From assembly GCA_018655015.1 (NCBI GenBank), contig JABIKK010000013.1, positions 44,071 through 108,070 of the forward strand: a stretch of 64,000 nucleotides of DNA, written 5' to 3'. The translations under genes were made by a program, and so were the position numbers. Origin of the DNA: Candidatus Woesearchaeota archaeon (GTDB taxonomy: Archaea > Nanobdellota > Nanobdellia > SCGC-AAA011-G17 > UBA489). The notes beneath the pieces were generated by a model. The model searched no databases. It was not told where the DNA came from and saw only the letters and a program-made list of their open reading frames with translations. The first letter of the stretch is position 1, and each line of letters starts with the position of its first letter. This document shows positions 1 through 64,000 of this stretch, one piece after another.

Positions 1-128
1 AATTAGGACAAAGTTTCTTAGTACGGTTTAGGACCAATACCAAGAGTCCAATCCTCTCGACTGCTTCAGCCCCACCCTAAAGCCGATTTGTGGTTACAAG
101 GCACGACTACTGCCCCGGCCTAGCCTGC
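1..128 (-). ncRNA. Signal recognition particle (7S/SRP) RNA, 5' Alu-domain portion; gene continues beyond window start
   Basis: Minus-strand read 'GUCGUGCCUUGUAACCACAAAUCGGCUUUAGGGUGGGGCUGAAGCAG' closely follows the Alu-domain helix 3/4 pattern of SRP RNAs (e.g. B. subtilis scRNA 'GUGCCCUGUACCUGCAAUCCGCUCUAGCAGGG'). The segment is GC-rich and structured within an AT-rich genome. An AT-rich stretch (133-165) lies upstream of the inferred 5' end. Confidence 0.5.
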
Positions 129-273
129 AAGAAATTTAAAGAAAAAGAATATTTAAGTCTATTGTTAATCAATCAAAGTTAATTCACAAGTTCTACTTGT
201 TCCTCGGAAATTATTCCAAACTAATAAATTGAATCCCTCATTATTGTCTCCCCTTCCAGAATAATTATCAAAT

Positions 274-822
274 TCACCATCTGTAAAAAAAACAAGTACT
301 CCAAATATTAAACACGTGCTGAGTAGTACCGTCATCATCAGTACCATAATTATCCCATAATCTCCATCTTCCATTACTTGGAGCATAGTACAAAATATAT
401 GGTCCGCGATTAGCTGCTTCTTTTTGATATGTTGCAGTCCATTGAGTCATACCTATCCTAACCTCGCATCCATCAAAATCACCACAAAGGTCAGTTAAGA
501 TCGCATGATCTATTTCCTTATTGGTCCCACCATAATTTGCTGCAGTCGCAGTTATATGGTACCTCTCTAAATTAGTTGTATATTCCTCGGTCACATCATC
601 AATATCATGTCTAGCCTTAGCAAACTTGCCACCAAGCTCATTATTATCAATAGCCTCTTGTAAACTTTTTTCAGACCCACCTAAATTAACATATAAATCA
701 CCAGCATTATGTCCAAATGTATTGCCCCCTACACCTTGAACTAATAAGGTTCCTCCAATTAAAATAATCAAAACACTAAGAATATACATGTGCTTTTTTT
801 CAATATTAATCTTTAATTCCAT
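274..822 (-). CDS. Small secreted protein, member 1 of the conserved-leader family (signal peptide MELKINIEKKHMYILSVLIILIGG..VQG)
   Basis: N-terminal ~45 aa almost identical to ORFs 824-1396 and 1398-1919, with charged n-region, hydrophobic h-region and a VQG cleavage-like site. The C-terminal half is divergent and may be frameshifted (overlapping ORF 165-386). Confidence 0.6.
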   Translation of the reverse strand: MELKINIEKKHMYILSVLIILIGGTLLVQGVGGNTFGHNAGDLYVNLGGSEKSLQEAIDNNELGGKFAKARHDIDDVTEEYTTNLERYHITATAANYGGTNKEIDHAILTDLCGDFDGCEVRIGMTQWTATYQKEAANRGPYILYYAPSNGRWRLWDNYGTDDDGTTQHVFNIWSTCFFYRW

Positions 823-823
823 T

Positions 824-1396
824 TTATTTTAATTCAAACCAAGTATGAATCATCCCTTCTACAAAGTGAGCCTTATATGTTGAACCAGAAGGAATAATTA
901 TAGAGATGTCACAACTTGCATAACTTCCCCTACCCTCATAAACCTTTTTAGAATCCACATAAAAATTTAATTCACAGCCATCCATACTATTATAACTTTC
1001 ATCACCAGTAATAACCACCATAATGGGCCTATCTTTATTATTAGTATACAACACATTTGAAGCCCTTGAGGATTCAACATTTGCCCAATTTTGACCTACT
1101 CCAACACTACCCGAACTAACTAAATCATCAGAAGTCGCAATACTATCATCATCTATTGCTTCTTGTAAAGTTTTTTCTATTGCATTAATAGTTACTAATG
1201 AACCAAAGTCCCCATCAGAGACTGCACTTTGTAAAGTTTTTATTACTCCTCCCCCAACATCTACATAAATGTCCTCGGAATCATGTCCAAAATTATTAAC
1301 ACCTTGTCCTTGAACAAACAACATTCCACCAATTAGAATAATTAAAACACTAAGAATATACATGTGCTTTTTTTCAATATTTATTTTTAGTTCCAT
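824..1396 (-). CDS. Small secreted protein, member 2 of the conserved-leader family
   Basis: Leader nucleotide sequence ~100 % identical to member 1 over ~35 nt (aaaacactaagaatatacatgtgcttttttt). Shares mature N-terminus QGQGVNNFGHDS and C-terminal PSGSTYK...ELK with member 3. Confidence 0.7.
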   Translation of the reverse strand: MELKINIEKKHMYILSVLIILIGGMLFVQGQGVNNFGHDSEDIYVDVGGGVIKTLQSAVSDGDFGSLVTINAIEKTLQEAIDDDSIATSDDLVSSGSVGVGQNWANVESSRASNVLYTNNKDRPIMVVITGDESYNSMDGCELNFYVDSKKVYEGRGSYASCDISIIIPSGSTYKAHFVEGMIHTWFELK

Positions 1397-1397
1397 T

Positions 1398-1919
1398 TTA
1401 TTTTAGCTCATGCCAAAGTTGGATCCCGCCATGTCCCCTGTAAGGATCTGAAGTTACTTTATATGTTGAACCAGCAGGAACAAGGATATAAATTGGACAA
1501 GTCTTAGAGTACTTGTCATTGTTGTTGCTATTTCTTGCAACACGCTCACTGTCTATATAAAAACTAATTTCGCAACCATTCACATTAGGATTAGGATTCC
1601 ACGTAGTTACGGAAACCATAATTGGCTTACTTCCCGAATTAGTATAATCTGTATCCAAAGACCTACTAGCCTTAACGTCAGTCCAAGTTTGACCAACACC
1701 AAGTCCATTTGCAACATCATCAGAGGTAACTAACTTTCCATTGTTTATTGCTTCTTTCAAGCTCATATCAACACCACCAACAGTAACATAGAGCTCATTT
1801 GAATCATGTCCAAAATTATTAACTCCCTGTCCCTGAACAAACAGGATGCTTCCGATTGCTACAATCAAAACACTAAGAATATACATATGTTTCTTTCGAA
1901 CATTAATTTTAATTTCCAT
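1398..1919 (-). CDS. Small secreted protein, member 3 of the conserved-leader family
   Basis: Start placed at the second Met (MEIKINVRKKHMYILSVLIVAIG..VQGQGVNNFGHDS). C-terminus GCEISFYIDS...AGSTYK...WHELK is homologous to member 2. Confidence 0.7.
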   Translation of the reverse strand: MEIKINVRKKHMYILSVLIVAIGSILFVQGQGVNNFGHDSNELYVTVGGVDMSLKEAINNGKLVTSDDVANGLGVGQTWTDVKASRSLDTDYTNSGSKPIMVSVTTWNPNPNVNGCEISFYIDSERVARNSNNNDKYSKTCPIYILVPAGSTYKVTSDPYRGHGGIQLWHELK

Positions 1920-2012
1920 CTTACCTCTCCAACAAAAACAACACAAATATACTATTTAAACCTTTTTCAAATACTCCAAAAAGCTATTAAAACCCATAAA
2001 ACCCTTCTAAAA

Positions 2013-3719
2013 ATGGAAAAAAAGAAATTCATGTTAAAGCTATCCAAAATGAGCTTCAAAACTCAAGAGGAATTTAACAAAACTAAACATCAATTGGCTA
2101 GAGAGTTCCACCTATCAGAAGTTCCAAAAAATGCAGAAATTCTATCAACAATACCTGAAAAAGACAGAAAAAAACTAGAAAACATTCTTCAAAGCAAACC
2201 AGTTAGAACAATATCGGGCGTAGCCCCTGTTGCAATAATGGCTGCACCAATAGCATGTCCACCACAAGCAAAATGTACATATTGTCCAGGCGGACCAGGA
2301 TCAATATTTGGAAACACTCCTAAAAGTTATACTGATGGAGCACCTGCAGTAAAAAGAGCTATTAGAAATAAATACGATCCATACTTACAAGTATTCAATA
2401 GATTAGAACACTATCTACTTCTCAAACATAATCCTTCAAAAGTTGAACTAATAATAATGGGTGGGACTTTTCCAAATTTTCCAAAAACTTACAGGGATGA
2501 TTTCATAAAGTTTGCAATGAAGGCAATGAATGATTTCTCAGATGAATTCTTCACAAATGAAGGAAAACTAAAAGAGAAAAAGTTCAAAGAGTTCTTCATG
2601 CTTCCAGGAAAAATAACCTCTCCAGAAAGAGAAATGGAACTTCAAGAAAAGATGACTAAATTAAAAAATAAAAATAAGACCACCCTGGAAGAAGAACAAA
2701 GAAGAAACGAAAATAAAAAAATAAGATGTATTGCATTAGTAATTGAAACAAGACCAGATTGTTCTATGAAAGATGAGATAAACGAGATGTTAAGAATTGG
2801 AACCACAAGAGTAGAGTTGGGTCTACAAAGTCTAAGAGACGAAGTACTAAAAGAAGTAAAAAGAGGGCATTCAGTTGATGATGCTATAAAATCAACTCAA
2901 CTTCTAAAAGACTCTTTAATGAAAATAACATACCACATGATGTTGGGGCTTCCACTAACAAATGAAAAACAAGACATTGATACCTACAAAGAACTTTTCA
3001 CAAATCCAGACTTCAAACCGGATTCACTAAAAATTTATCCCTGCCTTGTAATGGCCGGAACACCCCTCTATGAGGATTATAAGAAATGTAAATTCCAACC
3101 AATAAACACTGAAGAAGCAACTAAAAGAATAATCGAAATAAAAAAAGAAATTCCAGAATACTGCAGAATAATGAGAATTCAAAGAGACATCCCAACATTC
3201 ATGACGGAAGCCGGTGTCGATAAAACAAATCTGAGGCAACTAATACAACAAAAACTACACAAGGCTAAACAAAATTGTAGATGTATTCGATGTAGAGAAC
3301 CAAAAAATAGAGAAGTTAGTTTAGATCATGTGAAAACAAAAATAAATAAATACAAAGCTTCAAACGGAACAGAATTCTTTATCTCAAAAGAAGATACAAA
3401 AAATGATATTCTATTGGGATATGCGAGACTAAGAATCCCTTACAAACCATTCAGAAAAGAAATAACAGACAAAACTGCAGGAATCAGAGAACTACATGTA
3501 TTCGGAACATCTCTAGACCTAAAAAACAAACCAAAGACGAGTTCAGAATCACAACATAGAGGATATGGAAAAGAATTAATGCAGGAAGCAGAAAAAATAG
3601 CCAAAGAAGATTATGATAAAAACAAAATGGTAGTTATTTCAGGAATAGGTGTAAGAGAATACTACAACAAAATTTTAAAATACAAACAAGACGGACCTTA
3701 CGTTTCTAAAAAATTATAA
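2013..3719 (+). CDS. elp3: tRNA uridine(34) acetyltransferase Elp3 (radical-SAM + GNAT)
   Basis: Radical-SAM cluster motif 'CPPQAKCTYCPGG' typical of Elp3, plus a C-terminal GNAT region. Start set at the internal Met (MEKKKFML) to avoid overlap with the upstream family gene. Contains a K/E-rich low-complexity insert. Confidence 0.8.
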   Translation: MEKKKFMLKLSKMSFKTQEEFNKTKHQLAREFHLSEVPKNAEILSTIPEKDRKKLENILQSKPVRTISGVAPVAIMAAPIACPPQAKCTYCPGGPGSIFGNTPKSYTDGAPAVKRAIRNKYDPYLQVFNRLEHYLLLKHNPSKVELIIMGGTFPNFPKTYRDDFIKFAMKAMNDFSDEFFTNEGKLKEKKFKEFFMLPGKITSPEREMELQEKMTKLKNKNKTTLEEEQRRNENKKIRCIALVIETRPDCSMKDEINEMLRIGTTRVELGLQSLRDEVLKEVKRGHSVDDAIKSTQLLKDSLMKITYHMMLGLPLTNEKQDIDTYKELFTNPDFKPDSLKIYPCLVMAGTPLYEDYKKCKFQPINTEEATKRIIEIKKEIPEYCRIMRIQRDIPTFMTEAGVDKTNLRQLIQQKLHKAKQNCRCIRCREPKNREVSLDHVKTKINKYKASNGTEFFISKEDTKNDILLGYARLRIPYKPFRKEITDKTAGIRELHVFGTSLDLKNKPKTSSESQHRGYGKELMQEAEKIAKEDYDKNKMVVISGIGVREYYNKILKYKQDGPYVSKKL

Positions 3720-3729
3720 AATATAGCAC

Positions 3730-4170
3730 TTAATTAGATTTAAGAACGGCCTCTATCCTCTTCAAGATATCCACTGCATCATTAATGCCACAACGATTTG
3801 TACACAATCTCAACTTATAGCTAAGCGATCTAGCTCTATCAGAAAGTTTATCAATAGAATCCTTAACCGAATAGTAATCTCTTTGTGCTTGAAGTACCTT
3901 ATCCTCACTAAAACCATAAGGATGGGTCCTAATATTTTCTAACCTTGCCATTCCAGCCTTTATTTTTGTATCAAGTCTTTCAATTTCAGTCGCCAGTAAT
4001 TGCAGTTCATTTAAATGTGCACGTACCCTACGTAGGAAATCTAACAGTTTTATCCTCGCAGACTCTTTTCTGCTACCTTTAAACCTAATAAAATCAGAAA
4101 TAAGTAGATTTGACTTTTGAACAAGCCTCGGTTTGTTCACATCCCGTAATTTCCTAAACCACCCCATCAT
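3730..4170 (-). CDS. Hypothetical coiled-coil protein
   Basis: 146-aa ORF immediately downstream of, and co-oriented with, the NHL-repeat surface protein. No recognisable motif. Confidence 0.4.
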   Translation of the reverse strand: MMGWFRKLRDVNKPRLVQKSNLLISDFIRFKGSRKESARIKLLDFLRRVRAHLNELQLLATEIERLDTKIKAGMARLENIRTHPYGFSEDKVLQAQRDYYSVKDSIDKLSDRARSLSYKLRLCTNRCGINDAVDILKRIEAVLKSN

Positions 4171-4192
4171 ACACCCCGATTAACCATGTTCT

Positions 4193-7192
4193 TTAAGTTT
4201 TAACAATCTCCACTTCTAACTTGCCCGATCTAAACATATAAAATAACATCAATGCAAGTATTGCAAGAACCCAACTAAACATACCAAATACAGGACCTTT
4301 AACAGAAGGTTCCAAACTACAATCAACTCTTTCTAATGGATCAACTGAACAAACTCCAGTAATACAAGAGTTACAATTTCTAGTTCTCTCGCCATTCTCA
4401 CAATCAGTCCAAGCTCCACAAACCCATGCGTATCCTCCACCTAAGGAAGAACAGCTTGGTTCTACAACATCAGGATAATTCTTAACATCGCAAATATCAG
4501 CTACACAAGTTCCAAAATCAGGATTACAAGATTCGCCACTAGCACATTGAACTTCATTACTTAATTCATTACAACCATTACCATCATAATCACCACAGAA
4601 AGCAACTCCTACCGAAGTACACACTGCCGTGCCCCTAACACAATAAGAAGAACAACCGTCTCCACTTCCAGAACCACTCATTCCTTCAAACAAACAAGTA
4701 TCAGTACAACCATCACCACTAACAGTGTTTCCATCATCACATTGTTCGCCAGGATCAATATTACTATCTCCACAATAGCTGTCTGTAGCAGTAACAGTTA
4801 ACAAATCACTAGGAGGTGCAATTCCGCCACCAAAGTTATAGCCCTTGGCTCTCCATCTAGCATCATCAGGATCAGGTCCAGGATTATTATTCTCGGAAGT
4901 CCAATTAGTGGTTCCGGAAGTTCCAGAAACAGTTATTGGACTAGGTTTAACAACTGAAAGTTCTTGAGTATCTTCATTGATAACATCAACATCAAAGACC
5001 AGATTATTACATCGATCATCACCATCTAAATCTAAAGTTAAAACAACATTGTCTCCTCTTTCCGCAGTCAAAGTACTCCACTTAAAGCTAGCACCTTGTA
5101 ATGCAAGAGTACATTCAGAGCTACCCCCACCACCTTGATCACCAGTTTCTAAACAAGTATTCCTATCATTTGAATCAATATCACAAGCATTACCACAAGG
5201 ATCTCCAGTAGTTGAACCAGTACTTCCATCTTCATTATCTTGAGAGTTTTCACAATGTTCAACATCATAATCGACACCATTAACATTCACAGATTTACCT
5301 GCACAATCTGCATCATCTACACAAGCATAAGTTGAAACATTTCCTTCTGGATTAGATAAAGTATTAACATCTATACAAGTTCCAAAAGAGCCGTAGTTAG
5401 GTGTAATTGCACAATTATCAAGAGCATCTTCAATTCCATCCCCATCTGTATCAACAAAAGGTTCTATCTTACAGAATTCATCACAGCCATCCCCATTAAT
5501 ATTATTTCCATCATCACATTCTTCCGCACCTTCTTGAACACCGTCACCACATTCTCCAACACTTCCAGGCTCTAAATATTCACAACATAATTTATTGGAA
5601 AAATAACTACAATCTGCAGCATGAACATTATAATTTCCACCGTTTCCATCACCAAAGGAAAGTAAACATTCTTTTGCGCCACAATCAGAACTTCCAGCAA
5701 CTGTGTCACACTGAACTTTATCATAACAAACTTTTTGATAATATCCCTTCGGAGGTAATTCACTATCTGTTGATTCGGGAGCATAAATATGTCCTCCTCC
5801 AATCAAAGTCCCAGTAGCATGACCCTCAGTTCCGTTTCCAGCCAAGGTACTAACATCATTACCATTTGCAACCCTAATTGCATCATTCCAAGAATCCGCA
5901 ATAAATAAATTTCCAAATGCATCTAAATCTACACCTCTAACATGTGAAAATTTAGCACTCAAAAGTGGACCATCAACAAAGCCAGTTGTTCCATCACCTG
6001 CAAAATCACTTATTGTAGATCCAGCAACATCTATTTTCTTTATCTTTTGATTATTAGTATCAGCAACATATAATGAGTCTGAAGCAATATCATAAGTTAA
6101 TGCATAAGGTGCAGTGAAACCCGCTCCATAAACAGAACCGCCAACTCCTCCAGCATAATATGAAACTCCAAAACTGACCATGTCTAAACTCTTAATCCGA
6201 TTATTATCTTTATCTGCAATATAAACTAAATTCTCAGAAGGATTGTAACTAACACCAGTAGGATTGCTAAACTTAGCTTCGGGCCCAATAACTCCAGCCA
6301 AATCACCTTCAACACCACAAGTACCTGCAATTGTTGTAACGGCTCCATCAGCCAAACCGACTTGTCTAATACAGTGATTACCCGTATCTGCAACAATTAA
6401 ATTCCCAGAAGGACCAACCGTAATTCCAGTAGGTTGATTAAATCTAGCAGCGCCAGAAATTCCATCGCTTGTCCCACTTGTACCACAAGCCCCTGCAAAG
6501 GCTCCAGAAACACTCCCATCATTCAAGAACACCCTTCTAATACAATGGTTATCTCTATCTGCAACATAAAAATAATCTCCAACTAAAACATCTCTAACTA
6601 AAACTAATCCTGCAGGATAATTAAACTTAGCAGTTGTAGCTCCACCAGGAGTAGTTCCACTTGTACCACAAGTTCCACTAAAATGTTCGGCCAGACCATT
6701 ACCACCAATCTCCCTTATACAATGACTCATTGCATCCGTAACATAAGCAGTTGTAAAACTATTTGTGTCGACAACCGTTTCAATCCCATTGGGTTCATAA
6801 AATGTTGAAGAAATACTTAACCCATTTGAAATATACGCAATTAAATTAGAATTATCAGCATAGCAACTTCTCGTAGGCCCATCAACTCTTAAACTAAATG
6901 ATAACTCGGCACAATAATCCACACTTTCTCCAGAACCAATCATAGAAATATGAGAATTATTTTTCAAAAATAAACCAACAACATCTTTATCGCCACAAGC
7001 CCCTGCAACACTCTCTTCAACAACCATACCCGTTACACTTCCAGGCCCTAAAGAACTAACAACATCTGCAACAGAAGGAGAACTTAAATCATCAATATTA
7101 AATGCCAGAAATGATGCAAATATAACTAAAAACGCTGGAAATAATATACGATGCTCTTCTCTCATCAAAACAACCTCTTCAATACAATTCAA
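4193..7192 (-). CDS. Large secreted/cell-surface protein with NHL repeats and Cys-rich CxxxCDDGNxxxGDGC repeats, C-terminal TM anchor
   Basis: N-terminal signal peptide. Repeated 'YVADxxNHCIRRV/NHCIRQV' NHL-type beta-propeller blades. Multiple 'CDDGN..GDGC' cysteine-rich repeats. Hydrophobic C-terminal segment (VFGMFSWVLAILALMLFYMF). Promoter-like AACATTTATAAG at 7205-7216 suggests the true start may be M10 (7165). Confidence 0.7.
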   Translation of the reverse strand: MNCIEEVVLMREEHRILFPAFLVIFASFLAFNIDDLSSPSVADVVSSLGPGSVTGMVVEESVAGACGDKDVVGLFLKNNSHISMIGSGESVDYCAELSFSLRVDGPTRSCYADNSNLIAYISNGLSISSTFYEPNGIETVVDTNSFTTAYVTDAMSHCIREIGGNGLAEHFSGTCGTSGTTPGGATTAKFNYPAGLVLVRDVLVGDYFYVADRDNHCIRRVFLNDGSVSGAFAGACGTSGTSDGISGAARFNQPTGITVGPSGNLIVADTGNHCIRQVGLADGAVTTIAGTCGVEGDLAGVIGPEAKFSNPTGVSYNPSENLVYIADKDNNRIKSLDMVSFGVSYYAGGVGGSVYGAGFTAPYALTYDIASDSLYVADTNNQKIKKIDVAGSTISDFAGDGTTGFVDGPLLSAKFSHVRGVDLDAFGNLFIADSWNDAIRVANGNDVSTLAGNGTEGHATGTLIGGGHIYAPESTDSELPPKGYYQKVCYDKVQCDTVAGSSDCGAKECLLSFGDGNGGNYNVHAADCSYFSNKLCCEYLEPGSVGECGDGVQEGAEECDDGNNINGDGCDEFCKIEPFVDTDGDGIEDALDNCAITPNYGSFGTCIDVNTLSNPEGNVSTYACVDDADCAGKSVNVNGVDYDVEHCENSQDNEDGSTGSTTGDPCGNACDIDSNDRNTCLETGDQGGGGSSECTLALQGASFKWSTLTAERGDNVVLTLDLDGDDRCNNLVFDVDVINEDTQELSVVKPSPITVSGTSGTTNWTSENNNPGPDPDDARWRAKGYNFGGGIAPPSDLLTVTATDSYCGDSNIDPGEQCDDGNTVSGDGCTDTCLFEGMSGSGSGDGCSSYCVRGTAVCTSVGVAFCGDYDGNGCNELSNEVQCASGESCNPDFGTCVADICDVKNYPDVVEPSCSSLGGGYAWVCGAWTDCENGERTRNCNSCITGVCSVDPLERVDCSLEPSVKGPVFGMFSWVLAILALMLFYMFRSGKLEVEIVKT

Positions 7193-7204
7193 AGCAGAAA
7201 ATCA

Positions 7205-7216
7205 CTTATAAATGTT
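7205..7216 (-). promoter_or_regulatory. BRE/TATA-like box (AACATTTATAAG) for the NHL surface-protein gene
   Basis: Minus-strand read matches the recurring motif AACATTTATAAA found upstream of other genes in this window. Confidence 0.4.
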
Positions 7217-7276
7217 TGCAAAAAACCTTTAGAAAGCTATTTATAACATTTTAACCACCCATAAAACACCAACACG

Positions 7277-7567
7277 ATGATAGAACTAGGCGGAAATATT
7301 AAGCTTAAAGGGTTCAGTGAACTCGATGCAGCAACCCTCATAGTAGTAAAGAAAATTGTAGGGAACTATACAAAGAAATTAACGAGCGATCATCCAGATT
7401 TTACAGAATTACTTCTTGAACTTAATCAAACAGAAGACCAAAAGTTCAATATTAACGCTAATTTTTCCAGAAAATCGGGAGAATTGACATCAAATGTAGA
7501 TGGGGGAAACATCTTCTTCGCCATAAGCGAGGCCTTAGAAGGGATTAACCCAAAATCAAAAAAGTAG
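7277..7567 (+). CDS. Hypothetical protein
   Basis: 96-aa ORF with its own upstream TATA-like box (ctatttataac). No recognisable motif. Confidence 0.35.
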   Translation: MIELGGNIKLKGFSELDAATLIVVKKIVGNYTKKLTSDHPDFTELLLELNQTEDQKFNINANFSRKSGELTSNVDGGNIFFAISEALEGINPKSKK

Positions 7568-7583
7568 AGATTTCTACGAAGAA

Positions 7584-7596
7584 AACATTTATAAAA
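7584..7596 (+). promoter_or_regulatory. BRE/TATA box (AACATTTATAAAA) upstream of L21e operon
   Basis: Consensus archaeal TATA ~52 nt upstream of the L21e ATG; same motif as at 12389 and 61380. Confidence 0.5.
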
Positions 7597-7647
7597 CCAA
7601 ATAACCAATACCAGATACCTAAACACAAGATTTACGGAGTTTTTACA

Positions 7648-7938
7648 ATGGCAACTAGAGTTGGTGGATTTAGAAGAAAGACAAGAAGTAAACTGAGAAA
7701 GAGCCCTAAAGAAAAAGGGAAGATCAGTATTAGAAAGTACTTCCAAGAACTAAAGGCAGGAAATAAAGTCTGTTTTAAAGCAGAGCCCGCTGTACAAAAG
7801 GGAATGTACTTCCCAAGATTCCATGGAAAAACTGGAGAAGTAATAGAAAAAAACGGTTCATGCTACAAAGTCAAATTCAAAGATGGAAATAAACAAAAAA
7901 TAATCATTGCACATCCAGTGCATCTAAAAAAACTATAA
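7648..7938 (+). CDS. rpl21e: 50S ribosomal protein L21e
   Basis: 'FPRFHGKTG' signature. Conserved archaeal L21e-RpoF-DUF655 gene order. Confidence 0.9.
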   Translation: MATRVGGFRRKTRSKLRKSPKEKGKISIRKYFQELKAGNKVCFKAEPAVQKGMYFPRFHGKTGEVIEKNGSCYKVKFKDGNKQKIIIAHPVHLKKL

Positions 7939-7939
7939 A

Positions 7940-8287
7940 ATGGCAGAAATTGAAATAAAAAGTCAAACACCTCTAACATACGCAGAGGTTGCAAAGAAAC
8001 TAGAGATAGTTAAAAAGCATAGAAAGAAAGATGAAGAACCAGGGTTCAGAACTAAAAAAGCAGAAGAGTTCCTTGAAACCATTGGAAAAGAACAAATAAA
8101 AAAAGTAGAAGACCTACAAAAAAAATTAACAGATCTTAATATTCCTAGAGTTAAGGAAAGACAAATAATTAATCTTGCGAACTTAATGCCTGAGGATGAA
8201 GATAGTGTAAAAATAATACTCGCAAACGACAACATAACTTTGAAACAAGAAGATGTGAAAAAGATTGTTGATTGCATAACAAAGTAG
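7940..8287 (+). CDS. rpoF: DNA-directed RNA polymerase subunit F (Rpo4/Rpb4-like)
   Basis: Size, position directly after L21e, and HRDC-like C-terminus (IINLANLMPEDEDSVKIILA). Confidence 0.7.
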   Translation: MAEIEIKSQTPLTYAEVAKKLEIVKKHRKKDEEPGFRTKKAEEFLETIGKEQIKKVEDLQKKLTDLNIPRVKERQIINLANLMPEDEDSVKIILANDNITLKQEDVKKIVDCITK

Positions 8288-8301
8288 AATGCAAAAAATA
8301 A

Positions 8302-8862
8302 ATGAACAGAATAGTAAGAGAAGAAAAAGCTATAATCCTAGATTTTCTTCCGAACGGGTATCCATCGGATACAAGACCTGCACATATGAAGACAGCTGTA
8401 GCTCAAGCTATGGGTGCTAATCACTTTATTCTATTAGAGATAGTTCCTAAAAAAGGAGTTTTCTTAAAATTCGAACAAGAAGTTTACATGGGTGAAGGTA
8501 AGAGAGAAGAAGTACATCACATTTCTGGGAGAATCAACTTCCTAAGATTAACCCAAACTGCTAAGATGAACCTAGAAGACTTACTGAAAAAGTTAGTCAC
8601 AGCATCAGAAGAAAAATTCATAGAATTCTTCAATAAAGCTGGACCAATTAATGCAAGAAGACACCAGTTAGAACTAATCCCAGGTATAGGTAAAAAACAC
8701 ATGTGGGAGATACTTGAAAAGCGTGAAGAAAAGCCATTTGAGAATTTCAAAGACTTAAAGGAAAGAGTAAAACTGATGCCAAATCCAGAAAGTGCAATCA
8801 TAAAGAGAATTATACTAGAATTAAACGAAGAAGATAAGCACAGGCTCTTTGTGGGCAACTAG
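8302..8862 (+). CDS. DUF655-family RNA-binding protein (OB-fold + HhH)
   Basis: 'IPGIGKK' helix-hairpin-helix. Conserved neighbour of L21e/RpoF in archaea. Confidence 0.7.
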   Translation: MNRIVREEKAIILDFLPNGYPSDTRPAHMKTAVAQAMGANHFILLEIVPKKGVFLKFEQEVYMGEGKREEVHHISGRINFLRLTQTAKMNLEDLLKKLVTASEEKFIEFFNKAGPINARRHQLELIPGIGKKHMWEILEKREEKPFENFKDLKERVKLMPNPESAIIKRIILELNEEDKHRLFVGN

Positions 8863-8908
8863 AGACCAAAATGCTTTTAAATAGTCTTCCGCCCAACTCT
8901 CAAATAAA

Positions 8909-9376
8909 ATGACTCAAGAGATTAAGAACTTAATAAGATTGGCAAATACTGACATTGTAGGCCAGAAGAATATCCTATATGGTCTTACAAAAATCAAAGG
9001 TGTTAGCCTAGCTTTTTCTAACGCAATCTGTGAAGTTCTAAAAATAGACAAATTTGGTAAAATTGGGACCATGGATGAAAAAACTAAAGAGTCAATTGAA
9101 AATAAAATTAAAAATCCAGAGGGTGTACCAACTTGGATGTTCAACAGAAAAAAGGACTTTGACACAGGTGAAGATAAACATTTAACAGGTCCAAAATTAA
9201 AACTTACAAAAGAATTTGATATTAGACGTATGAAGAAAATAAAATCTTACAAGGGAGTAAGACACATGTTCAATCTTCCAGTAAGAGGCCAAAGAACAAA
9301 GGGTAACTTCAGAAGAGGAACCGTTGTTGGCGTAGTAAAGAAGGGAGCTCAAAAGGCAGGAGCAAAGAAGAAGTAA
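8909..9376 (+). CDS. rps13: 30S ribosomal protein S13 (uS13)
   Basis: 'YKGVRH', 'RGQRTK' and the basic C-tail. Confidence 0.9.
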   Translation: MTQEIKNLIRLANTDIVGQKNILYGLTKIKGVSLAFSNAICEVLKIDKFGKIGTMDEKTKESIENKIKNPEGVPTWMFNRKKDFDTGEDKHLTGPKLKLTKEFDIRRMKKIKSYKGVRHMFNLPVRGQRTKGNFRRGTVVGVVKKGAQKAGAKKK

Positions 9377-9377
9377 A

Positions 9378-10037
9378 ATGGGAACTGTAAGAAGACTTAG
9401 AAGTAAATATGATGGACCGTCGCACCCATGGGAAGCTGATAGGTTAGCTGAAGAAAAAAATCTTACAAAGGAATATGGCCTAAAAAATAAAAAAGAAATT
9501 TGGAAAATAAATTCTAAATTAAGAGGCTTAAAAACACAAGCAAAAAATCTAATCGCAGACAGAAGTGAACAAGCAAGAAAAGAAGAAAAATTACTTCTAG
9601 AAAAACTAGCAAGCTGGGGTGTCCTAAAAGAAGGAGCTACACTTGATGACGTTTTGGAAGTAAACGTAAGACAATTACTTGCAAGAAGATTACAATCAGT
9701 CACATTAACAAAAGGCCTTGCAAGAAGTAGCAGACAAGCCAGACAAATGATTTCTCACGGACATATTACAATCAATAAGAAAAAAACAAATATTCCTTCT
9801 TACTTAGTTAAGATTTCAGAAGAGTCAAAAATGGAATATTCACAAAATTCAAAATTCAAAGACTCTGAACATCCAGAATTAAACATTCAGAGAAAAGAAG
9901 ACCTTAAAAAAGTGGATGTAAAAGAAGTTCCTGTTAAAGAGAAACCAAAGGAAGCTCCTACTAAAGAAAAAGTTGAAGCTCCAGAACAACCTAAAGAAAC
10001 TAAAGTTGAACAACCAACTCAAGAGGTTAAACAATGA
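9378..10037 (+). CDS. rps4: 30S ribosomal protein S4 (uS4) with K/E-rich C-terminal extension
   Basis: N-terminal '[14 protein letters not shown]' S4 signature and S4 RNA-binding domain. ~60-aa lysine/glutamate-rich tail. Confidence 0.9.
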
Positions 10038-10432
10038 GTGATGATAAAATGAGATGGGGAGTGGCACATATTTACTCCAGTCACAACAACACAATAATTC
10101 ATATTACAGATTTAACAGGTGCAGAAACAATTGCAAAAGCATCAGGTGGAATGGTTGTAAAAGCACATAGACTAGAAAGTTCACCAAATGCAGCAATGGC
10201 GGCGGCAAAACAAGCTGCAGAACAAGCAAGAGAAAAAGGAATAAACGGATTACATATTAGAATCAGAGCACCCGGAGGACACAACGGTCCAAATTCACCA
10301 GGTCCTGGAGCACAAGCTGCAGTAAGAGCATTATCAAGAAGCCGAATAAGAATCGGTGTTATCGAAGACGTAACCGGTCTTCCTACAGATGGATGTAGAA
10401 AAAAGCATGGTAAGAGAGGAAGGAGAGTTTAA
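10034..10432 (+). CDS. rps11: 30S ribosomal protein S11 (uS11)
   Basis: '[17 protein letters not shown]' S11 signature. Confidence 0.9.
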
Positions 10433-10434
10433 GG

Positions 10435-11211
10435 ATGGAAATTAAGGTTCTTAAGAAAGACGATTCTAGATCAATCTTTAAAATTTCTAAAATAAACCCT
10501 TCAATAGCTAACAGTATTAGAAGATACATTTTAGCTTACGTTCCAACCATGGCAATCCATGATGTTGAAATAAAGAGAAATGGTTCTGCATTATACGATG
10601 AAGTTCTAGCACATAGATTAGGATTAGTTCCAATTAAAACAGACTTAAAATCATATAAGCTTTGGGAAGGTAAAAAAACAGAAGTTCCAAAAAGCGCACA
10701 ATACGAATTAAAAATGACACTAAAGGCTAAAGGACCTTGCACAGTGTTTGCTTCAGACATTAAGTCTACAGATCCAAAAGTAGTTCCTGCATTTGATAAA
10801 ATGCCAATTGTTAAACTTCTTGAAGGTCAAGACATTGAATTAATTATGACTGCAAGACTTGGTCAGGGCAAAGAACATGTAAAATTCACACCCGCATTAG
10901 CGGTTTATAGAGGAGTTCCAGAATTAGTAGTTACAAAGGACAGCAACACAACCGCATGTCTAGAAAAATTATCAGATGCAATAACTAAGAAAGGAAACAA
11001 TCTAGAAATCAAAGATTTAACAAACTGGACTGAATCCTATGAAAACATTTGTGAACAAAATGGAATTGAAGTTAATTCCAGTAAGGAAGACTTTATTTTT
11101 ACAATAGAATCATGGGGACAATTGCCTCCAAGAGAAATCTTCACAAGAGCAATAGATGTTTTTGATTCTAAATTATCTGACTTTGAGACCATTGTTAAGA
11201 AGCTTAAGTAA
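10435..11211 (+). CDS. rpoD: DNA-directed RNA polymerase subunit D (Rpo3)
   Basis: Position after S13-S4-S11 is typical of archaea. Rpb3/alpha-like dimerisation motifs are present. Confidence 0.85.
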   Translation: MEIKVLKKDDSRSIFKISKINPSIANSIRRYILAYVPTMAIHDVEIKRNGSALYDEVLAHRLGLVPIKTDLKSYKLWEGKKTEVPKSAQYELKMTLKAKGPCTVFASDIKSTDPKVVPAFDKMPIVKLLEGQDIELIMTARLGQGKEHVKFTPALAVYRGVPELVVTKDSNTTACLEKLSDAITKKGNNLEIKDLTNWTESYENICEQNGIEVNSSKEDFIFTIESWGQLPPREIFTRAIDVFDSKLSDFETIVKKLK

Positions 11212-11254
11212 TCCTAGAAAGACTTAAAACAAATTAATAATTGGCTACGCTTAC

Positions 11255-11340
11255 GCGGGGGTCCCATAGTTAGGTCAATTGGACTAGGTTGAGGGCCTAG
11301 TGGCTTAGTGCCTGCGCAGGTTCGAATCCTGTCCTCCGCA
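11255..11340 (+). tRNA. tRNA-Leu (anticodon GAG), type II with long variable arm
   Basis: Manually folded cloverleaf: acceptor GCGGGGG/CCTCCGC, anticodon stem CTAGG/CCTAG with loop TTGAGGG, T-loop TTCGAAT, 15-nt variable arm. Confidence 0.85.
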
Positions 11341-11404
11341 TAAATCATAATAACTTCCAACATAACACAGCCCTCTAATTTAGAATCATGAGTTCAAACA
11401 ACAA

Positions 11405-12208
11405 CTAGATTTTGTAATCGTTAACAGTTTGAACAGGAATAGCAACGCCACGAGAATCAAAAGCTTCCAGATTTTTATCGATATTGTCCATATATCGCTC
11501 CACATAATGGGGAACAAGAATCTGCCTAAGATTACTTGGGGAAAGATTACGCCCCCTACGATCAAAAACGACAGGTACTTTTCTTTCTTCCCTTGGATGC
11601 AGTGCATCTGTCAAGTCTACTCCCAGTATCTGTCCAAGCGCACACGAAAATTTCTTCGATGATGACTTATCTTTAATCCAAAGCTCCATTTCGGATTGCG
11701 TCGGCGAATAATCTGAATCTCCGCTGCACAAATGGGTTTCATACAATGAAATCTTAGCTAGCTCAACTTGATACAAAAGCGTATTACAGAAAACAAAGCC
11801 TAACATTGGTTCACCAAGTAACCCTTCTAATGAACCTAGCTGCTCAATATCCGTTCCACTCCTAGAAGAATTAGAGGGGTGGTTATGCAACATCCCCACT
11901 AGTTGTAAGCCTTGATGTTCCTTTAAGAAATCACGATATTGATCCACAACATTTGGCTGTATAAATTCTCCTTGGCCCGCTATTTGGTCTGGAACATGTA
12001 AGTGAGTCACATTCAAAGATTCAGGTTTATCTGCCATAAGCCAATAGCTCCGCTCAATATGGGGCATAAGTAAATGGAGTGGATGAATTCGTGGGTCGAG
12101 AGCACTATAAAAAAATGGTTTGAGAATCGATTTATCCCCTGCTGACGCTTCAAAAAGGTCCCTTACAGCATTCCGCATTACGTCCTCATTAATTTGAACT
12201 TCTTCCAT
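11405..12208 (-). CDS. Hypothetical protein with JAMM/MPN-like H-x-H-x6-S-x2-D motif (HNHPSNSSRSGTD); GC-richer than surroundings
   Basis: Single 267-aa ORF with ~41 % GC versus ~34 % in the flanks, lying directly 3' of tRNA-Leu(GAG) and upstream of the L18e promoter. The motif resembles deubiquitinase-like metalloproteases of the JAB family. Confidence 0.45.
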   Translation of the reverse strand: MEEVQINEDVMRNAVRDLFEASAGDKSILKPFFYSALDPRIHPLHLLMPHIERSYWLMADKPESLNVTHLHVPDQIAGQGEFIQPNVVDQYRDFLKEHQGLQLVGMLHNHPSNSSRSGTDIEQLGSLEGLLGEPMLGFVFCNTLLYQVELAKISLYETHLCSGDSDYSPTQSEMELWIKDKSSSKKFSCALGQILGVDLTDALHPREERKVPVVFDRRGRNLSPSNLRQILVPHYVERYMDNIDKNLEAFDSRGVAIPVQTVNDYKI

Positions 12209-12388
12209 ATTTCATCTGCCTACAACTCAAAACCCTTTAAAATGCTTAAGTTTAGAGAATTATATACTCCAACATATATTTATAAGTATTACCATCTACA
12301 TGCAATTATTGATGAAATTTTCAATATTATCTATAAAAATTCATGAAAGGCAGAAGAGAAAACCCCCAAGTTCAATCTGACCCACCAG

Positions 12389-12400
12389 AACATTTATAAA
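12389..12400 (+). promoter_or_regulatory. BRE/TATA box (AACATTTATAAA) for L18e-L13-S9-RpoN operon
   Basis: Consensus motif 76 nt upstream of the L18e ATG. Confidence 0.5.
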
Positions 12401-12475
12401 TCGTTAATTCACAAACTAATTACTCTGCAAGCGTAAGCGAACAGTAGAGCACAAACGTGTTCTAAATCAAATAAA

Positions 12476-12826
12476 ATGAAAATAACTGGACCATCAAACC
12501 CAAATTTACAGTCTCTAATCAAAGAGCTAAAAACCCTTAGTATTACTAATAAAGTAAATCTATGGAAAAGAGTAGCTACAGAGTTAGAAAAATCAACAAG
12601 AAATAGAAGAAAAGTAAATATTCATCAAATTCAAAAACACTCCAACGATGGAGAAACAGTTCTAGTTCCTGGAAAAGTTCTTTCAATGGGAACTTTAACA
12701 AAACAAGTTAAGGTTGCAGCTTGGGCATTCTCAGAAGAAGCAACTAAAAAAATCAAAGATTCTACTTCAATTAATCAACTTATGAAAGACAATCCAAAAG
12801 GGAGTAAAGTTAGAATAATTTGTTAA
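12476..12826 (+). CDS. rpl18e: 50S ribosomal protein L18e (eL18)
   Basis: 'VPGKVLSMGTL...VAAWAFSEEATKKI' L18e pattern; first gene of the conserved L18e-L13-S9-RpoN cluster. Confidence 0.85.
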   Translation: MKITGPSNPNLQSLIKELKTLSITNKVNLWKRVATELEKSTRNRRKVNIHQIQKHSNDGETVLVPGKVLSMGTLTKQVKVAAWAFSEEATKKIKDSTSINQLMKDNPKGSKVRIIC

Positions 12827-12827
12827 A

Positions 12828-13244
12828 ATGATACTTGATGGAAAAAACTTAATCGCTGGAAGACTTGCAAGTTTCGCAGCAAAGCAAGCTTTATTTGGGA
12901 ACGATATTGAGATTATTAATTCAGAATTAGTTATGATTACTGGAAGTAAGAGTAACGTAATGGCAAAACAAAATGAAAGACAAGCAAGAGGTCATCCATA
13001 CAAAGGACCATTTGTTCCAAGAAGGGAAGATCTTTTACTAAGAAGAATGATTAGGGGAATGTTACCTTACAAACAATCAAGAGGAATGATCGCATTCAAA
13101 AAAGTAAAGTGTCATTTAGGAATTCCTGATGAACTAAAAGACAAGCCCACAACTGAAGTAAAGGGCGCAAACATCACAAAGACGCAAACTCTTAAATATA
13201 TTCGTTTAGCAGAGGTTAGTAAGCTAATTGGTAGAAAAAAATGA
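12828..13244 (+). CDS. rpl13: 50S ribosomal protein L13 (uL13)
   Basis: 'DGKNLIAGRLAS..AKQAL' N-terminus typical of L13. Confidence 0.9.
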   Translation: MILDGKNLIAGRLASFAAKQALFGNDIEIINSELVMITGSKSNVMAKQNERQARGHPYKGPFVPRREDLLLRRMIRGMLPYKQSRGMIAFKKVKCHLGIPDELKDKPTTEVKGANITKTQTLKYIRLAEVSKLIGRKK

Positions 13245-13642
13245 AAACAATAAACGTTTCCGGAAGTAGAAAAAAAGCAGTAGCTAGAGCAACAATTAAA
13301 GATGGAAAAGGAATAGTTAGAATTAACAAACAATCGATTGAAACAATTGAACCGGAAATATCAAGATTAAGATTACAAGAGCCTTTAGAAATAGCTAAGG
13401 ACTTCTCAAAGAAAGTAAACATTGACTTAAAGGTAGCAGGTGGAGGTTCACAAAGCCAAATAGAAGCTTGTAGGCTAGCCATTGCAAAGTCAATTTACGC
13501 ATACTCAAATAAAGACGCACAATTAAGAAAAGATTTCATAGATTACGATAGACACTTACTAATCGCAGATACTAGAAGAAATGAACCTCACAAACCTAAC
13601 GATTCAAAACCAAGGGCAAAGAGGCAATTCTCTAAGAGATAG
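13241..13642 (+). CDS. rps9: 30S ribosomal protein S9 (uS9)
   Basis: 'GSRKKAVARATIKDGKG' and C-terminal 'RRNEPHKPNDSKPRAKRQFSKR'. Confidence 0.9.
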   Translation: MKTINVSGSRKKAVARATIKDGKGIVRINKQSIETIEPEISRLRLQEPLEIAKDFSKKVNIDLKVAGGGSQSQIEACRLAIAKSIYAYSNKDAQLRKDFIDYDRHLLIADTRRNEPHKPNDSKPRAKRQFSKR

Positions 13643-13645
13643 AAA

Positions 13646-13843
13646 ATGATTATACCAATAAGATGTTTTTCATGCGGCAAACCAATTGCACAGCTATGGG
13701 AAGAGTATAAAACAAGAACAGAGAAAGGCGAAGAACCAAAGAAGGTTATGAAAGACGTGGGTTTAGAAAGATACTGCTGCAAAGCAATTTTCTTAGGTCA
13801 CATCGACTTAATAGACACAGTTGCTAAGTTTAAGAAAGCTTAA
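13646..13843 (+). CDS. rpoN: DNA-directed RNA polymerase subunit N (Rpo10)
   Basis: 'MIIPIRCFSCGKPI...YCC' zinc-binding signature of Rpb10/RpoN. Confidence 0.9.
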   Translation: MIIPIRCFSCGKPIAQLWEEYKTRTEKGEEPKKVMKDVGLERYCCKAIFLGHIDLIDTVAKFKKA

Positions 13844-13891
13844 GTTTAGAATTTTTTTAATAAAATTAAACCTCTTAGTTCAACCTATAAA

Positions 13892-14356
13892 TTAATCTTT
13901 TTTACAATAAACTACATTGGTATACGCAGGATCATGAACTGCCCATGGACCAGATCTCCAAGCCCCATCTGCCGTCCCAACTTCAGAGCTGGATTCGTCC
14001 TTCCATTCTAACTTAATTTTTGCAACCTTAACTGTCCCACTACAACAATCAGCACCAGTGCTATATGTGTGAACTCGGTATTCATTACTTCCTCCCACTA
14101 ATCCAACATTAGCCACATCATCACCACGGGGGAATCTTCCATCTAATTCAGTATACCTCGTCCAACCAGTAGGACAATCCGTATCAAACATAGCAACCAT
14201 CCCTGTAAAAAGTCCATCTAAGCCTTCAATTTGATCAGCAGTATGCCCATAATTATTAACGCCCTGACCTTGTACAAAAACTATAGTTCCAAAGGCTAAC
14301 ACTAAAATGATAAGAAGATACATATGCCTCTTTTGAACTGAAATGTTAATATTCAC
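13892..14356 (-). CDS. Small secreted protein, member 4 (diverged) of the conserved-leader family
   Basis: 'MNINISVQKRHMYLLIILVLAFGTIVFVQGQGVNNYGH' leader homologous to members 1-3, with an unrelated Cys-containing C-terminal domain. Inserted antisense between rpoN and the SprT-like gene. Confidence 0.65.
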   Translation of the reverse strand: MNINISVQKRHMYLLIILVLAFGTIVFVQGQGVNNYGHTADQIEGLDGLFTGMVAMFDTDCPTGWTRYTELDGRFPRGDDVANVGLVGGSNEYRVHTYSTGADCCSGTVKVAKIKLEWKDESSSEVGTADGAWRSGPWAVHDPAYTNVVYCKKD

Positions 14357-14435
14357 CTAAATCAGAAGGCAATAGGAAGTTTATAAATATTCCTTCACAT
14401 AAATCCTTTTAATCTCATTAGTAATATACTAAAAA

Positions 14436-14900
14436 ATGAGAGATGATACGTGGCTTGAGCAAAGATTTGATCAAATTTGGACATTATTCTTCCCAGATGT
14501 AGAAAAGAAGAACGTATCAATAAGGTGGAAAGGCAAGTGGAAAAACAAATTTGGACACATAACCACCACCAAAGATAAAAAAAGTGAGATAGTAATTAAC
14601 AAATTATTCAAAGATTTACAAGTACCCGAAGACGTAATAAAATTAACAATAGCACATGAAATAGTTCATTACTCCCACGGATTTCATTCACACCTACCAA
14701 GATTACACAAACATCCCCACAAAGGAGGGGTAGTTGAAAAAGATCTTAAAAAACGAGGATTCTCATACATGCTAAAAAAAGAAAAAGAATGGCAAAAAAA
14801 AGAATGGTTCAATTTATTCAAAGAACTAATGCCTCATAAAGTTCAACCAAGAACAAGAATAATAAAACAAAGGAAACCTTTCAGTTTCTTTAGACTCTAG
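14436..14900 (+). CDS. SprT-like zinc metallopeptidase (HExxH)
   Basis: 'KFGHITTT.....IVINKLF...IAHEIVHY' matches the SprT/Wss1-like fold motif. Confidence 0.6.
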   Translation: MRDDTWLEQRFDQIWTLFFPDVEKKNVSIRWKGKWKNKFGHITTTKDKKSEIVINKLFKDLQVPEDVIKLTIAHEIVHYSHGFHSHLPRLHKHPHKGGVVEKDLKKRGFSYMLKKEKEWQKKEWFNLFKELMPHKVQPRTRIIKQRKPFSFFRL

Positions 14901-15198
14901 GCTTTAATAACATACGTCTATAGTTCTTACATTTCGAACAAAACACAATTAACTTTCCATTTCTAGTCCTAACTTTAGAATTAACTCCTGAAGAAAGGTA
15001 TATCTTACATTTTCTACAATAATTTGATCTAAATTTCCTAGGAATTCTAACGCCCGCCTTAGCTACAAGTCTTAAAACAATCTTAACATATCTATGACTT
15101 CTCTCAGGGTGATTCTTAAACTCAGAAGAAGCCTCTGAAAACAAAGTATTAATTCTCTCCAGTGCAATTGATCTCACATTTCCTATTCGTTTAGCCAT
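14890..15198 (-). CDS. rnp4: RNase P protein component 4 (Rpp21/Rpr2)
   Basis: 'RSHRYVKIVLRLVAKAGVRIPRKFRSNYCRKCKIYL...VFCSKCKNY' is an Rpr2 zinc ribbon. Start placed at the internal Met (MAKRIG). Confidence 0.75.
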   Translation of the reverse strand: MAKRIGNVRSIALERINTLFSEASSEFKNHPERSHRYVKIVLRLVAKAGVRIPRKFRSNYCRKCKIYLSSGVNSKVRTRNGKLIVFCSKCKNYRRMLLKPRV

Positions 15199-15273
15199 AC
15201 AAAACCCAACATTTAACCATATAAATAACTTATTACAGAAAAGATTATAAATCCCCATTAAAGGTCAAGAATA

Positions 15274-15981
15274 ATGAAAAAGAGAAATAATCAAAAAAAG
15301 GTATATTTGATCATCGGAGCAGCGATAATTCTGATAATATTACTATTAGTATTAAATCAAACACCAGTTCGAGACTTTACATTCGAAGAAGGTTACAATG
15401 AAATAGTCCAACTAGATGAAAAATACGAAACAAGCTTCAAGACAGAAAGCATTCCAGACGAACTAATAAATTACAAAAATGTTGATCCTTTTGTTGAAGA
15501 CTTAACCGCCCTTAGGGAAGAAGTTGCACTTTCTGCAAATAAAAATCCAACCGAAGAAAAAGAAGCTCTACTCTTATTAATTGACGCAAGAACGCTGATG
15601 ATTTTATCAGAAAAAAGTTATACTAATGGAAAGTCCATTGGCCCAATGGGAATTGCAGACGATGAAGAAGGTTTTAGTTGTAGAGAAGCAGGATACTTAA
15701 TCAATGGGGCATATTACTTTAACAAAAGTTATGGTGCTGGAGTTGAGGCATACTTAGCATTAGACAAACTACTCGGTCACAATCAACAAACTCCTGGAGT
15801 TTGGGATTTAGTGGGTGTTAATGATGAGAAACCAAGGTTTTTCTATTCTAAATTAGGCGCAATAAAAATAACAGTTGCAAGAAATCTAATAGCACTTGAA
15901 GAATTTTGTTTAATTGACATGAGCCAGGGACTAATCTCCCCAGTAGATCCAGAAAATTATATTCTTATAGACAATGTTTAA
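15274..15981 (+). CDS. Hypothetical signal-anchored secreted protein
   Basis: Basic N-terminus followed by a hydrophobic stretch (LIIGAAIILIILLLVL). No recognisable domain. Confidence 0.45.
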   Translation: MKKRNNQKKVYLIIGAAIILIILLLVLNQTPVRDFTFEEGYNEIVQLDEKYETSFKTESIPDELINYKNVDPFVEDLTALREEVALSANKNPTEEKEALLLLIDARTLMILSEKSYTNGKSIGPMGIADDEEGFSCREAGYLINGAYYFNKSYGAGVEAYLALDKLLGHNQQTPGVWDLVGVNDEKPRFFYSKLGAIKITVARNLIALEEFCLIDMSQGLISPVDPENYILIDNV

Positions 15982-16051
15982 AAAGCAACAAGAAAAAGAC
16001 TTAAATATCCCTTGTACCACTTGAGAGGGTTAACAATCTGGAGGCTTTAAT

Positions 16052-16249
16052 ATGGAATATAAAGACGAAAAAGGGAATACACTATACGGTTTTTCACAAG
16101 AAAGCCTAGAGAAAACAAACAAACAGATCACAGAAACAAATAAGCTAATTCAGGTTCTAATCATTCTAATTCTAATGATTCTACTCCTAGGAATAGGGTT
16201 TGCAGGATGGCTTAAAATGAATAGTATCTTTGATTTATTGATAAGATAA
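16052..16249 (+). CDS. Small hypothetical membrane protein
   Basis: 65 aa with one TM helix (LIQVLIILILMILLLGIGFAGWL). Confidence 0.3.
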   Translation: MEYKDEKGNTLYGFSQESLEKTNKQITETNKLIQVLIILILMILLLGIGFAGWLKMNSIFDLLIR

Positions 16250-16261
16250 GGCAAGCCAAAA

Positions 16262-16274
16262 CTCTTATAAATCG
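16262..16274 (+). promoter_or_regulatory. TATA box (CTTATAAATCG) for 5S rRNA
   Basis: Lies ~25 nt upstream of the inferred 5S 5' end and shares TTATAAATCGTT with the L18e promoter. Confidence 0.45.
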
Positions 16275-16293
16275 TTTAAATCATAAAATTATT

Positions 16294-16410
16294 GAGGACG
16301 ACCATGGCAGCTTGGTTCCACCTGTTCCCATTCCGAACACAGCAAGTTAAGCAAGCTCACGTTCCAAGTTGTACTGCACTTTGTTGTGGGAACCTTGGTT
16401 AGTTGTCCCT
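16294..16410 (+). rRNA. 5S ribosomal RNA (stand-alone, not linked to 16S/23S)
   Basis: Contains the universal 5S core 'CCCATTCCGAACACAGCAAGTTAAGC' and '...GTACTGCAC...GGGAAC'. Terminal helix GGACGAC/GTTGTCC. Confidence 0.85.
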
Positions 16411-17109
16411 TTTATTTTCTAATTTATTTAACAAATCCGCAAATTTAACAGGATTTTTAGAGGGAGTTGCATTGTAACTTTCAACCATCAAATCAAGAAT
16501 ATATTGTTTCATAGGATGTGTTAGAGGAACGTACTTTCTAAAGAGGAAAATATTTCTTCTTCCTGTAATTCCTAAAACCCAGGTGTCATCTTTCAGTCTA
16601 TTGTTCCTCCTCAAACGATTACATGAAATGCCTAGAGAAAAAAGAATTTCACCAATCTCCTTCAAAATTCCATAAGAATTAGAATAAAAATTTACATTCC
16701 TCTTCCATGCATTTTCAGACAGACTGAATCTTAGTCCAACACAACCTTCATCATCGAAAAAAGAACCAATAAATGCAAGCTTAATACCAATGTTAGCTTC
16801 TAGAACTTTTTTTGGAATCTTTATTTTATTACATCCAAACGATTCAAGATAATTAAAAAAAAACTCAATGAGCGCCCTTCTCTGAAACTGCACAAAGGAT
16901 GTACCTGAGTTGACCGTGCCATAAGTAAGGTGAATTTCTCCAAAAATTTCAATAAGATCCTTTTCGAATTGACTAAGCAAAGCCTTACAAGTATTGTTGT
17001 ACCTTGCATATTTAGGACTAATGTGGCCATCTCCACAAAGTTTAGCCAAACATCTTGCAAGAGCGACGTTCATCATAGCGTAATAATGAAAACATGGAAG
17101 ATAAAACAA
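16399..17109 (-). CDS. Free-standing double-motif LAGLIDADG homing endonuclease
   Basis: Two LAGLIDADG-type motifs, 'LAKLCGDGHIS' and 'IGSFFDDEGCV', at the spacing expected for a monomeric two-domain enzyme. The stop overlaps the 3' end of the 5S rRNA antisense. True start is probably M12/M13 (~17076). Confidence 0.75.
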   Translation of the reverse strand: MFYLPCFHYYAMMNVALARCLAKLCGDGHISPKYARYNNTCKALLSQFEKDLIEIFGEIHLTYGTVNSGTSFVQFQRRALIEFFFNYLESFGCNKIKIPKKVLEANIGIKLAFIGSFFDDEGCVGLRFSLSENAWKRNVNFYSNSYGILKEIGEILFSLGISCNRLRRNNRLKDDTWVLGITGRRNIFLFRKYVPLTHPMKQYILDLMVESYNATPSKNPVKFADLLNKLENKRDN

Positions 17110-17139
17110 TCTAAACAGCTAAGTAAGTGCAGTAAGTAG

Positions 17140-17508
17140 TTAAGACCAAATATTCAAGAATACGCCCCAGTAATGAACAATAACATAAAGCCAGATAATA
17201 TAGGCTACAACAGCAGAAATCAAAACAACTAGAACAGTATTTACAATCTCATTCTTTCTCCTTTTCACTTGATCAATAGTACATATTTTCTTCTTCCTAA
17301 AATAAATAATCAGTGATATTGTTAATAAAATCAAACCAAGTAACCTAAATATCCATTTATACTGACCATATAAGACATCTGTCAATGAGGCCGCATAACT
17401 AACAGTTCCAAAACCAAATAGAAGAAGTATTATCGGTGATAAACAACAAAGTGATGCAAATAAAACTGGAATTCCAGTTATCTTAAGTAATTCTTTTATA
17501 CTAACCAT
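17140..17508 (-). CDS. Hypothetical integral membrane protein (3 TM)
   Basis: Hydrophobicity pattern only. Confidence 0.4.
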   Translation of the reverse strand: MVSIKELLKITGIPVLFASLCCLSPIILLLFGFGTVSYAASLTDVLYGQYKWIFRLLGLILLTISLIIYFRKKKICTIDQVKRRKNEIVNTVLVVLISAVVAYIIWLYVIVHYWGVFLNIWS

Positions 17509-17853
17509 TCAAATCATCTTCAGTCCGCCAGTCACGGTATCAATTTTTTCCACTATATCTGGTCCGATTGCACAGCAAGTAGTTGTACTAGTGTCAAAAA
17601 AAGTTTTACCTGCATCTGTAATTATAGCAGTTTTTATTTTCTGCGCCCTTGCTTTCTTTAAGTAATATCTTAAATCAACTTCGTCAACAACTTTCAGAAC
17701 AACTTTCATCATCCCTTCTCGTCTCCAAGAATTAACTTTATCACTGCTTGAACCAAGAACAGCTTCAACACTAGCGTGTGCAACTTGCACAGCCAACTTG
17801 CCCTTAGGCATTTTTAAATCAGATCTAACCAATATAACTTGTTTAAAGCTCAT
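17509..17853 (-). CDS. pth2: Peptidyl-tRNA hydrolase, archaeal type (Pth2)
   Basis: 'ILVRSDLKMPKGKLAVQVAHASV' is the canonical PTH2 N-terminus. Confidence 0.85.
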   Translation of the reverse strand: MSFKQVILVRSDLKMPKGKLAVQVAHASVEAVLGSSSDKVNSWRREGMMKVVLKVVDEVDLRYYLKKARAQKIKTAIITDAGKTFFDTSTTTCCAIGPDIVEKIDTVTGGLKMI

Positions 17854-18248
17854 ATAAACTTCACCAAACCCTTAAGCTTAAGTTTGACCCTCTTACCAAA
17901 TCCATCTTTACCTTTTTTTGGATGAAATTTCTCTTGTTTCTGTCCTTCTAAATGGAACTTGTGTTCAATTGCAGTCATCAGCTTCTTCATAACAGAATTA
18001 ACATTTTTTCTTAAATCCCAACCCTCAACTTCAGAAGTTAAAGTTTCTTTTCCAAAATTAAGATGCGCCCTAAAACTATATCTCACCTTACTTCCCACTT
18101 CATGAACTTTCACATGGAATTTTAAATTATTCTTTGCACCAAATCTACGAATATCAGAGTTGTATTTTGAAACAACCTTTTTCAACCTTTCACGATCTAT
18201 CCCATCTAAAGAATTTAGTCCGACATAACTTACAGCCATTATAATCAC
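17850..18248 (-). CDS. Hypothetical protein, possible ribosome hibernation factor (HPF/RaiA)-like
   Basis: 'HVKVHEVGSKVRYSFRAHLNFGKETLTSEVEGWDLRKNVNSVMKKLMTAIE' resembles the beta-alpha-beta-beta-beta-alpha pattern of S30EA/HPF proteins. Weak call. Confidence 0.3.
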   Translation of the reverse strand: MIIMAVSYVGLNSLDGIDRERLKKVVSKYNSDIRRFGAKNNLKFHVKVHEVGSKVRYSFRAHLNFGKETLTSEVEGWDLRKNVNSVMKKLMTAIEHKFHLEGQKQEKFHPKKGKDGFGKRVKLKLKGLVKFI

Positions 18249-18278
18249 CCCAGTTTTAAAAGATTAAATACTTATCGT

Positions 18279-18770
18279 TTAAGTTCCAAAGTATTCATCT
18301 ATGATTTTTCTATGTTGAAAACCAATCTTAAGATCGGTCAATTCATCAAGTCCAAACCATTTAATATCTAATATCTCTCCTTCTTCCGCATTTTCGATAG
18401 TAGGTTCACCCTTATGCTCCCCAGAAAACACAGAAGTATACGCGCAAAAACCAATTTCTTCAAAAAATTCTTCATAACTACCAAAATATTTAGGCTTAAA
18501 ATCCAAACCGGCCTCTTCCCTCACTTCCCTTACAACTGTCTTCTCTTCAGTCTCACCTTCTTCAATGTGGCCTCCAGGCAAAGCCCAGGTATTTCTAAAG
18601 GGGAAATGTCCCCTCTTTATCAGTAAAACCTTTCCATCTTTAACCAACACAGCATTAACTACCTTATCTCTTCTCAAAGCAGTTTCCTCTTCAGAATTCT
18701 CTTCTCTAAACTTCTTCAAATCCTCTTCAGTAGTATCTTCTTGTATCTTTATTTTATTAATATCCATCAT
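18279..18770 (-). CDS. NUDIX hydrolase
   Basis: Nudix box 'GGHIEEGETEEKTVVREVREEAGL'. Confidence 0.85.
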   Translation of the reverse strand: MMDINKIKIQEDTTEEDLKKFREENSEEETALRRDKVVNAVLVKDGKVLLIKRGHFPFRNTWALPGGHIEEGETEEKTVVREVREEAGLDFKPKYFGSYEEFFEEIGFCAYTSVFSGEHKGEPTIENAEEGEILDIKWFGLDELTDLKIGFQHRKIIDEYFGT

Positions 18771-19393
18771 TTGAACACTTCTCCAGTTTCACTATACCAA
18801 AAGTAAAGATCTAATTCATCCATGCTAATGCCTAAATTCATACAATATAACTTAAATTTTTCTTCTATTAAAAGATATTCATTCTTTGTAAGTCCTTTGG
18901 AAACCTCATCAATTACTTCAAAATTTCTTAAATTCCTTAAAATATGTCTATCCAATATTGCAAGATCTCTAAATCCTACATTCCTTAAGAAGTGACTCGC
19001 CTCCTTGAGACCAAGACCCCTTACATTCTTTACAAGCCATTCCCTTACTTCAACGGAGTTGATAGATTTATCACTTAAGTCAAAACTCTCCCAGAGGGTA
19101 TTAAACAAATCTTTCAGTTCACAAACATACTTCGTTTTATTATTATGAAATCTAGTTTTTGTCTTTAGAATATTTCTAATGTCTTCAGAATCAACAGTGG
19201 AATTAAATAAATCCAAAGACTTTACTCCTTCAATAGCTTCAGCACACCTTTTAGCATTACTTTGGGGAGTCAATAAACAAAAACAAAGTTCATAAAAAAT
19301 ATCTTCTTTATCATTAATTTTAGAAAACGTATCTAATCTATCTAAAACTACAGATTTTATTTCAGAATATCCTTCCACAACAGAAGAATTCAT
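18767..19393 (-). CDS. ogg: N-glycosylase/DNA lyase (archaeal Ogg-type, HhH-GPD)
   Basis: 'GLGLKEASHFLRNVGFRDLAILDRHI' is a helix-hairpin-helix-GPD motif with a catalytic-Lys context. Confidence 0.7.
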   Translation of the reverse strand: MNSSVVEGYSEIKSVVLDRLDTFSKINDKEDIFYELCFCLLTPQSNAKRCAEAIEGVKSLDLFNSTVDSEDIRNILKTKTRFHNNKTKYVCELKDLFNTLWESFDLSDKSINSVEVREWLVKNVRGLGLKEASHFLRNVGFRDLAILDRHILRNLRNFEVIDEVSKGLTKNEYLLIEEKFKLYCMNLGISMDELDLYFWYSETGEVFK

Positions 19394-20229
19394 TTCATAT
19401 GTATCTCCACTACATCATCATCTGCTAGAACATGATCCAAACCAACAGTTTGCCCTTTAAACTTAGCACTCTTCCCATAAACTCTAGCATACTTAAAACT
19501 CTTAAGAAAATCCTTATGAACTTTTTTAGCAACATCTCTTAATGTTGAGTCCTTTGCAAAAGCTACAGGGGGAAGATCTTTTTCTCTCCCAGGTTGTTTA
19601 GTATAAACTTTAATTATTCCCAACTTGCGCCAAAGATCATCTTTAAATTTCTTAACATCTTGATCATTGTATATCGCCCTCTCAGTTACAACTTCAGATA
19701 ATTCTTTATCCAAAAAACCCTTGTCTTTAACATCCCTAAACAAAAAAACCATAAGATCTGCCTGCTTTAATATCCCTTTGTAAGTGGGGCCCATAACACT
19801 GTCTTCAAAGTTTTCAACAATGGCTGGAATCTCAACAATCTGAATTTTTATTCCATGATAATCCATTACTCCAATTTCTGGTTTCTTAGTTGTAAATTTA
19901 TAATCGGCAACCTCGACATTAGTTCCAGTTAGATCATTCAATAACTTGCTTTTACCAGAATTAGTTTTTCCCACAAGACATATCTGCGCAGCACCTTCCT
20001 TTTTTATCGTTGGAGAGTAACCCCTCCCACTAGATTTACTTTGTTTTTCAATAGTAGTCTTTAGTTTAGATATTCTTTCCTTAATAGAAGCTAACAATTT
20101 TTCACTAGATTTATGCTTAGGTGCAGTTTTGAGCATCTTCTTAAGAGCATTCAGTTTCTCATTGGGACCATCGGCATCCCTATACTCTTCTTCAGATCTC
20201 TGAAAATCAAAACCAGGATTAGTTGCCAT
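19390..20229 (-). CDS. Obg/DRG-like GTP-binding protein with C-terminal TGS domain (G3/G4 motifs degenerate)
   Basis: P-loop 'GKTNSGKS'. C-terminal TGS-like 'VYTKQPG...GQTVGLDHVLADDDVVEI'. No clear DxxG/NKxD. Confidence 0.55.
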   Translation of the reverse strand: MATNPGFDFQRSEEEYRDADGPNEKLNALKKMLKTAPKHKSSEKLLASIKERISKLKTTIEKQSKSSGRGYSPTIKKEGAAQICLVGKTNSGKSKLLNDLTGTNVEVADYKFTTKKPEIGVMDYHGIKIQIVEIPAIVENFEDSVMGPTYKGILKQADLMVFLFRDVKDKGFLDKELSEVVTERAIYNDQDVKKFKDDLWRKLGIIKVYTKQPGREKDLPPVAFAKDSTLRDVAKKVHKDFLKSFKYARVYGKSAKFKGQTVGLDHVLADDDVVEIHMK

Positions 20230-20267
20230 TCGAAATAAGTCCCAACAGGCCTTTAAAAATTTTACAT

Positions 20268-21674
20268 TCAGTAGAATGGTTTAGCAGAATTATCGGATTT
20301 TTGACCCCAAGATGAAGCATCCTTGCTAGATCCTAGATCTCTAGGAGTGAACTTAATTGGGCCTTTTCCACCACTAGGGCTACCTTTTCCAGATATCCTA
20401 TGAACTACAACCATTAGAACCACAATAACAATTATTAAAATCAATAAAGTCCAAAGCCATCCAAATTCACCTTCTCCCTCAGGAGTTTCCACAACATCAG
20501 TTACATCTTCAACTGAAGGGGCCTCTATTACTTCCTCTACTAGAGGTGCAGGCGAAGATATCTCTTTAAAGACTAAATCTGCAGACTTTTGATGTATCTT
20601 ATGTAAGTATATTTCTAAATCATTTACGCCATCTGCATTAACATCTATTTCTTTAGTTTCATTAACTTCAAGGCTAACTGTAAAAGGTTCGCTAGAAATC
20701 AACAAAGTTACAGAACTATCTCCCATTTCTTCAACTTTAATTTCATGCTCCTCTTCAGCAAGCAAAAATCTAATTCCACCTAATTTTTTAATTAATCTTG
20801 CTTCACCTTGTTCAGGCAATGAGCCATACTTACCAGCATAATCTTCCATTGTTCCCTTACCAATAACTTTCTTAGCTATAGGTGCAACAAAGTTTGGATC
20901 TACAAAAGGTGAAGTTCCACCCTGAACAAGAGTTTGAGTTGAGAAGTTCAATATCTTTTCTAAGTTGTTTCCTGCATTATCCTGTGCGAAACACTTAATG
21001 CTAAGTTCCCCTTCTCTTCTCGTAAGGTCTCCAGAAACAGTTGCCACAACTTGTGCAGTTGTATTTTTTGTTAACGTTAAATTTTCAGTATATGAAGATA
21101 ATCCTGGTAGCTTAACACTCATGTAATTTTTACTAATATCTATTATTGACGTAGCATCTGTGAATGTACAATTAACTACCATCTCAGCCCCATAGTCTAT
21201 TTTCAAAGAAGTCGTCAAATTAGTTCCAAGAGTATCTTTAAATTGTATGTGTCCTGTTGGTGCAGTTGTATCTAAAAGTTGAATATTTGCTAATGTTGCA
21301 GTAAAATCACCAGTCCCATTGTTAACTGTAATGTTTAGTGTATAATTTGCATCTGACGAAAAGTTAGCCGCGGTTATAGTTAAATTCCATAACAATTGAT
21401 TAGCTGAACTGTTTGAATGATTAGATACATGTGTCCATGTAGTGCCAGCATCTGTAGATATATACCATGTTGCATTACCTGCCATATTACCTGTAAATGT
21501 AGCCCCAGTAGTGACAGCAGCAGCAGCAGTGATGTATGTAGTAGCGGCTGAAGGCGTATCAAGTGTAACATCTGTAACCGAAGCTGAAACAGCAACAACA
21601 CTAAATAACATAACAAATAAGAACATTAATGCAAATACACTTCTCTTAAAAAAATAAACCTCTTTAAAGCTCAT
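20268..21674 (-). CDS. Surface glycoprotein (signal peptide, N-glycosylation-sequon-rich, C-terminal TM anchor), paralog of 62577-63860
   Basis: Signal peptide, then Thr/Asn-rich region with >25 N-x-S/T sequons, conserved block 'DTTAPTGHIQFKDTLGTNLTTSLKIDYGAEMVVNCTF...KNTTAQVVATVSG...KCFAQDNAG', and a C-terminal TM + cytoplasmic tail. Confidence 0.7.
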   Translation of the reverse strand: MSFKEVYFFKRSVFALMFLFVMLFSVVAVSASVTDVTLDTPSAATTYITAAAAVTTGATFTGNMAGNATWYISTDAGTTWTHVSNHSNSSANQLLWNLTITAANFSSDANYTLNITVNNGTGDFTATLANIQLLDTTAPTGHIQFKDTLGTNLTTSLKIDYGAEMVVNCTFTDATSIIDISKNYMSVKLPGLSSYTENLTLTKNTTAQVVATVSGDLTRREGELSIKCFAQDNAGNNLEKILNFSTQTLVQGGTSPFVDPNFVAPIAKKVIGKGTMEDYAGKYGSLPEQGEARLIKKLGGIRFLLAEEEHEIKVEEMGDSSVTLLISSEPFTVSLEVNETKEIDVNADGVNDLEIYLHKIHQKSADLVFKEISSPAPLVEEVIEAPSVEDVTDVVETPEGEGEFGWLWTLLILIIVIVVLMVVVHRISGKGSPSGGKGPIKFTPRDLGSSKDASSWGQKSDNSAKPFY

Positions 21675-21696
21675 AGTTCAAATAACATCAAAATTA

Positions 21697-21704
21697 TTTA
21701 TAAA
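21697..21704 (-). promoter_or_regulatory. TATA box (palindromic TTTATAAA) ~25 nt upstream of surface-glycoprotein start; leaderless mRNA likely
   Basis: TTTATAAA centred ~27 nt from the ATG at 21674. Confidence 0.4.
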
Positions 21705-21781
21705 TCTTTTGATTAAAGAATTAAATCAAAAAAGATTAAATCACAAGATTTAAGAAAGAATATTCTAAATTTAAATTACCT

Positions 21782-21865
21782 GTGGGAGTGCCGGAGCGGT
21801 CAAACGGGATGGCCTCAAGAGCCATTGGCTTAGTGCCTACTAAGGTTCGAATCCTTGCTCCCACA
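21782..21865 (+). tRNA. tRNA-Leu (anticodon CAA), type II
   Basis: Manual cloverleaf: acceptor GTGGGAG/CTCCCAC, D-arm CCG-GAGCGGTCAAA-CGG, anticodon loop CTCAAGA, T-loop TTCGAAT, long variable arm. Confidence 0.85.
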
Positions 21866-21875
21866 TTATTAAAAA

Positions 21876-22712
21876 ATGATAGGATACATTATCGGATTTT
21901 TTGCACTGTTAAGCGTGTATAATGAAATTAACTTTTTCCTAATTAAACGAAAAATAACTGGACCAATCACTGCAATGAAAGGTGCTGAATCATTTTCAAA
22001 AAAAAGAGGTAAAAAGGTTGCACTATTAATACATGGTTTTTCTAGTAGCCCAAAAGAATTTAGAGAGCTTGGAAACTTATTAGCAAGAAACAATATATCT
22101 GTTTATGTACCACTTCTACCAGGACATGGAACATCCCCAGAAAGACTTGCAGTTACTAAACATTTCCAATGGATAGAATCAGTCAATGATTCAATCAAAA
22201 AATTAGAAAAAGAATACAAAGAAATCTATTTAGTTGGTAACTCCTTGGGCGGAAATCTTGCTATTATATCTGCAAACAAATCAAAAAAAATCAAAGGAAT
22301 CGTTACTCTTGGTTCTCCAATAATATTCAGAAAAGAAAAAATAAAAAGATACTTATTTTTCCCAATAATTAGAAGGATAAAACTATTTCAAAAAAAGAAA
22401 TATGACATAGACATTACTGAAATTAACAAAAGAAGAACAACCTATCCAATGGTTGCATTAAGGTCCATCCACCAGGGCTTAAAAATAGTAATTTTGTCTA
22501 AAAAGTGCATAAAGAATATAAAAACACCAATATTGGTGATGCAGACTGAAAATGACAAATTAACTATTGAAGAAAGTGGAGAATACATTATAAACCATAT
22601 TAAGTCTAAAAGAAAAGAGCTAATCACAATTCCAGAATCATATCATGTATTCATACTAGATAAATATAGAAAACAAGTAAATAAAAAGATTCTAGGATTC
22701 ATAAAAAAATGA
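21876..22712 (+). CDS. Alpha/beta-hydrolase (esterase/lipase family)
   Basis: Nucleophile elbow 'GNSLGG' and 'LLIHGFSSS' oxyanion region. Confidence 0.7.
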   Translation: MIGYIIGFFALLSVYNEINFFLIKRKITGPITAMKGAESFSKKRGKKVALLIHGFSSSPKEFRELGNLLARNNISVYVPLLPGHGTSPERLAVTKHFQWIESVNDSIKKLEKEYKEIYLVGNSLGGNLAIISANKSKKIKGIVTLGSPIIFRKEKIKRYLFFPIIRRIKLFQKKKYDIDITEINKRRTTYPMVALRSIHQGLKIVILSKKCIKNIKTPILVMQTENDKLTIEESGEYIINHIKSKRKELITIPESYHVFILDKYRKQVNKKILGFIKK

Positions 22713-23419
22713 AAGTACTAACAAACACAAAAGGAAAAAGATTTTTTTGGAAATCTGGAGACCTACACACAGAAGATGGAATCATAAAAGAATCAGATAT
22801 AAGAAATAGATCCAATAAAATAAAGAGCAATATAGAAAAAGAATTAATTAAATTTGATGCAAAATTCCAAGATCAATTGGATGACTTAACGCCAGGTCCA
22901 GCAACAGTAAATGCAAAAGACGCTGGAACAATAATTGCACAAACAGGAATTAATTCCAAAAGTAAAATTGTAGATGCGGGTTCTGGTTCAGGATTCTTAG
23001 CAGCATATTTAGCAAACATCACAAACAACGTAACAACCTATGAAAAAAACACTGGGCATTTCAAACTAGCAAAAGGCAACTTAAAAAAACTCGCGCCAAA
23101 AGTAAAAATAAAAAACAAAGACGTCTCCGAAGGAATCGACGAAACAAATTTAGACTTAATAACCTTAGATCTTCCAGACCCAGAAAATATCCTAAAACAT
23201 GCAGAATCATCGTTAAATTCAGGTGCTTATTTAGTCTGCTATCTCCCAAGTATAACTCAAGTGCAAAGCATAATAAAAGCCTCAAAAAAATACAATTTCA
23301 TCTTAGAAAAAGCCATAGAAACAATAGAAAGAGAATGGGTCGTCCAAGATAGAATATGTCGCCCAAAACATCAAATTCTAGGCCATACAGCATTCTTAGT
23401 GTTCTTTAGAAAGTATTAA
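22709..23419 (+). CDS. trmI: tRNA (adenine-N1)-methyltransferase TrmI/Gcd14-like
   Basis: SAM motif 'VDAGSGSGFLAAYLA' and 'PGPATVNAKDAGTIIAQTGI' N-domain typical of TrmI. Confidence 0.6.
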   Translation: MKVLTNTKGKRFFWKSGDLHTEDGIIKESDIRNRSNKIKSNIEKELIKFDAKFQDQLDDLTPGPATVNAKDAGTIIAQTGINSKSKIVDAGSGSGFLAAYLANITNNVTTYEKNTGHFKLAKGNLKKLAPKVKIKNKDVSEGIDETNLDLITLDLPDPENILKHAESSLNSGAYLVCYLPSITQVQSIIKASKKYNFILEKAIETIEREWVVQDRICRPKHQILGHTAFLVFFRKY

Positions 23420-23427
23420 AAACCATT

Positions 23428-23471
23428 GTACTAGATAACTTGTATTGCTTATTCTACGTATTATCTAGTAC
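23428..23471. terminator. Perfect 11-bp inverted repeat hairpin (GTACTAGATAA-N22-TTATCTAGTAC) downstream of trmI
   Basis: Directly visible in sequence; followed by palindromic AAACCCT-ATTTTAAAAG-GGTTT (23484-23505) containing a TATA-like core for the next gene. Confidence 0.4.
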
Positions 23472-23517
23472 TAAACTAATAGTAAACCCTATTTTAAAAG
23501 GGTTTCGGAGATAAAAA

Positions 23518-25320
23518 ATGAAAAAAATAATGAAAAAATATGTCGTAGACACATCTGCGATAATTGAAAAAATTCCTACTACTCAGATTAAAGAGAAGAA
23601 GATTGCTGAAGGAGACATATTAATCCCCCATGCAGTAATAGCGGAGCTTGAAAATCAGGCAAATCGGGGAAAAGAAATTGGTCTAATTGGCCTTGAAGAA
23701 ATACAAGAAATTAGAGAACTTTGTAAAAAAAATAAAGTCACACTCAATTTCGTTGGAGAAAGACCATCTGAACATCAGATAAGACATGCTAAATCTGGAG
23801 AAATAGATGCATACATAAGAGAATTAGCTTCTCAAAACGATGCAACATTAATCACCGCAGATCTAGTACAATCTAAATCTGGAAAGGCACTTGGAATAGA
23901 AGTAGATTACATTGAAATTGTAAAATACCAAGAAGAATTAACTTTAGAAAAGTATATTGACGATAAAACAATGTCTTTACACCTAAAAGAAAATAACTAT
24001 GTTATGGCAAAAAAAGGAGCTCCAGGTAACTGGAATTTAGAAAAAGTTAGTAAAACTAAAATAACTCCTGAACAAATGCAAAAATATGCACAAGAGATTA
24101 TTGAAAAAACAAGATTAGATAAAAAATCTTACACTGAAATTTCAAAGAGATGTACAACGGTTGTTCAATATCAAAATTTAAGAATTGTAATTGTAAAACC
24201 TCCTGTTTCAAACGGATGGGAAATAACAATCGTGCACCCTTTAACTAAGTTAGATCTAGAAGACTATAAACTTCCAGAAGAATTAGCAGAGAGGATTGAA
24301 CATAAAGCAAGAGGAATAATCATCTGTGGAGAAACAGGATCAGGTAAAACAACCCTAGCACAGGCTATAGCTGAATGGTATGTAAATGACAATAGAATTG
24401 TAAAAACAGTAGAATCTCCTAGAGACCTACAATTACCCGATTCAGTCACACAGTACTCCAAGAACTTTACTAGTGAGGGAGAGATACATGATATCTTATT
24501 CCTTTCAAGACCAGATAATATCTTGTTTGATGAAATGAGGTCTTCGCCAGATTTTGCATTATACACTGATCTAAGATTAGCTGGATCGAATATGATCGGA
24601 GTTCTACATGCCGCACAAGCTATTGATGCAGTTCAAAGATTTATTGCACGTCTTGACACCGGGGTTATTCCAAATGTTGTAGACACAATCATCTTCATGG
24701 AAGCAGGTAAAATAGAAAAAGTTCTAACATTGAAAATGATGGTTAAGGTTCCAAGTGGAATGACTGAGTCAGACCTAGCAAGACCTATAATCGAAGTAAG
24801 AGACTATCAAACAAATAAATTAGATTATGAGATCTATAGTTATGGGGAACAAACAGTTGTAATTCCAATTTCATCTGATACAAAAAAATCAGGTGCAATG
24901 AAACTTGCTGAAAATGAAATTGTAAAATACTTCTTAAAATACGCCCCATCAGTCAAGGCAGAAGTTGTCAGCAGTTCAAAGGCAGTTGTTTACATTCCAG
25001 AAGATAGAATTGCAAAGGTTATTGGTAGTGCAGGAAAGAACATTGAAAAATGTGAAAAGGATCTAGGTATTGGAATAGATATTAGAGAACTAAAAATAGA
25101 GAAAAATAATGTCAAATATTCTCTAAAAGAAGATAAGAAAAACCTAGTCTTCTACTCTGATCCTGGGCAAACCCTTGAAATCTATACAAATGGCAAATTT
25201 ATCCTTTCCGCAATTACAAGTAAAAAAGGCGAAATTAAGATAAATAAAAAGAGTGTACAAGGAAGAGACATTCTAAAGGTTCTTAGCAAAAAGAATGGGG
25301 AAATAGAAGTCAAGGCCTAA
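23518..25320 (+). CDS. PIN-domain / PhoH-like ATPase / KH-domain protein (conserved archaeal)
   Basis: N-terminal PIN (VVDTSAII...D), Walker A 'GETGSGKTTLAQAIAEW', C-terminal KH 'VIGSAGKNIEKCEKDLGIGIDI'. Confidence 0.75.
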   Translation: MKKIMKKYVVDTSAIIEKIPTTQIKEKKIAEGDILIPHAVIAELENQANRGKEIGLIGLEEIQEIRELCKKNKVTLNFVGERPSEHQIRHAKSGEIDAYIRELASQNDATLITADLVQSKSGKALGIEVDYIEIVKYQEELTLEKYIDDKTMSLHLKENNYVMAKKGAPGNWNLEKVSKTKITPEQMQKYAQEIIEKTRLDKKSYTEISKRCTTVVQYQNLRIVIVKPPVSNGWEITIVHPLTKLDLEDYKLPEELAERIEHKARGIIICGETGSGKTTLAQAIAEWYVNDNRIVKTVESPRDLQLPDSVTQYSKNFTSEGEIHDILFLSRPDNILFDEMRSSPDFALYTDLRLAGSNMIGVLHAAQAIDAVQRFIARLDTGVIPNVVDTIIFMEAGKIEKVLTLKMMVKVPSGMTESDLARPIIEVRDYQTNKLDYEIYSYGEQTVVIPISSDTKKSGAMKLAENEIVKYFLKYAPSVKAEVVSSSKAVVYIPEDRIAKVIGSAGKNIEKCEKDLGIGIDIRELKIEKNNVKYSLKEDKKNLVFYSDPGQTLEIYTNGKFILSAITSKKGEIKINKKSVQGRDILKVLSKKNGEIEVKA

Positions 25321-25322
25321 AA

Positions 25323-26303
25323 ATGGACAAACCCTATAGTCTCGTAGTCCTCGGAGGAGGCAGTGGATGCTTTTCGATACTAAGAGGTCTAAAAAAATTC
25401 TCTAGTCTAGCCACCATAACTTCTATTTTTACAATTGCAGATGACGGTGGCTCAAGTGGAGTTCTAAGAAGCGAATTTGGAATACTCCCTCCTGGAGATT
25501 TAAGAAGACATATAGCGGCATTATCAGAATCATCTAAAAAAATGGTGGAACTTCTTAACTTCAGATTCAAAGATAGTCCATCTGTAAAAGATCATTCACT
25601 GGGTAATTTAATTTACACAGCCCTAGCAAAAATCACAGGTTCTGACGAAGGCGCAATAAGAGAAATGAATAATATCTTTCAAACAAATGAAAGTTTAGTT
25701 TTGCCCGCATCATTAGATAAAGTTAAACTAATCGCAGAATACGAAAATGGAATTTCTCTCAGAGGAGAAACAAATATTGATAATTTAAACAGTAATAAGC
25801 ATGGGGCAATAACCAAAGTTCATTTAGAGCCCGAAGCAACAGCATACTTGCCAACAGTTGAAGTTCTCAAAAGAGCAACACACATAATACTCAGTGCAGG
25901 AGATCTTTATACAAGCATAGTTCCAATACTTCTAGTAAATAACATACCTGAAGCAATAAGAGATTCAAATGCAAAAATTATTTACGTATCAAATTTAATG
26001 ACAAAAATGGGAGAAACAGATAACTTCAAAACAGAAAATTTCATAGAAATATTAAACAAATATCTAAAATACAAAAAGGTAGATTGCGTAATTGTAAATA
26101 AGAAAACCCCTTCTGAGGAATTAATAAAGGAATACAAGGAAGAAGGTTCAGAAATAGTAACTTACAGTAAAGATAGTCTAAACAACTTAGGAACAAAAGT
26201 AATTGAGGAAAACCTAATATTGGAAAAAGAAATTCTTAGACACAATCCAAAAAATACGGCATTAGCAATCATAAAGTACGTTCTAGACTCTTCAACGTCA
26301 TAA
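25323..26303 (+). CDS. CofD/YvcK-family (UPF0052) protein
   Basis: 'VVLGGGSG' and 'ADDGGSSG' glycine-rich motifs characteristic of the 2-phospho-L-lactate transferase/YvcK fold. Confidence 0.65.
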   Translation: MDKPYSLVVLGGGSGCFSILRGLKKFSSLATITSIFTIADDGGSSGVLRSEFGILPPGDLRRHIAALSESSKKMVELLNFRFKDSPSVKDHSLGNLIYTALAKITGSDEGAIREMNNIFQTNESLVLPASLDKVKLIAEYENGISLRGETNIDNLNSNKHGAITKVHLEPEATAYLPTVEVLKRATHIILSAGDLYTSIVPILLVNNIPEAIRDSNAKIIYVSNLMTKMGETDNFKTENFIEILNKYLKYKKVDCVIVNKKTPSEELIKEYKEEGSEIVTYSKDSLNNLGTKVIEENLILEKEILRHNPKNTALAIIKYVLDSSTS

Positions 26304-26363
26304 TAAGAAAATATTCCTGGAATTTCTTATACAAACTTATAAAATAACAGTCCAATAAGGTTA

Positions 26364-27029
26364 ATGATCAATTCTCCAGAGAAAATTAATAATCCATTAT
26401 TTTTAGAATTATACGGAGCCTTACTTGGAGACGGTTGGATTGGAAGATATATCAATAAAAAGAAGGACAAAGAGTATCCATACTATCTTCTAGGCATTAG
26501 TGGAGATTCTAGATTAGATAAAGATTATTTTGATTTTCTTTCCCATACTATAGGGAAATTATTTGGCATTCATCCAACAATAAGAAAGAAAAAGTTAGAA
26601 AATACTATTGAACTAAGAGCCTACAATGAAAAAATTGTAAAGTACCTAAACTCAGAACTTAATTTTCCAATTGGTAAAAAGGGAGAGTTCAAAATTAAAA
26701 GAGAGATAAACAATGAATGGGGAAAAGTTAAACATGTCATAAGAGGTATATTCGACACAGACGGGTCAATATATTTCGATAAAACTCCAGTCGGACGACC
26801 TTACCCTACAATCTCAATCAGCATAACTTCCAGGCCCGCCCTAAAACAAATTAGAGATAATCTTTTAAAACAGGGTTTTAAGGTACAAAATAGAAAAGAT
26901 CGACCTGAGATAAAATTAAAAGGTAGAAAACAATTAGAAAAATGGATGAAAGAAATAGGATGTAGAAATAACAGACATTTTTCAAAATACAAGAAATTCA
27001 TACAAGGGCCCGTAGCTCAGCTTGGATAG
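26364..27029 (+). CDS. Free-standing double-motif LAGLIDADG homing endonuclease
   Basis: Motifs 'LYGALLGDGWIG' and 'IRGIFDTDGSIY'. The last 8 codons overlap the 5' 24 nt of tRNA-Arg(CCU). Confidence 0.75.
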   Translation: MINSPEKINNPLFLELYGALLGDGWIGRYINKKKDKEYPYYLLGISGDSRLDKDYFDFLSHTIGKLFGIHPTIRKKKLENTIELRAYNEKIVKYLNSELNFPIGKKGEFKIKREINNEWGKVKHVIRGIFDTDGSIYFDKTPVGRPYPTISISITSRPALKQIRDNLLKQGFKVQNRKDRPEIKLKGRKQLEKWMKEIGCRNNRHFSKYKKFIQGPVAQLG

Positions 27030-27080
27030 AGCATTTCCCTCCTAAGGAAAGGGTCGCAGGTTCAAATCCTGTCGGGTCCG
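27006..27080 (+). tRNA. tRNA-Arg (anticodon CCU)
   Basis: Manual cloverleaf: acceptor GGGCCCG/CGGGTCC, D-arm GCTC-AGCTTGGATA-GAGC, anticodon stem TTTCC/GGAAA with loop CTCCTAA, T-loop TTCAAAT. Confidence 0.85.
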
Positions 27081-27407
27081 CTAATAAACTTCTATTCTAC
27101 CTTTCCCCAATATATAATGAATTTTCGCATAAGTTGTTCTGCCTTCCCCCTTATCTCGGAACAAAACAAAATGGTAATCTGGAAGAGTTAATTTAGGATT
27201 GTCAGCACTTTTACGGCAACTATCTAGAAAAATACCATCAAAATGATCTGCGTTATCCTCAAGCAAGCCCATAGCTTCTTCAGCAGTGAGAACCTGGCCA
27301 AAAAACAAAGAACCATTCTTTCTTCCAGAATGAGTGTGCTCTGCAAAAGAAACTGCTAAATCCTCGAGAACCTTCAAACTGTCAGTATTAAGAGATCTTC
27401 TAACCAT
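27081..27407 (-). CDS. Hypothetical protein (orphan ORF between two tRNA genes)
   Basis: 108-aa ORF, slightly GC-richer, no recognisable motif. Confidence 0.35.
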   Translation of the reverse strand: MVRRSLNTDSLKVLEDLAVSFAEHTHSGRKNGSLFFGQVLTAEEAMGLLEDNADHFDGIFLDSCRKSADNPKLTLPDYHFVLFRDKGEGRTTYAKIHYILGKGRIEVY

Positions 27408-27511
27408 TAAATATCACTACAAAACAACCACTACTCCAAGATTTAAAAGAATTATACAACTAGAAGCTTGAGAAATCTTTAAAAACAACATCGCGCCTTT
27501 TTTGGACAGAA

Positions 27512-27583
27512 GCGCTGGTAGTGTAATGGCTAGCATAGGAGCCTTCCAAGCTCTTGATCCGGGTTCGAATCCCGGCCGGCGCA
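27512..27583 (+). tRNA. tRNA-Gly (anticodon UCC)
   Basis: Manual cloverleaf: acceptor GCGCTGG/CCGGCGC, anticodon stem GGAGC/GCTCT with loop CTTCCAA, T-arm CCGGG-TTCGAAT-CCCGG. Confidence 0.85.
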
Positions 27584-27584
27584 C

Positions 27585-29096
27585 TTATTTCCTAACACAA
27601 GGAGCGTTCTTAGGAATATACACTTTATCAGGCGTCAAATCCTTCACAGATTTACATCCCGTAGAAGCTAACAACTCATAGAAATCATGTTCTAAATTTT
27701 TAACATAATTAGCAACCTTTCTAGCCTTATCAGGAATAATTAATCCTTTCTGAAATCTTGGATTATGTGATGTAATTCCAACTGGACAAGTATTTCTATT
27801 ACATTGTAAGGCCTGTATACAACCTAAAGCAAACATAAAACCTCTAGCAGTATAAACTGCATCAGCACCAAGAGCCATCGCAGTCAATTGCTTCCCAGGA
27901 TTAATTAATTTCCCGGCACATAACAATTTCAACTTATCTCTAACATTCTCTTCAACTAAAATTCTTTGAACAAGTGGTAATGCTCTAAACAATGGAACTC
28001 CAACATTATCCATAAAACTTTTTGGTGCAGCACCAGTTCCACCTTCAGCCCCATCAATTGAAATATAATCAGGAAAAACTTTTTGTTTCTTCATTTCTTT
28101 AATCAAATTTCTAAACTCCAATTCAGAACCAATGCACATTTTAATTCCAACAGGTAAATTAGAAAAATCTTGAACTCTTTTAATAAATTCAACAGTATTT
28201 TTTGGAGTAGTACACTCAATATGGTGTGGCGGAGAAATAACATCTTGACCCATAGGAACATTCCTTAATTCAGAAATTTCTTCAGTTATTTTTTCCTTAG
28301 GCAACAAACCACCCTTCCCAGGTTTAGCTCCCTGTGAAAACTTAATCTCAATCATTTTAATTTCAGGCTTACTTGATAAATCCCTTAACTTATCACCATT
28401 CAAAGAACCATCTGGATTTCTAACACCAAATTTTGCAGTCCCAATTTGAAAGATTAAATCGCATTTTTCCATCAAATGGTACTTGGGGTAACCACCTTCT
28501 CCAGTATTCATAGGTATCCCTGCAGCCTTAACACCTCTGGCGATAGACCTTACGGCATTACTTCCCAATGCACCAAAAGACATCGCACTTACAATAAATG
28601 GTTTATCAATAGTATACTTATTCTTAATCCCTCTTTCTTCTCCAAAGGTTAAAGAATACTTTTTCATATTTTTCTTATCAACAGGATATAATGAATGCCT
28701 TAATTTTATTTCCTCATCATCAAAATTCAACAAAGAACCAAACGCTTCCGAAGAATCAATATCTTTTGCCTTCCTATAAACCTCAGCCCGTTCAGCCCTA
28801 CTAAATGGTTTCTCTTCAACATCACTAGCATACAAGTATTGTCTCAGCTCGGGACCAACACTCTCAATCATATATCTAGCTTGGGCGATTATTCCAAAGT
28901 TTCTCAGAAGTGCATGTTTAGTTTGTATATGCCTGTAATAAAAATTAAGTAAAAATAAAACTAAAAAAATAGCAGAACCAATATGATAACCTGAAGAAAC
29001 ATTAACCCCTAAATACCAAAATAAAACTAATAGTGCAACTATTCCTGCATTAACATACTTTGCAATCCGTGGTAAATCGACCGCTAATCTTGCCAT
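27585..29096 (-). CDS. Glutamate-synthase-domain-2 family FMN-dependent oxidoreductase (GltB-like), membrane-anchored
   Basis: 'ISPPHHIECTTP' and 'IDGAEGGTGAAP' motifs of the GltS FMN domain. N-terminal TM helices. Confidence 0.7.
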   Translation of the reverse strand: MARLAVDLPRIAKYVNAGIVALLVLFWYLGVNVSSGYHIGSAIFLVLFLLNFYYRHIQTKHALLRNFGIIAQARYMIESVGPELRQYLYASDVEEKPFSRAERAEVYRKAKDIDSSEAFGSLLNFDDEEIKLRHSLYPVDKKNMKKYSLTFGEERGIKNKYTIDKPFIVSAMSFGALGSNAVRSIARGVKAAGIPMNTGEGGYPKYHLMEKCDLIFQIGTAKFGVRNPDGSLNGDKLRDLSSKPEIKMIEIKFSQGAKPGKGGLLPKEKITEEISELRNVPMGQDVISPPHHIECTTPKNTVEFIKRVQDFSNLPVGIKMCIGSELEFRNLIKEMKKQKVFPDYISIDGAEGGTGAAPKSFMDNVGVPLFRALPLVQRILVEENVRDKLKLLCAGKLINPGKQLTAMALGADAVYTARGFMFALGCIQALQCNRNTCPVGITSHNPRFQKGLIIPDKARKVANYVKNLEHDFYELLASTGCKSVKDLTPDKVYIPKNAPCVRK

Positions 29097-29138
29097 TTTA
29101 TCAAATTAAACTAAACTTTTTATATAACTTTCCTTGAA

Positions 29139-30365
29139 CTACTTCTTTCGAATAGCTTCAACGGACTCTCTCAACATTTTTTCAGTATCAGACTCATGTT
29201 GTTTGCCCTTCCTCCTATCAGTAGTGGGCCTAGCATAAACTCTCGATCTTGAATAACTCTGTTTCTTAGGTCCTCCTTTAGGACCGCCTTCAGTAGGTCC
29301 AAAGCCTTTCCAAGCTTTTCCTTCTCTCCCACCTACATTCTTAGCGGATGATTTAAATTGGAAGTAGAAGAACAAACCAATAGCAACAACCACTACAACT
29401 ATTATCAATAAAACAATCCATCCAGCACCACTCTTTCCACCACAATCTTCAGGACAATTCTCAGAAGTCTCACCTCTTAACTCATCACAAAAATTATTTG
29501 GACATAATGGATAAAGATCAACCGCATCATTAATCCCATCAAAATCGGTATCAAAACTTGTTGGATCCGTTCCTTTCTGTAATTCCATGGATAAAGTTAA
29601 TCCATCATTATCAACATCTTCATTCTGTGGATCAAAACAAGAAACGCTACAAGGTCCACCACAATCAACATCTTCCTCACCTTGATTCATAACATGATCA
29701 TTACAAGTTGGACATGAAGGACAATTCAAACCACCACAATCACTAACTATTCCATTGCCTAAATCAACATTAATTTTTTGTTCATCCCTTTCCAATATTC
29801 CATCAGTACAAACATTACAGGCATCGCAAGGTCCACCACAATCAAACCCATCTTCACCTGCATCCTTTAGCCTATTTGTACATGTTACAGGAACACCATT
29901 TGGAGCAACACTACAACCTTCATCAACTACACCATTACAATTATCATCTAAACTATTCCCATTACCAATTCCGCATTTCTCAACACTAGGCAGTGTAGAG
30001 TTTTCACAATCTCCGGCCCACTCCCCATATTCAGTGCAAAATTCAAAACCATAAGAACAGATTCCAGTCTCATTTAAAGGACCACAAGTTTTGTTCTCCC
30101 CATAACTACAATCACAACCCTCGTCAATAAAACCATCACAATCATTGTCTTTAGAATCATTACAAACTTCATCATCGGGCAATGTTTGGCCTAAACAAAA
30201 TCCCCATTTACTATTCTCACAATACTGAGTCCCGTAATTACACTCACCCTTATCATATTCTCCACATTGTCTTGAGTCTCCCTCATTACATGCAGCAAGT
30301 ACACTAAAAGAAAATAGAACTAAAAAAAGTCCACTACTTACCAGAAACTTTCGGTTTAAATGCAT
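29139..30365 (-). CDS. Cys-rich cell-surface protein with putative metal-binding (CxDxxDNDCDGxxDEGC) and thrombospondin-type-3-like Asp-rich repeats, C-terminal TM anchor
   Basis: Signal peptide. Repeated 'CNDSKDNDCDGFIDEGC' / 'DDNCNGVVDEGC'. 'DTDFDGINDAVD' calcium-binding-like motif. TM 'WIVLLIIVVVVVAIGLFFYF' plus basic tail. Confidence 0.65.
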   Translation of the reverse strand: MHLNRKFLVSSGLFLVLFSFSVLAACNEGDSRQCGEYDKGECNYGTQYCENSKWGFCLGQTLPDDEVCNDSKDNDCDGFIDEGCDCSYGENKTCGPLNETGICSYGFEFCTEYGEWAGDCENSTLPSVEKCGIGNGNSLDDNCNGVVDEGCSVAPNGVPVTCTNRLKDAGEDGFDCGGPCDACNVCTDGILERDEQKINVDLGNGIVSDCGGLNCPSCPTCNDHVMNQGEEDVDCGGPCSVSCFDPQNEDVDNDGLTLSMELQKGTDPTSFDTDFDGINDAVDLYPLCPNNFCDELRGETSENCPEDCGGKSGAGWIVLLIIVVVVVAIGLFFYFQFKSSAKNVGGREGKAWKGFGPTEGGPKGGPKKQSYSRSRVYARPTTDRRKGKQHESDTEKMLRESVEAIRKK

Positions 30366-32970
30366 ATTCCACCTGCTCCCTTTTCCACCCTCTTTCCAAA
30401 AGAGTTTTCATTATTTTTTCACGACTAATTCCACTTACAAGTGATTTGGAAACATATTTCCTTAACTCAACCTCATCATTTGAACTAGCAAACTGAACTG
30501 CCTTCCTAGTTTGACCTTTAGCTCCAGCACCACTTTTAAAGAATTTAAAATAAACAGTAACTGCAATAATAATTAAGATTCCTATAAAAAAGATTATTAA
30601 TATTCCTGACCAATTAGCTTTTTTCGCACAATCTTCAGGGCAAGAAATAGCGTCTTCTAAATAAATCTTCTCACCGTCTACCTCTAAGACTGCACATTTA
30701 TTGTCTCCACAAACTGGAACAGTTTCATATCCCCTTGGTATAATTCCACCCTTAGGAACCAAAATAGTTTTCAATTCGTTAAACCCAGAGGAAATATCTC
30801 TATTTACAAAGTAAGAATAACTAAGACCACTAACAGAAGGAACATCTTTTCTATAAACTGCATCAACACCCTCTTTATACAAAGTAAATCCTTCAAACGT
30901 AACCTCATTCTTAGGATCTAAAACAATTGAGGTAGGTATTACCTCATAAACATAATAATTACTACCTAATCCACTAATAGTTTTACTAACTGAAGTACCC
31001 TCAATCATAGACCCATCAAATAACTCAACTTGAACATACTTAATTATTGCATTAATTTTGAAGTCTTCTTGAATAAAATATGCATTTTCTCTTTCGTCTT
31101 CAGTTGCAACCATATCCAATGTAACGTCACTAGGTTCAACAATCACAACCTCTTCTAATTCAGAAAGAACATTAATTACCTTAGGCAAACCCATAACTAA
31201 AGTATCCAACTCATCGTCCAATCCATCATTGAATTCTTCAATCGCTGTTTGATTAGATATATTTAGAGAATTAAAAGTGGTTAAATAACCATTCAAATTA
31301 GTTAATGCAGAAGCAACTTCTTCACTCAAACCAAACGCACTCAGTACATCCCCATAACTATTCTGTTGCAAATTTAAGAAAGTAATATACTCTTTTATCA
31401 AACCTTCAACACTACTTTCATTAAATCCTCCAGAAACATTTCCACCAATATCAATATCTAAACTAGTTGAAGGTCCGGGATCTAAACTAAAATTAAGTTC
31501 ATACTCTCCAGACTCATTAACAAAAGGAGTAAACAATAACAATCCTGAAGTGCTCATTTCCAATACTTCACTACCATTCAAAGCAACCAAATCAATAGTA
31601 CCGATCTCTGTGATTCTCCCTATTTCAGAATTCATTCCCATGTAAAACTGATCTGTTGACTTCAAACCACTTCCAGTTTGGTATTCCATATACAAGTTCT
31701 CAAGAGAAATAACTCCCTCAGATAAACTTCCAACTTCTAGCGGAACCGCACATTTACCATTAGTTAACTCTAAACAATCTTCAATCTCTGCATTCAAAAC
31801 ATCAATAAATGCCTCATAACTATTAACCAATCCAGCCATAAAATTAGCTTGGCCATTCAAAACTTCAGTATATTCTCCCATCTTAACTTTGACTAAAAAA
31901 TCATCTGAACCTTCAGAATCACAAGAATACTTATCTCCAGCAAAGTTACAAGTATATGCAGAATTAGGATTATTACCTTCTATTCTCAGCTTAGCATGTT
32001 GCGTACTCCCACTACCTTCCACATTATTATATACGCAAACCAAAAACTCTCCTTCTATGGCGTATCCCATGTTAACGTCACATCCATAATACTCTGCTCC
32101 TGCACCTTCGGGCTCTAAATCACAAACATATTGACCACCATAACCATCACAATCAGTAACACAACTAGGATTAGACAATTGAATAATTGTTGCAGTAATA
32201 TTTTCTCCAATATCTAACTCTTCTAACTTTGCATGAACTTGTACATCTCTTGCATAAGGCAAATTAATCTTCTCACACCAATAATTAGAATTATCATCAG
32301 TTATTATTATCTCCCCATCATCATTTTCATTCAATGTATCCGAAAGGATAAAGTCACTTGCATATCCAATTAAATCTCCAAAGAATTGCCATTCAATATT
32401 ACCATCTGCACCAAAATCTAAATAAGGCATTTTTGGAGAAGGAACACCCAAACCAGAAACATCCAAATCTAAACTACTAAATGTATCAGTATTACTATCC
32501 ACCCTTACATAAATTATTTGTGACCCTGCGTCATTAAATGCAAAGTCTGCTTGTCCAGTAGGATTAATTAATTCTCGCGCACCAGTATCAACATTATAGT
32601 AAATACTTTGATGATCTAACACATCGACTAGTGCTCGGTAAACTTCAAAGTCTGCAACAGAACCAACTAGATTAGTGTTTGTTAAAATAGGTCCAGTCAA
32701 ATTAATATTCAAATCAAAAATTATTTCATCGCCAATCATAAATGAAGGAGTTTGATTAGTATTGTTCCCGTCTAAAACTACTTCAATTGACTCTGGCTCA
32801 GTTGTTTCAGCAGCTAAGACTAATCCAAAAAATAGTGTGAATATCCCAACAACAATTAAAACCCTGCTTAATTCAACCAATTTACCCCTCTTTTCACCAA
32901 ATAGACTAAAAAGTCCACTTATTCTTAAACTCCCTTTTAAACTATTTAAATATATTGATGAAAGCCCCAA
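30334..32970 (-). CDS. Large hypothetical cell-surface protein (signal peptide, C-terminal TM anchor + basic cytoplasmic tail)
   Basis: 878 aa with N-terminal hydrophobic signal, many N-x-S/T sequons and a C-terminal 'ILIIFFIGILIIIAVTVYF' TM. Co-oriented with, and overlapping, the downstream Cys-rich protein. Confidence 0.55.
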   Translation of the reverse strand: MGLSSIYLNSLKGSLRISGLFSLFGEKRGKLVELSRVLIVVGIFTLFFGLVLAAETTEPESIEVVLDGNNTNQTPSFMIGDEIIFDLNINLTGPILTNTNLVGSVADFEVYRALVDVLDHQSIYYNVDTGARELINPTGQADFAFNDAGSQIIYVRVDSNTDTFSSLDLDVSGLGVPSPKMPYLDFGADGNIEWQFFGDLIGYASDFILSDTLNENDDGEIIITDDNSNYWCEKINLPYARDVQVHAKLEELDIGENITATIIQLSNPSCVTDCDGYGGQYVCDLEPEGAGAEYYGCDVNMGYAIEGEFLVCVYNNVEGSGSTQHAKLRIEGNNPNSAYTCNFAGDKYSCDSEGSDDFLVKVKMGEYTEVLNGQANFMAGLVNSYEAFIDVLNAEIEDCLELTNGKCAVPLEVGSLSEGVISLENLYMEYQTGSGLKSTDQFYMGMNSEIGRITEIGTIDLVALNGSEVLEMSTSGLLLFTPFVNESGEYELNFSLDPGPSTSLDIDIGGNVSGGFNESSVEGLIKEYITFLNLQQNSYGDVLSAFGLSEEVASALTNLNGYLTTFNSLNISNQTAIEEFNDGLDDELDTLVMGLPKVINVLSELEEVVIVEPSDVTLDMVATEDERENAYFIQEDFKINAIIKYVQVELFDGSMIEGTSVSKTISGLGSNYYVYEVIPTSIVLDPKNEVTFEGFTLYKEGVDAVYRKDVPSVSGLSYSYFVNRDISSGFNELKTILVPKGGIIPRGYETVPVCGDNKCAVLEVDGEKIYLEDAISCPEDCAKKANWSGILIIFFIGILIIIAVTVYFKFFKSGAGAKGQTRKAVQFASSNDEVELRKYVSKSLVSGISREKIMKTLLERGWKREQVEYAFKPKVSGK

Positions 32971-33008
32971 TAAAAAGGTTTTTAATACGAACTACACAAT
33001 TTCACGCC

Positions 33009-33893
33009 ATGAGTCATAAATTAAAAGACCTATTTGAGAAGAATCAGAAAAAGATGATGATTCTACCACTCATACTAATCCTAGGTTCCCTAATATTCTT
33101 AATCACAGCATACTCTCAAACTGGAGAATTAATCAACAAAGATGTTTCTCTTAGTGGGGGAATGACTCTAACACTTTACACAGAACAATCAATAGACGAA
33201 ATAAAACTTGAAGAATCACTAAAAAAAGACTTTACAGAAATATCAATTAGAAAACTTTCAGAGTTTGGAACATCTAAAGAAATAGGTGTCGTGATAGAAA
33301 CTCCAGAAATAGACGAAGACGCAATCAAGTTAAGAATTACAGAGGCAACTGGAATCGAACTAACTGAAGAAAACTTATCAATTGAAGTTGTTGGTTCTTC
33401 ACTAGGTGATTCATTCTATTCACAAATGGTCAAGGCATTACTTTTTGCATTAATCTTCATGTCAATTACAATATTTATTGCTTTTAGAAAACTAATTCCT
33501 TCATTAGCAGTTGTAGTTGTTGCATTTGGAGATTTAACAATTACATTAACAATTCTTAACTTGCTAAACATGAGGTTGTCTTCAGCTGGAATCGCAGCAT
33601 TACTATTACTAGTCGGGTACTCAATTGATACAGACGTACTACTAACAACTAGAATCCTAAAAAATAGAGAAGGAACAATTTGGGAAGGAGTTCTCAGCTC
33701 AATGAAAACAGGATTAACAATGACCGTCACAACTGTAGCAGCATTAGGAGTAGCCTACCTTGTCTCAACATCCCTAGTTCTAAAACAAATGTTTGCAATC
33801 ATAATTATTGGATTAATAGTTGACGTAGTCCTAACGTACCTCTTAAACGCGCCAATGTTAGCATTATACGCTAAAAAGGAAGGTGGGAAATAA
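33009..33893 (+). CDS. secF: Protein-export membrane protein SecF
   Basis: Six-TM pattern with a periplasmic-domain N-half; immediately precedes SecD with a 1-nt overlap. Start set at the internal Met (MSHKLKDLF). Confidence 0.75.
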   Translation: MSHKLKDLFEKNQKKMMILPLILILGSLIFLITAYSQTGELINKDVSLSGGMTLTLYTEQSIDEIKLEESLKKDFTEISIRKLSEFGTSKEIGVVIETPEIDEDAIKLRITEATGIELTEENLSIEVVGSSLGDSFYSQMVKALLFALIFMSITIFIAFRKLIPSLAVVVVAFGDLTITLTILNLLNMRLSSAGIAALLLLVGYSIDTDVLLTTRILKNREGTIWEGVLSSMKTGLTMTVTTVAALGVAYLVSTSLVLKQMFAIIIIGLIVDVVLTYLLNAPMLALYAKKEGGK

Positions 33894-35626
33894 TGGCAAA
33901 GCTATTTGGAGTCAGAGTTTGGATTTTAATCTTCTTCCTATTTATCTCCCTATTAATGATAGATCCTTCCCCTTTAGCAAAGGGTGTTGAAATAAAACAA
34001 ATTAATTCGGACTCACCAGCATTAGAGGCAGGAATGCTAGCAGGAGAAAAAATATTAGAAATAAATGGAATTAAAATTAAGGATTTAACAGATTATAAAA
34101 CAGAAATAGACAAACTAAGACCCGAACCAAAAGAAATCACAATTGACACTACAAAAGGCGAAGTTACCTATGAGGCAACATCATCCATAGGATTCTCCGT
34201 AGACAGCAACCTGACAATAATAGCTACAGAAGACTTCGTAACAATAGAACCAAACGCCCAATTAATTTCAATTAACAATGAACCAGTTGAAACTCCAGAA
34301 AACTTCAATAAAATCAAATCTAAAATAATCCCAAAAATTAAAGTAATAATCCAGACAGATCAAAATGAATACGCATTCCTTAGTACAGGTGACTTAGGAA
34401 TTTCGGTTCAAGCAGCAAAAACATCAAACATTGAAAAAGGACTTGAACTCCAAGGCGGAACAAGAGTTCTTCTAGAACCAAAATCAGATGAAGAAATCAC
34501 ATTATCAGACATCAACAACATTATCGACGTAATGAATAAACGCCTAAATGTGTATGGTCTTGCAGATATTAAAATCAGGCCTGCAAAAGACCTTGAAGGA
34601 AAGAACTTCATTTTAATTGAAATCGCAGGTGCAACAAGAGAAGAAGTAAGAGACCTAATCTCAAAACAAGGTGTCTTCGAAGCAAAGATAGGCGATGACG
34701 TTGTATTCGAAGGTGGAAAGAGAGACGTACCTTATGTATGTAGAGACGACGGCTCTTGTGCAGTTATAGAGTCCTGTTCAACAATAGGACCAGAACAAGC
34801 AGCATGTAACTTTAGATTCTCAATCTCATTATCATCAGATGCAGCCAAAAAACATGCAGACATAACAGGCAAACTAGAAGTAAACCAATCTACAAATGGG
34901 AATTACTTAGAAAAACCATTAGACCTATACTTAGATGAAAAATTAGTTGACACCTTATTAATCTCCTCAGATCTTAAAGGTCAAGAAGCTACACAAATTT
35001 CAATTTCGGGCCCAGGTTATGGGGCCACAGAAGACCTAGCATATTTAGACGCAGTTGCAAACATGAACAACCTGCAAACAATTCTAATTACTGGTTCATT
35101 ACCAATGAAATTAGAAATTGTAAAGATGGATACAATCAGTCCAGCCATGGGAAAAGAGTTTATTAAAAATGCCTTCACTGCAGGAATCCTTGCAATCTTA
35201 GTTGTAGGTTTGGTAATTTACATAAGATATAGGAAATTTAAAATTGTTATCCCTATGATCATAACCAGTGTTTCAGAAGTAATAATCATTCTGGGATTTG
35301 CAGCATTAGCAAGATGGAATTTGGATTTAGCAGCAATCGCAGGAATAATCGCGGCAGTGGGAACAGGTATTGATGACCAAATAATTATCACGGACGAGGT
35401 ATTAAAGAAAAGACAATTCAGTTTAAACTGGAAAGAAAAAATAAAGAGGGCATTCTTCATCATATTTAGTGCATATGTAACTACAGTAGTTGCAATGTTC
35501 CCACTTATGTTCGCAGGAGCAGGTTTAATCAAGGGATTCGCATTAACAACCATAGCAGGAGTTACAATTGGAGTATTTGTCACTAGACCTGCTTTCGCAG
35601 CAATGATTGAAAAGATGGTGAAGTAA
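33893..35626 (+). CDS. secD: Protein-export membrane protein SecD (with inserted PDZ-like domain)
   Basis: C-terminal six-TM SecD/RND-like bundle and large extracytoplasmic domain. 'KQINSDSPALEAGMLAGEKILEINGIKI' is a PDZ-like segment. Confidence 0.75.
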   Translation: MAKLFGVRVWILIFFLFISLLMIDPSPLAKGVEIKQINSDSPALEAGMLAGEKILEINGIKIKDLTDYKTEIDKLRPEPKEITIDTTKGEVTYEATSSIGFSVDSNLTIIATEDFVTIEPNAQLISINNEPVETPENFNKIKSKIIPKIKVIIQTDQNEYAFLSTGDLGISVQAAKTSNIEKGLELQGGTRVLLEPKSDEEITLSDINNIIDVMNKRLNVYGLADIKIRPAKDLEGKNFILIEIAGATREEVRDLISKQGVFEAKIGDDVVFEGGKRDVPYVCRDDGSCAVIESCSTIGPEQAACNFRFSISLSSDAAKKHADITGKLEVNQSTNGNYLEKPLDLYLDEKLVDTLLISSDLKGQEATQISISGPGYGATEDLAYLDAVANMNNLQTILITGSLPMKLEIVKMDTISPAMGKEFIKNAFTAGILAILVVGLVIYIRYRKFKIVIPMIITSVSEVIIILGFAALARWNLDLAAIAGIIAAVGTGIDDQIIITDEVLKKRQFSLNWKEKIKRAFFIIFSAYVTTVVAMFPLMFAGAGLIKGFALTTIAGVTIGVFVTRPAFAAMIEKMVK

Positions 35627-35627
35627 A

Positions 35628-36413
35628 ATGAAACTATACATAAAAGACCGCATAACTGGCACTATAAATTACAGCAAACATATAAAAAATTGGTATTCTT
35701 TAATTAAAACTAAACTATACAACAAAGAAAGACGATTACTTCTAAAATTTAGAAACGGATTAAAACTTAACATAATGAACAAAAAAGTAGACAGTGATAT
35801 AACAATTATAAAAGAAATTTATGTTTGCAATAACTATAACAGAAATAACTTCAATATCGAAGATGGAGACGTAGTTTTAGACTTGGGAGCAAACATAGGA
35901 ATTTATTCAACTTATGCAACAACCTTTGGAAAAGGGATTACAGTTTATGCTTATGAAGCTTCACCAAAAAACTTTGAATATCTAAAAGGAAATATAGAAC
36001 TAAACAACCTGCAAGATATAGTCAAACCCTATAACGAAGCAGTAACAAGTAAAAACGGAAAAATAAAATTTTTCCTTCACGACAGAGGAAGTGGTGGAAA
36101 TTCAATGTTCGATGAACTAACAACCTCAGAAAGAGAGGGATCCATTGAAGTAAAGTCCATCAATTTACCATCTATTTTGAAAGAAAATAAAATCAAAGAA
36201 GTAGGTTTTCTAAAGATGGATATTGAGGGTGCGGAATATGAAACACTCCTAAACTGTCCCTCCGATGTCATAAAGCGTGTTAAAAAGATTGCAATTGAAT
36301 GCCATAATGTAAAAGGATATAAAAAAGAAGACCTCATTAAATATTTAATCAAAAATGGATTCATGGTCTGGAAACCTTCCAAGGGCATGGTCTACGGAAA
36401 GAGAGTAGATTAA
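35628..36413 (+). CDS. FkbM-family methyltransferase
   Basis: 'VLDLGANIGIYS' and 'FLKMDIEGAEYE' FkbM signatures. Confidence 0.75.
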   Translation: MKLYIKDRITGTINYSKHIKNWYSLIKTKLYNKERRLLLKFRNGLKLNIMNKKVDSDITIIKEIYVCNNYNRNNFNIEDGDVVLDLGANIGIYSTYATTFGKGITVYAYEASPKNFEYLKGNIELNNLQDIVKPYNEAVTSKNGKIKFFLHDRGSGGNSMFDELTTSEREGSIEVKSINLPSILKENKIKEVGFLKMDIEGAEYETLLNCPSDVIKRVKKIAIECHNVKGYKKEDLIKYLIKNGFMVWKPSKGMVYGKRVD

Positions 36414-36431
36414 ACCATTAACGAGGTTATT

Positions 36432-37928
36432 ATGAAAAAAGAAAGTATTGGCAATCTTATTTTAAGAAATTCTCTGTGGAATAGTTTTTCTGCATTAATT
36501 GCCAAACTTGGAGGATTTATCTTTACAATAGTAATAGCTAGACTTCTTCTACCAGAACTTTTTGGACTTTATTCCTTAGTTTTGTCAATTGCGTTAATTG
36601 CGATGGTCCTAACAGATGCAGGAACAAGTTCCGGAATATTAATGTTCATTCCTAAAGCTTTGAAAGAAAAAAACAATCGAGTAAATGCTAGATCAAATTT
36701 CCGTTATCTATTGAAGGTAAAAGGATTAGTAATGTCCATAGTTATTTTATTGCTTTTAATTCTAGCAAGACCATTAGCATACAACTTCTTCGAAAAACCA
36801 GCAATATTTTTACCAATCCTACTTGCTACATTGTATATAATAACTACCTCAATGAAGGACATGTTCTACAATCTCTTCGTTTCTCTAAAAGAACTAAGCA
36901 GAGTACCAGTAATCACTACAATCTATCACTTATCAAAAATAATATTGTCCATTGTAGCAGTTATCTTACTCCCCGTTTCATACAAAATATCTGGAATTTT
37001 TGTAGCATTTAGTTTAGCAGCCCTAATCGCATTAGTATACATTTTAGTTTTGTTAAGAAAAAATAAAGACTTAATTTTAGGAAAAATTAAAGAAATCAAA
37101 AAACCACGCATAAACAAATACTTACTACATCTAAGTTTTGCAAGTCTAACACTTGTTATTTTTGGCTCAATGGACACATTAATGTTGAGCAAGTTTGTTG
37201 AACCTGAATTTCTCGGTTATTACCGTGCAGCTTTAAGTTTAGCTTTAGCAATTCCAGGATTTTTCGCAATATGGGACGTTATACTCCCAATATTCACGCA
37301 AGTCAATCAAAAAAGTCTAGAAAAAACATCTAAAGACATTCTAAGGTTTGTTATGATGCTGTCCATTCCAGCTGCAGCAGGCTTAATTGTTCTTGCAAGA
37401 CAGTCAACATTACTAATTTACGGCAAGGAATACATTTTAGCAACAGCGCCATTAATAATCCTATCAACCTTAGTCATAACCTCTCCTTTAATCGCATTCC
37501 ACTCAAGCGTATTAAAGGCAAAGGAAAACACAAAATTCCTTGCAAAATTCATATTAATTTCTGCACTCCTAAACATTGCATTAAACTACATACTGATTTC
37601 ATATCTTATTAAACTCGGACCAATTCATGCACTAATGGGTGCAGCAATAGCAACTGTATTTAGCAGAGTCTTCCTCTTAGCTGCATTAGCATCAAAAAAC
37701 TATACTGCACACAATATACTGCCTTTGAAATTACCAATAATAAAGTTTTTCATCTCTAGTTCAGTAATGGCAATTGCAATCATTCTATTCAATAAACTCA
37801 TAAATCTAAATCCGATCTTAGGACTTATAGAAATTCCAGTAGGGATTCTAATCTACTTTGGAGTTTTACTAATAATTAAAGGCGTGACAGTAGATGAAAT
37901 AAAAGCATTAAGACCTTCTAGAAGGTAG
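36432..37928 (+). CDS. Oligosaccharide/polysaccharide flippase (Wzx/MOP family)
   Basis: ~12-14 TM helices and the typical length; located in the glycosylation cluster. Confidence 0.7.
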   Translation: MKKESIGNLILRNSLWNSFSALIAKLGGFIFTIVIARLLLPELFGLYSLVLSIALIAMVLTDAGTSSGILMFIPKALKEKNNRVNARSNFRYLLKVKGLVMSIVILLLLILARPLAYNFFEKPAIFLPILLATLYIITTSMKDMFYNLFVSLKELSRVPVITTIYHLSKIILSIVAVILLPVSYKISGIFVAFSLAALIALVYILVLLRKNKDLILGKIKEIKKPRINKYLLHLSFASLTLVIFGSMDTLMLSKFVEPEFLGYYRAALSLALAIPGFFAIWDVILPIFTQVNQKSLEKTSKDILRFVMMLSIPAAAGLIVLARQSTLLIYGKEYILATAPLIILSTLVITSPLIAFHSSVLKAKENTKFLAKFILISALLNIALNYILISYLIKLGPIHALMGAAIATVFSRVFLLAALASKNYTAHNILPLKLPIIKFFISSSVMAIAIILFNKLINLNPILGLIEIPVGILIYFGVLLIIKGVTVDEIKALRPSRR

Positions 37929-38867
37929 AACTAAAAATCTGACCATATTAATTGTAACCAAGATTATTTTCACATACAAGAAAGGTAATGTAAATAAAGA
38001 TAAAAACGGATTCTTGTTTCTCCAAAGTAATGTAATATAAACAACAACCAAAGTAAAAATCAAGGCTTTTGTAAACATTACCATATTGCCTACAAATAAC
38101 AAAGGTGAAAGAATAAAACCAAATTTAACTAACCAATAAAGACTGTACTTAACTCTACATTTTTTATCAACCATGGTGTTTATTCCCTTTCCAATCCATT
38201 TACACTGTCTAAAGAACTCAGAAAAAGAAGTCGGAAGCTCAAAATATTGTTTAGCTTGTTTAACCAATTTAGATTTAAAACCTGCCTCATAAAACTTCTT
38301 TGCGAATAAATTATCTTCATAGTAAAAAGTATTTTCATTAAACCCATTGATTTTATCAAAAGCTTTTCTAGAAATACAAAAGAACATAGCACCAGCAATT
38401 TCACAATTTTCTAAATCATATATAGAACCATCCTTTAAGTTTCTCTTAATTGAAGGCCCAACCAAACCTGCTAAAGCTTTACTAACAAAATTGCCCCTAT
38501 AAGGCCTATTCATAGTCATATAAGCGTCAACACTCGAAGTATGCATTTCCATTATCGAATCAAAAAATTCATCATTCATGTAAGTATCAGCATCTAAAAA
38601 AACTAAAATTTCACCAGTTGCTTTTTTAGCGCCCCTATTTCTAGCAGCAGCAGCAGAGGTTCCAGTTGGGTGATTAACCAGTTTAATATTTCTCTTCTTC
38701 TTCATATAACCTTTAACAATATTCTCAGTCTTATCTGTAGAACCATCATTAGAAATAATAATTTCTTTATTTACATAACCGTTTGAAAGAACGCTATCGA
38801 TCGCCCTAGCAATAACTTCCTCTTCATTGTGTGCAGGAATTACAACTGAAAATTTCACAGAGTTCAT
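37908..38867 (-). CDS. Family-2 glycosyltransferase (dolichyl-phosphate hexosyltransferase-like) with C-terminal TM domain
   Basis: 'VVIPAHNEEEVI...ISNDGSTDKT...FLDADT' GT2 DxD region; tandem paralog of the next gene. Confidence 0.8.
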   Translation of the reverse strand: MNSVKFSVVIPAHNEEEVIARAIDSVLSNGYVNKEIIISNDGSTDKTENIVKGYMKKKRNIKLVNHPTGTSAAAARNRGAKKATGEILVFLDADTYMNDEFFDSIMEMHTSSVDAYMTMNRPYRGNFVSKALAGLVGPSIKRNLKDGSIYDLENCEIAGAMFFCISRKAFDKINGFNENTFYYEDNLFAKKFYEAGFKSKLVKQAKQYFELPTSFSEFFRQCKWIGKGINTMVDKKCRVKYSLYWLVKFGFILSPLLFVGNMVMFTKALIFTLVVVYITLLWRNKNPFLSLFTLPFLYVKIILVTINMVRFLVLPSRRS

Positions 38868-39874
38868 TTTTTAATTAAATACCTCATAATACCATAGAAT
38901 TCAAATAGATTCCTTAAATACATTACTGGAACCATCAAAAAGGAATAAAACACGCTTTTGCTAGCCCTTAAAGCATAAAAATATGTTAAAGCATAAGCTG
39001 CTAGAATAAAAAACGCCCCAAGGTAAATGTTAAAAAATAACAATCCAAATGGACCAAACATAAATGCAAGCTTAGCGGCAGAATATTTTATTTCGTTTTT
39101 TTGTCTTTCTTTGTCTTTCATGGAAGCAATGCCTTTCCCAGACCACAAACATTGGCGATAAACACCCTTGAGATCAGCAGGTTGTTCAGAGTAAAACAAT
39201 ATTTTAGAATTCCAAACTCCCTTGTATCCTTTAGAAAAGAATCTTTTACCAAGATCCTCATCCTCATAATAAAATATTTTTTCATCAAATCCTTTCAAAT
39301 CTAAAAAAGCCTTCCTACTTATAACAAACGGATTATAACCAATATAATTTTTAATAATTTGACCATCTTTTATTTCTCTAACTTCTTTAGAAGGTCTTCC
39401 CAACAGAGCAACAAGCCTAGATAACAAATTTGAAAATGTATTTTCTTTCATATGCCCAACAGAATCAATTCTTTTATCTTCAAAATTCTTAGCAATACTT
39501 TGTAAAAAACCATCACTTATCCCTGTGTCAGCATCTAAAAAAACTAAAATTTCTCCAGTTGCCTTTTTAGCACCCCTGTTTCTAGCAGCAGCAGCAGAAG
39601 TTCCAGTTGGATGATCAACCAATTTAATATTTTTATTTTTCTTCATATAGCTCTTAACAACTTCAACAGTCCCATCTATAGACCCGTCATTAGAAATAAT
39701 AAATTCTAAATTTGAATAACCGCTACTCAAAACACTATCCAGAGCCTTATGGATATCTTCCTCTTCATTATGTGCAGGCGTTACAACTGAAATTTTTGGA
39801 TTCTTTGACATAACAATCACCTCAAACCCTAGATCTAAATCCCCATTCGTAATCATGTTCAGAATCGTAATCAC
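38864..39874 (-). CDS. Family-2 glycosyltransferase, tandem paralog
   Basis: Shares the identical 30-aa stretch 'HPTGTSAAAARNRGAKKATGEILVFLDADT' and ~90 % nt identity over ~120 nt with 37908-38867. Confidence 0.8.
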   Translation of the reverse strand: MITILNMITNGDLDLGFEVIVMSKNPKISVVTPAHNEEEDIHKALDSVLSSGYSNLEFIISNDGSIDGTVEVVKSYMKKNKNIKLVDHPTGTSAAAARNRGAKKATGEILVFLDADTGISDGFLQSIAKNFEDKRIDSVGHMKENTFSNLLSRLVALLGRPSKEVREIKDGQIIKNYIGYNPFVISRKAFLDLKGFDEKIFYYEDEDLGKRFFSKGYKGVWNSKILFYSEQPADLKGVYRQCLWSGKGIASMKDKERQKNEIKYSAAKLAFMFGPFGLLFFNIYLGAFFILAAYALTYFYALRASKSVFYSFLMVPVMYLRNLFEFYGIMRYLIKK

Positions 39875-40349
39875 TAAATTTAATCAACTTTAGATTATGC
39901 TTCTTCAAAACTTTGAGCGTATTAGAATCATAACACCACCAACCTGCTACAACCTCACTAGGTACTACATTCAACTCACTCTTCATCCAATTAACTGCTT
40001 CATTAATCATCTTTTCTTGTTCAGCCAAGGTCATATTCATTAACATACTAAGGTGAATGTGCAATTCAAGTTGTTGCCCATGATTGATCATCCATTTGTA
40101 TCTTTCTTTCAAAATCTTTGAAACTTTCTCTTTAGACAACTTAACATTAAAAGAAGACTTAAAATAATCATAATTCGCAGGGGTCATAACATACCATTTG
40201 TGAATTTTTCCAGAATTTGATTTATTCTTAACTTCTTCCCAGATAGAATCAATCACTACAGCTTCAGTATGAATAGTCAATGGCTTTAACTTACTACGCA
40301 AAAGAGAGCTCCAATACTTCAATAATCTAAAAACGTTAAAAGATGCCAT
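39822..40349 (-). CDS. Hypothetical protein
   Basis: 175-aa ORF in the glycosylation cluster overlapping the upstream GT2 by 53 nt. No clear motif. Confidence 0.35.
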   Translation of the reverse strand: MASFNVFRLLKYWSSLLRSKLKPLTIHTEAVVIDSIWEEVKNKSNSGKIHKWYVMTPANYDYFKSSFNVKLSKEKVSKILKERYKWMINHGQQLELHIHLSMLMNMTLAEQEKMINEAVNWMKSELNVVPSEVVAGWWCYDSNTLKVLKKHNLKLIKFSDYDSEHDYEWGFRSRV

Positions 40350-40350
40350 T

Positions 40351-41379
40351 TCAAGAGTTGTCCTCCTTAATCTTGTTAACTAACAGTGAAAACTTCTCCT
40401 TAAAAAGATTTATACAATTCTTTTCATTAAAAAATGTAGCCGCCTCTGAAAATTTATTTCCTAATCTCTTCTTAGCAACAACAGGCTTATCAAAATAATC
40501 CATAATAACTTTCATTGCCCTATTCCTCTCATTCAAAGAAAAGACATACTCCTTAGAAATATCACCTACAACATTCTTAACTCCTGTTGTGTCGGATGTA
40601 AAACAGGGTATTCCTGAAGCCATAGATTCTAAAGCTGCAACTGGAAATGCATCGCCCCTTCCAAAATGACAATACAATGCAGAATGTTTCATATAAGTCT
40701 TCAAACCCTCAATGTCTTGGTTACCAACAAACTCTACATTGGGCCAGTCTTTCTTAAAATTGTCCCACTTACCACCAACAATAAACAATTTACTTTTTTT
40801 AAACTTTTCCTTAACTTTCAAAAACACTTCAACTAAAAAGTCCAAGCCCTTACAATAATAATCTTCTCCACCACCTACAAACAGAATATTATTTTTATCT
40901 AATCCTGATTTGAATTTAAAGAAATCATTCCGATTAATATACGAATAGGCTACTTCAACTGGAACATTTGGTGCAACCTTTCTAAAGAGTTCTTCTTGTA
41001 ATGGTCCCAAACAAATTGCGCCATCAATCTTTTTAATTAGTTTAAGAATAACCTTTCTCTTCCAAGGCTTAAATTTCTCAACCTCCAAAGAATCAAAATT
41101 GAATTTTTTATTATCTACCAATTGAAACAATCTTGGATCAGCAAATAAATTAATTATCTTAGAAGACTTATTAATAAATCCAAATTTCCTAGCTAAAACT
41201 GCATAATTAAACAAACCCTCTGTAAAATAAATATCATATCCTTTAGGTATTTTTCTTAAACTCATCAATCCATGGACCATTCCATCTGGGAGATAATAAA
41301 AATCAGCACCAATAGCATTAGCAAAGCTAGAATGAACTGGATGCGGCGGATTCCCACAAATAAATAATACTTTACTCAT
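40351..41379 (-). CDS. GT-B fold glycosyltransferase (GT4-like)
   Basis: C-terminal GT-B Rossmann domain (FVGNQDIEGLKTYM...AALESMASGIPCFTSD). Confidence 0.6.
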   Translation of the reverse strand: MSKVLFICGNPPHPVHSSFANAIGADFYYLPDGMVHGLMSLRKIPKGYDIYFTEGLFNYAVLARKFGFINKSSKIINLFADPRLFQLVDNKKFNFDSLEVEKFKPWKRKVILKLIKKIDGAICLGPLQEELFRKVAPNVPVEVAYSYINRNDFFKFKSGLDKNNILFVGGGEDYYCKGLDFLVEVFLKVKEKFKKSKLFIVGGKWDNFKKDWPNVEFVGNQDIEGLKTYMKHSALYCHFGRGDAFPVAALESMASGIPCFTSDTTGVKNVVGDISKEYVFSLNERNRAMKVIMDYFDKPVVAKKRLGNKFSEAATFFNEKNCINLFKEKFSLLVNKIKEDNS

Positions 41380-41410
41380 AGAACTTCTTGAAAAAAGAAG
41401 CTTAATAAAC

Positions 41411-42256
41411 TTAACTCTGAGAAGGAGAACTGGATCCTAAAAAGTACTCTAAGCCTTCCATAGCACCCTCAAAAAATGGTTTTTCTGCAACATAGCCCCT
41501 CTCCCCTCTAGAAGAAACGGCCCGCTTTAATCTTTTGTCGGCATTTCCAGGGCAAATCCAAATTCCATCTGGAACACCCTTCATCATTTCTCCATCGGAA
41601 TGGTATGAATCTCCCAATATAATTACATCTTTAGTAGCAACACCCAACTCTCCAAGAATATGTATTAATCCATCCTTTTTACTTACGCCAGGGATGATGT
41701 CTAAAGCCATGTCACAGGTTTTAGCAACAAGACGGCCATCATCAAGATCTGACCTTAACTCGGGAGACATGAACTTAACCACTTCAGAATAAAGACTTCT
41801 AGCAAATGCTTCTCCATCAGGACTATTAAACTCATAAGTTAAAATATGTAAATTATCTCTCATCCTAGTCAATTCAGCCCCATCAAATTTTGCACCTAGG
41901 AATTCATCATGCTGCCCAGCGTGATGAATAAATTCTTCCAACCTATTTTTTGCACCAGTAAGATTTCTAAAATGGTCATCTCCTTCAGCAATATGATATT
42001 CTCTACCAGTTTTAGGATCAACAATCATTGTTCCATGCTCACAAACAGAAAGTGCATCCATGTAGCCAAGTAATTCCCTCGTAATTTCTAAAGATCTTCC
42101 AGTAACAGCAACGCAAGGTACACCCTTTTTGGTCATAAAACTTTTCCACCTATCTAGATTTTCTTTTTCGCCATTCAAAATAGCCCTAGTAGTATCTTTA
42201 GAAAATATTTCGCCAGTACTCAATACACCATCCAAATCAAATACAGCTAGTTTCAT
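41411..42256 (-). CDS. HAD-superfamily phosphatase (candidate nonulosonic-acid-9-phosphate phosphatase)
   Basis: Motif I 'FDLDGVL' and C-terminal 'ILGDSYHSD'. Adjacent to NeuB/NeuA. GC-richer than the cluster average. Confidence 0.6.
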   Translation of the reverse strand: MKLAVFDLDGVLSTGEIFSKDTTRAILNGEKENLDRWKSFMTKKGVPCVAVTGRSLEITRELLGYMDALSVCEHGTMIVDPKTGREYHIAEGDDHFRNLTGAKNRLEEFIHHAGQHDEFLGAKFDGAELTRMRDNLHILTYEFNSPDGEAFARSLYSEVVKFMSPELRSDLDDGRLVAKTCDMALDIIPGVSKKDGLIHILGELGVATKDVIILGDSYHSDGEMMKGVPDGIWICPGNADKRLKRAVSSRGERGYVAEKPFFEGAMEGLEYFLGSSSPSQS

Positions 42257-42280
42257 TTTAACCTCTAGAACTGAAATAAA

Positions 42281-43327
42281 TTAAAGGTCGTCTACCCTTC
42301 TTAGATCATCAATAATGGGTATTTCAGAATCATGAACTCTTTTCCCATAATTTCCAAGCATAATCGGAATCCTCTTTGCAACTCTAGCAATATCTCCTAA
42401 AGCTTTAGGTTCAATACTAGCTGCGTGATCCCATCCAAACATGGATCTTCCAAGAGTAATGTGTTTTTCAATAACACAAGCACCTGTAGCCATAGCAACA
42501 ATTGCAGGCCATATTCCTGGAGCATGACAACTGAATCCAATTGGACAGTCAAAATGTTTTCTTAATGTGTGGATTACATTAATATCTAATTCACTATCCT
42601 TTGAAGGATAAGTTGCTGTACAATGTAACAAAACAGTATTCTCGGAACCAAGAATCTTCATAGCTTCAACAACTTTTTCCATATTAGTCATTCCTATAGA
42701 AAATATAATCGGTTTACCTGTAGATTTTATTTTTTTCAATAAGTTTCTATCAGTCAAACTTGCAGAAGCAATTTTATAACAAGGAACATCGAATTTTTCA
42801 AGGAAGTCAACGCTTGCTTCGTCCCAAGGGGATGCAAACCACATAATTCCTTTTTCCTTACAATACCTATCTATCTCTTGGTATTCTTCTTCACCAAACT
42901 CTAATTGTTCTCTCTCTTCTCTATTTGTTGTGCCCCAAGGTGTTTTTCTTGGACCATCCATAAATTCTTTAGTATAAATAACATCAAGTGTTCTTTTCTG
43001 GAATTTAACTGCATCACAACCTTTCTCAACTGCAAGATCTATCATTGTTTTAGCAGTTTCAATTTCACCATTGTGATTAATTCCAATTTCAGCAATAACA
43101 AAAATAGGTTGATCGTGACCAATCATTTTATTTCCAATCCTAACTGGTTTTGGTCCTCTAGTCTCTAAATTTCTAAACTCATAATCGCTCCACGCTTGAG
43201 AAATAGCTTGTGGAACACTATTAACGGCCCCAGAACCTTCATTAACATAACTTGCTACTCTATCAGCAAATTCTCGAGGTACGGTTATTGATGTGCTTCC
43301 TTCTTTTGGCATACGGTCCTGCATCAT
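42281..43327 (-). CDS. neuB: N-acetylneuraminate (nonulosonic acid) synthase NeuB-family, with ~48-aa N-terminal extension and no SAF domain
   Basis: 'PIFVIAEIGINHNGEIETAKTMIDLAVEKGCDAVKFQKR' is the canonical NeuB/PseI/LegI TIM-barrel N-terminus. The protein ends ~25 aa after the barrel. Confidence 0.8.
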   Translation of the reverse strand: MMQDRMPKEGSTSITVPREFADRVASYVNEGSGAVNSVPQAISQAWSDYEFRNLETRGPKPVRIGNKMIGHDQPIFVIAEIGINHNGEIETAKTMIDLAVEKGCDAVKFQKRTLDVIYTKEFMDGPRKTPWGTTNREEREQLEFGEEEYQEIDRYCKEKGIMWFASPWDEASVDFLEKFDVPCYKIASASLTDRNLLKKIKSTGKPIIFSIGMTNMEKVVEAMKILGSENTVLLHCTATYPSKDSELDINVIHTLRKHFDCPIGFSCHAPGIWPAIVAMATGACVIEKHITLGRSMFGWDHAASIEPKALGDIARVAKRIPIMLGNYGKRVHDSEIPIIDDLRRVDDL

Positions 43328-43399
43328 CAGTAGTTTATAAAGATTTCTATGTTGTAGTCAATTAATTTAAAAAGGACCGTTCATGGACCGTATAAATTA

Positions 43400-44107
43400 C
43401 TAAAAATCCATCCGAGTCTTGCCTTCTTTTCTTCTCGTCATTAATTGTTCTGCTAACCACCAATCATAAGGATAATCTATCTCAAGAGAATTAACCTCTT
43501 CCATCATAACAAGTCCAATCCTTCCACCATACCTGTTTTTCACTTGATCAAAAAGATCCCTTTTGATCACATACAACGCACCATTATCGCAATACCAGGG
43601 TTCCATAGCTTGCTTTCTTTCTCTAACTTTCCTAAAAGGCACATAACAACCATCTTTAAGCTGGCCATAATATCTAAATGAAGGAAATGCAGTAATTGCA
43701 GAATCATACTCTTGTTCATCGATCATTGCGATAGCTTCATCTATCTCTTTATTATCTCTAAATATAGATGTACATTGTAAAAATGCAATCAGCCTTATTT
43801 TAATACCAGTTTTTTCAATCTCTTGAACTGCATAATCTAAATAGGATTCCTTATACAAATCAAATTGATCCATATTCTCTTCTTTTTCATAAACAATCTC
43901 CGCCCCAAACTTTCTAGAAACTTCAGCAATTTCCTCACTATCAGTTGAAACAAAAACCTTATCGACCTTAGGAGAATTCTTTGCTGCCTCAATAGAGTAA
44001 GCAATCATAGGTTTACCACACATATCTTTGACATTCTTTTTTAATACAGTCTTAGACCCACCCCTCGCAGGAATGATCGCAATTACAAGCCCATTTTCTT
44101 CAGTCAT
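43400..44107 (-). CDS. neuA: Acylneuraminate cytidylyltransferase (CMP-nonulosonic acid synthetase)
   Basis: 'IIPARGGSKTVLKKN' CMP-NeuAc/KDO synthetase P-loop-like motif. Confidence 0.8.
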   Translation of the reverse strand: MTEENGLVIAIIPARGGSKTVLKKNVKDMCGKPMIAYSIEAAKNSPKVDKVFVSTDSEEIAEVSRKFGAEIVYEKEENMDQFDLYKESYLDYAVQEIEKTGIKIRLIAFLQCTSIFRDNKEIDEAIAMIDEQEYDSAITAFPSFRYYGQLKDGCYVPFRKVRERKQAMEPWYCDNGALYVIKRDLFDQVKNRYGGRIGLVMMEEVNSLEIDYPYDWWLAEQLMTRRKEGKTRMDF

Positions 44108-44202
44108 TTTAAAAATCCACCGTTTAACAAGCTATAAAACCAATTAATAAGGTTTTCCCCCTCCAAGAAGGATTTAAATAGTCTTCAGAAAAGCATAGAA
44201 AT

Positions 44203-44757
44203 ATGGAGAAAAAATCAAACGTCCGTAAACTAGAAATTGGGTGTGGGTCAAAAAAACAAAAAGGATTCTTCGGAATCGATCTATATCCTTACGCTGGAGT
44301 AGATCTTGTAATTGACGTAGACAACGGACTTCCATTCAAAAACAACACTATTGAAGAGATTTACACCGAACACGCACTAGAGCATGTAAAAGAATTCGAA
44401 TTTGTAATGGAAGAAATTTATAGAATATGTAAACCCAAGGCAAAGATAGTAATTAAAGTCCCATACTTCTCAGGTAAGTCTGCTTTCTTTGAATTTCACA
44501 GAAGATTCTTTAGGTATGATAGTTTCACAGATTTTGAGCAAGATGAAAAAAGTATGTTAACAACAAAGAACCCTGTTAATTTCAAAGTTAAAAAAAGAAA
44601 ATTAATATTCCTTAAAAAATGGTATCTCCCTTGGAATTTCATAATCGAACCATTATTCAACATACATCAAAAGATATGTCTTTTCTATGAAGAAACCTTT
44701 CTAAGAAATCTATTTCCCGCATATGAAATGTATTTCGAACTAGAAGCAAAAAAATAA
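44203..44757 (+). CDS. Class I SAM-dependent methyltransferase (type 11)
   Basis: 'LEIGCGSKKQKGFFGID' motif I; paralog of 48170-48769. Confidence 0.65.
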   Translation: MEKKSNVRKLEIGCGSKKQKGFFGIDLYPYAGVDLVIDVDNGLPFKNNTIEEIYTEHALEHVKEFEFVMEEIYRICKPKAKIVIKVPYFSGKSAFFEFHRRFFRYDSFTDFEQDEKSMLTTKNPVNFKVKKRKLIFLKKWYLPWNFIIEPLFNIHQKICLFYEETFLRNLFPAYEMYFELEAKK

Positions 44758-46203
44758 TTACCCACCTTTAATAATTTTATTAATTAAATTAATCTGTCTA
44801 TCAGTTGAATTTCCATCATCAGAACAATTGTAATTCTTTACAAACTTCTTTCTAGCAATTTCAAAACTTTTACTAAATTTTTCACTGTTCAACACTTCTT
44901 CCAATCTGGGAGTAAAATCTTTTGCATCTTGAACCCTGAAGCCTACCCCTTCACCAGTGTAATCTACAAACTCATCAAAACCAATGTTCACGGAGATCAC
45001 AGGTTTACCCAATAAAACTGCTTCAATTGCAACAGTTGAGAATGCAGTTGTAAAAACATCACAAGAAGCCAATATTTTATGAATATCTCCACCAATTAAG
45101 ACTTTAAGGTTTAATTCCTTATAATCTTTAGGTAAATCATCAAGACTCATATCTTCCCTCATAGTAAGCACAAACTCATAATTATCTCTGTTCTCAATAT
45201 TCCTAACAGTGTCTAAAAAACAGTCCAATGCAGTACGAGTCATATCTCCTTCAGTTAAAGGTCTCTGTGCTGTAAAGATAACAACTTTCTTACTGGGATC
45301 AATTCCAAGTTCTTTACAAGAAGTAGCCCTATCAAATTTATTATTAAATATGTTATCAAATCTCGGCTGACCAGTAACAACCAACTTTTTAACCTCTGCC
45401 CCCTCAGACATCAAAAGCTCCCTCTCACTTTCACCATTCAATGCCATGTAGCTTGCACTAACTTCTCCAACAGGATTTCCTTGCAGCTGCCCATGCTGTA
45501 TAACCAAAGAAGGTACATTAAATTCCTTAGCAACTAAACAAGCAATTCTACCGGTAGCATTAACATCATCAGAAACTAAAACAATTTTATATTTCTCCCT
45601 CGAGTATATTTCTCTAAATAATCCAATATTACGAACTGTCTCAATGAACATCTTCCTAGTCTTAATACAATACTCTAAAACATCCATAACATACCCATAA
45701 TTCTCGCCAAGCTTTTTCTTAAGATCCATATCTGATTGGATAAGATTCCATTGTTTATTCAAAAAAGTCCCTGCATCCACAATCATTTCTTCAATATTTT
45801 CACAAAGAAAATTATCTAAATTAGCAAATGGGATATTATTTGCATCAAGCCTTTGTCGTGTAATTTGAGCAGAAGGACCGTCATTTCTGATAACCCTAAC
45901 TCCCTTAAGTTTTTTGAATAAAAATAAAAATGTATTAACATGGGACATGTCATATGGAACCATTAAAATTTCATCCCCGCCTTCCTTATCTACAAACTTT
46001 CTTTTAAATCTTTGATTTCTTTTCCGATTAATTGCAAACCTAACCAAAGTATCTTTTTTCTTTTCAAAAAAATTTCTTTTCCTAGGCTCCTTCAAGAAAG
46101 AATTGTACAATCCAGCCTCATTTAAATGCCAAAGATTATAGCCTTCATAAGTTAAATAATTCTCAAGTAAGATTCCAATTCCCTTAACATCTTTAAATTT
46201 CAT
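44758..46203 (-). CDS. GT-B fold glycosyl/glycerophospho-transferase-like protein (TagF/capsule-biosynthesis-like); candidate nonulosonic-acid transferase
   Basis: C-terminal GT-B domain 'CDVFTTAFSTVAIEAVLLGKPVISV'. No EX7E. Located next to the neuAB genes. Confidence 0.45.
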   Translation of the reverse strand: MKFKDVKGIGILLENYLTYEGYNLWHLNEAGLYNSFLKEPRKRNFFEKKKDTLVRFAINRKRNQRFKRKFVDKEGGDEILMVPYDMSHVNTFLFLFKKLKGVRVIRNDGPSAQITRQRLDANNIPFANLDNFLCENIEEMIVDAGTFLNKQWNLIQSDMDLKKKLGENYGYVMDVLEYCIKTRKMFIETVRNIGLFREIYSREKYKIVLVSDDVNATGRIACLVAKEFNVPSLVIQHGQLQGNPVGEVSASYMALNGESERELLMSEGAEVKKLVVTGQPRFDNIFNNKFDRATSCKELGIDPSKKVVIFTAQRPLTEGDMTRTALDCFLDTVRNIENRDNYEFVLTMREDMSLDDLPKDYKELNLKVLIGGDIHKILASCDVFTTAFSTVAIEAVLLGKPVISVNIGFDEFVDYTGEGVGFRVQDAKDFTPRLEEVLNSEKFSKSFEIARKKFVKNYNCSDDGNSTDRQINLINKIIKGG

Positions 46204-46204
46204 T

Positions 46205-47329
46205 TTACAACAAGGATTTGTAAACTTTAGATAAAACCTTTATAATATTATCCCATGCATACTGTTTAGAATTTTTCTTCCCTGCATCCCCCATAACATT
46301 TCTTTTTTTTGCATCATCCAACAATAAACCCAGCTTTTCTTTCAAGGCACCAACATCTTCAAAGGGAACAACATACCCAGTCTTACCATCTTCAACAACG
46401 AAAGGAAGAGAACCTCTATCGCTCACAACCAACGGTTTTCCTGCAGCCATAGCTTCAATTGCAACAATACCAAATCCCTCCCATTCAGAAAACAAAACAA
46501 AAACATCGGAAGCATAATAGGATGCAATGAATTCTTCATCGGGCAAACAACCCGCAAAATCAAGCTTATTTTCAATATTTAACTCCTTAGAAATTCTAAC
46601 TAATTCTTCCTTGTATCCTACATCTTGTCCAACAATTAGAAGCTTGCAATCAATCTCCTTAATTGCCTCCAAAACATAATTCAAACCCTTACTCTTATGA
46701 ATTCTACCTGTGTAAAGCAATGTCTTACCATTCAGCCCATACTTTTTCTTCAAAGAAGCAATATATTTCTTGTTTGGATGATTATATTTCTCAACATCAA
46801 CACCATTTGGCAAATCAATTACTTTATTCTTTGAAACACCTAAACGAGAATATTCTTTGTAGTCCATCTTAGTGAGGGCCGTACACTTACTAGCATATCT
46901 AACAAATTTACCTAAAGTAAAATCATGTAAAATTTTAAACAAATAATTCTTCTTAGTGTGAATAAAGCCATGTGCAGAAAAAACAACAGGAATTTTATTT
47001 CTCAAATAAAATAAAGCATATTCACTCAAAAATCTATTATATCCATGGGAGTGAGCAATATCATAATTTTTCCAATTCTCTTTGAACCATCCAATGGCCT
47101 CAGAAGAATAGCCATACCCTTTCAAAGAATACTTATTTTTTAATCTAATAACCTTAACCCCCTCAATGACCTCTTCAGATGGGAGATTTTTATCTTCACA
47201 AAATAAATCAGTTGTCAAAATCGTCACATCATGACCACTTTTAACAAATCCTTTAGCGGTTTCAAGAACAACTTTCTCCTGCCCTCCAATAATTGGATGG
47301 AAGCTACTAGTTATCTGTAATATTTTCAT
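46205..47329 (-). CDS. Family-4 (GT1) glycosyltransferase
   Basis: 'SEWEGFGIVAIEAMAAGKPLVVSD' EX7E motif. Confidence 0.85.
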   Translation of the reverse strand: MKILQITSSFHPIIGGQEKVVLETAKGFVKSGHDVTILTTDLFCEDKNLPSEEVIEGVKVIRLKNKYSLKGYGYSSEAIGWFKENWKNYDIAHSHGYNRFLSEYALFYLRNKIPVVFSAHGFIHTKKNYLFKILHDFTLGKFVRYASKCTALTKMDYKEYSRLGVSKNKVIDLPNGVDVEKYNHPNKKYIASLKKKYGLNGKTLLYTGRIHKSKGLNYVLEAIKEIDCKLLIVGQDVGYKEELVRISKELNIENKLDFAGCLPDEEFIASYYASDVFVLFSEWEGFGIVAIEAMAAGKPLVVSDRGSLPFVVEDGKTGYVVPFEDVGALKEKLGLLLDDAKKRNVMGDAGKKNSKQYAWDNIIKVLSKVYKSLL

Positions 47330-48110
47330 TAGCTACCTGCCTAATAGTTTTTACCTCAATTCCGGATGTTTTAACAAATGTAAATACCCTATCCAATAAA
47401 TCAATCTTCTCTATACATTCATACATCCCATGAACATACATTACTGAAAACTTCTTTTTTTCTATATTCTCAACAAGATATTCAAATATTGCATCATCAG
47501 AATATCCTTTTGTGACTAAATGCTCAATAATTGGAGTATTCATCTCCCCCTTAATAGTTACGGGCACATTAACCATCTTAGTACCACCTACAACTGCAGG
47601 AACCTTAGCAAAGAAATCACTAACAAATTTAATTCCTCTAGCGTCTAACACGTCTACTACTCTTTGATTAGTTCTAAATGCTGGAGAACAAAAAGAATCA
47701 GGGTTCTTTCCAAATAAAGAAACATACTTACTAATTGCTAATTTAACATCCCTATCAACATCGATCTTCTCTAATCCCCTAGTCCATCTCCTATGTTTCC
47801 ATCCATGAATGCCTAACTCATGACCTTCTTTTAGAATTCTTTTCAAAAGGGATTTATTCTTTTTAACAAAATCAATTGGATGAATTGCCATCCTTAATTT
47901 ATCCATAAAACTGAAGACATTGATTGACCTTTCACCTGCACCAGGAACAGCCCCACGATACTTTAAAATTTCAAATATATTGGATTCTCCGCCCATAGTC
48001 AAATAGAAACTAGCCTTAATTCCATGCTTAGCTAGAAGATCTAATAGATTAGGCAAACCCTTAGAAATTCCCTTTTGGGACTCCAAATCCACTCTTAAGG
48101 TGAAGCTCAT
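47307..48110 (-). CDS. Polysaccharide deacetylase (CE4 family)
   Basis: 'KASFYLTMG' and 'HELGIHGWKH' NodB-type motifs. Confidence 0.75.
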   Translation of the reverse strand: MSFTLRVDLESQKGISKGLPNLLDLLAKHGIKASFYLTMGGESNIFEILKYRGAVPGAGERSINVFSFMDKLRMAIHPIDFVKKNKSLLKRILKEGHELGIHGWKHRRWTRGLEKIDVDRDVKLAISKYVSLFGKNPDSFCSPAFRTNQRVVDVLDARGIKFVSDFFAKVPAVVGGTKMVNVPVTIKGEMNTPIIEHLVTKGYSDDAIFEYLVENIEKKKFSVMYVHGMYECIEKIDLLDRVFTFVKTSGIEVKTIRQVANENITDN

Positions 48111-48169
48111 AAACTTCCAAGATAGAGAAATACTTTTAAATCTACCTCAGAAACCTAAAAAGGATTCAA

Positions 48170-48769
48170 ATGGCAAAAACACCGAAAAAGATAAGGACTA
48201 ACAAAAGAATACTAAATCTAGGTGCGGAAGACATAAGGCATCATTCTAATAATGAAGAGTTCACAATAGATATTGCTCCTGCAGCAAAGCCCGATGTAGT
48301 ATGGGATTTAAGAAAAACTCCTTGGCCAATTGAAGATAATCAATTTGACATTGTATATGCAGAAAATATAATTGAGCACTTACCGGACACTTGTGCAGTA
48401 ATGCAAGAAATATGGAGAGTCTGTAAAGATGGAGCAAAAGTAAAAATCATAGTTCCCCATTACACCGGGTTTACGAGTTGGAGTTGCCCAGAACACTACA
48501 AAACATTCACCTCCATAACATTCGACTATTTCAACAAACAATTTGATGTAGTAAAAAAGAGATTAAAATATTCCCCACATGACAGACATCCTTTCCTTTG
48601 GAAAATACTCGACTGGTTAATTAACAGAAATTATATCATTTCGGATAGATTTGGTTCTTTAATTGGAGGAATTGCAGAAATAAGATTAACTCTAAGAGCA
48701 AAGAAAAAAGTAAACTTAGATGGTGATGAAGAGTACATTAGTAGAGGACATATAGAAGAAAAAGATTAA
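48170..48769 (+). CDS. Class I SAM-dependent methyltransferase (type 11), paralog of 44203-44757
   Basis: 'VYAENIIEHLPDTCAVMQEIWRVCKDGAKVKIIVPHYTG' aligns with 'IYTEHALEHVKEFEFVMEEIYRICKPKAKIVIKVPYFSG'. Confidence 0.6.
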   Translation: MAKTPKKIRTNKRILNLGAEDIRHHSNNEEFTIDIAPAAKPDVVWDLRKTPWPIEDNQFDIVYAENIIEHLPDTCAVMQEIWRVCKDGAKVKIIVPHYTGFTSWSCPEHYKTFTSITFDYFNKQFDVVKKRLKYSPHDRHPFLWKILDWLINRNYIISDRFGSLIGGIAEIRLTLRAKKKVNLDGDEEYISRGHIEEKD

Positions 48770-49386
48770 ACTTTCTCAGCTCTAACAACCAACACTTCTC
48801 CAAAAGAAGCCTTAATAAATTTAGGAGATAAAATGGCTTTGTTCTTAAGTAATAAACCACTACTTGATGCTTTTGTAACTTTAAAACCAACTTTTTCTAA
48901 CAAATCTCGCAATGTAAAAAGTGTAAAATCGTTTACGTGTTTTTGCATATCATACTTTTCCTTAAATGGATAATCTATGGGAAAACAAGCATGTCTTGGA
49001 ATTTTTCCAAACAAAGACCTTAGTCTATTCTTCAAAGATACCATATTTGGTGTTGATAAAATCAAAGCACCTCCAGGAGAAAGAATCCTATAACATTCTT
49101 CTAAGAATTTCCTAGCATTGAATAAGTGTTCTACAATCTCACCAGCAATTACAACATCAACTTCTCCATCTTTTAACGGAAGTTTACCTTCATTAAGATC
49201 GCAAACAAGATCAGGTTTAAGACTTGCCACACCATCCAAACTTATTGTCTTCTTTGTTTTAACTCTTGCAGAAACTGAAGTCTCACCGGCACCAATATCT
49301 AAAACAATTTTGTCATCTAAGTTACCCAATAGCCTAATCATTTCATCAAATCTTACAGAATCATACATATTAAAATTCTTAGACAT
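48766..49386 (-). CDS. Class I SAM-dependent methyltransferase (type 11)
   Basis: 'VLDIGAGE' and 'ILSPGGALILSTPN'. Confidence 0.75.
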   Translation of the reverse strand: MSKNFNMYDSVRFDEMIRLLGNLDDKIVLDIGAGETSVSARVKTKKTISLDGVASLKPDLVCDLNEGKLPLKDGEVDVVIAGEIVEHLFNARKFLEECYRILSPGGALILSTPNMVSLKNRLRSLFGKIPRHACFPIDYPFKEKYDMQKHVNDFTLFTLRDLLEKVGFKVTKASSSGLLLKNKAILSPKFIKASFGEVLVVRAEKV

Positions 49387-49424
49387 AACTAAAAAACCTC
49401 TAAATAGCTTATAAATTTATCTTA

Positions 49425-50459
49425 TCAGATACCTAACTGAGACCGGATTTTAGGCCCAATAAGCTTAATCAGTGGGAGGGGCAAGCAACGCCAAACTTTT
49501 CTAAAAACCTTAAGTTTGTCTCCCTTGGAAATCCCTCTTGTTTGTGACGGAAAAACAAAATTAATCCTCTCAAAAGGTTCACATAACCACTTATTCTTGA
49601 ATTTATACATACTCCATTCCCTACTACCATTTTTATGATCCATATCAACTTGTCCGGTATCAATTGTCTTCAATTTTTTCTTAATCCCATATTTAATGGT
49701 CTCCCAATACAACAAATCATTTGGCCTATACTTCCTAAATGAATTATTGGATACATTAACATAAACATTGCCCTTTCCACCACCATGTAAAAAAATCAAT
49801 GATCCTGCAAGTTTTTTATCCTTATAACAATTCAATCCAAAGAAACCCCCATTACATTTCTCAAAAAGATTCTTGAAAAAATCAAAAGAATGATTAGGCG
49901 TACCAAATCTCTTCATTTCTCTAACATACAACTTGAAAAAACTTTTTAACTCTTTTTCAGAATCAATCCTAACTAAATTCATTCCAGACTTCATTGCCAT
50001 TCTAACATCATTTCTTGTATGTTTATGGAATTTTTTCCACATCTCTTCTTCAGAAGATAATTTCAAAATAAACTGATGCTTCGCTTTCTCCTCAGAAAAT
50101 CCAATTTTCAACAAATCGTTCCTAACCTTTTCAAAATTCCCATCAGATTTATCAATCTTAACTTCAACACTATCCACAGAATCACTATTCAACTCATTTA
50201 TTAACAAGGATAAAATTTTAGAATCAAACTTCCCCGAAAAACCACCTACATCAAAAAATGGAACAGATATCATCCTATTCCCAAATAATTTACTCTTAAC
50301 TAAAACAAATGGAAAAACACTTTCAACTTTAGTTTTCACATCCCCATAATAATAAGGCTCACAATTCCCATAACTATCAGTAACTGCATCTCTAAATTCA
50401 ATAGTCTCTTGAATTCCCACATTCGTCAAACCTTCAGAATTCAACTTTTTAAGAGTCAT
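49425..50459 (-). CDS. FemAB/BioF2-like GNAT acyl(amino-acyl)transferase
   Basis: Two-lobed GNAT-like pattern 'MISVPFFDVGG...FKLY..EMKRFGTP...LAGSLIFLHGG' typical of Acetyltransf_6/FemAB proteins. Confidence 0.5.
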   Translation of the reverse strand: MTLKKLNSEGLTNVGIQETIEFRDAVTDSYGNCEPYYYGDVKTKVESVFPFVLVKSKLFGNRMISVPFFDVGGFSGKFDSKILSLLINELNSDSVDSVEVKIDKSDGNFEKVRNDLLKIGFSEEKAKHQFILKLSSEEEMWKKFHKHTRNDVRMAMKSGMNLVRIDSEKELKSFFKLYVREMKRFGTPNHSFDFFKNLFEKCNGGFFGLNCYKDKKLAGSLIFLHGGGKGNVYVNVSNNSFRKYRPNDLLYWETIKYGIKKKLKTIDTGQVDMDHKNGSREWSMYKFKNKWLCEPFERINFVFPSQTRGISKGDKLKVFRKVWRCLPLPLIKLIGPKIRSQLGI

Positions 50460-51571
50460 TTCAAAGCCTCATTATAGACTTCTATTAATTGCTTGTTTCT
50501 AACTGGAATAGAAAGTGCCCCTTTTCTAACTTTGTCCAAACCGGCCTTAGCTAGCTTATTTCTAAATGCTTCATTTTTAACAAGTCTCTCCATTGCAAAA
50601 TGCATATCGACTATAAACTTTTCATTTGCATCTCCAACAAGCTTAGAAACTGGATATTCTTGAATAAAATTCTCTTTAAGACTATAACCAGGAATATCTA
50701 CAATCAGACCAGTTTTGCCATCTTCCACAAGTTCTGGAACGGCAAACAAATTCGTCCCAATTATTGGTAATCCTGCAACCATTGCATCCATCAAACCAAA
50801 ACCAAAACTATCACATAAAGTTGGATACAAAAAAATATCGCACTTAGCATGAACATTCTTTATCAAATCTTCACGAGAGATAATATTATTGGAATAATTA
50901 GTGTATTTAACATTCTTAGATGAATATTTCTTTTGTATCTCTTTTGGAACATCAGCCCGCATCCAAAGTTCAACATTATTAAACTTCTTCTCCAACCTAG
51001 AAAAAGCTTCAAGAACTTGAATCCCACCTTTCTGTTCAAACAAACTCAAAACACATAGAATTCTTATTTTCTCATGTTTCTCTGTTTTAGTAGGACTTAT
51101 GTGTGCAGAAGGATACAGCACTTTTAACTTATGTTTGAACTTCCTACAATCAAAATGTTTCAAAAATCCTTGTAACGTAGCATCACAATGGCATAATATC
51201 GCCTTACAATATTTAGATCCAAGTTTCCACTCAATAAATTTTTTAATTAATTTATTTTCGACAGCTTTAGAATGAAGTCCCATGAAAGAATAAAAATGTT
51301 CAACATCCATAACCCATGGTTTTCTATTTAAAGGAATTATACCTCTGGAAGTATGGATCAAGTCATAATCTCCTGGCTTAACCATTATAACTCTAGGAAG
51401 ATTAATTGCTTGAGAGAGAACATTAGCTAATTCTTTTAGTTTCTTATGTTTGTAATAAGTTCCTTTTTTAGTTTGTCCAGAAACACCCAAATACTCAACA
51501 CCTCTTGGTGGATAATTCACAATTTCTTGATATATTTGGTGCGCTCCAAAGATTTGTTTAATTTTTATCAT
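50456..51571 (-). CDS. Family-4 (GT1) glycosyltransferase
   Basis: 'LCDSFGFGLMDAMVAGLPIIGTN...ELVEDGKTG' EX7E motif. Confidence 0.8.
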   Translation of the reverse strand: MIKIKQIFGAHQIYQEIVNYPPRGVEYLGVSGQTKKGTYYKHKKLKELANVLSQAINLPRVIMVKPGDYDLIHTSRGIIPLNRKPWVMDVEHFYSFMGLHSKAVENKLIKKFIEWKLGSKYCKAILCHCDATLQGFLKHFDCRKFKHKLKVLYPSAHISPTKTEKHEKIRILCVLSLFEQKGGIQVLEAFSRLEKKFNNVELWMRADVPKEIQKKYSSKNVKYTNYSNNIISREDLIKNVHAKCDIFLYPTLCDSFGFGLMDAMVAGLPIIGTNLFAVPELVEDGKTGLIVDIPGYSLKENFIQEYPVSKLVGDANEKFIVDMHFAMERLVKNEAFRNKLAKAGLDKVRKGALSIPVRNKQLIEVYNEALK

Positions 51572-51628
51572 TTCAAGACTCCCACGCTAAAATGTCCAAA
51601 CTCGGCAGTTTAAATGCTTTTTTAAGAG

Positions 51629-52477
51629 CTATTTTCTCTCCAAAAGAAGGTATTTCAAGGCCCTACCCTTAAAGATGTACTTCAAGCTATCCAAAGGTCT
51701 AAGATCGGTTTTAACAAAAGTGAATAATTTAATCAAACCTGTAAGTTTGAGAAAACCATGGAAAGGATACAATCTCAAAGGTAAGTCTTCTATGAGATAT
51801 TTAACAACAAAACCTTCTTTTTCGAAATAAGTCATTAAATCTGTAGATTTATCTCTTCCAAGAATGTCTGTGTGAAATTCTAATGAAATCTTCTTAACTT
51901 TAGATGGAATTTTTTTAAACAAAACTTCATACTCATGACCTTCTAAATCCATCCTAATAAAATTAGTTTTATATTTATCTACAAAGAATTTTAGAGTTTC
52001 ACTTTTAACAGGAATAGTATTCTTATTCTTAACATCAACAATCTTAGAGATGTTTAATTGTTCATTTTTTTCTAAATAGACTTTTCCTTTTTTTCCAACA
52101 GCCATATTCACAAATTCAACCTTTTTAGAAATTCCATACTCCTTAACATTCTTCTTCAAGATTGGAAGCGCGCAATCTAAAGGTTCTATTGAAAAAATCT
52201 TTTTAGCAGCACTAGATAAAATTGTAAAAAAACCAAGATTGGCACCAATATCCAACATAACATCAGAATTTTTAACAAATCCACAATGGAACTTATAGTT
52301 CAATGGCTCCCTAAAACCAAAAACCCTCAAATGTTTAGACAACCCAGAATCATCACTATGTAAATAAAATTTAAATTCCTTATTAACATCAATCTTCTTC
52401 AAATTAACAATAACAGGATTTCTTTTATTATTTCTTAGCTTACAAATAATCCAATACGGCCACCATGTAGGGTTCAT
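51629..52477 (-). CDS. FkbM-family methyltransferase
   Basis: 'MLDIGANLGFFT' and 'FIRMDLEGHEYEVL'. Confidence 0.75.
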   Translation of the reverse strand: MNPTWWPYWIICKLRNNKRNPVIVNLKKIDVNKEFKFYLHSDDSGLSKHLRVFGFREPLNYKFHCGFVKNSDVMLDIGANLGFFTILSSAAKKIFSIEPLDCALPILKKNVKEYGISKKVEFVNMAVGKKGKVYLEKNEQLNISKIVDVKNKNTIPVKSETLKFFVDKYKTNFIRMDLEGHEYEVLFKKIPSKVKKISLEFHTDILGRDKSTDLMTYFEKEGFVVKYLIEDLPLRLYPFHGFLKLTGLIKLFTFVKTDLRPLDSLKYIFKGRALKYLLLERK

Positions 52478-52478
52478 C

Positions 52479-53123
52479 TCAAAAAATCCTCCTAACTAAT
52501 CTAATTCCATGGACCACTAACCAATTATAAATTCCTTTGAGAGTCACCATTTTAATCATCAAACGGCTCCTTAATAACTTCAAACCATTAAAATCTCCAT
52601 TATACAACAAGGAAGAAACTTCTCCCCCAGTATCGCCCAATCGCGTTTTAAGCTCACTAAGAACTACTTTTTTGTCAGCAGTTTTAACTAATTTCTTTAT
52701 TTTCACTAAATGCTTTTCAGAGAAATGTCTTTTATCAATTACACAATGCAAAACAAGGTGAATTAATTCATCTTCCTCCGAAAGCGTATAAAAATAAGAT
52801 CTTTTTTTCCTCCGACTCAATAAATCTCTAGCAGAAGCATAAGGAAAACCTTGGTAAGGCATAACTTTAACCCTTAAATCAAGATAATATTCTCCCTTAA
52901 ATGTTAAGTAATAACCAAAGTCGGCTCTTTTCTTAAAACCTAGCTCTTTCAATAAATTTCTAACTTTACATTTATTCTCAACTAAAATATCTATATCGTT
53001 ACCATCATCAAAAGTAGAATAGCCCCTAAGAACTACATAGTTTATCTTTTCTTTAGAAAACATTTCGAAAACATTTTTTAGGACAGTTTTCATTTTACAC
53101 CTTCCCCAATATTTCGTTAACAA
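52479..53123 (-). CDS. Pol-beta-superfamily nucleotidyltransferase-fold protein
   Basis: 'GNDIDILVE' G[SG]x9-13DhD-type NTase motif. Confidence 0.4.
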   Translation of the reverse strand: MLTKYWGRCKMKTVLKNVFEMFSKEKINYVVLRGYSTFDDGNDIDILVENKCKVRNLLKELGFKKRADFGYYLTFKGEYYLDLRVKVMPYQGFPYASARDLLSRRKKRSYFYTLSEEDELIHLVLHCVIDKRHFSEKHLVKIKKLVKTADKKVVLSELKTRLGDTGGEVSSLLYNGDFNGLKLLRSRLMIKMVTLKGIYNWLVVHGIRLVRRIF

Positions 53124-53697
53124 CCGTTTTTAGACTTTTCTCATTATCAACAAATTCTAAATCAACATAATGGCCTAACTTTTTAGCTTGTTTATAAAAA
53201 TTATTTATGTTATCTGCATTAGCCTCTTGTTTTCTTTTAAGTATAACTTTACTAGAAGCATGAATTAAAAAACATTTTTGTGGCTTGGGTGTAATAAGTT
53301 TCAGAAGTTTAAAATTAGTATCGTTGGACAATATCAAACCATCATAAAAGTATCTATCATACAATAAGTAATCCGCACGTATAAACTTATTTTTAATAAA
53401 TCTAGTCCAGAACTCAAGATACTGGATTAATAACCAAGGAAGCTTCCTAGTTCTATAATTATTTCTATCAAATTCCTTTACTTCTTTATCTTTAGATTTC
53501 TTCGGCCTATGCTTAAACGATGAATACCAACTGCTAAAAGTCCTCATTAAAGGAAAGGCATAATCCCTTCCAAGGCCCATATAACGGACTTCACAAGTTT
53601 TGCCCCTCTTCTTAAGACCCTTACAAACTTCCCTTATCACAGTAGTTTTACCCGACCCATCAATCCCAATAAAAGCAATTGTTTTCATTTTAACCAC
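53095..53697 (-). CDS. P-loop kinase (thymidylate/deoxynucleoside-kinase-like fold)
   Basis: 'IAFIGIDGSGKTT' Walker A in the arrangement typical of dNMP kinases. Overlaps the NTase gene by 29 nt. Confidence 0.5.
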   Translation of the reverse strand: MVKMKTIAFIGIDGSGKTTVIREVCKGLKKRGKTCEVRYMGLGRDYAFPLMRTFSSWYSSFKHRPKKSKDKEVKEFDRNNYRTRKLPWLLIQYLEFWTRFIKNKFIRADYLLYDRYFYDGLILSNDTNFKLLKLITPKPQKCFLIHASSKVILKRKQEANADNINNFYKQAKKLGHYVDLEFVDNEKSLKTVVNEILGKV

Positions 53698-54788
53698 TTA
53701 ACAATCTCCTTGCTTACTCCACTTCCACCATAAGGATTCTTAAATTTCTTAACTTTAATACCTTTAGTGATTATTTCATCAATTAATGTTTTACTCTTTT
53801 CTACATCCAGTTTAGTTAAAAAATTCAAACCAGTTGTAAGGCCTTCCTGTCTTTCAGTAAATTCCCTCAACAATACGCAAGGTTTCTTGAAAACCAAGCT
53901 TTCTTCCTGAATAGAACCTCCATCCACAACAAGTATTTCACAGTGTTTCATCTGATAAGAAAAGTTAATGTAATCTAATGGATCAATTAGTTTAACAAAC
54001 TTATTCTTAACTAGTCGATCATAAAGTCCAAAATCAATAAGCTGTTTTTTTGTATTATCATGTAATGTAAAATAAGAGGGTATTTTCAAAGAACAAAGAA
54101 TTTCAACAATCTTAGACAACCTATCTTTATTCTTAATGTTTTCATGCCTATGTACAGATATTAACGCGAATTTTCCTTGGGATAACGGTTTAATCTTCGC
54201 TTTAACAGCAAGCTTACATGCAATATCAATAGAATCCACAACAGTATTACCTACGGTTATGATTTTTCCACCATGCCGCTCTTTTTCTAAATTTTTTCTA
54301 GATCTCTCAGAAACAGCCAATAAAATATCTGAAAACCTATCTGCAATTTTCCTTGAAATTTCTTCAGGAAATGGTTCCATCAATTTACCACTTCTCAGAC
54401 CAGCCTCTAAATGAACGTTCTTATATTTCTTAAAAGGATTCAATAACCTGGAAGAAGCAATAGCAATTGCAGCAGTAGTCATTGTATCCCCATGATAGAG
54501 TACATAATCCAGATTCTTAGTTCTTAACAACAACTTCCAAAGCTTAAAAATCACCCATCCATTCCAAAAAATAGCCCTTGGGACTTTAGTATAAAATTTA
54601 GTGCTTGCTTTAGGTTCTTTAGTTAAAATAACATCTGGCTTTTTGACAGAAAATTTATCACATAAGTCACCAAGACTATGCTGTCCAGTATGTACAAAAG
54701 TATAAGGAATCTTTTTCCTATCCAATTCAAGCATCACAGGAAAAGTTTTTATCAACTCTGCCCGAGTACCAATAACTATCAAAATCAT
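53685..54788 (-). CDS. neuC: UDP-N-acetylglucosamine 2-epimerase (WecB/NeuC family)
   Basis: 'IVIGTRAELIKTFPV...HTGQH' N-terminus and 'VGNTVVDS', 'VLLREFTERQEG' motifs of UDP-GlcNAc 2-epimerases. Confidence 0.8.
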   Translation of the reverse strand: MILIVIGTRAELIKTFPVMLELDRKKIPYTFVHTGQHSLGDLCDKFSVKKPDVILTKEPKASTKFYTKVPRAIFWNGWVIFKLWKLLLRTKNLDYVLYHGDTMTTAAIAIASSRLLNPFKKYKNVHLEAGLRSGKLMEPFPEEISRKIADRFSDILLAVSERSRKNLEKERHGGKIITVGNTVVDSIDIACKLAVKAKIKPLSQGKFALISVHRHENIKNKDRLSKIVEILCSLKIPSYFTLHDNTKKQLIDFGLYDRLVKNKFVKLIDPLDYINFSYQMKHCEILVVDGGSIQEESLVFKKPCVLLREFTERQEGLTTGLNFLTKLDVEKSKTLIDEIITKGIKVKKFKNPYGGSGVSKEIVKWLK

Positions 54789-54828
54789 AGTTCTGACTAC
54801 CTTAAAAAGAGTTTAAATAGATTCCTGA

Positions 54829-57417
54829 TTATTCTTTCGCTAAATATTCTTCTTTAAGAACTATGTCTTCAGGATAGCTAACTTCCCATATCTTGAGGGG
54901 CCCTATTAGTCTTCCACCATATAATGCCAAAGGCCATGCATTTTCATCTGGATAGGCTAGCTTAAAGTAATCACTTTCTTTATCCATTAAAAATAAATTT
55001 GAAAACAAGGTTCTCCTAACCCTTTCGCTAATATACATCGCAGCTCCAAAAGGATCCTGTTGATTATCATTTACTATTTCTGGAATAATTCTCAAGCAAC
55101 CATTAAGACCTTCTTCACCTGGCCAATTGATTTCTTCACCATTAAAATAAATGCAATTAATAGGTACATCGAATTGCTTTCCATTATAAATAACTGCTGC
55201 AGATGGTTGCGAAAATGAAACTTGGTCTCCATCCCTTGCCATAGGCAATAAGAATGCACCGATACCTGCAGACCTTCCAGGTAAAACAGTATCTTGCCAT
55301 ATAAGATCCTCATCTAAAACAGACCCACCAGTATAAACTAACAATACATCATCCCTCCTCTCAACAGATTGTGATCCATCAAGAACAAATGTAGATATCC
55401 AACTATAACGATCATAATTTTCATCTGAGCCAATACTGGAATAAGCTGAGTACTTCCCAATTTCATCACTAATCATCAAAAGATGCGTAGTATTATGTGC
55501 ATATAAAAATTCTAAGGCCTCTAATTCACTCTGTCCAGTCAAAACATGTCGCCCCATTAAATAATCCCAATGACCCACAGGATGCCCTCCATCTGTTATG
55601 GTTGCTCTTTCACCACCTGTTTGAACCCAATAACCATAATCCCACCAGTGGGCAAATGTAGAATCCTTTGGCGTATCCTCTCTAACCCACTGCATACCGT
55701 ATTGCCATTGTTGACTGTAGCTAGGGCCCGAATGTGATGCTGCACCATAACTTGCCTTTGAAAAAGTTAACAAAGATCCATTAACAGGCAATATAATTAA
55801 AGATAATATAATTGCTACAAACACAATTTTATAAAAAATATTCTTAACTTTCAAAAAATGTTCATACAAACTATAAATAAAATAACCAGTCATTAGAGAA
55901 ATAATTGGACTAAATACAAACAAAAGCCTTATTGCACTTCTTGCAGCTACAATCATCACAATAAACCAAACAAAAACAAAAATGTATTTCTTTTCAATGT
56001 CTGATATCCTTTTAACAAGATCCAAATCTTTGTAATGCGCACGAATGTATAACACTGCAATAATTAATGCAAACACTATCAATGAACCAATATAAAATAC
56101 ACTAGAAATAAATGTGTCTCCATTAAAAATTGAACTAGCAGAATATCTACTAAATATAAATGCAACTAAAAACAAAGCATACATTGTAGTTAAGGCCTTT
56201 CTACCTTTCTTAACAGGCTCCATCATTTTAAAGAATAACATAATTGAACCAATGAAGAAAGCAAAGAAAAATAGTTTCCCCATTTCAGAGAACCATTCTA
56301 TAACATAGGGGACTCTTTGTTCAGCAACAGTTAATGCAACTCTACCGCCACTTAACGCACGTAAAAGACCATCTACAACTTGACTAAACTGACTAAACAG
56401 AAAGGAAGGACCATATAAGATTGTAGAAGTAAGCACGACTAAAATTATTGCAAGAACTAATTTCAATATAAAATCTGGCAAATGCCTAGGTACAAATCTT
56501 TTTATTTTATCCATTAAACTAAACTTTCCAGAAAGATATTCAACTATAAATAATACAAATACAAACACTGCAACTGCTGAGGTTATAGACCTCAAGAATC
56601 CAGTTAAAGCATACTTACTAGTTGAAACCAATACCAATAATGAAACAACTAACCAAGAAGAATAAGCTAAATAATCATTTCTCTTAAGCTTATGTAAGAA
56701 CCACTCGATTAAAGCAAACAGTCCGAATATAAGGAATATAAATTTAAATCCTCCCCAAGAAAAGGCCATCAATGCAGTTGAGATTCCGGTTAAACCACCA
56801 AACAACAAAGCTCTCTGCATAGTCTTAGCATCCCATGAAAAAGTAAACAAGTAGAATGTCAAAAACATAAAGAAGATACCTAATGCTTCTTTGTCAGAAA
56901 AACCTGCAGTTGTTCGATATAAAAATGAGGGTATGAATGAAAGGAATGCAGTCGAAATCATTGCAACATATTTGTTAAATAATTTCTTAACCAAAAAGAA
57001 AAATACAATCATGGACAATACAAAAAAGATTACAGGATACAAAACATTGGCAAGTTCATATGTTGCAGAACCACTAAAAATTGACATTATTTTATACAAC
57101 ATTGATGTAACAACGGGGATAATTTTAACACCTACATCAACAGGATTGCCAAATGGTGCAGCCCTCATAAAATCATGTGCCATGAAAGAACCAGTTTCAA
57201 CAAATTCTCTTCCATACCTCATAAACAGAAAAGGATCCAATGCCATAGGAATATACTTGCCCGTTGTAACATCTTTCAAAAACCCAAGATTTAAAGTCCT
57301 CATACGAGCTGCAAACCAAATTATCGCAGCAGTAATAACATAAACAATAGCAGTAGAATTCTTCTTCAAAAAATTCAAAACAGGAAAACCTCTCTCTTTT
57401 AGACCACTAAGCTTCAT
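54829..57417 (-). CDS. aglB: Dolichyl-phosphooligosaccharide-protein glycotransferase AglB (STT3 family oligosaccharyltransferase)
   Basis: 'WWDYGYW' catalytic signature, 13-TM N-terminal domain, large C-terminal soluble domain. Confidence 0.9.
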   Translation of the reverse strand: MKLSGLKERGFPVLNFLKKNSTAIVYVITAAIIWFAARMRTLNLGFLKDVTTGKYIPMALDPFLFMRYGREFVETGSFMAHDFMRAAPFGNPVDVGVKIIPVVTSMLYKIMSIFSGSATYELANVLYPVIFFVLSMIVFFFLVKKLFNKYVAMISTAFLSFIPSFLYRTTAGFSDKEALGIFFMFLTFYLFTFSWDAKTMQRALLFGGLTGISTALMAFSWGGFKFIFLIFGLFALIEWFLHKLKRNDYLAYSSWLVVSLLVLVSTSKYALTGFLRSITSAVAVFVFVLFIVEYLSGKFSLMDKIKRFVPRHLPDFILKLVLAIILVVLTSTILYGPSFLFSQFSQVVDGLLRALSGGRVALTVAEQRVPYVIEWFSEMGKLFFFAFFIGSIMLFFKMMEPVKKGRKALTTMYALFLVAFIFSRYSASSIFNGDTFISSVFYIGSLIVFALIIAVLYIRAHYKDLDLVKRISDIEKKYIFVFVWFIVMIVAARSAIRLLFVFSPIISLMTGYFIYSLYEHFLKVKNIFYKIVFVAIILSLIILPVNGSLLTFSKASYGAASHSGPSYSQQWQYGMQWVREDTPKDSTFAHWWDYGYWVQTGGERATITDGGHPVGHWDYLMGRHVLTGQSELEALEFLYAHNTTHLLMISDEIGKYSAYSSIGSDENYDRYSWISTFVLDGSQSVERRDDVLLVYTGGSVLDEDLIWQDTVLPGRSAGIGAFLLPMARDGDQVSFSQPSAAVIYNGKQFDVPINCIYFNGEEINWPGEEGLNGCLRIIPEIVNDNQQDPFGAAMYISERVRRTLFSNLFLMDKESDYFKLAYPDENAWPLALYGGRLIGPLKIWEVSYPEDIVLKEEYLAKE

Positions 57418-57454
57418 GATATGTCAACCAAAATGCAATTTAAATAACTAACTG

Positions 57455-57865
57455 TTGCCAAATACCTTTAAAAACAAGGCAAGAAACCAGAAAAACATGA
57501 AAGACAAAACAATAGAAGGGTATTTCAAAGATATTACCATATCTGACGATCTAGAGAATGTAAAAGCTGAATATTCCACAGAAGAGTATTCCAACGATCC
57601 TAAGGGATATTTTCTAATAAAAGCCAATAAAGAAGAAGGAATAATCGAAGTAGGATACTGCTCTCCAGATAACATTCTTAAAAAAAGAATAACTGGAAAG
57701 AACCCAATTGAAATATTCTATACTTTAATCAGATTGGGCTTAATATCTAAACTTGAACATGCGGCAGACACAGGGTCAGAATTACAGAAGGCATACATCG
57801 CATTAAAAAACAATTTAGAATACACTCAAGACAAAGATCTCAATTTAAATAATCCAGATCAATAA
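57455..57865 (+). CDS. Hypothetical protein
   Basis: 136-aa ORF between aglB and the aglH-like gene. True start may be M15 (57497). Confidence 0.35.
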   Translation: MPNTFKNKARNQKNMKDKTIEGYFKDITISDDLENVKAEYSTEEYSNDPKGYFLIKANKEEGIIEVGYCSPDNILKKRITGKNPIEIFYTLIRLGLISKLEHAADTGSELQKAYIALKNNLEYTQDKDLNLNNPDQ

Positions 57866-58846
57866 AGAAAATACAACTTGCATTATAACTAAATAAGATA
57901 CGATTTGTTTCTCAGTATAGTTTCCAGTTTTAGTAAGTATGTGAGCTATTGAATAAACTTTTTCATGTTTAGACAAGATTTTACCATTAATCCAAATACC
58001 AAAAGAATCAGCAGAAAACTTACTTCTCCATTTCAAAAAGAACTCAACAAAGAATGGAATTGAAATAATCAACGCTGGAAATTCTAGTCCACCAACAATT
58101 GCAATTGTCGCCAAAGTTCCACCTAAAAAATAAGTTAAGGAATCACCAGGAAGTATTTTCGCTGGAATTTTATTAAAGAAAAAGAATATTAAAACTGCTA
58201 ATAATGCAACAAATGCAATTAATGAAGCAACAAAGCTTTGATGCACATAAGCATATGTTCCCAATGACAATAAATAAACAACACCCATACCTGCTTCAAG
58301 TCCGTTAAAGCCTGCAAGCATGTTTACCATATTGGCAGCACCAACAAAACCAACTGGAATCAATATCAAAGGATAAATCCAACCAACGGAGATATCTCCA
58401 AAGTAAGGAATAAAAAAGCTAACTTTATTACTCAACACAATCATCAAAGGCAAAGCCCCTAATAAAGTCAAAAGTGGTTTTTGCCACTGCCCAAGACCAA
58501 GTGATTTCTCACCAGAACCATGTATAAACGCATCATCAAAAAAGCCAATTAATGTAACCCAAACAATTGCAATTACTGAGGCCAATATTACAGATAGATC
58601 ATAACCTTCTAAAACACCAAATAATCCGCCATCATAAAATAAACTAACGCCTAGATACAAAAATAAACCAACTAAAAAACCAACTAAAACGGCCAGGCCA
58701 CCTGACAACGGAACGAGAGGTTTATCTTTTTTATTTTGATCCTTAACAATTAATCCAACTTTTCTTAAGAAAGATATCAACCAAACTAAAGAGTGATAAG
58801 TCACAAAGATAGTTACAATGCCTACCAATAAAAATAATAAATCCAT
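57845..58846 (-). CDS. UDP-HexNAc:dolichyl-phosphate HexNAc-1-phosphate transferase (MraY/WecA/GPT family; AglH-like)
   Basis: 'FFDDAFIHGSG' and 'NMVNMLAGFNGLEAG' motifs of polyprenyl-phosphate N-acetylhexosamine-1-P transferases; ~10 TM. Confidence 0.8.
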   Translation of the reverse strand: MDLLFLLVGIVTIFVTYHSLVWLISFLRKVGLIVKDQNKKDKPLVPLSGGLAVLVGFLVGLFLYLGVSLFYDGGLFGVLEGYDLSVILASVIAIVWVTLIGFFDDAFIHGSGEKSLGLGQWQKPLLTLLGALPLMIVLSNKVSFFIPYFGDISVGWIYPLILIPVGFVGAANMVNMLAGFNGLEAGMGVVYLLSLGTYAYVHQSFVASLIAFVALLAVLIFFFFNKIPAKILPGDSLTYFLGGTLATIAIVGGLEFPALIISIPFFVEFFLKWRSKFSADSFGIWINGKILSKHEKVYSIAHILTKTGNYTEKQIVSYLVIMQVVFSLLIWII

Positions 58847-58885
58847 ACAACGAACCTTCTATTCATCTTTTAAAAGAATTACTAT

Positions 58886-59746
58886 CTAAAAAGAAATGAT
58901 CCTAGGAGTCACATAAACCTCTACAATAGCAGCAACGGCCAGTAAGGCTATACCTATTAATAATAAATCTGTAGCATCCCTGAGAACCTTTCCAAATGAC
59001 TTAGTAGAAAAATCATGCCTTATAACGGCCACACTAATCAGGCCACCTGCAAGACCACCAATAAAATAAGATAAAATTTCAGGAATCCCATGAATAAAAT
59101 ATCTTGCCAACCCAAGACCATAAACTTGTAAATATCCTGCAAAACCGACCATCCCAAGTTCAGTCGCATATGAACTAAGATGAGTTCTAACAAAATTTCC
59201 AATAGCTGCAGCTATCACACTAGCATTCCATGCCAAAATAAATATCGCACCCGCACCATAAAAGAAACTAAAGAATACACAAAACAACATAACTTTAACA
59301 TTATTGCTAAATATTCTCAATAAAAGTCCTTCCGAATAAGAACTTCCAGATATGACCTCATGACCAGTTGTTGCTTTTGCATTTATCTCGCTAATAGTAC
59401 TTGTTTGTGAAGAAAATAAGTTAACCACTGTATCTGCAGGTAAAATTAAGTATAATAAAGAAAAAGCAACTGCCATTCCTAAAAATAAAAACATAAAAGC
59501 CATCAATGCCTTAGAATGTTCCTTCAACAACTTTCCTTCTCCTTCCATTTCAATATCTTTCTTTTCTTCAAATTTCAAAGTATTATACATCAAAGGAACC
59601 GCAGCAATAACAGTCAAAAGAACCATCACGATTGTTGCCTGTTCTTCAAATACCCATAATGATAAAAATACACCCATTGTAGCATAGATCATTCCTAAAA
59701 AAAATAAGTTCCACGGCTTCGTTTCCGCTTTCTGCGGAGAAGTCAA
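58886..59746 (-). CDS. SpoIIM/DUF95-family integral membrane protein
   Basis: Multi-TM protein with 'FSNNVKVMLFCVFFSFFYGAGAIFILAWNASVIAAAIG' typical of stage-II-sporulation-protein-M-like proteins. Confidence 0.5.
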   Translation of the reverse strand: MTSPQKAETKPWNLFFLGMIYATMGVFLSLWVFEEQATIVMVLLTVIAAVPLMYNTLKFEEKKDIEMEGEGKLLKEHSKALMAFMFLFLGMAVAFSLLYLILPADTVVNLFSSQTSTISEINAKATTGHEVISGSSYSEGLLLRIFSNNVKVMLFCVFFSFFYGAGAIFILAWNASVIAAAIGNFVRTHLSSYATELGMVGFAGYLQVYGLGLARYFIHGIPEILSYFIGGLAGGLISVAVIRHDFSTKSFGKVLRDATDLLLIGIALLAVAAIVEVYVTPRIISF

Positions 59747-59815
59747 AGATTCTAATACCAGTTAAATCACCAATCTAAACTACAGTTCATACGTTTATAT
59801 AAGTTTAGTTTAGAA

Positions 59816-60907
59816 TTAATCTTCCTCTTCCTTCCGAATATTATGTTTAGTTATTCTAAGTTCCCCTTTCTTTAACTTAACAACTAAATCATCTCCATTC
59901 ACAAAACCAACACCTTTTGTAATGAATCTAGGTAAACAAAGCGAACCTCTTTCAATATGAGATTCAATATACTGTTCATCGAAGCCATTTTCATCAGAAA
60001 CTTTAGTTTTTACTGGTTCTGATTCTTTTTTCTTCTTAAATTCTACAGCCTTATCATACAATGCTTTTGCAACATCCCTTGCAATATTCTTCCCAGTGTA
60101 TTTCATTATTCCTTTTAATCCTGGACTTAAATTAACTTCAATAACAGAAGCTTTCCTTCCCTTCAAGATATCAACTGCAGCAATATCAACACCAATAGCC
60201 CTCGCAGCTTTAACAGACATTTTTTCAACATCAGGATCTAACTGCACAGATTCACCCTTACCACTTGCATGAATATTTGCCCTAACATCTGCCGAATGAG
60301 AAATTCTTTTCATTGCGCCTACAACTTTTCCACCCGCAACAATAACACGAAGATCTTCACTTTTTACTTCGCCAGTCTCAATATACTCCTGAATTATGTA
60401 AGGTTGTTTGAATGCCTCAAGTGCATCAATCATAGATCTTGCAGAGCTTTCAGAATCAGCAAACATAACGCCTTTTCCCTGCGTACCTTCGGGTATCTTA
60501 ATAATGACTGGATAGTTAACTTCCCCTAACAAGCTCTTTGCCTGTTTAGAATTAGACACAAAAAAACTAGTTGGAATACTTATCCCCTTTTGTTGCATTT
60601 CCAATGAACCTAATAATTTGTTATGTCCTAATGTAAATGCATTAGGTTTTATGGGCATGTAAACTTTCTTATACAAAGCTCTAGTCAAGGCCCTTTGTAA
60701 CAAGATATACCTATGGCTCCCCCTAACATAAATAGCATCAAAGTCTTCAAGTTCGCCTTCATGATCTTTGACAGTAAAGCCTTTATCATCTAAACAAAGT
60801 TCAATATTTTTTAAACCAATTTCACTAACATCATCAAAAAAATTCCTTGCTTCTTTAGCAATCAACTTGCTACTTTCTCCACCAAGGCTGACAACACAGA
60901 GTTTCAT
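59816..60907 (-). CDS. rimK: RimK-type ATP-grasp alpha-L-glutamate ligase with ~70-aa C-terminal extension
   Basis: ATP-grasp motifs 'YPVIIKIPEGTQGKGV' and 'IQEYIE...DLRVIVAGGKVVGAMKR', C-terminal 'VDIAAVDIL.....VIEVNLSPGLKG'. The extra C-terminal domain ends 'GDDLVVKLKKGELRITK'. Confidence 0.75.
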   Translation of the reverse strand: MKLCVVSLGGESSKLIAKEARNFFDDVSEIGLKNIELCLDDKGFTVKDHEGELEDFDAIYVRGSHRYILLQRALTRALYKKVYMPIKPNAFTLGHNKLLGSLEMQQKGISIPTSFFVSNSKQAKSLLGEVNYPVIIKIPEGTQGKGVMFADSESSARSMIDALEAFKQPYIIQEYIETGEVKSEDLRVIVAGGKVVGAMKRISHSADVRANIHASGKGESVQLDPDVEKMSVKAARAIGVDIAAVDILKGRKASVIEVNLSPGLKGIMKYTGKNIARDVAKALYDKAVEFKKKKESEPVKTKVSDENGFDEQYIESHIERGSLCLPRFITKGVGFVNGDDLVVKLKKGELRITKHNIRKEEED

Positions 60908-60913
60908 TTTAAA

Positions 60914-61303
60914 TTAATCCTGACTTTGCAGATCCTGAGTTTTTTTAATTGTTTTCCTTCCGTTTTTCTTAAGTCTCTTTTTTGGATCAATGATAAATCC
61001 TTGTCTTAAAATATTTTTTCCAATTAATATCGGATATCTCAAATGTTCTCTAATAGCAATATTAAATTTTGCATCTAAAGTCTTTCCGCCAATCTCAACT
61101 TTTAACATAACAACAGGTCTAACCGCTCTTCCATGCGTATTAACAACTGCTGCACGCCCAATGACAGGACCAACTTTAATTGCATCGGCTAAACTACTAT
61201 CAATACTACTTACTCCTGCACCAGTATCAATCTTAGCCCTGATAACTTTTCCATCTATCAAAACGTCTTCATAAAATCCAATAACAATTTTTTCTTTAGT
61301 CAT
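60914..61303 (-). CDS. Retropepsin-like aspartic protease (DUF785/COG4067, RimK-associated)
   Basis: 'AKIDTGAGVSSID' D-T/S-G-A active-site motif. Genetically linked to rimK. Confidence 0.65.
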   Translation of the reverse strand: MTKEKIVIGFYEDVLIDGKVIRAKIDTGAGVSSIDSSLADAIKVGPVIGRAAVVNTHGRAVRPVVMLKVEIGGKTLDAKFNIAIREHLRYPILIGKNILRQGFIIDPKKRLKKNGRKTIKKTQDLQSQD

Positions 61304-61379
61304 CTTACCAAACTAAAATAAAGTACAAAATATAAAACTACCTACTCTCCATAAATGCATCTCCAACCCATATTACAAC

Positions 61380-61391
61380 AACATTTATAAG
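61380..61391 (+). promoter_or_regulatory. BRE/TATA box (AACATTTATAAG) 24 nt upstream of AI-2E transporter ATG (leaderless)
   Basis: Same consensus as at 7584 and 12389. Confidence 0.45.
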
Positions 61392-61413
61392 CATTTGAGG
61401 AGTTTATAAACAC

Positions 61414-62442
61414 ATGGCAAAGGAAGGCATAGAACATTACTCCAAATACTTTTTTCTAGCCAGTTTTATAGGGATCATCTTGCTTTCAATATATCTCATA
61501 AAGTCCTATATAATTACCATCGTAGGGGCTGTATTGCTATCCTACATATTCTATCCAATTTACAAAAACATCAAAACTAAACTAAGAAGTAAAAAACTAA
61601 GCTCGTTATTAACCACATTATTGGTAGTTATTATTATTATTATTCCGATTTTCTTTGCAGCAAATGCCCTTATCTCAGAATCGGTACAATTTTTCCATAA
61701 TACCAAAGATTTAGATCTCTCAAGTATTGAACAAAAAACAGCAGAATATCTCGGAGGAGATGTTAAAATTAGCGGGTTTATTTCAGAGAACTTGAACAAA
61801 CTTTCACTTGGGATCGCAAGAAGCACATCTGAAGTTGTAGTTGGTTTGCCAAAAAAGGCCCTAGGTTTATTTGTGATGTTGTTTTTAATGTACTTTTTAT
61901 TCATGGAAGGTAAATCTATAGTAGAAAAACTTAGACAGCATATCCCATTAAAAGCAAAGCAAAAAGAAGAATTAGCAAAAAGATTTAGCAACGTAATCTA
62001 CGCTTCAATCTACGGAATGATTGTTACAGCTTTTGTTCAAGGTGCAGTTGGTGCACTTGGTTTCTGGATCTTCGGTGTAAACTCTCCAATACTTTGGGGG
62101 TTAGTTACTGTTATTGTAGCCATCCTTCCATTCGTAGGTGCAGCTTTAGTTTGGTTACCTGCAGCAATATTTAAACTTGCAATTGGGGAAACATTTAATG
62201 GGCTAGGATTACTATTTTATGGAATGTTCATAATTAGCACAATTGATAATTTAATACGTCCAAGCATAATTGGGAGCAGAGCAAAAATACATCCTGCAGT
62301 CGTACTTCTAGGAGTTCTCGGAGGAATAGAGATCTTCGGTTTCCTAGGAATAATCATTGGGCCATTAATCCTATCTATTATGACTATATTCTTAGACCTA
62401 TATTTAGTAGAAAAGACAAACACAAGAAAAAAAGCCATTTAA
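61414..62442 (+). CDS. AI-2E family transporter (UPF0118/PerM-like)
   Basis: Eight-TM topology and conserved C-terminal 'VLLGVLGGIEIFGFLGIIIGPLILS'. Confidence 0.75.
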   Translation: MAKEGIEHYSKYFFLASFIGIILLSIYLIKSYIITIVGAVLLSYIFYPIYKNIKTKLRSKKLSSLLTTLLVVIIIIIPIFFAANALISESVQFFHNTKDLDLSSIEQKTAEYLGGDVKISGFISENLNKLSLGIARSTSEVVVGLPKKALGLFVMLFLMYFLFMEGKSIVEKLRQHIPLKAKQKEELAKRFSNVIYASIYGMIVTAFVQGAVGALGFWIFGVNSPILWGLVTVIVAILPFVGAALVWLPAAIFKLAIGETFNGLGLLFYGMFIISTIDNLIRPSIIGSRAKIHPAVVLLGVLGGIEIFGFLGIIIGPLILSIMTIFLDLYLVEKTNTRKKAI

Positions 62443-62495
62443 AAAACTTATATACTCCCGTCAAAGGGTAAATAAGCGTTTATTCTTCAGAAAGC

Positions 62496-62508
62496 TTTAT
62501 ATATAAAA
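62496..62508 (+). promoter_or_regulatory. TATA box (TTTATATATAAAA) upstream of surface glycoprotein; GAGGTGG ribosome-binding site 8 nt before ATG
   Basis: AT-rich TATA ~70 nt upstream plus an SD-like GAGGTGG. Confidence 0.35.
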
Positions 62509-62576
62509 CACAGCCCATTTACCAAGTAAACTTATAGGTTACACAAGATAAAACAACCATATGAGGTGGAAAGATT

Positions 62577-63860
62577 ATGAATATGAAACAAGTTACGAAC
62601 CTTCTAATAATAGGTTTATTTGTGATTATAGGCGCGATTTTCGCATCAGCCTTAACAGTTACCATAACGGCTCCGACAACGGATACATTCCATATTGCGG
62701 ACATATCCTTTACGGCAACAATCACGGATGCATTTAATTTCTCGAACTATACACTAATAGTTCATGCACCCACAACACCGGGCACAGCCGTTTTTACAGA
62801 AACTAATATTACGGCCGGAAATGCCACAGATATTGCAGTTACAATACCTGTAGCAAATGGAACAATCGCAGATGGTAATTATACTATTAATATAACTACT
62901 AATGATAATCAATCTGTTGGAATTACATTCGTTAACAGGACTAACGTATTGTTGAATAAAATGGATGTTACTGCGCCAACAGGACATATACAATTCTTAG
63001 AGACAGATGGTACCAACCTTACAAGTTCTTTGAAATCTGACTATGGAGCAGATGTAAAAGTTAACTGTACATTCTTAGATGCTAGTTCATCATTAGATGT
63101 AAGTAAAAGTTACATGACCATAAAGTACCCAGGTTTATCTAGTTATAGTGATAACCTAACTTTATCTAAGAACACAACTGCACAAGTTGTTGCTACCATT
63201 TCTGGTTCTTCACTACAAAGGCTTGGAGAATTCAGCGTTAAATGTTTTGCACAAGATAATGCTGGTAAGACACTAGAGAAAGTACTAAACTTCACAACTC
63301 AAACTATAGTTGTAGGAGCTGGTTCAACCGCTGGTGGAACTGGTGTAGCTGCAATTGAAGGGTGGGAAAATCCTGTAGGTACAATCAAAATTGGATCAGG
63401 AACTGTATCCCCTGGAGGAAGATTAACTACTGAAGGTGAAAGCAGACTTATGAAGACTAATGCTGCAATCACATTTGACATCAGTGGAGAAGGTCATAGA
63501 ATAGAAGTTAAAACTGCAACTGGAGACAACGTTGTTCTAACTATCTCTTCAGAACCATTCGACGTTACAATTAACGCTGGAGAAGTTTCAGAAGTAGATG
63601 TAAATGGCGACGGTATTGCAGATCTTGAGGTTACATACCACAAGCTATTCGCAAATGCTTGGGCAGACCTAACCTTCAAACAAATCAGCGTACCTGTAGA
63701 AGCAGAAGCATCAGATGATGAAGCTTCAGCTGAAACAACAGCCGCTACTGAAGATACAGCAGAATATGCAGACGCCAATGGCGGATTAACAGTTACACTT
63801 GCTGTGATTGTGATCATCCTAATAATTGGATATGCATTAATCAAAGGAAAGAAGAAGTAA
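62577..63860 (+). CDS. Surface glycoprotein (signal peptide, sequon-rich, C-terminal TM anchor), paralog of 20268-21674
   Basis: Shares 'DVTAPTGHIQFLETDGTNLTSSLKSDYGADVKVNCTF', 'KNTTAQVVATISG' and 'KCFAQDNAG' with the 20.3-kb gene. C-terminal TM 'LTVTLAVIVIILIIGYALI'. Confidence 0.7.
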   Translation: MNMKQVTNLLIIGLFVIIGAIFASALTVTITAPTTDTFHIADISFTATITDAFNFSNYTLIVHAPTTPGTAVFTETNITAGNATDIAVTIPVANGTIADGNYTINITTNDNQSVGITFVNRTNVLLNKMDVTAPTGHIQFLETDGTNLTSSLKSDYGADVKVNCTFLDASSSLDVSKSYMTIKYPGLSSYSDNLTLSKNTTAQVVATISGSSLQRLGEFSVKCFAQDNAGKTLEKVLNFTTQTIVVGAGSTAGGTGVAAIEGWENPVGTIKIGSGTVSPGGRLTTEGESRLMKTNAAITFDISGEGHRIEVKTATGDNVVLTISSEPFDVTINAGEVSEVDVNGDGIADLEVTYHKLFANAWADLTFKQISVPVEAEASDDEASAETTAATEDTAEYADANGGLTVTLAVIVIILIIGYALIKGKKK

Positions 63861-63908
63861 AATTCTTCCTTTCCACCTCTTTCTTTTTTTTAATTTTTTA
63901 TAGACAGA

Positions 63909-64000
63909 ATGATAACAATATACCATAATCCAAAATGTAGTAAAAGTAGACAAAGCTTAGAATTAGTTCTTGCTAAAGCAAAGGATGTAAAGATAATTGA
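63909..64000 (+). CDS. ArsC/Spx-family (arsenate-reductase-like) protein, N-terminal fragment (runs off window)
   Basis: 'MITIYHNPKCSKSRQSLELV' is the redox-active Cys N-terminus of the ArsC/YffB family. Confidence 0.55.
   Translation, partial: MITIYHNPKCSKSRQSLELVLAKAKDVKII

Follow-up and report, generated by a model that had tools for sequence, protein, structure and literature searches.

A LAGLIDADG endonuclease gene that terminates inside tRNA-Arg(CCU) in a Woesearchaeota archaeon, and its probable place among free-standing, tRNA-fused homing cassettes

Introduction

Homing endonucleases are thought to survive hidden in self-splicing introns or inteins, and for archaeal LAGLIDADG genes the classic home is the rRNA intron. 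In a 64,000-nt stretch of DNA from a Candidatus Woesearchaeota archaeon (contig JABIKK010000013.1; the whole of this stretch is hereafter called the window), an initial annotation had pointed to a LAGLIDADG ORF that runs into a tRNA-Arg(CCU) gene and stops there. How does an endonuclease gene come to end within a conserved tRNA, and does the arrangement reflect an accident, an intron, a host gene or a mobile element? The answer that we favour, and consider probable, is that the window ORF is a member of a group of free-standing LAGLIDADG homing-endonuclease cassettes that are fused to the 5' end of tRNA-Arg(CCU) in DPANN archaea.

Results

The window ORF has the sequence and predicted fold of a LAGLIDADG endonuclease

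The ORF begins 60 nt past the CofD stop codon and finishes in the tRNA (Table 1), and Pfam matched it to LAGLIDADG_3 (PF14528) with 35.5 bits against a cut-off of 22.5. Both motifs quoted in the initial annotation, LYGALLGDGWIG and IRGIFDTDGSIY, were found in the protein, their ends reading LLGD23GW and FDTD133GS and each closing on a catalytic Asp. D23 and D133 were invariant in alignments of 17 and 59 homologous sequences; loss of these acidic residues would have refuted the annotation, and it was not seen. The AF2 model of the protein (pLDDT 93.5, pTM 0.90) displayed a doubled, pseudo-symmetric alpha-beta-beta-alpha-beta-beta-alpha fold with a disordered tail (residues 219-221, pLDDT <50). 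Using Foldseek, the top matches of this model were LAGLIDADG endonucleases and maturases, with a probability of 1.00 for PI-PfuI, I-AniI, I-SmaMI and I-Tsp061I; the best were PI-PfuI, I-AniI and I-Tsp061I (TM 0.69/0.74 for the last), and the bI3 and I-AniI maturases were matched too. I-Tsp061I (2DCH) was also the best sequence match in the PDB. No Hint/intein splicing domain was detected in the ORF with Pfam profiles, which found LAGLIDADG domains only, and with its start after the CofD stop and its end in the tRNA an intein-encoded endonuclease was ruled out. Together these data support the identity given in the initial annotation at the level of sequence and predicted fold, while cleavage activity is inferred, there being no cleavage assay.

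The identical protein sequence is present on 9 contigs from several sources. Comparison of the gene with that of the relative L081 gave a dN/dS of 0.092, the same as for neighbouring genes, and this short form is under purifying selection.

Table 1. Coordinates of the features discussed, numbered from the first nucleotide of the window.
Feature	Position	Strand	Basis or remark
5S rRNA	16294..16411	+	Rfam
Second LAGLIDADG gene	16399..17109	-	3' end overlaps 5S rRNA 3' end
tRNA-Leu(CAA), ancestral upstream cluster partner	21781..21866	+	ARAGORN
Recently exchanged block (promoter, endonuclease gene, tRNA-Arg), window vs sister lineage L206/L207	26336..27093	.	nt identity, dS; edges approximate
TATA-like box TTATAAAA, putative promoter	26337..26344	+	read from sequence; 27-20 nt before ATG
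LAGLIDADG homing endonuclease gene, single-chain, short form, 221 aa	26364..27029	+	ATG start, own stop codon absent
tRNA-Arg(CCU), complete, intron-free	27006..27081	+	ARAGORN; Rfam 27006..27080, 64.5 bits
ORF/tRNA overlap, 24 nt	27006..27029	+	read from sequence
Orphan 108-aa ORF, context only, outside cassette	27081..27407	-	stop touches last tRNA-Arg base
tRNA-Gly(UCC), ancestral downstream partner of tRNA-Arg(CCU)	27512..27584	+	ARAGORN, Rfam

The overlap with tRNA-Arg(CCU) is conserved across the family

Nucleotides 1-24 of tRNA-Arg(CCU) encode seven sense codons (GPVAQLG) followed by the TAG of the D-loop GGATAG, at 27027-27029, and the last eight codons of the ORF are tRNA sequence, exactly as first described. 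The tRNA itself is 100% identical in the sister lineage L206. A homologous ORF stops within the tRNA in 34 of 39 tRNA-Arg(CCU)-linked DPANN loci, always in the tRNA-reading frame (18 TAG, 15 TAA and 1 TGA), and the stops are drawn from invariant tRNA bases, namely the D-loop GGATAG, the anticodon-loop CCTAA and U8-A9-G10. Many homologues share both the frame and the stop of the window overlap, which is kept in L081 and L206. Among 228 homologues, mostly of ~330 aa, many terminate in ...VAQLG or ...VAQSG, and homologues from CPR bacteria terminate in tRNA-Ser(CGA), at the D-loop TCATAA. The overlap is a conserved family trait and not an accident, and the earlier description of an endonuclease physically fused to a conserved RNA gene extends well beyond this locus.

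Long forms carry a displaced tRNA fragment and a promoter-like box

In a Leu-Arg-Gly cluster the full cassette occupies the space after tRNA-Leu and before tRNA-Arg. Its order, which is demonstrated, begins with a displaced 5' fragment of the tRNA (nt 1-26) and continues with a BRE/TATA box and a ~330-aa gene that lacks a stop codon and encodes an N-terminal HTH followed by two LAGLIDADG domains; a complete tRNA closes it. In long-form loci the distance of the fragment from the ATG is fixed (-54 +/- 2); 13 of 33 loci show <=4 mismatches to the consensus and 18 show <=6, a level that 0 of 3,787 control windows reach. A TATA-like box of the TTTAAATA type begins at -29 in 20 of 29 long-form loci and within -40..-24 in 24, compared with only two of the 29 in which a suitably placed TATA precedes the tRNA itself. 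The C-terminal RHLNKI motif was considered as a tRNA TATA box and rejected, its TTTAAA lying 12-18 nt from the tRNA and a proper box being found in those two loci only. Judged from sequence, CPR bacteria hold a sister branch of the cassette family that is fused to tRNA-Ser(CGA); tRNA-Ser 5' fragments occupy the equivalent place in L070 and L072, and L071 has a mirrored arrangement at the tRNA 3' end. L071 belongs to a convergent 3'-end branch together with L041, L047, L057, L063 and L066, and L077 to a branch at tRNA-Gly(UCC). The CPR rows were left out of the alignment used for the long-form structure model, and all sequences came from metagenomes or MAGs. A Fisher test linked variant D arms with intact long-form genes (p=0.009, or 0.025 with one lineage collapsed), uncorrected for phylogeny.

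The window copy is a short form. It has neither the HTH domain nor the displaced gene-end copy that stands opposite the intact host gene in 18 of 33 long-form loci and in the CPR loci; local alignment found no tRNA remnant upstream of the window ORF, and the fragment is likewise missing in L081. Several clades consist of ~220-aa forms, which are also the rule in remoter tRNA-linked subfamilies. Upstream of the window gene is the TATA-like box TTATAAAA, a putative promoter of a leaderless endonuclease-tRNA transcript whose promoter function is inferred.

Two alternatives bear directly on this architecture. In AT-rich genomes an ORF can by chance run a short way into a tRNA gene, and the initial annotation had itself named a sequencing error at the stop codon as grounds for refutation. 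Yet independent assemblies show the overlap at 34 of 39 homologous loci, and such an error is therefore excluded; with the tRNA-reading frame kept without exception, the overlap conserved in L081 and L206, and the same protein on 9 contigs of several sources, chance or artefact is already refuted and we give it practically no credence. The other alternative, an intron or split tRNA, had also been raised at the outset and would place the ORF in a BHB or group I intron of an interrupted tRNA, with the upstream fragment as its 5' exon. It draws on the classic rRNA-intron home of archaeal LAGLIDADG genes, on the presence of the fragment in long-form cassettes and on L036, where the intron mode of ARAGORN linked the fragment with the downstream 3' part. 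We nevertheless regard it as very improbable and reject it for the window, where ARAGORN run with and without introns, Rfam and acceptor-pairing checks found no intron, and where Rfam, both at the gathering cut-off and at E<=1, returned no intron family and no group I intron. The downstream tRNA is complete with a normal tRNA score, the acceptor strand of the fragment is unpaired with the downstream 3' acceptor (e.g. GCGCCCG vs CTCGGGC in L018), the ORF occupies the entire interval, and the window has no upstream fragment that could be an exon.

The surrounding tRNA cluster and a second LAGLIDADG gene

Comparative genomics of the tRNA cluster, as the initial annotation had proposed, showed a Leu-cassette-Arg-Gly order in relatives with both empty and filled alleles, the uninvaded Leu-Arg spacers being 5-20 nt. 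In the window four genes (21876-26303) now part tRNA-Leu(CAA) from the endonuclease gene. Adjacency of tRNA-Arg and tRNA-Gly is found in many relatives, and tRNA-Gly(UCC) has its own box, TTTAAAAA, at 27478-27485 with a conserved upstream block. The orphan ORF was correctly placed between these two tRNAs in the initial annotation; it lies, however, on the minus strand and is not part of the element. It remains familyless, with no match in Pfam, PHROG, NCBIfam, PADLOC or PDB, and among 1.84 billion representatives it has a single genuine homologue, the 60% identical P0121, which holds the same position in L206/L207 (dN/dS 0.32, window vs L206/L207). In L081 the orphan is absent and the Arg-Gly spacer is 45 nt. 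Searches for a decayed endonuclease or a tRNA relic using tblastn, hmmsearch and local alignment were all negative. The orphan represents an insertion of its own, specific to the lineage, at a junction where the two tRNAs were ancestrally adjacent.

The second LAGLIDADG gene overlaps the 5S rRNA in antisense by 13 nt, 3' end on 3' end, and its family adjoins 5S rRNA in other genomes as well. No pairwise similarity of the two LAGLIDADG proteins was detectable (BLASTP E=2.2), which bears out the claim of two unrelated genes that each overlap a stable-RNA gene, by 24 and 13 nt respectively. A 5S rRNA fragment was sought upstream of the second gene and only a 10-nt inverted match was found.

Signs of mobility in the family, and recent exchange of the window block

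Comparison of a filled locus (L193) with an empty one (L199) revealed orthologous flanks and a clean 1,024-nt insertion, with the tRNAs differing at positions 3 and 17 only. The LAGLIDADG ORF is the sole gene of this insert, and an integrase-mediated integrative element was accordingly rejected. We also examined low-GC metagenome contigs picked solely by a tRNA-Arg(CCU) pattern; ~40 loci had enough upstream sequence to be evaluated, of which three carry the endonuclease gene and most are empty. This frequency carries a bias, since only canonical D arms satisfied the scan pattern. Presence or absence of the cassette is thus demonstrably polymorphic. Broken gene copies were found in L013, L025, L054 and L059, and the L206/L207 copy has a nonsense codon that is present in two assemblies. 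No relative that would indicate a viral vector was found in IMG/VR.

Between the window and L206/L207 a block that includes the TATA-like box, the endonuclease gene and tRNA-Arg is 96-99% identical in nucleotides, against 83-88% for CofD and 62-68% for the orphan spacer. Likewise, dS was 0.084 for the endonuclease gene compared with 0.855 for CofD, 0.44 for the GltB-like gene, 0.63 for ORF408 and 1.08 for the orphan. By these sequence comparisons, the gene and tRNA block was recently transferred between lineages, although homologous recombination of the ordinary kind, with syntenic genomes as partners, could account for this. Together with the filled and empty alleles, the sporadic occurrence and the pseudogenes, the transfer supports the initial suggestion of an invasion targeted at RNA genes. 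Against L081, in contrast, dS of the endonuclease gene equals that of the flanks (about 0.94), which indicates long vertical co-inheritance; this and the strong purifying selection are compatible with a host-beneficial role as well. Furthermore, without the upstream fragment and the HTH domain the window copy may no longer home autonomously.

These last observations leave two further readings to be weighed against a mobile endonuclease. WhiA and maturases derive from LAGLIDADG enzymes, and the window protein could be a domesticated host protein, for example a factor that serves the tRNA cluster by binding DNA or RNA, with the overlap reflecting a compact, vertically inherited operon. The housekeeping-like dN/dS, the dS shared with the flanks against L081 and an arrangement conserved in many DPANN genomes would all suit such a protein, as would the weak match of CPR members to WhiA LAGLIDADG models and the maturases among the Foldseek matches. 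In WhiA, however, the catalytic Asp residues are lost, whereas here both are invariant, and a WhiA-like factor with degenerate domains and a C-terminal HTH was rejected, the HTH of long forms being N-terminal and the window protein having none. Most sampled tRNA-Arg(CCU) loci lack the gene, closely related alleles are empty or filled, pseudogenes occur (including the nonsense mutation in the nearest relative), dS of the endonuclease gene against L206/L207 is 5-10 times below the flanks, and the cassette bears the relic of a displaced tRNA. Domestication therefore appears unlikely to us. We think it quite unlikely, too, that the family is or was mobile but the window short form is an immobilised dead end, transferred by ordinary recombination and conserved for reasons unrelated to nuclease activity. 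This would fit the missing fragment and HTH domain, the four genes that separate the copy from tRNA-Leu and the canonical D arm of its tRNA, and the window, L081 and L206 have the same synteny, such that flanking homology alone could mediate exchange. The exchanged block nonetheless matches promoter, gene and tRNA and does not have arbitrary boundaries, both catalytic residues and the low dN/dS are retained, and the spread of ~220-aa forms means that the short form is not obviously defective.

Discussion

In the homing-cassette explanation that we prefer, the enzyme would cut uninvaded tRNA-Arg(CCU) genes and the break would be repaired off the invaded allele, with the tRNA sequences that flank the cassette acting as portable homology arms, so that the cassette would enter between tRNA-Leu and tRNA-Arg and leave a working tRNA behind. 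Because of the overlap, the nuclease gene could not be parted from the copy of the target that it carries, which may resist cleavage, and transcription from the cassette promoter would yield the tRNA as the 3' end of the mRNA for the endonuclease. The cleavage target, the immunity and the co-transcription are inferences, and the window tRNA, having a canonical D arm, is a potential self-target if the enzyme recognises the D arm.

It is possible, though doubtful, that the overlap is itself functional, serving as a gene drive with a built-in antidote and as a switch between mutually exclusive mRNA and tRNA products, and that the displaced tRNA fragment is a portable left homology arm. The nuclease gene would then be joined for good to a form of its tRNA target that resists cleavage, and recombination would never part the drive from its immunity. 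Nuclease mRNA and tRNA would be alternative products of a single leaderless transcript, in which an RNase P cut at the tRNA 5' end would remove the only stop codon, an inferred step through which tRNA maturation would throttle a toxic nuclease. The fragment, as a left homology arm, would allow entry into any tRNA-Arg(CCU) gene whatever the sequence around it, and would thereby account for the occurrence of one design in both DPANN archaea and CPR bacteria.

We place the window gene with the free-standing homing endonucleases, a known kind, and the cassettes can be set against several established systems. Integrative elements insert into tRNA genes and restore the gene with a carried tRNA segment, leaving attL/attR direct repeats; as in the cassettes, a partial-tRNA direct repeat flanks the insert and an intact tRNA is regenerated, but the cassettes have no integrase, their repeat is the 5' part of the tRNA, and the insert is only ~1 kb with a LAGLIDADG nuclease as its sole gene. 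SegB of phage T4 is a free-standing GIY-YIG homing endonuclease that acts in a tRNA gene cluster. It resembles the cassettes in lying beside tRNA genes, in spreading by double-strand-break repair with co-conversion of flanking markers, and in a donor immunity thought to rest on target sequence differences; it differs in its GIY-YIG enzyme, its phage genome, the lack of an ORF-tRNA overlap and of a displaced tRNA fragment, and in not being tied to a single tRNA species across the whole family. SegB is a subject of PMC13096335, and PMC2988022 deals with T4 elements.

Another close parallel comes from fungal mitochondria, where free-standing LAGLIDADG ORFs lie between cob or atp6 and C-terminal duplicates of these genes (PMC6279837). 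There, as in the full cassette, the LAGLIDADG gene is part of neither an intron nor an intein; it abuts a conserved host gene that is intact, and a displaced partial end of that gene lies across the endonuclease gene, so that the host gene stays functional. In the cassettes, by contrast, the host gene is a tRNA and not protein-coding, the 5' end is duplicated (~26 nt), invariant tRNA nucleotides supply the stop of the ORF, there is a putative archaeal promoter of their own, and the hosts are DPANN archaea and CPR bacteria instead of organelles. Archaeal intron-encoded endonucleases (I-DmoI, I-Tsp061I, I-PorI) and the LAGLIDADG genes of DPANN rRNA group I introns share the fold, the host groups and the targeting of a conserved stable-RNA gene; all 39 introns in PMC6125680 reside in rRNA genes. 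The cassettes differ from these in having no intron and in targeting a tRNA gene, not rRNA, and they keep the RNA gene intact by duplication or replacement of its end where intron-encoded endonucleases rely on splicing.

Our search of the full-text literature, which left most subscription journals uncovered and is not proof, brought up no account of LAGLIDADG genes fused to a tRNA in DPANN or CPR, and the tRNA-carrying cassettes are apparently a widespread and undescribed mobile family. Annotation pipelines will truncate or miss such genes or mis-call the tRNA relics. The enzymes represent a natural library of compact nucleases for which recognition of tRNA genes is probable by inference, and a coupling of nuclease translation to RNase P processing is possible and directly testable. 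Beside the intron and the intein, the family offers a third harmless way into an essential conserved gene, in which the end of a tRNA is replaced by the element's own copy and even the stop codon is taken from invariant tRNA bases. The design recurs in DPANN and CPR with different tRNAs (Arg-CCU, Ser-CGA and, it appears, Gly-UCC and others). These are the two large radiations of ultra-small symbionts, and the presence of the design in both points to a class of mobile elements, so far unrecognised, by which their tRNA clusters are shaped.

An endonuclease gene that ends inside tRNA-Arg(CCU)

The source of this DNA is a DPANN archaeon, in which a LAGLIDADG endonuclease ORF overlaps the tRNA-Arg(CCU) gene by 24 nt. 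Its TAG stop codon (27027-27029) is the TAG within GGATAG of the tRNA D-loop, and the final seven residues, GPVAQLG, are encoded by tRNA sequence. The initial annotation had described the ORF, the overlap and the neighbouring genes correctly, apart from the strand of the orphan ORF, which is minus. HOF78_03655 of a Candidatus Woesearchaeota MAG has the same protein sequence (100% identity), and the product was found on 9 contigs from several sources.

Features of the endonuclease loci and their stable-RNA genes
Feature	Position	Strand	Remarks
LAGLIDADG endonuclease ORF	26364..27029	+	221 aa; motifs LLGDGW and FDTDGS
tRNA-Arg(CCU), complete	27006..27081	+	ARAGORN and Rfam agree
Orphan ORF, 108 aa	27081..27407	-	between tRNA-Arg and tRNA-Gly
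tRNA-Gly(UCC)	27512..27584	+	downstream of tRNA-Arg
Second LAGLIDADG gene	16399..17109	-	antisense overlap of 13 nt with 3′ end of 5S rRNA (16294..16411)

The ORF matches Pfam LAGLIDADG_3 with 35.5 bits (cut-off 22.5). AlphaFold, given 59 homologues, predicts a doubled alpha-beta-beta-alpha-beta-beta-alpha fold (pLDDT 93.5, pTM 0.90), with the tRNA-encoded C-terminal tail disordered, and the model's top Foldseek matches in the PDB were PI-PfuI, bI3 maturase, I-AniI, I-SmaMI and the archaeal intron enzyme I-Tsp061I, which is also the best PDB match by sequence. The catalytic Asp of both motifs, D23 and D133, are invariant across the family; loss of the acidic motif residues, named in the initial annotation as refuting evidence, is not seen. 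By sequence and predicted fold, the product is a bona fide LAGLIDADG enzyme, with cleavage activity inferred.

Overlap with tRNA genes across the family

A protein search returned 228 homologues, 40-50% identical, in Woesearchaeota, Pacearchaeota and Nanoarchaeota. The majority are ~330 aa (long form) with an additional N-terminal domain of ~110 aa, and in many the C-terminus is ...PVAQLG or ...VAQSG, the tRNA 5′ end translated in frame. For an overlap survey we retrieved 80 loci from species-representative genomes (individual comparison loci carry L numbers). Among them, 39 DPANN loci place the gene immediately 5′ of a tRNA gene, always tRNA-Arg(CCU), and 34 of the 39 ORFs stop within it. This recurrence, and the identical product on 9 contigs, exclude an artefact, and the ORF truly ends inside the tRNA as first proposed. 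The stops are the TAG of D-loop GGATAG (overlap 24-26 nt), the TAA of anticodon loop CCTAA (39-43 nt) or U8-A9-G10 (10-11 nt), and on sequence evidence they come from invariant tRNA nucleotides and the overlap is a trait of the family.

Remote CPR homologues (26-33% identity; Saccharibacteria, Moranbacteria, Liptonbacteria and Doudnabacteria) lie upstream of tRNA-Ser, with most ORFs ending in tRNA-Ser(CGA), commonly at D-loop TCATAA with a 24 nt overlap. Further archaeal branches run into different tRNAs, often intron-containing, and certain archaeal members are convergent with the tRNA and cover its 3′ end antisense. One branch (L042, L050, L051, L052, L055 and L061) runs into long-intron tRNAs with a CTTATAT anticodon loop, which may be tRNA-Ile(UAU), ARAGORN typing of intron-containing genes being unreliable. 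At L041, L046, L047, L053, L057, L063, L066 and L071, ~220-aa members are convergent with intron-containing tRNAs, and tails GEPEEI and GGPAAI, each followed by the stop, correspond to tRNA 3′ acceptor and T-arm sequence read in antisense. Upstream of the L071 ORF there is an antisense tRNA 3′ fragment, including CCA, as a mirror image of the Arg arrangement. L077 (5575-6655) has an uninvaded Leu(CAA)-Arg(CCU) pair, 19 nt apart, and a different family member between tRNA-Arg and an intron-containing tRNA-Gly(UCC), ending exactly at the tRNA-Gly 5′ end; this looks like a branch retargeted to tRNA-Gly.

Architecture and expression of the cassette

Long-form genes are preceded by a tRNA 5′ fragment with consensus GCGCCCGTAGCTCAGCCTGGATAGAG (tRNA nt 1-26) and aaaaTTTAAATA directly after; the position of the fragment relative to the ATG is constant (-54 ± 2). 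A 20-nt D-arm consensus was matched at the fragment site with ≤4 mismatches in 13/33 loci and ≤6 in 18/33, compared with ≤6 in 0/3,787 control windows from the same loci. Linked tRNAs usually have a D arm unlike the fragment's (GTGGCGCAAyTGGATAGCGC and other variants). Pairing of the fragment acceptor strand with the downstream tRNA 3′ strand was looked for but not found, and the fragment is therefore not a 5′ exon. With the tRNA-Arg complete and no Rfam intron, an intron or split tRNA at this gene, which the initial annotation had suggested checking, is excluded.

A TATA-like octamer starts at -29 in 20/29 loci and at -40 to -24 in 24/29; a start at about -29 from the ATG is the spacing expected of leaderless archaeal mRNA. 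Because a properly spaced box precedes the tRNA itself in just 2/29 loci, we infer that the endonuclease transcript most likely continues through the tRNA, which would form its 3′ end. The long-form N-terminal domain is predicted to be HTH-like (AF2 pLDDT 92.5; three-helix bundle plus wing; weak HTH Pfam matches).

CPR cassettes have a tRNA-Ser 5′ fragment in the corresponding place, clear in L070 and degenerate in L072 and L069. At L072 (about 5530-5586) the degenerate fragment (GGTTGACT...) is followed 17 nt later by TAGAAT, which reads like a sigma-70 -35/-10 promoter of the endonuclease gene, and a relic may thus have been recruited as promoter. Several short-form genes (~220 aa, without the HTH domain) have, where the tRNA fragment would be, a conserved TTGTCACGCACG right before the TATA box (L026 about 5940-5988, also upstream of the ORF in L041 and L047), which may represent an operator or the remnant of a different target.

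Genomic site and mobility

The cassette site lies between tRNA-Leu and tRNA-Arg(CCU) in a conserved Leu-Arg-Gly(UCC) cluster. Scanning a metagenome collection with a tRNA-Arg(CCU)-specific pattern blind to the endonuclease gave 120 loci. The gene was present in only 3 of ~40 low-GC loci with sufficient upstream sequence (L105, L193 and L200), an estimate biased low because the pattern demanded a canonical D arm; many have Leu-Arg spacing of only 5-20 nt. One orthologous pair, L193 and L199 (flanks 79-90% identical), is distinguished by a clean insertion of 1,024 nt, and their tRNA-Arg genes are the same except at positions 3 and 17, both in the 5′ part. An identical degenerate fragment in L193 and L200 indicates that the fragment travels with the cassette. 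Gene copies are broken in L013, L025, L054 and L059. At L009 (915-2024) the ORF extends into a decayed tRNA-Arg-like copy, and an intact tRNA-Arg(CCU) with canonical D arm comes directly after it, giving two tRNA copies at one cassette.

The second LAGLIDADG gene is unrelated in sequence to the first. Its family is small (12 homologues) and linked to 5S elsewhere too. In L210 the gene shares a strand with 5S and stops 22 nt before it, and in L209 the two are convergent, 3 nt apart; no 5S was found near the family gene in L208. In L210 (2562-3605, Nanoarchaeota) the 5S-linked gene, 5S rRNA and a tRNA are followed by an Arg-family gene (330 aa) that extends into a tRNA. Several endonuclease families appear to have a hotspot in the stable-RNA cluster.

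Maintenance, transfer and decay in the window lineage

We compared three syntenic relatives, the L081/L082 lineage and L206/L207 (two samples), the latter being the closer lineage. The L081/L082 protein is 85% identical to the window protein, and the gene's dN/dS (0.092) and dS (0.94) against L081 are indistinguishable from those of its neighbours (0.055-0.118 and 0.95-1.08), which indicates a functional gene co-inherited with its flanks over that distance. Against L206/L207, block 26336-27093 (promoter, gene and tRNA-Arg) is 96-99% identical, compared with 83-88% for CofD and 62-68% for the orphan spacer. As dS is 0.084 for the endonuclease and far higher for all flanks (CofD 0.855; GltB-like 0.44; ORF408 0.63; orphan 1.08), exactly the endonuclease-tRNA module was exchanged between lineages recently. 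The L206/L207 gene has a nonsense codon at Tyr29. Maintenance in L081, with transfer and nonsense in L206/L207, is the cycle of invasion, maintenance and decay that homing endonuclease genes are expected to pass through.

The genes for tRNA-Arg and tRNA-Gly were adjacent ancestrally, and in L081 only 45 nt separate them. The orphan ORF fills this gap as a lineage-specific 430-nt stretch that the window shares with L206/L207 alone; their copy (60% aa identity, dN/dS 0.32, dS about 1.1) is the sole real homologue among 1.84 billion representatives. A search for relation to endonucleases or tRNAs found none, and the ORF is outside the cassette. Against that homologue it evolves very fast, and the tRNAs on its two sides show 100% identity in the same comparison. 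The tRNA pair is flanked by an indel hotspot: in the window there is no gap between tRNA-Gly and the stop codon of the GltB-like gene (27584/27585), and L081 (3716-4508) has two extra genes there (DoxX-like, 129 aa; membrane protein, 143 aa). Between tRNA-Leu(CAA) and the endonuclease gene, window 23518-25320 encodes a 600-aa PIN-domain and secretion-type ATPase (PilT-like) protein and a CofD-like gene, an arrangement common to the window, L081 and L207 and not other cassette-bearing genomes.

Discussion

Cassette architecture, the site-specific association of each branch with one tRNA, presence/absence polymorphism, recent module transfer, purifying selection and an intact catalytic apparatus were all observed. 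We propose that the enzyme would cut uninvaded tRNA-Arg(CCU) genes and that repair would copy the cassette, the flanking tRNA sequence on either side acting as homology arms. The host would stay viable through the tRNA copy that the cassette brings, which may resist cleavage, and once RNase P processed the co-transcript, the stop codon would be lost, limiting nuclease synthesis. Variant D arms occur in 27/30 intact long-form loci versus 4/9 short or broken forms (Fisher p 0.009; p = 0.025 with the window lineage collapsed; neither value is corrected for phylogeny). Short introns were seen in linked tRNA-Arg(CCU) of L036, L038, L062, L105 and L007 (D loop, near positions 30/31 or after the anticodon); in L036, L038 and L062 the D arm is canonical and the intron is near the D-arm/anticodon-stem junction. 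Such introns could interrupt a nuclease recognition site, by analogy with the collaborative immunity reported for phage psbA.

Purifying selection and long vertical co-inheritance with L081 would also be expected of a domesticated LAGLIDADG protein that serves the host, the overlap being inherited vertically, but this does not fit all the evidence, since the distribution is sporadic, empty alleles and pseudogenes occur, module dS is low and catalytic residues are retained. The window copy itself could be an immobile relic moved by ordinary recombination. It is a short form without HTH domain or upstream fragment, and four genes separate it from tRNA-Leu(CAA) at 21781; a short form is not necessarily defective, as ~220-aa proteins make up several family clades and are also typical of remoter subfamilies.

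Fungal mitochondria have the closest analogues, LAGLIDADG or GIY-YIG genes that are free-standing and leave the displaced end of the host gene partly duplicated (PMC6279837); phage SegB in the T4 tRNA region, likewise a free-standing endonuclease, is also close. DPANN LAGLIDADG genes have so far been described only in rRNA group I introns (PMC6125680), and full-text searches that covered few subscription journals turned up no account of tRNA-fused cassettes. We regard the element as a variation on a familiar type, a homing endonuclease that enters tRNA genes by replacing one end, its stop codon shared with the tRNA, in both DPANN and CPR.

Follow-up and report, generated by a model that had tools for sequence, protein, structure and literature searches.

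The logic of a Kdn-9-P synthase, a phosphatase and a CMP-Kdn synthetase has been documented in B. thetaiotaomicron and Prymnesium (PMC6200933). Sialic-acid genes are already known from DPANN genomes; for a DPANN nanohaloarchaeon in cultivation, genome and transcriptome data have been reported to include such a gene set (PMC10266531). An earlier sequence-only reading of the locus described here, which held nonulosonic acids in archaeal N-glycans to be documented in only a few lineages, thus somewhat overstated its rarity. The locus lies in a 64-kb stretch of DNA, analysed as a whole and referred to below as the window. We consider it reasonably probable that it is the agl cluster of a DPANN-type archaeon with low GC and a small genome, in which aglB has about 20 sugar-building genes for neighbours, and that it embeds a four-gene, NANS-like module for a 9-phosphate acidic sugar. 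The module resembles the phosphate-dependent route of animals and Bacteroides and is unlike the bacterial NeuC/NeuB route. Most likely, it makes a sialic-acid-like sugar in this phosphate-dependent manner, and we infer that the product is probably Kdn-like and feeds an AglB-dependent glycan.

ORF calling with Pfam and NCBIfam profiles gave 24 ORFs with predicted domains across 35628-58846, flanked by SecD/SecF upstream (32955-35626) and by SpoIIM-like and RimK-like genes downstream. The boundaries proposed from the sequence alone were thereby borne out, and so was nearly all of the gene content, including two GT2 and three GT4 glycosyltransferases (with a further 481-aa GT-B) and five methyltransferases (two FkbM and three Methyltransf_11-like). 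Genes that the earlier reading did not list encode the HAD-IIB phosphatase, the NTP_transf_5, P-loop kinase-like and DUF4346 proteins and a 175-aa hypothetical protein. Its term "island" holds in the sense of a cluster only, because the GC content (0.31-0.35) is indistinguishable from that of the flanking DNA. The core is syntenic with five further metagenomic loci (L001/L002, L084, L088, L089 and L090; protein identity 40-78%), in which the order GT4-FemAB-MT-CE4-GT4-GT-B-(MT)-NeuA-NeuB-phosphatase-GT4-GT2-flippase recurs. This conserved order excludes a chance arrangement. The cluster is a well-conserved, fairly ordinary set of known gene families and no new kind of system. One of the five loci, L089, carries the label of a Patescibacteria bin. 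The genes are as follows, with orthologs referring to the syntenic loci:

35628..36413, plus strand: FkbM-family methyltransferase (PF05050, 71.9 bits; TIGR01444, 114 bits); ortholog absent from the syntenic loci, hence a window-specific accessory
36432..37928, plus strand: Wzx/MOP-type flippase (PF01943, 86.7 bits; PF13440), kept at the same cluster end in L001, L084 and L088
37908..38867, minus strand: GT2 glycosyltransferase (PF00535, 116.6 bits); orthologs 53-54% in L001, L084, L088 and L089, 42% in L090
38864..39874, minus strand: GT2 glycosyltransferase (PF00535, 109.8 bits); orthologs 36-57%
39822..40349, minus strand: conserved 175-aa hypothetical protein without a Pfam or NCBIfam family match; same-position orthologs 62% in L084, 53% in L089
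40351..41379, minus strand: GT4-type glycosyltransferase (PF00534, 66.4 bits; C-terminal GT1 domain recognised); orthologs 44-46% in four loci
41411..42256, minus strand: HAD-IIB phosphatase (TIGR01484, 44.6 bits, cut-off 41.8; PF05116; PF08282)
42281..43327, minus strand: SAF-less NeuB-family synthase (PF03102, 245.6 bits)
43400..44107, minus strand: CTP_transf_3 (NeuA/PseF-like) cytidylyltransferase (PF02348, 83.1 bits)
44203..44757, plus strand: small Methyltransf_11-like methyltransferase between GT-B and NeuA (PF08241, 28.9 bits); 78% orthologs at the same position in L001 and L088
44758..46203, minus strand: TagF-like GT-B, 481 aa (PF04464, 45.1 bits; PF02350, 36.7 bits)
46205..47329, minus strand: GT4 glycosyltransferase, Agl16-like (PF00534, 134.4 bits; PF13439, 84.1 bits; NF041010 Agl16, 145.9 bits, cut-off 575); 53-71% orthologs in 5/5 loci
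47307..48110, minus strand: CE4 deacetylase/deformylase (PF01522, 52.6 bits; NF011923 ArnD, 75.5 bits, cut-off 382), ArnD-like over its full length (residues 4-264); kept in 5/5 loci
48170..48769, plus strand: Methyltransf_11-like methyltransferase (PF08241, 32.9 bits); 58-78% orthologs in 5/5 loci
48766..49386, minus strand: class I SAM methyltransferase (PF05148, 46.4 bits; PF08241, 42.2 bits); 50-52% orthologs in L084, L089 and L090
49425..50459, minus strand: FemAB-family/GNAT-fold acyl(aminoacyl)transferase (PF02388, 49.6 bits; PF13480, 42.9 bits; TIGR03019, 117.8 bits, cut-off 260); kept in 5/5 loci
50456..51571, minus strand: GT4 glycosyltransferase (PF00534, 62.6 bits); orthologs 34-75%
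51629-52477, minus strand: FkbM methyltransferase, in the insert (PF05050, 42.6 bits)
52479-53123, minus strand: NTP_transf_5 protein, in the insert (PF14907, 43.9 bits)
53095-53697, minus strand: P-loop kinase-like protein, in the insert (Walker-A match to dTMP-kinase models)
53685..54788, minus strand: non-hydrolysing UDP-GlcNAc 2-epimerase, WecB type (Epimerase_2; TIGR00236, 209.0 bits)
54829..57417, minus strand: AglB/STT3 oligosaccharyltransferase (PF02516, 61.9 bits; PF21436; TIGR04154, 113 bits)
57455..57865, plus strand: DUF4346 pterin-binding-like protein (PF14251, 58.3 bits)
57845..58846, minus strand: AglH/Alg7-like polyprenyl/dolichyl-phosphate HexNAc-1-P transferase family (PF00953, 97.2 bits; MraY matches weak)

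Judged by its sequence, the synthase is a member of a widespread SAF-less, NANS-related NeuB family. Profile typing, suggested earlier together with phylogeny as a check on NeuB, places it below both equivalog cut-offs, with TIGR03569 (NeuB_NnaA) as the best NCBIfam match (248.9 bits, cut-off 399.65) and PseI as the second (208.2 bits, cut-off 340.25). In N. meningitidis NeuB, the SAF domain supplies the N-acetyl-binding Arg. Profile search and alignment found no C-terminal SAF domain in the window synthase, which carries a ~60-aa N-terminal extension. With vertebrate NANS, the Neu5Ac-9-P synthase, it shares 36% identity (191 bits, 5 gap positions only) and the motifs KFQK, PRxxPWGxT..LEF, GxSxH and HITL..G.D. 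In a tree built by neighbour joining only, from a thin reference set without LegI, PseI or the bacterial Kdn-9-P synthase (BT1714), the SAF-less family groups with the animal Neu5Ac-9-phosphate synthases at 98% bootstrap; N. meningitidis NeuB, SpsE, 6ncs and a SAF-containing DPANN NeuB encoded alongside Leg/Pse-type genes fall outside this clade. Short bacterial homologs are 50-58% identical to the synthase. In more distant DPANN loci, the same synthase is paired with GmhA-like, GFO/IDH/MocA, SDR and AP_endonuc_2 genes, so that the substrate may vary within the SAF-less family.

The HAD-IIB protein at 41411..42256 is proposed to be a ulosonate-9-phosphate phosphatase. Its motifs (DLDG / TGRS / K / GDSYHSD) are intact, and its gene immediately follows NeuB in the window as well as in L001, L084 and L088. 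L090, L089 and L003 have a KdsC/BT1713-like small HAD instead, beside NeuB/NeuA, such that two mutually unrelated phosphatase types occupy the NeuB-adjacent position among relatives. The window protein is divergent, has weak solved relatives only and is non-homologous to BT1713 or NANP. Among the loci of the 50-58% bacterial homologs, a KdsC/BT1713-like HAD lies immediately downstream in 33 of 66 and a CTP_transf_3 gene, sometimes HAD-fused, upstream in 31 of 66.

The protein at 43400..44107 is a predicted CMP-ulosonate synthetase of the NeuA/PseF-like type. PseF is its best NCBIfam match (129.7 bits, cut-off 205.7), and its best solved relatives are CMP-Neu5Ac synthetases. The gene adjoins the NeuB-like gene in all five syntenic loci and in all five more distant archaeal loci examined. 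The earlier distinction of this NeuB/NeuA pair from KdsA/KdsB stands (PF03102 at 245.6 bits; CMP-Neu5Ac synthetases at 65-77 versus KdsB at <=33.5 bits); the assignment of the synthase as a bacterial NeuB is not supported. The TagF-like GT-B is a candidate CMP-ulosonate (nonulosonic-acid) transferase. Its C-terminal part only matches NF046086, the BFO_1060 family of T. forsythia nonulosonic-acid transferases (58.1 bits, cut-off 200); BFO_1060 is orthologous to Pse/Leg transferases proven by genetics (PMC5420450). An AF2 model (pLDDT 89.7) shows a GT-B fold; Foldseek recovered this fold only, with 2-epimerases ranked first, and the HP motif of sialyl- and TagF-type transferases is absent from this subfamily. 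In every syntenic locus the gene accompanies NeuB/NeuA, and remote homologs adjoin NeuB/NeuA in L085, L087 and L003.

Taken together, these four genes suggest a route in which the synthase would condense PEP with a sugar 6-phosphate, the HAD phosphatase would remove the 9-phosphate, the cytidylyltransferase would form the CMP-sugar and the GT-B would place it on the glycan. The most economical guess for the first step is mannose-6-P to Kdn-9-P, the alternative being ManNAc-6-P to Neu5Ac-9-P; the window itself encodes nothing that would supply Man-6-P or ManNAc-6-P.

Alternatively, the synthase might use another sugar phosphate (arabinose-5-P or heptose-7-P) in which case its product would be a C8 or C10 ulosonic acid instead of a nonulosonic one. 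One family member (P0118) carries a fused GmhA-like SIS domain, the L085 synthase adjoins GmhA-, HldE- and GmhB-like genes and GT9 heptosyltransferases, and the L087 operon contains a SIS gene; moreover, the small HADs are equally close to KdsC and BT1713, and longer-chain ulosonic acids have been hinted at by mass spectrometry (PMC8157484). Nevertheless, SIS, heptose and GFO/IDH/MocA genes are absent from the window and its five syntenic relatives, the nearest characterised relatives of the synthase are C9 9-phosphate synthases, and the cytidylyltransferase is NeuA-like, not KdsB-like. Such a product is therefore unlikely.

Somewhat more doubtful is the bacterial scheme, in which a hydrolysing epimerase (NeuC) frees ManNAc, NeuB converts this directly to Neu5Ac and NeuA then activates the product. 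Epimerase_2, NeuB-family and CTP_transf_3 genes do all occur within the cluster, and NeuB_NnaA is the synthase's top NCBIfam match. However, the epimerase scores 209.0 bits against TIGR00236 wecB (cut-off 210.15) and 44.5 bits against TIGR03568 NeuC_NnaA (cut-off 235.9), and its best match among solved structures is 4neq, the non-hydrolysing enzyme of M. jannaschii (172.5 bits); a NeuC identity was rejected on these grounds. Its gene is 10 kb away from NeuB; in the window as well as in L001, L084 and L090, its direct neighbour is aglB, not NeuB. The synthase, for its part, falls short of the NeuB cut-off by 150 bits and has no SAF domain, and the conserved adjacent phosphatase would be left without a role. 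Because "NeuC" resolves as WecB, an outcome that the sequence-only reading had itself named as refuting, the bacterial NeuC-NeuB-NeuA route is unsupported and its "complete NeuABC" pathway is unconfirmed.

For the glycan that the Kdn-like sugar would join, the PF00953 phosphosugar transferase may prime dolichyl phosphate. This protein carries FFDDAF and NMVNMLAGFNGLEAG, the latter being the Alg7-type variant of the motif, as in eukaryotes and archaea. The GT2, GT4 and GT-B transferases would lengthen the lipid-linked glycan, with UDP-ManNAc for one residue from the WecB-type epimerase; the CE4, FemAB-like and methyltransferase enzymes would modify it, the Wzx-type flippase would translocate it, and AglB would move it onto Asn sequons of surface proteins. 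That aglB might be a pseudogene had been raised earlier; it is intact, an uninterrupted 862-aa ORF containing AHWWDYGYWVQ and all four catalytic motifs (LDPF, SDKE, TVAE and WWDYGYW), of which the DPF, SDKE and WWDYGY regions align with their counterparts in human STT3A/B. Its linkage to the lipid-linked-glycan genes and the NeuB/NeuA-family pair, also noted earlier, is present and conserved in relatives: AglB and WecB flank the block in every syntenic locus of sufficient extent (L001, L084 and L090), besides the window. This linkage is only circumstantial evidence for N-linkage of the product, and attachment to protein is inferred.

That the cluster builds a glycoconjugate without protein, whether a surface polysaccharide, a glycolipid or a lipoglycan, with aglB merely neighbouring, appears about as improbable as the bacterial scheme. 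Bacterial loci for polysaccharides and teichoic acids likewise typically contain Wzx, GT2/GT4, CE4, FemAB-like and TagF-like genes, many of the NCBIfam matches are EPS or PEP-CTERM models, and the Patescibacteria label of L089 points the same way. Conversely, Pfam detected no Wzy polymerase or chain-length regulator in the window, the same block keeps its aglB and WecB flanks, a dolichyl-P-type initiating transferase lies beside aglB, and Agl16- and AglG-like matches are present. The sequon-rich surface proteins described earlier were also recovered nearby, namely two predicted secreted proteins with 14 sequons each versus ~5 expected.

Least likely is a Pse/Leg-type acid with dehydratase, aminotransferase and acetyltransferase genes elsewhere in the genome: PseI (208 bits) and PseF rank among the profile matches, GT-B-related T. 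forsythia transferases use Pse or Leg, and these are the nonulosonic acids so far documented in archaeal and many bacterial glycans, but DegT and Polysacc_synt_2 genes are absent from the window and 5/5 syntenic loci (the whole 64 kb has no DegT aminotransferase, 4,6-dehydratase or hydrolysing epimerase), the Leg/Pse-type genes of L087 accompany a separate SAF-containing NeuB outside the SAF-less/NANS clade, and the phosphatase has no role in either pathway.

The DUF4346 protein, whose gene separates aglB from the phosphosugar transferase gene and runs in the opposite orientation, probably has no link to glycosylation. The three-gene insert at 51629..53697 has orthologs in 0/5 syntenic loci and is thus window-specific; this segment (51629-53697) has the lowest GC in the window, 0.309-0.316.

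ORF calling placed 24 open reading frames in the cluster at 35628-58846, most of them on the minus strand and separated from their neighbours by small gaps or overlaps. Pfam and NCBIfam scans bore out nearly all of the domains that the sequence-only reading had named there; together they record two FkbM genes, a Wzx/MOP flippase, two GT2 and three GT4 glycosyltransferases, an additional 481-aa GT-B protein, three Methyltransf_11-type methyltransferases, a CE4 deacetylase, a FemAB-family protein, a NeuB-family protein (PF03102, 245.6 bits), a CTP_transf_3 cytidylyltransferase, an Epimerase_2 protein, an 862-aa STT3/AglB, and a PF00953 phosphosugar transferase. Five reading frames are new relative to that list: a HAD-IIB phosphatase (41411-42256), an NTP_transf_5 protein, a P-loop kinase-like protein, a 175-aa hypothetical protein, and a DUF4346 protein. 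The borders had been drawn correctly, with SecD/SecF upstream and SpoIIM-like and RimK-like genes downstream. The genes most at issue are the following:

41411-42256 (-), HAD-IIB phosphatase
42281-43327 (-), NeuB-family synthase lacking a SAF domain
43400-44107 (-), NeuA-like cytidylyltransferase
44758-46203 (-), TagF-like GT-B protein
53685-54788 (-), Epimerase_2 protein
54829-57417 (-), AglB
57845-58846 (-), PF00953 protein

The gene arrangement is conserved and not a product of chance. The core order GT4-FemAB-MT-CE4-GT4-GT-B-(MT)-NeuA-NeuB-phosphatase-GT4-GT2-(GT2)-flippase is common to five syntenic metagenomic loci (L001/L002, L084, L088, L089, and L090), whose proteins are 40-78% identical to those of the window, and in every locus long enough (L001, L084, and L090) the block is bordered by AglB and then the 2-epimerase. 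Homologs closest to the NeuB-like protein were found in metagenomic bins labelled 'archaeon', Pacearchaeota, Woesearchaeota, and Nanoarchaeota, and the window is therefore that of a DPANN-type archaeon; an identical protein is recorded from a contig of a JGI metagenome. One of the five loci, L089, lies in an assembly labelled Patescibacteria group bacterium (GCA_043810945.1), yet its gene block is of the same archaeal type, with 36-76% identity to the window proteins (FemAB, CE4, GT4, GT-B, NeuA, HAD, NeuB, GT4, GT2, and flippase), and is accompanied by two DUF386/YhcH fragments, members of a family linked to sialic acid metabolism. This contig is either mis-binned or the result of inter-domain transfer.

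The earlier description of the stretch as an island holds for a gene cluster but not for compositionally foreign DNA, because its GC content (0.31-0.35) is that of the flanks. A horizontally transferred island was rejected on the same grounds, only an insert at 51.6-53.7 kb being slightly lower in GC. This window-specific segment (51629-53697), comprising an FkbM gene, the NTP_transf_5 gene, and the P-loop kinase-like gene between a GT4 and the WecB-type epimerase, is, at 0.31, the part of the window with the lowest GC and has no counterpart in any syntenic relative; it looks like a strain-variable accessory cassette.

The oligosaccharyltransferase gene is an uninterrupted 862-aa reading frame. 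AglB matches PF02516 at 61.9 bits (cut-off 24.5) and PF21436 at 23.8 bits (cut-off 23), and scores 113 bits against TIGR04154, under that subfamily's cut-off of 450. The catalytic motifs AHWWDYGYW, LDPF, SDKE, and TVAE (TIXE-type) were all found, and the dpf, sdke, and wwdygy regions align with the matching catalytic regions of human STT3A/B. About 60 residues past WWDYG there is only 'SDEIGKYSAYSSI', with D-x3-K spacing, such that neither a canonical DxxK nor an MxxI motif is assignable. The open frame, the full set of motifs, and orthologs of up to 63% identity rule out a pseudogene. The PF00953 protein (97.2 bits, cut-off 27) contains FFDDAF and NMVNMLAGFNGLEAG, the latter presumably the eukaryote/archaeal Alg7/AglH form of the motif, and is a predicted member of the polyprenyl-P HexNAc-1-P transferase family. 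The Wzx/MOP flippase (PF01943, 86.7 bits; PF13440, 63.4 bits) was assigned on the basis of a Polysacc_synt domain across a polytopic protein of ~500 aa.

A complete NeuABC route had been proposed for the cluster, and typing of its genes contradicts this, both at the synthase, which is SAF-less and falls under the NeuB cut-off, and at the epimerase, which appears to be WecB-type. Against TIGR03569 (NeuB), the synthase scores 248.9 bits (cut-off 399.65), with the match ending at profile position 274 of 329, and against TIGR03586 (PseI) 208.2 bits (cut-off 340.25). No PF08666 (SAF) match was detected in the protein; in place of a C-terminal SAF domain, it bears an N-terminal extension of ~60 aa. 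The family alignment shows no variation at H267, H288, E79, K107, or Q109, and because the metal-binding His pair, KFQ, and AEIGINH motifs are kept, the synthase should be catalytically active. An AF2 model (pLDDT 84) shows strand/helix alternation that fits a barrel.

Assignment of the synthase and cytidylyltransferase to a KdsA/KdsB pathway was rejected, as the synthase belongs to PF03102 and not to the DAHP/KDO8P-synthase family, and NeuA is a closer relative of the cytidylyltransferase than KdsB is. The better-supported relationship is with vertebrate Neu5Ac-9-phosphate synthase (NANS), to which the synthase is 36% identical over 281 residues (191 bits, five gap positions), with KFQK, PRxxPWGxT..LEF, GxSxH, and HITL..G.D as common motifs. 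A human NANS query retrieved named mammalian NANS clusters (96-97% identity), and the database sequences alone entered the phylogeny. In the neighbour-joining tree (500 bootstraps), built on references that do not include LegI, PseI, or the bacterial Kdn-9-P synthase BT1714, the SAF-less family and a DPANN paralog form a clade (99.8%) that joins NANS (98%). Outside this grouping fall Neisseria meningitidis NeuB, Bacillus subtilis SpsE, Leptospira 6ncs, and a SAF-containing DPANN NeuB encoded among Leg/Pse-type genes. Grouping with NANS and the presence of a partner phosphatase together mark the protein as a putative NANS-type 9-phosphate synthase. Hao et al. reportedly found in 2006 that M42 of human NANS governs Kdn-9-P activity; by a hand count, the window synthase has Leu at the aligned position, although this is not counted as evidence.

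Short homologs of the synthase (~290 aa, without the extension) are 50-58% identical to it and occur very widely across bacteria, among them Melainabacteria, Acidobacteriota, Chloroflexota, CPR groups, and a Streptomyces. Bacteria and DPANN archaea share a large uncharacterised SAF-less NeuB subfamily, currently annotated as 'N-acetylneuraminate synthase', for which genomic context and phylogeny make 9-phosphate synthase the more likely activity. The extension itself (43148-43327 (-), residues 1-60) is conserved in DPANN members of the family, where it carries the motif MPKEGxxSITVPxxLxxRISxFV...SQAWQxYE. A Pfam scan of this segment gave no match; in the AF2 model, it forms a short extended segment followed by two helices, an arrangement that resembles ribbon-helix-helix. 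It may substitute for the SAF domain in dimerisation or have a regulatory role.

The gene that had been labelled NeuC scores 209.0 bits against TIGR00236 (wecB), 1 bit short of the cut-off of 210.15, and only 44.5 bits against TIGR03568 (NeuC_NnaA), for which the cut-off is 235.9. Its best solved relative is the non-hydrolysing Methanocaldococcus jannaschii enzyme 4neq (172.5 bits), and its top hits are all non-hydrolysing. Moreover, the gene adjoins aglB, 10 kb away from NeuB, and this position is conserved. Taken together, the WecB scores, the non-hydrolysing relatives, and the conserved position beside aglB identify the product as a predicted UDP-ManNAc supplier and not NeuC; a label taken from gene names alone mis-states the pathway. 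For this gene, one of the outcomes named beforehand as refuting the proposed route, a NeuC homolog turning out to be WecB, is what the typing indicates.

The previously unlisted phosphatase is encoded immediately downstream of the synthase and has its DxDG, TGRS, K, and GDxxxD motifs intact; its orthologs occupy the same slot in L001, L084, and L088. A phosphatase adjoins the synthase in all syntenic loci; in L090, L089, and the more distant locus L003, however, it is a KdsC/BT1713-type HAD of ~190 aa, unrelated to that of the window. BLAST of the window protein (281 aa, HAD-IIB) against the C0 HADs gave no significant match (E 0.3 or worse), and a PDB sequence search returned marginal matches only, with weak Cof-type solved relatives. 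It may have a Kdn-9-P phosphatase-like role, yet stands outside the BT1713/KdsC family. The recruitment of two unrelated phosphatases to one slot speaks for dephosphorylation as an integral part of the pathway. Among the 66 bacterial loci in which ORF calling recovered the short synthase, a small HAD of this KdsC/BT1713 type immediately downstream (33/66) is the commonest downstream neighbour, with scores of 96 bits for the Kdn-9-P phosphatase BT1713 and 101 bits for a KdsC, and CTP_transf_3 is the commonest upstream neighbour (31/66), sometimes fused to the HAD.

The cytidylyltransferase of the window (PF02348, 83.1 bits) matches CMP-Neu5Ac synthetases at 65-77 bits (76 bits for the mouse enzyme 1qwj) versus at most 33.5 bits for KdsB; against the PseF equivalog, it reaches 129.7 bits (cut-off 205.7). 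DegT aminotransferase, 4,6-dehydratase, and hydrolysing epimerase genes were found neither in the cluster nor in the rest of the 64 kb or the syntenic loci. The possibility that Pse/Leg genes lie elsewhere in the window was discarded after all larger ORFs had been scanned and none was found.

As judged from its predicted enzymes, the architecture of the module is that of the Bacteroides/Prymnesium Kdn and animal sialic acid pathways, not that of the bacterial NeuC/NeuB route. The NeuB-family synthase would condense PEP with a sugar 6-phosphate, the HAD phosphatase would strip the 9-phosphate from the resulting ulosonate, and the CTP_transf_3 cytidylyltransferase would make the CMP-sugar. Because no ManNAc kinase or NanE is present, conversion of Man-6-P to Kdn is the most economical guess for the substrate. 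We infer the identity of the sugar, the role of the GT-B protein, and the N-linkage of the product from sequence, context, and one thin neighbour-joining phylogeny.

The GT-B gene sits between a GT4 gene and the NeuA gene. Its product matches Glyphos_transf (TagF-like), Epimerase_2, and the BFO_1060 family NF046086, the last at 58.1 bits (cut-off 200) over the C-terminal ~110 residues only. TagF-like Glyphos_transf enzymes use cytidine-nucleotide donors. The HP motif is replaced by MR(E/K)D in the close subfamily, and the window protein carries no HP. Only 23 homologs are detectable, which makes this a rare family. All syntenic loci have it together with NeuB/NeuA, and in the more distant loci L085, L087, and L003 remote homologs are encoded next to NeuB/NeuA. 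The AF2 model (pLDDT 89.7) has a GT-B fold, for which Foldseek against the PDB found generic GT-B matches (2-epimerases, TagF, and MshA; TM ~0.5-0.65) that do not discriminate function, and a PDB sequence search gave marginal matches only. The protein is a reasonable candidate for the CMP-ulosonate transferase.

Other genes of the cluster would modify the glycan. The CE4 protein (47307-48110) is ArnD-like over its whole length according to NCBIfam; ArnD is a deformylase that acts on a lipid-linked sugar. The CE4 gene is always accompanied by that of the FemAB-like acyl/aminoacyl transferase (49425-50459). Together they may remove the N-acetyl group of a lipid-linked amino sugar and N-acylate it anew, a role suggested at least as strongly as the acylation of a nonulosonic acid. 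Among the five methyltransferases, those at 44203 and 48170 are strongly conserved, the one at 48766 (MTc) has orthologs of 50-52% identity in three of the five loci, and both FkbM genes are window-specific. Sequon-rich surface proteins, which had also been reported from this window, are represented by two predicted proteins at 20268-21674 (-) and 62577-63860 (+), each with 14 N-X-S/T sequons compared with ~5 expected from composition. Both have hydrophobic N-termini and are predicted to be secreted or membrane-anchored, and neither matches a Pfam family; these properties are consistent with candidate N-glycosylated surface or S-layer-like proteins.

All components belong to known superfamilies, and the logic of the pathway is known from Bacteroides, algae, and animals. 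In Bacteroides thetaiotaomicron, Kdn is made by the Kdn-9-P synthase BT1714, the phosphatase BT1713, and a CMP-Kdn synthetase, with a counterpart in Prymnesium parvum (PMC6200933). As in this route, the window encodes a NeuB-family synthase, a HAD phosphatase, and CTP_transf_3 side by side, with the same sugar 6-phosphate logic, and bacterial and some DPANN members of the synthase family adjoin a BT1713/KdsC-like HAD. Unlike in Bacteroides, the phosphatase of the window is a ~280-aa HAD-IIB and not a C0-type BT1713, the synthase has its ~60-aa N-terminal extension, and the module lies inside an archaeal aglB cluster; this comparison was made without the BT1714 sequence. The animal NANS/NANP/CMAS pathway is likewise similar in its synthase and in the implied dephosphorylation step, but the window has neither a C-terminal AFP/SAF domain nor a GNE-type hydrolysing epimerase/kinase, and its HAD is of a different subclass.

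Among archaea, the N-glycan of Halorubrum sp. PV6 contains legionaminic acid (Kandiba 2012 and Zaretsky 2018, cited in PMC11407970). The two systems share AglB-dependent archaeal surface glycosylation with a sialic-acid-like terminal sugar, whereas Halorubrum uses a Leg route (dehydratase, aminotransferase, acetyltransferase, hydrolysing epimerase, and a SAF-containing LegI) of which the window has none. Genome and transcriptome data on Ca. Nanohalococcus occultus SVXNc, a DPANN archaeon in cultivation, revealed one operon that holds N-acetylneuraminate-synthase genes and a glycosyltransferase gene and is reported as expressed; the set was described as serving synthesis from UDP-GlcNAc and as lying on a putative horizontally transferred island, with no aglB link or phosphate route reported (PMC10266531). 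As described there, SVXNc resembles the window as a DPANN archaeon with sialic acid genes. Within the library searched, no paper combined 'nonulosonic' with 'DPANN', and it was a broader search that yielded this nanohaloarchaeal report (PMC10266531).

For the transferase, the nearest precedents are Tannerella forsythia Tanf_01245 and TFUB4_00887, genetically proven Pse/Leg transferases with a ManNAcA acceptor, of which BFO_1060 is an ortholog (PMC5420450). The window protein is similarly GT-B/TagB-like and encoded beside CMP-nonulosonate genes; in T. forsythia, the acid is added to a proximal ManNAc-type residue, and the window cluster has a putative UDP-ManNAc-forming WecB. It differs in its NF046086 score, far under the cut-off, in an unrelated N-terminal domain, and in having MRED for HP, and the T. 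forsythia glycan is O-linked.

Less ordinary are the phosphate route in an archaeon, the SAF-less N-extended synthase, the displaced phosphatase type, and the tight conserved linkage to aglB. We put forward as a tentative and still rather doubtful proposal that a DPANN clade caps its AglB-dependent N-glycans with a Kdn/Neu-type (possibly O-methylated) ulosonic acid through a eukaryote-like 9-phosphate route with three undescribed variants, namely a SAF-less N-extended NANS relative, a HAD-IIB that displaces the KdsC type, and an HP-less TagF-like transferase. If true, this would be the first archaeal example of a phosphate-dependent sialic acid pathway, and the widespread SAF-less bacterial/DPANN family would comprise the closest prokaryotic relatives of animal sialic acid synthase. 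Most DPANN archaea are episymbionts whose surface chemistry is thought to mediate host attachment, and to our knowledge almost nothing is known about their glycans. The cluster yields a testable prediction, an acidic Kdn/Neu-type sugar on N-glycans formed via a phosphorylated intermediate, and four small soluble enzymes can be assayed without cultivating the organism.

The gene partners of the synthase family vary. In DPANN loci further removed from the window, this synthase occurs with GmhA-like, GFO/IDH/MocA, SDR, and AP_endonuc_2 genes. A short bacterial NeuB-like homolog (P0118) is fused to a GmhA-like SIS domain of the sedoheptulose-7-P isomerase type, in L085 (6477-9032) the neighbours of the synthase are GmhA-, HldE-, and GmhB-like genes and GT9 heptosyltransferases, and the synthase operon of L087 includes a SIS gene (15197-15781). 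Given these varied partners and the GmhA-like fusion, the substrate of the family may not be uniform, and the product may be other than C9; some members might join PEP to a heptose phosphate, which would yield a C10 ulosonic acid. The Woesearchaeota contig L087 also carries two separate ulosonic-acid modules (2332-8218 and 10001-11774), one of the Leg/Pse type (SAF-containing NeuB, Epimerase_2, formyltransferase, DegT aminotransferase, and dehydratase) and the other consisting of a SAF-less NeuB and CTP_transf_3.

Several genes outside the cluster merit mention. Three tandem paralogous ORFs of ~185 aa at 274-1946 (-) have the common N-terminus MELKINIEKKHMYILSVLI, a probable signal or anchor; none of the three has a Pfam family or a sequon. 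Two LAGLIDADG_3 homing-endonuclease-like ORFs, both free-standing, are interspersed with housekeeping genes (16399-17109 (-) and 26364-27029 (+)). The window further encodes an ELP3-like radical-SAM/GNAT protein (1806-3719 (+)), a 999-aa NHL-repeat protein with a hydrophobic N-terminus (4193-7192 (-)), and a PIN-domain/T2SSE-ATPase fusion (23518-25320 (+)).
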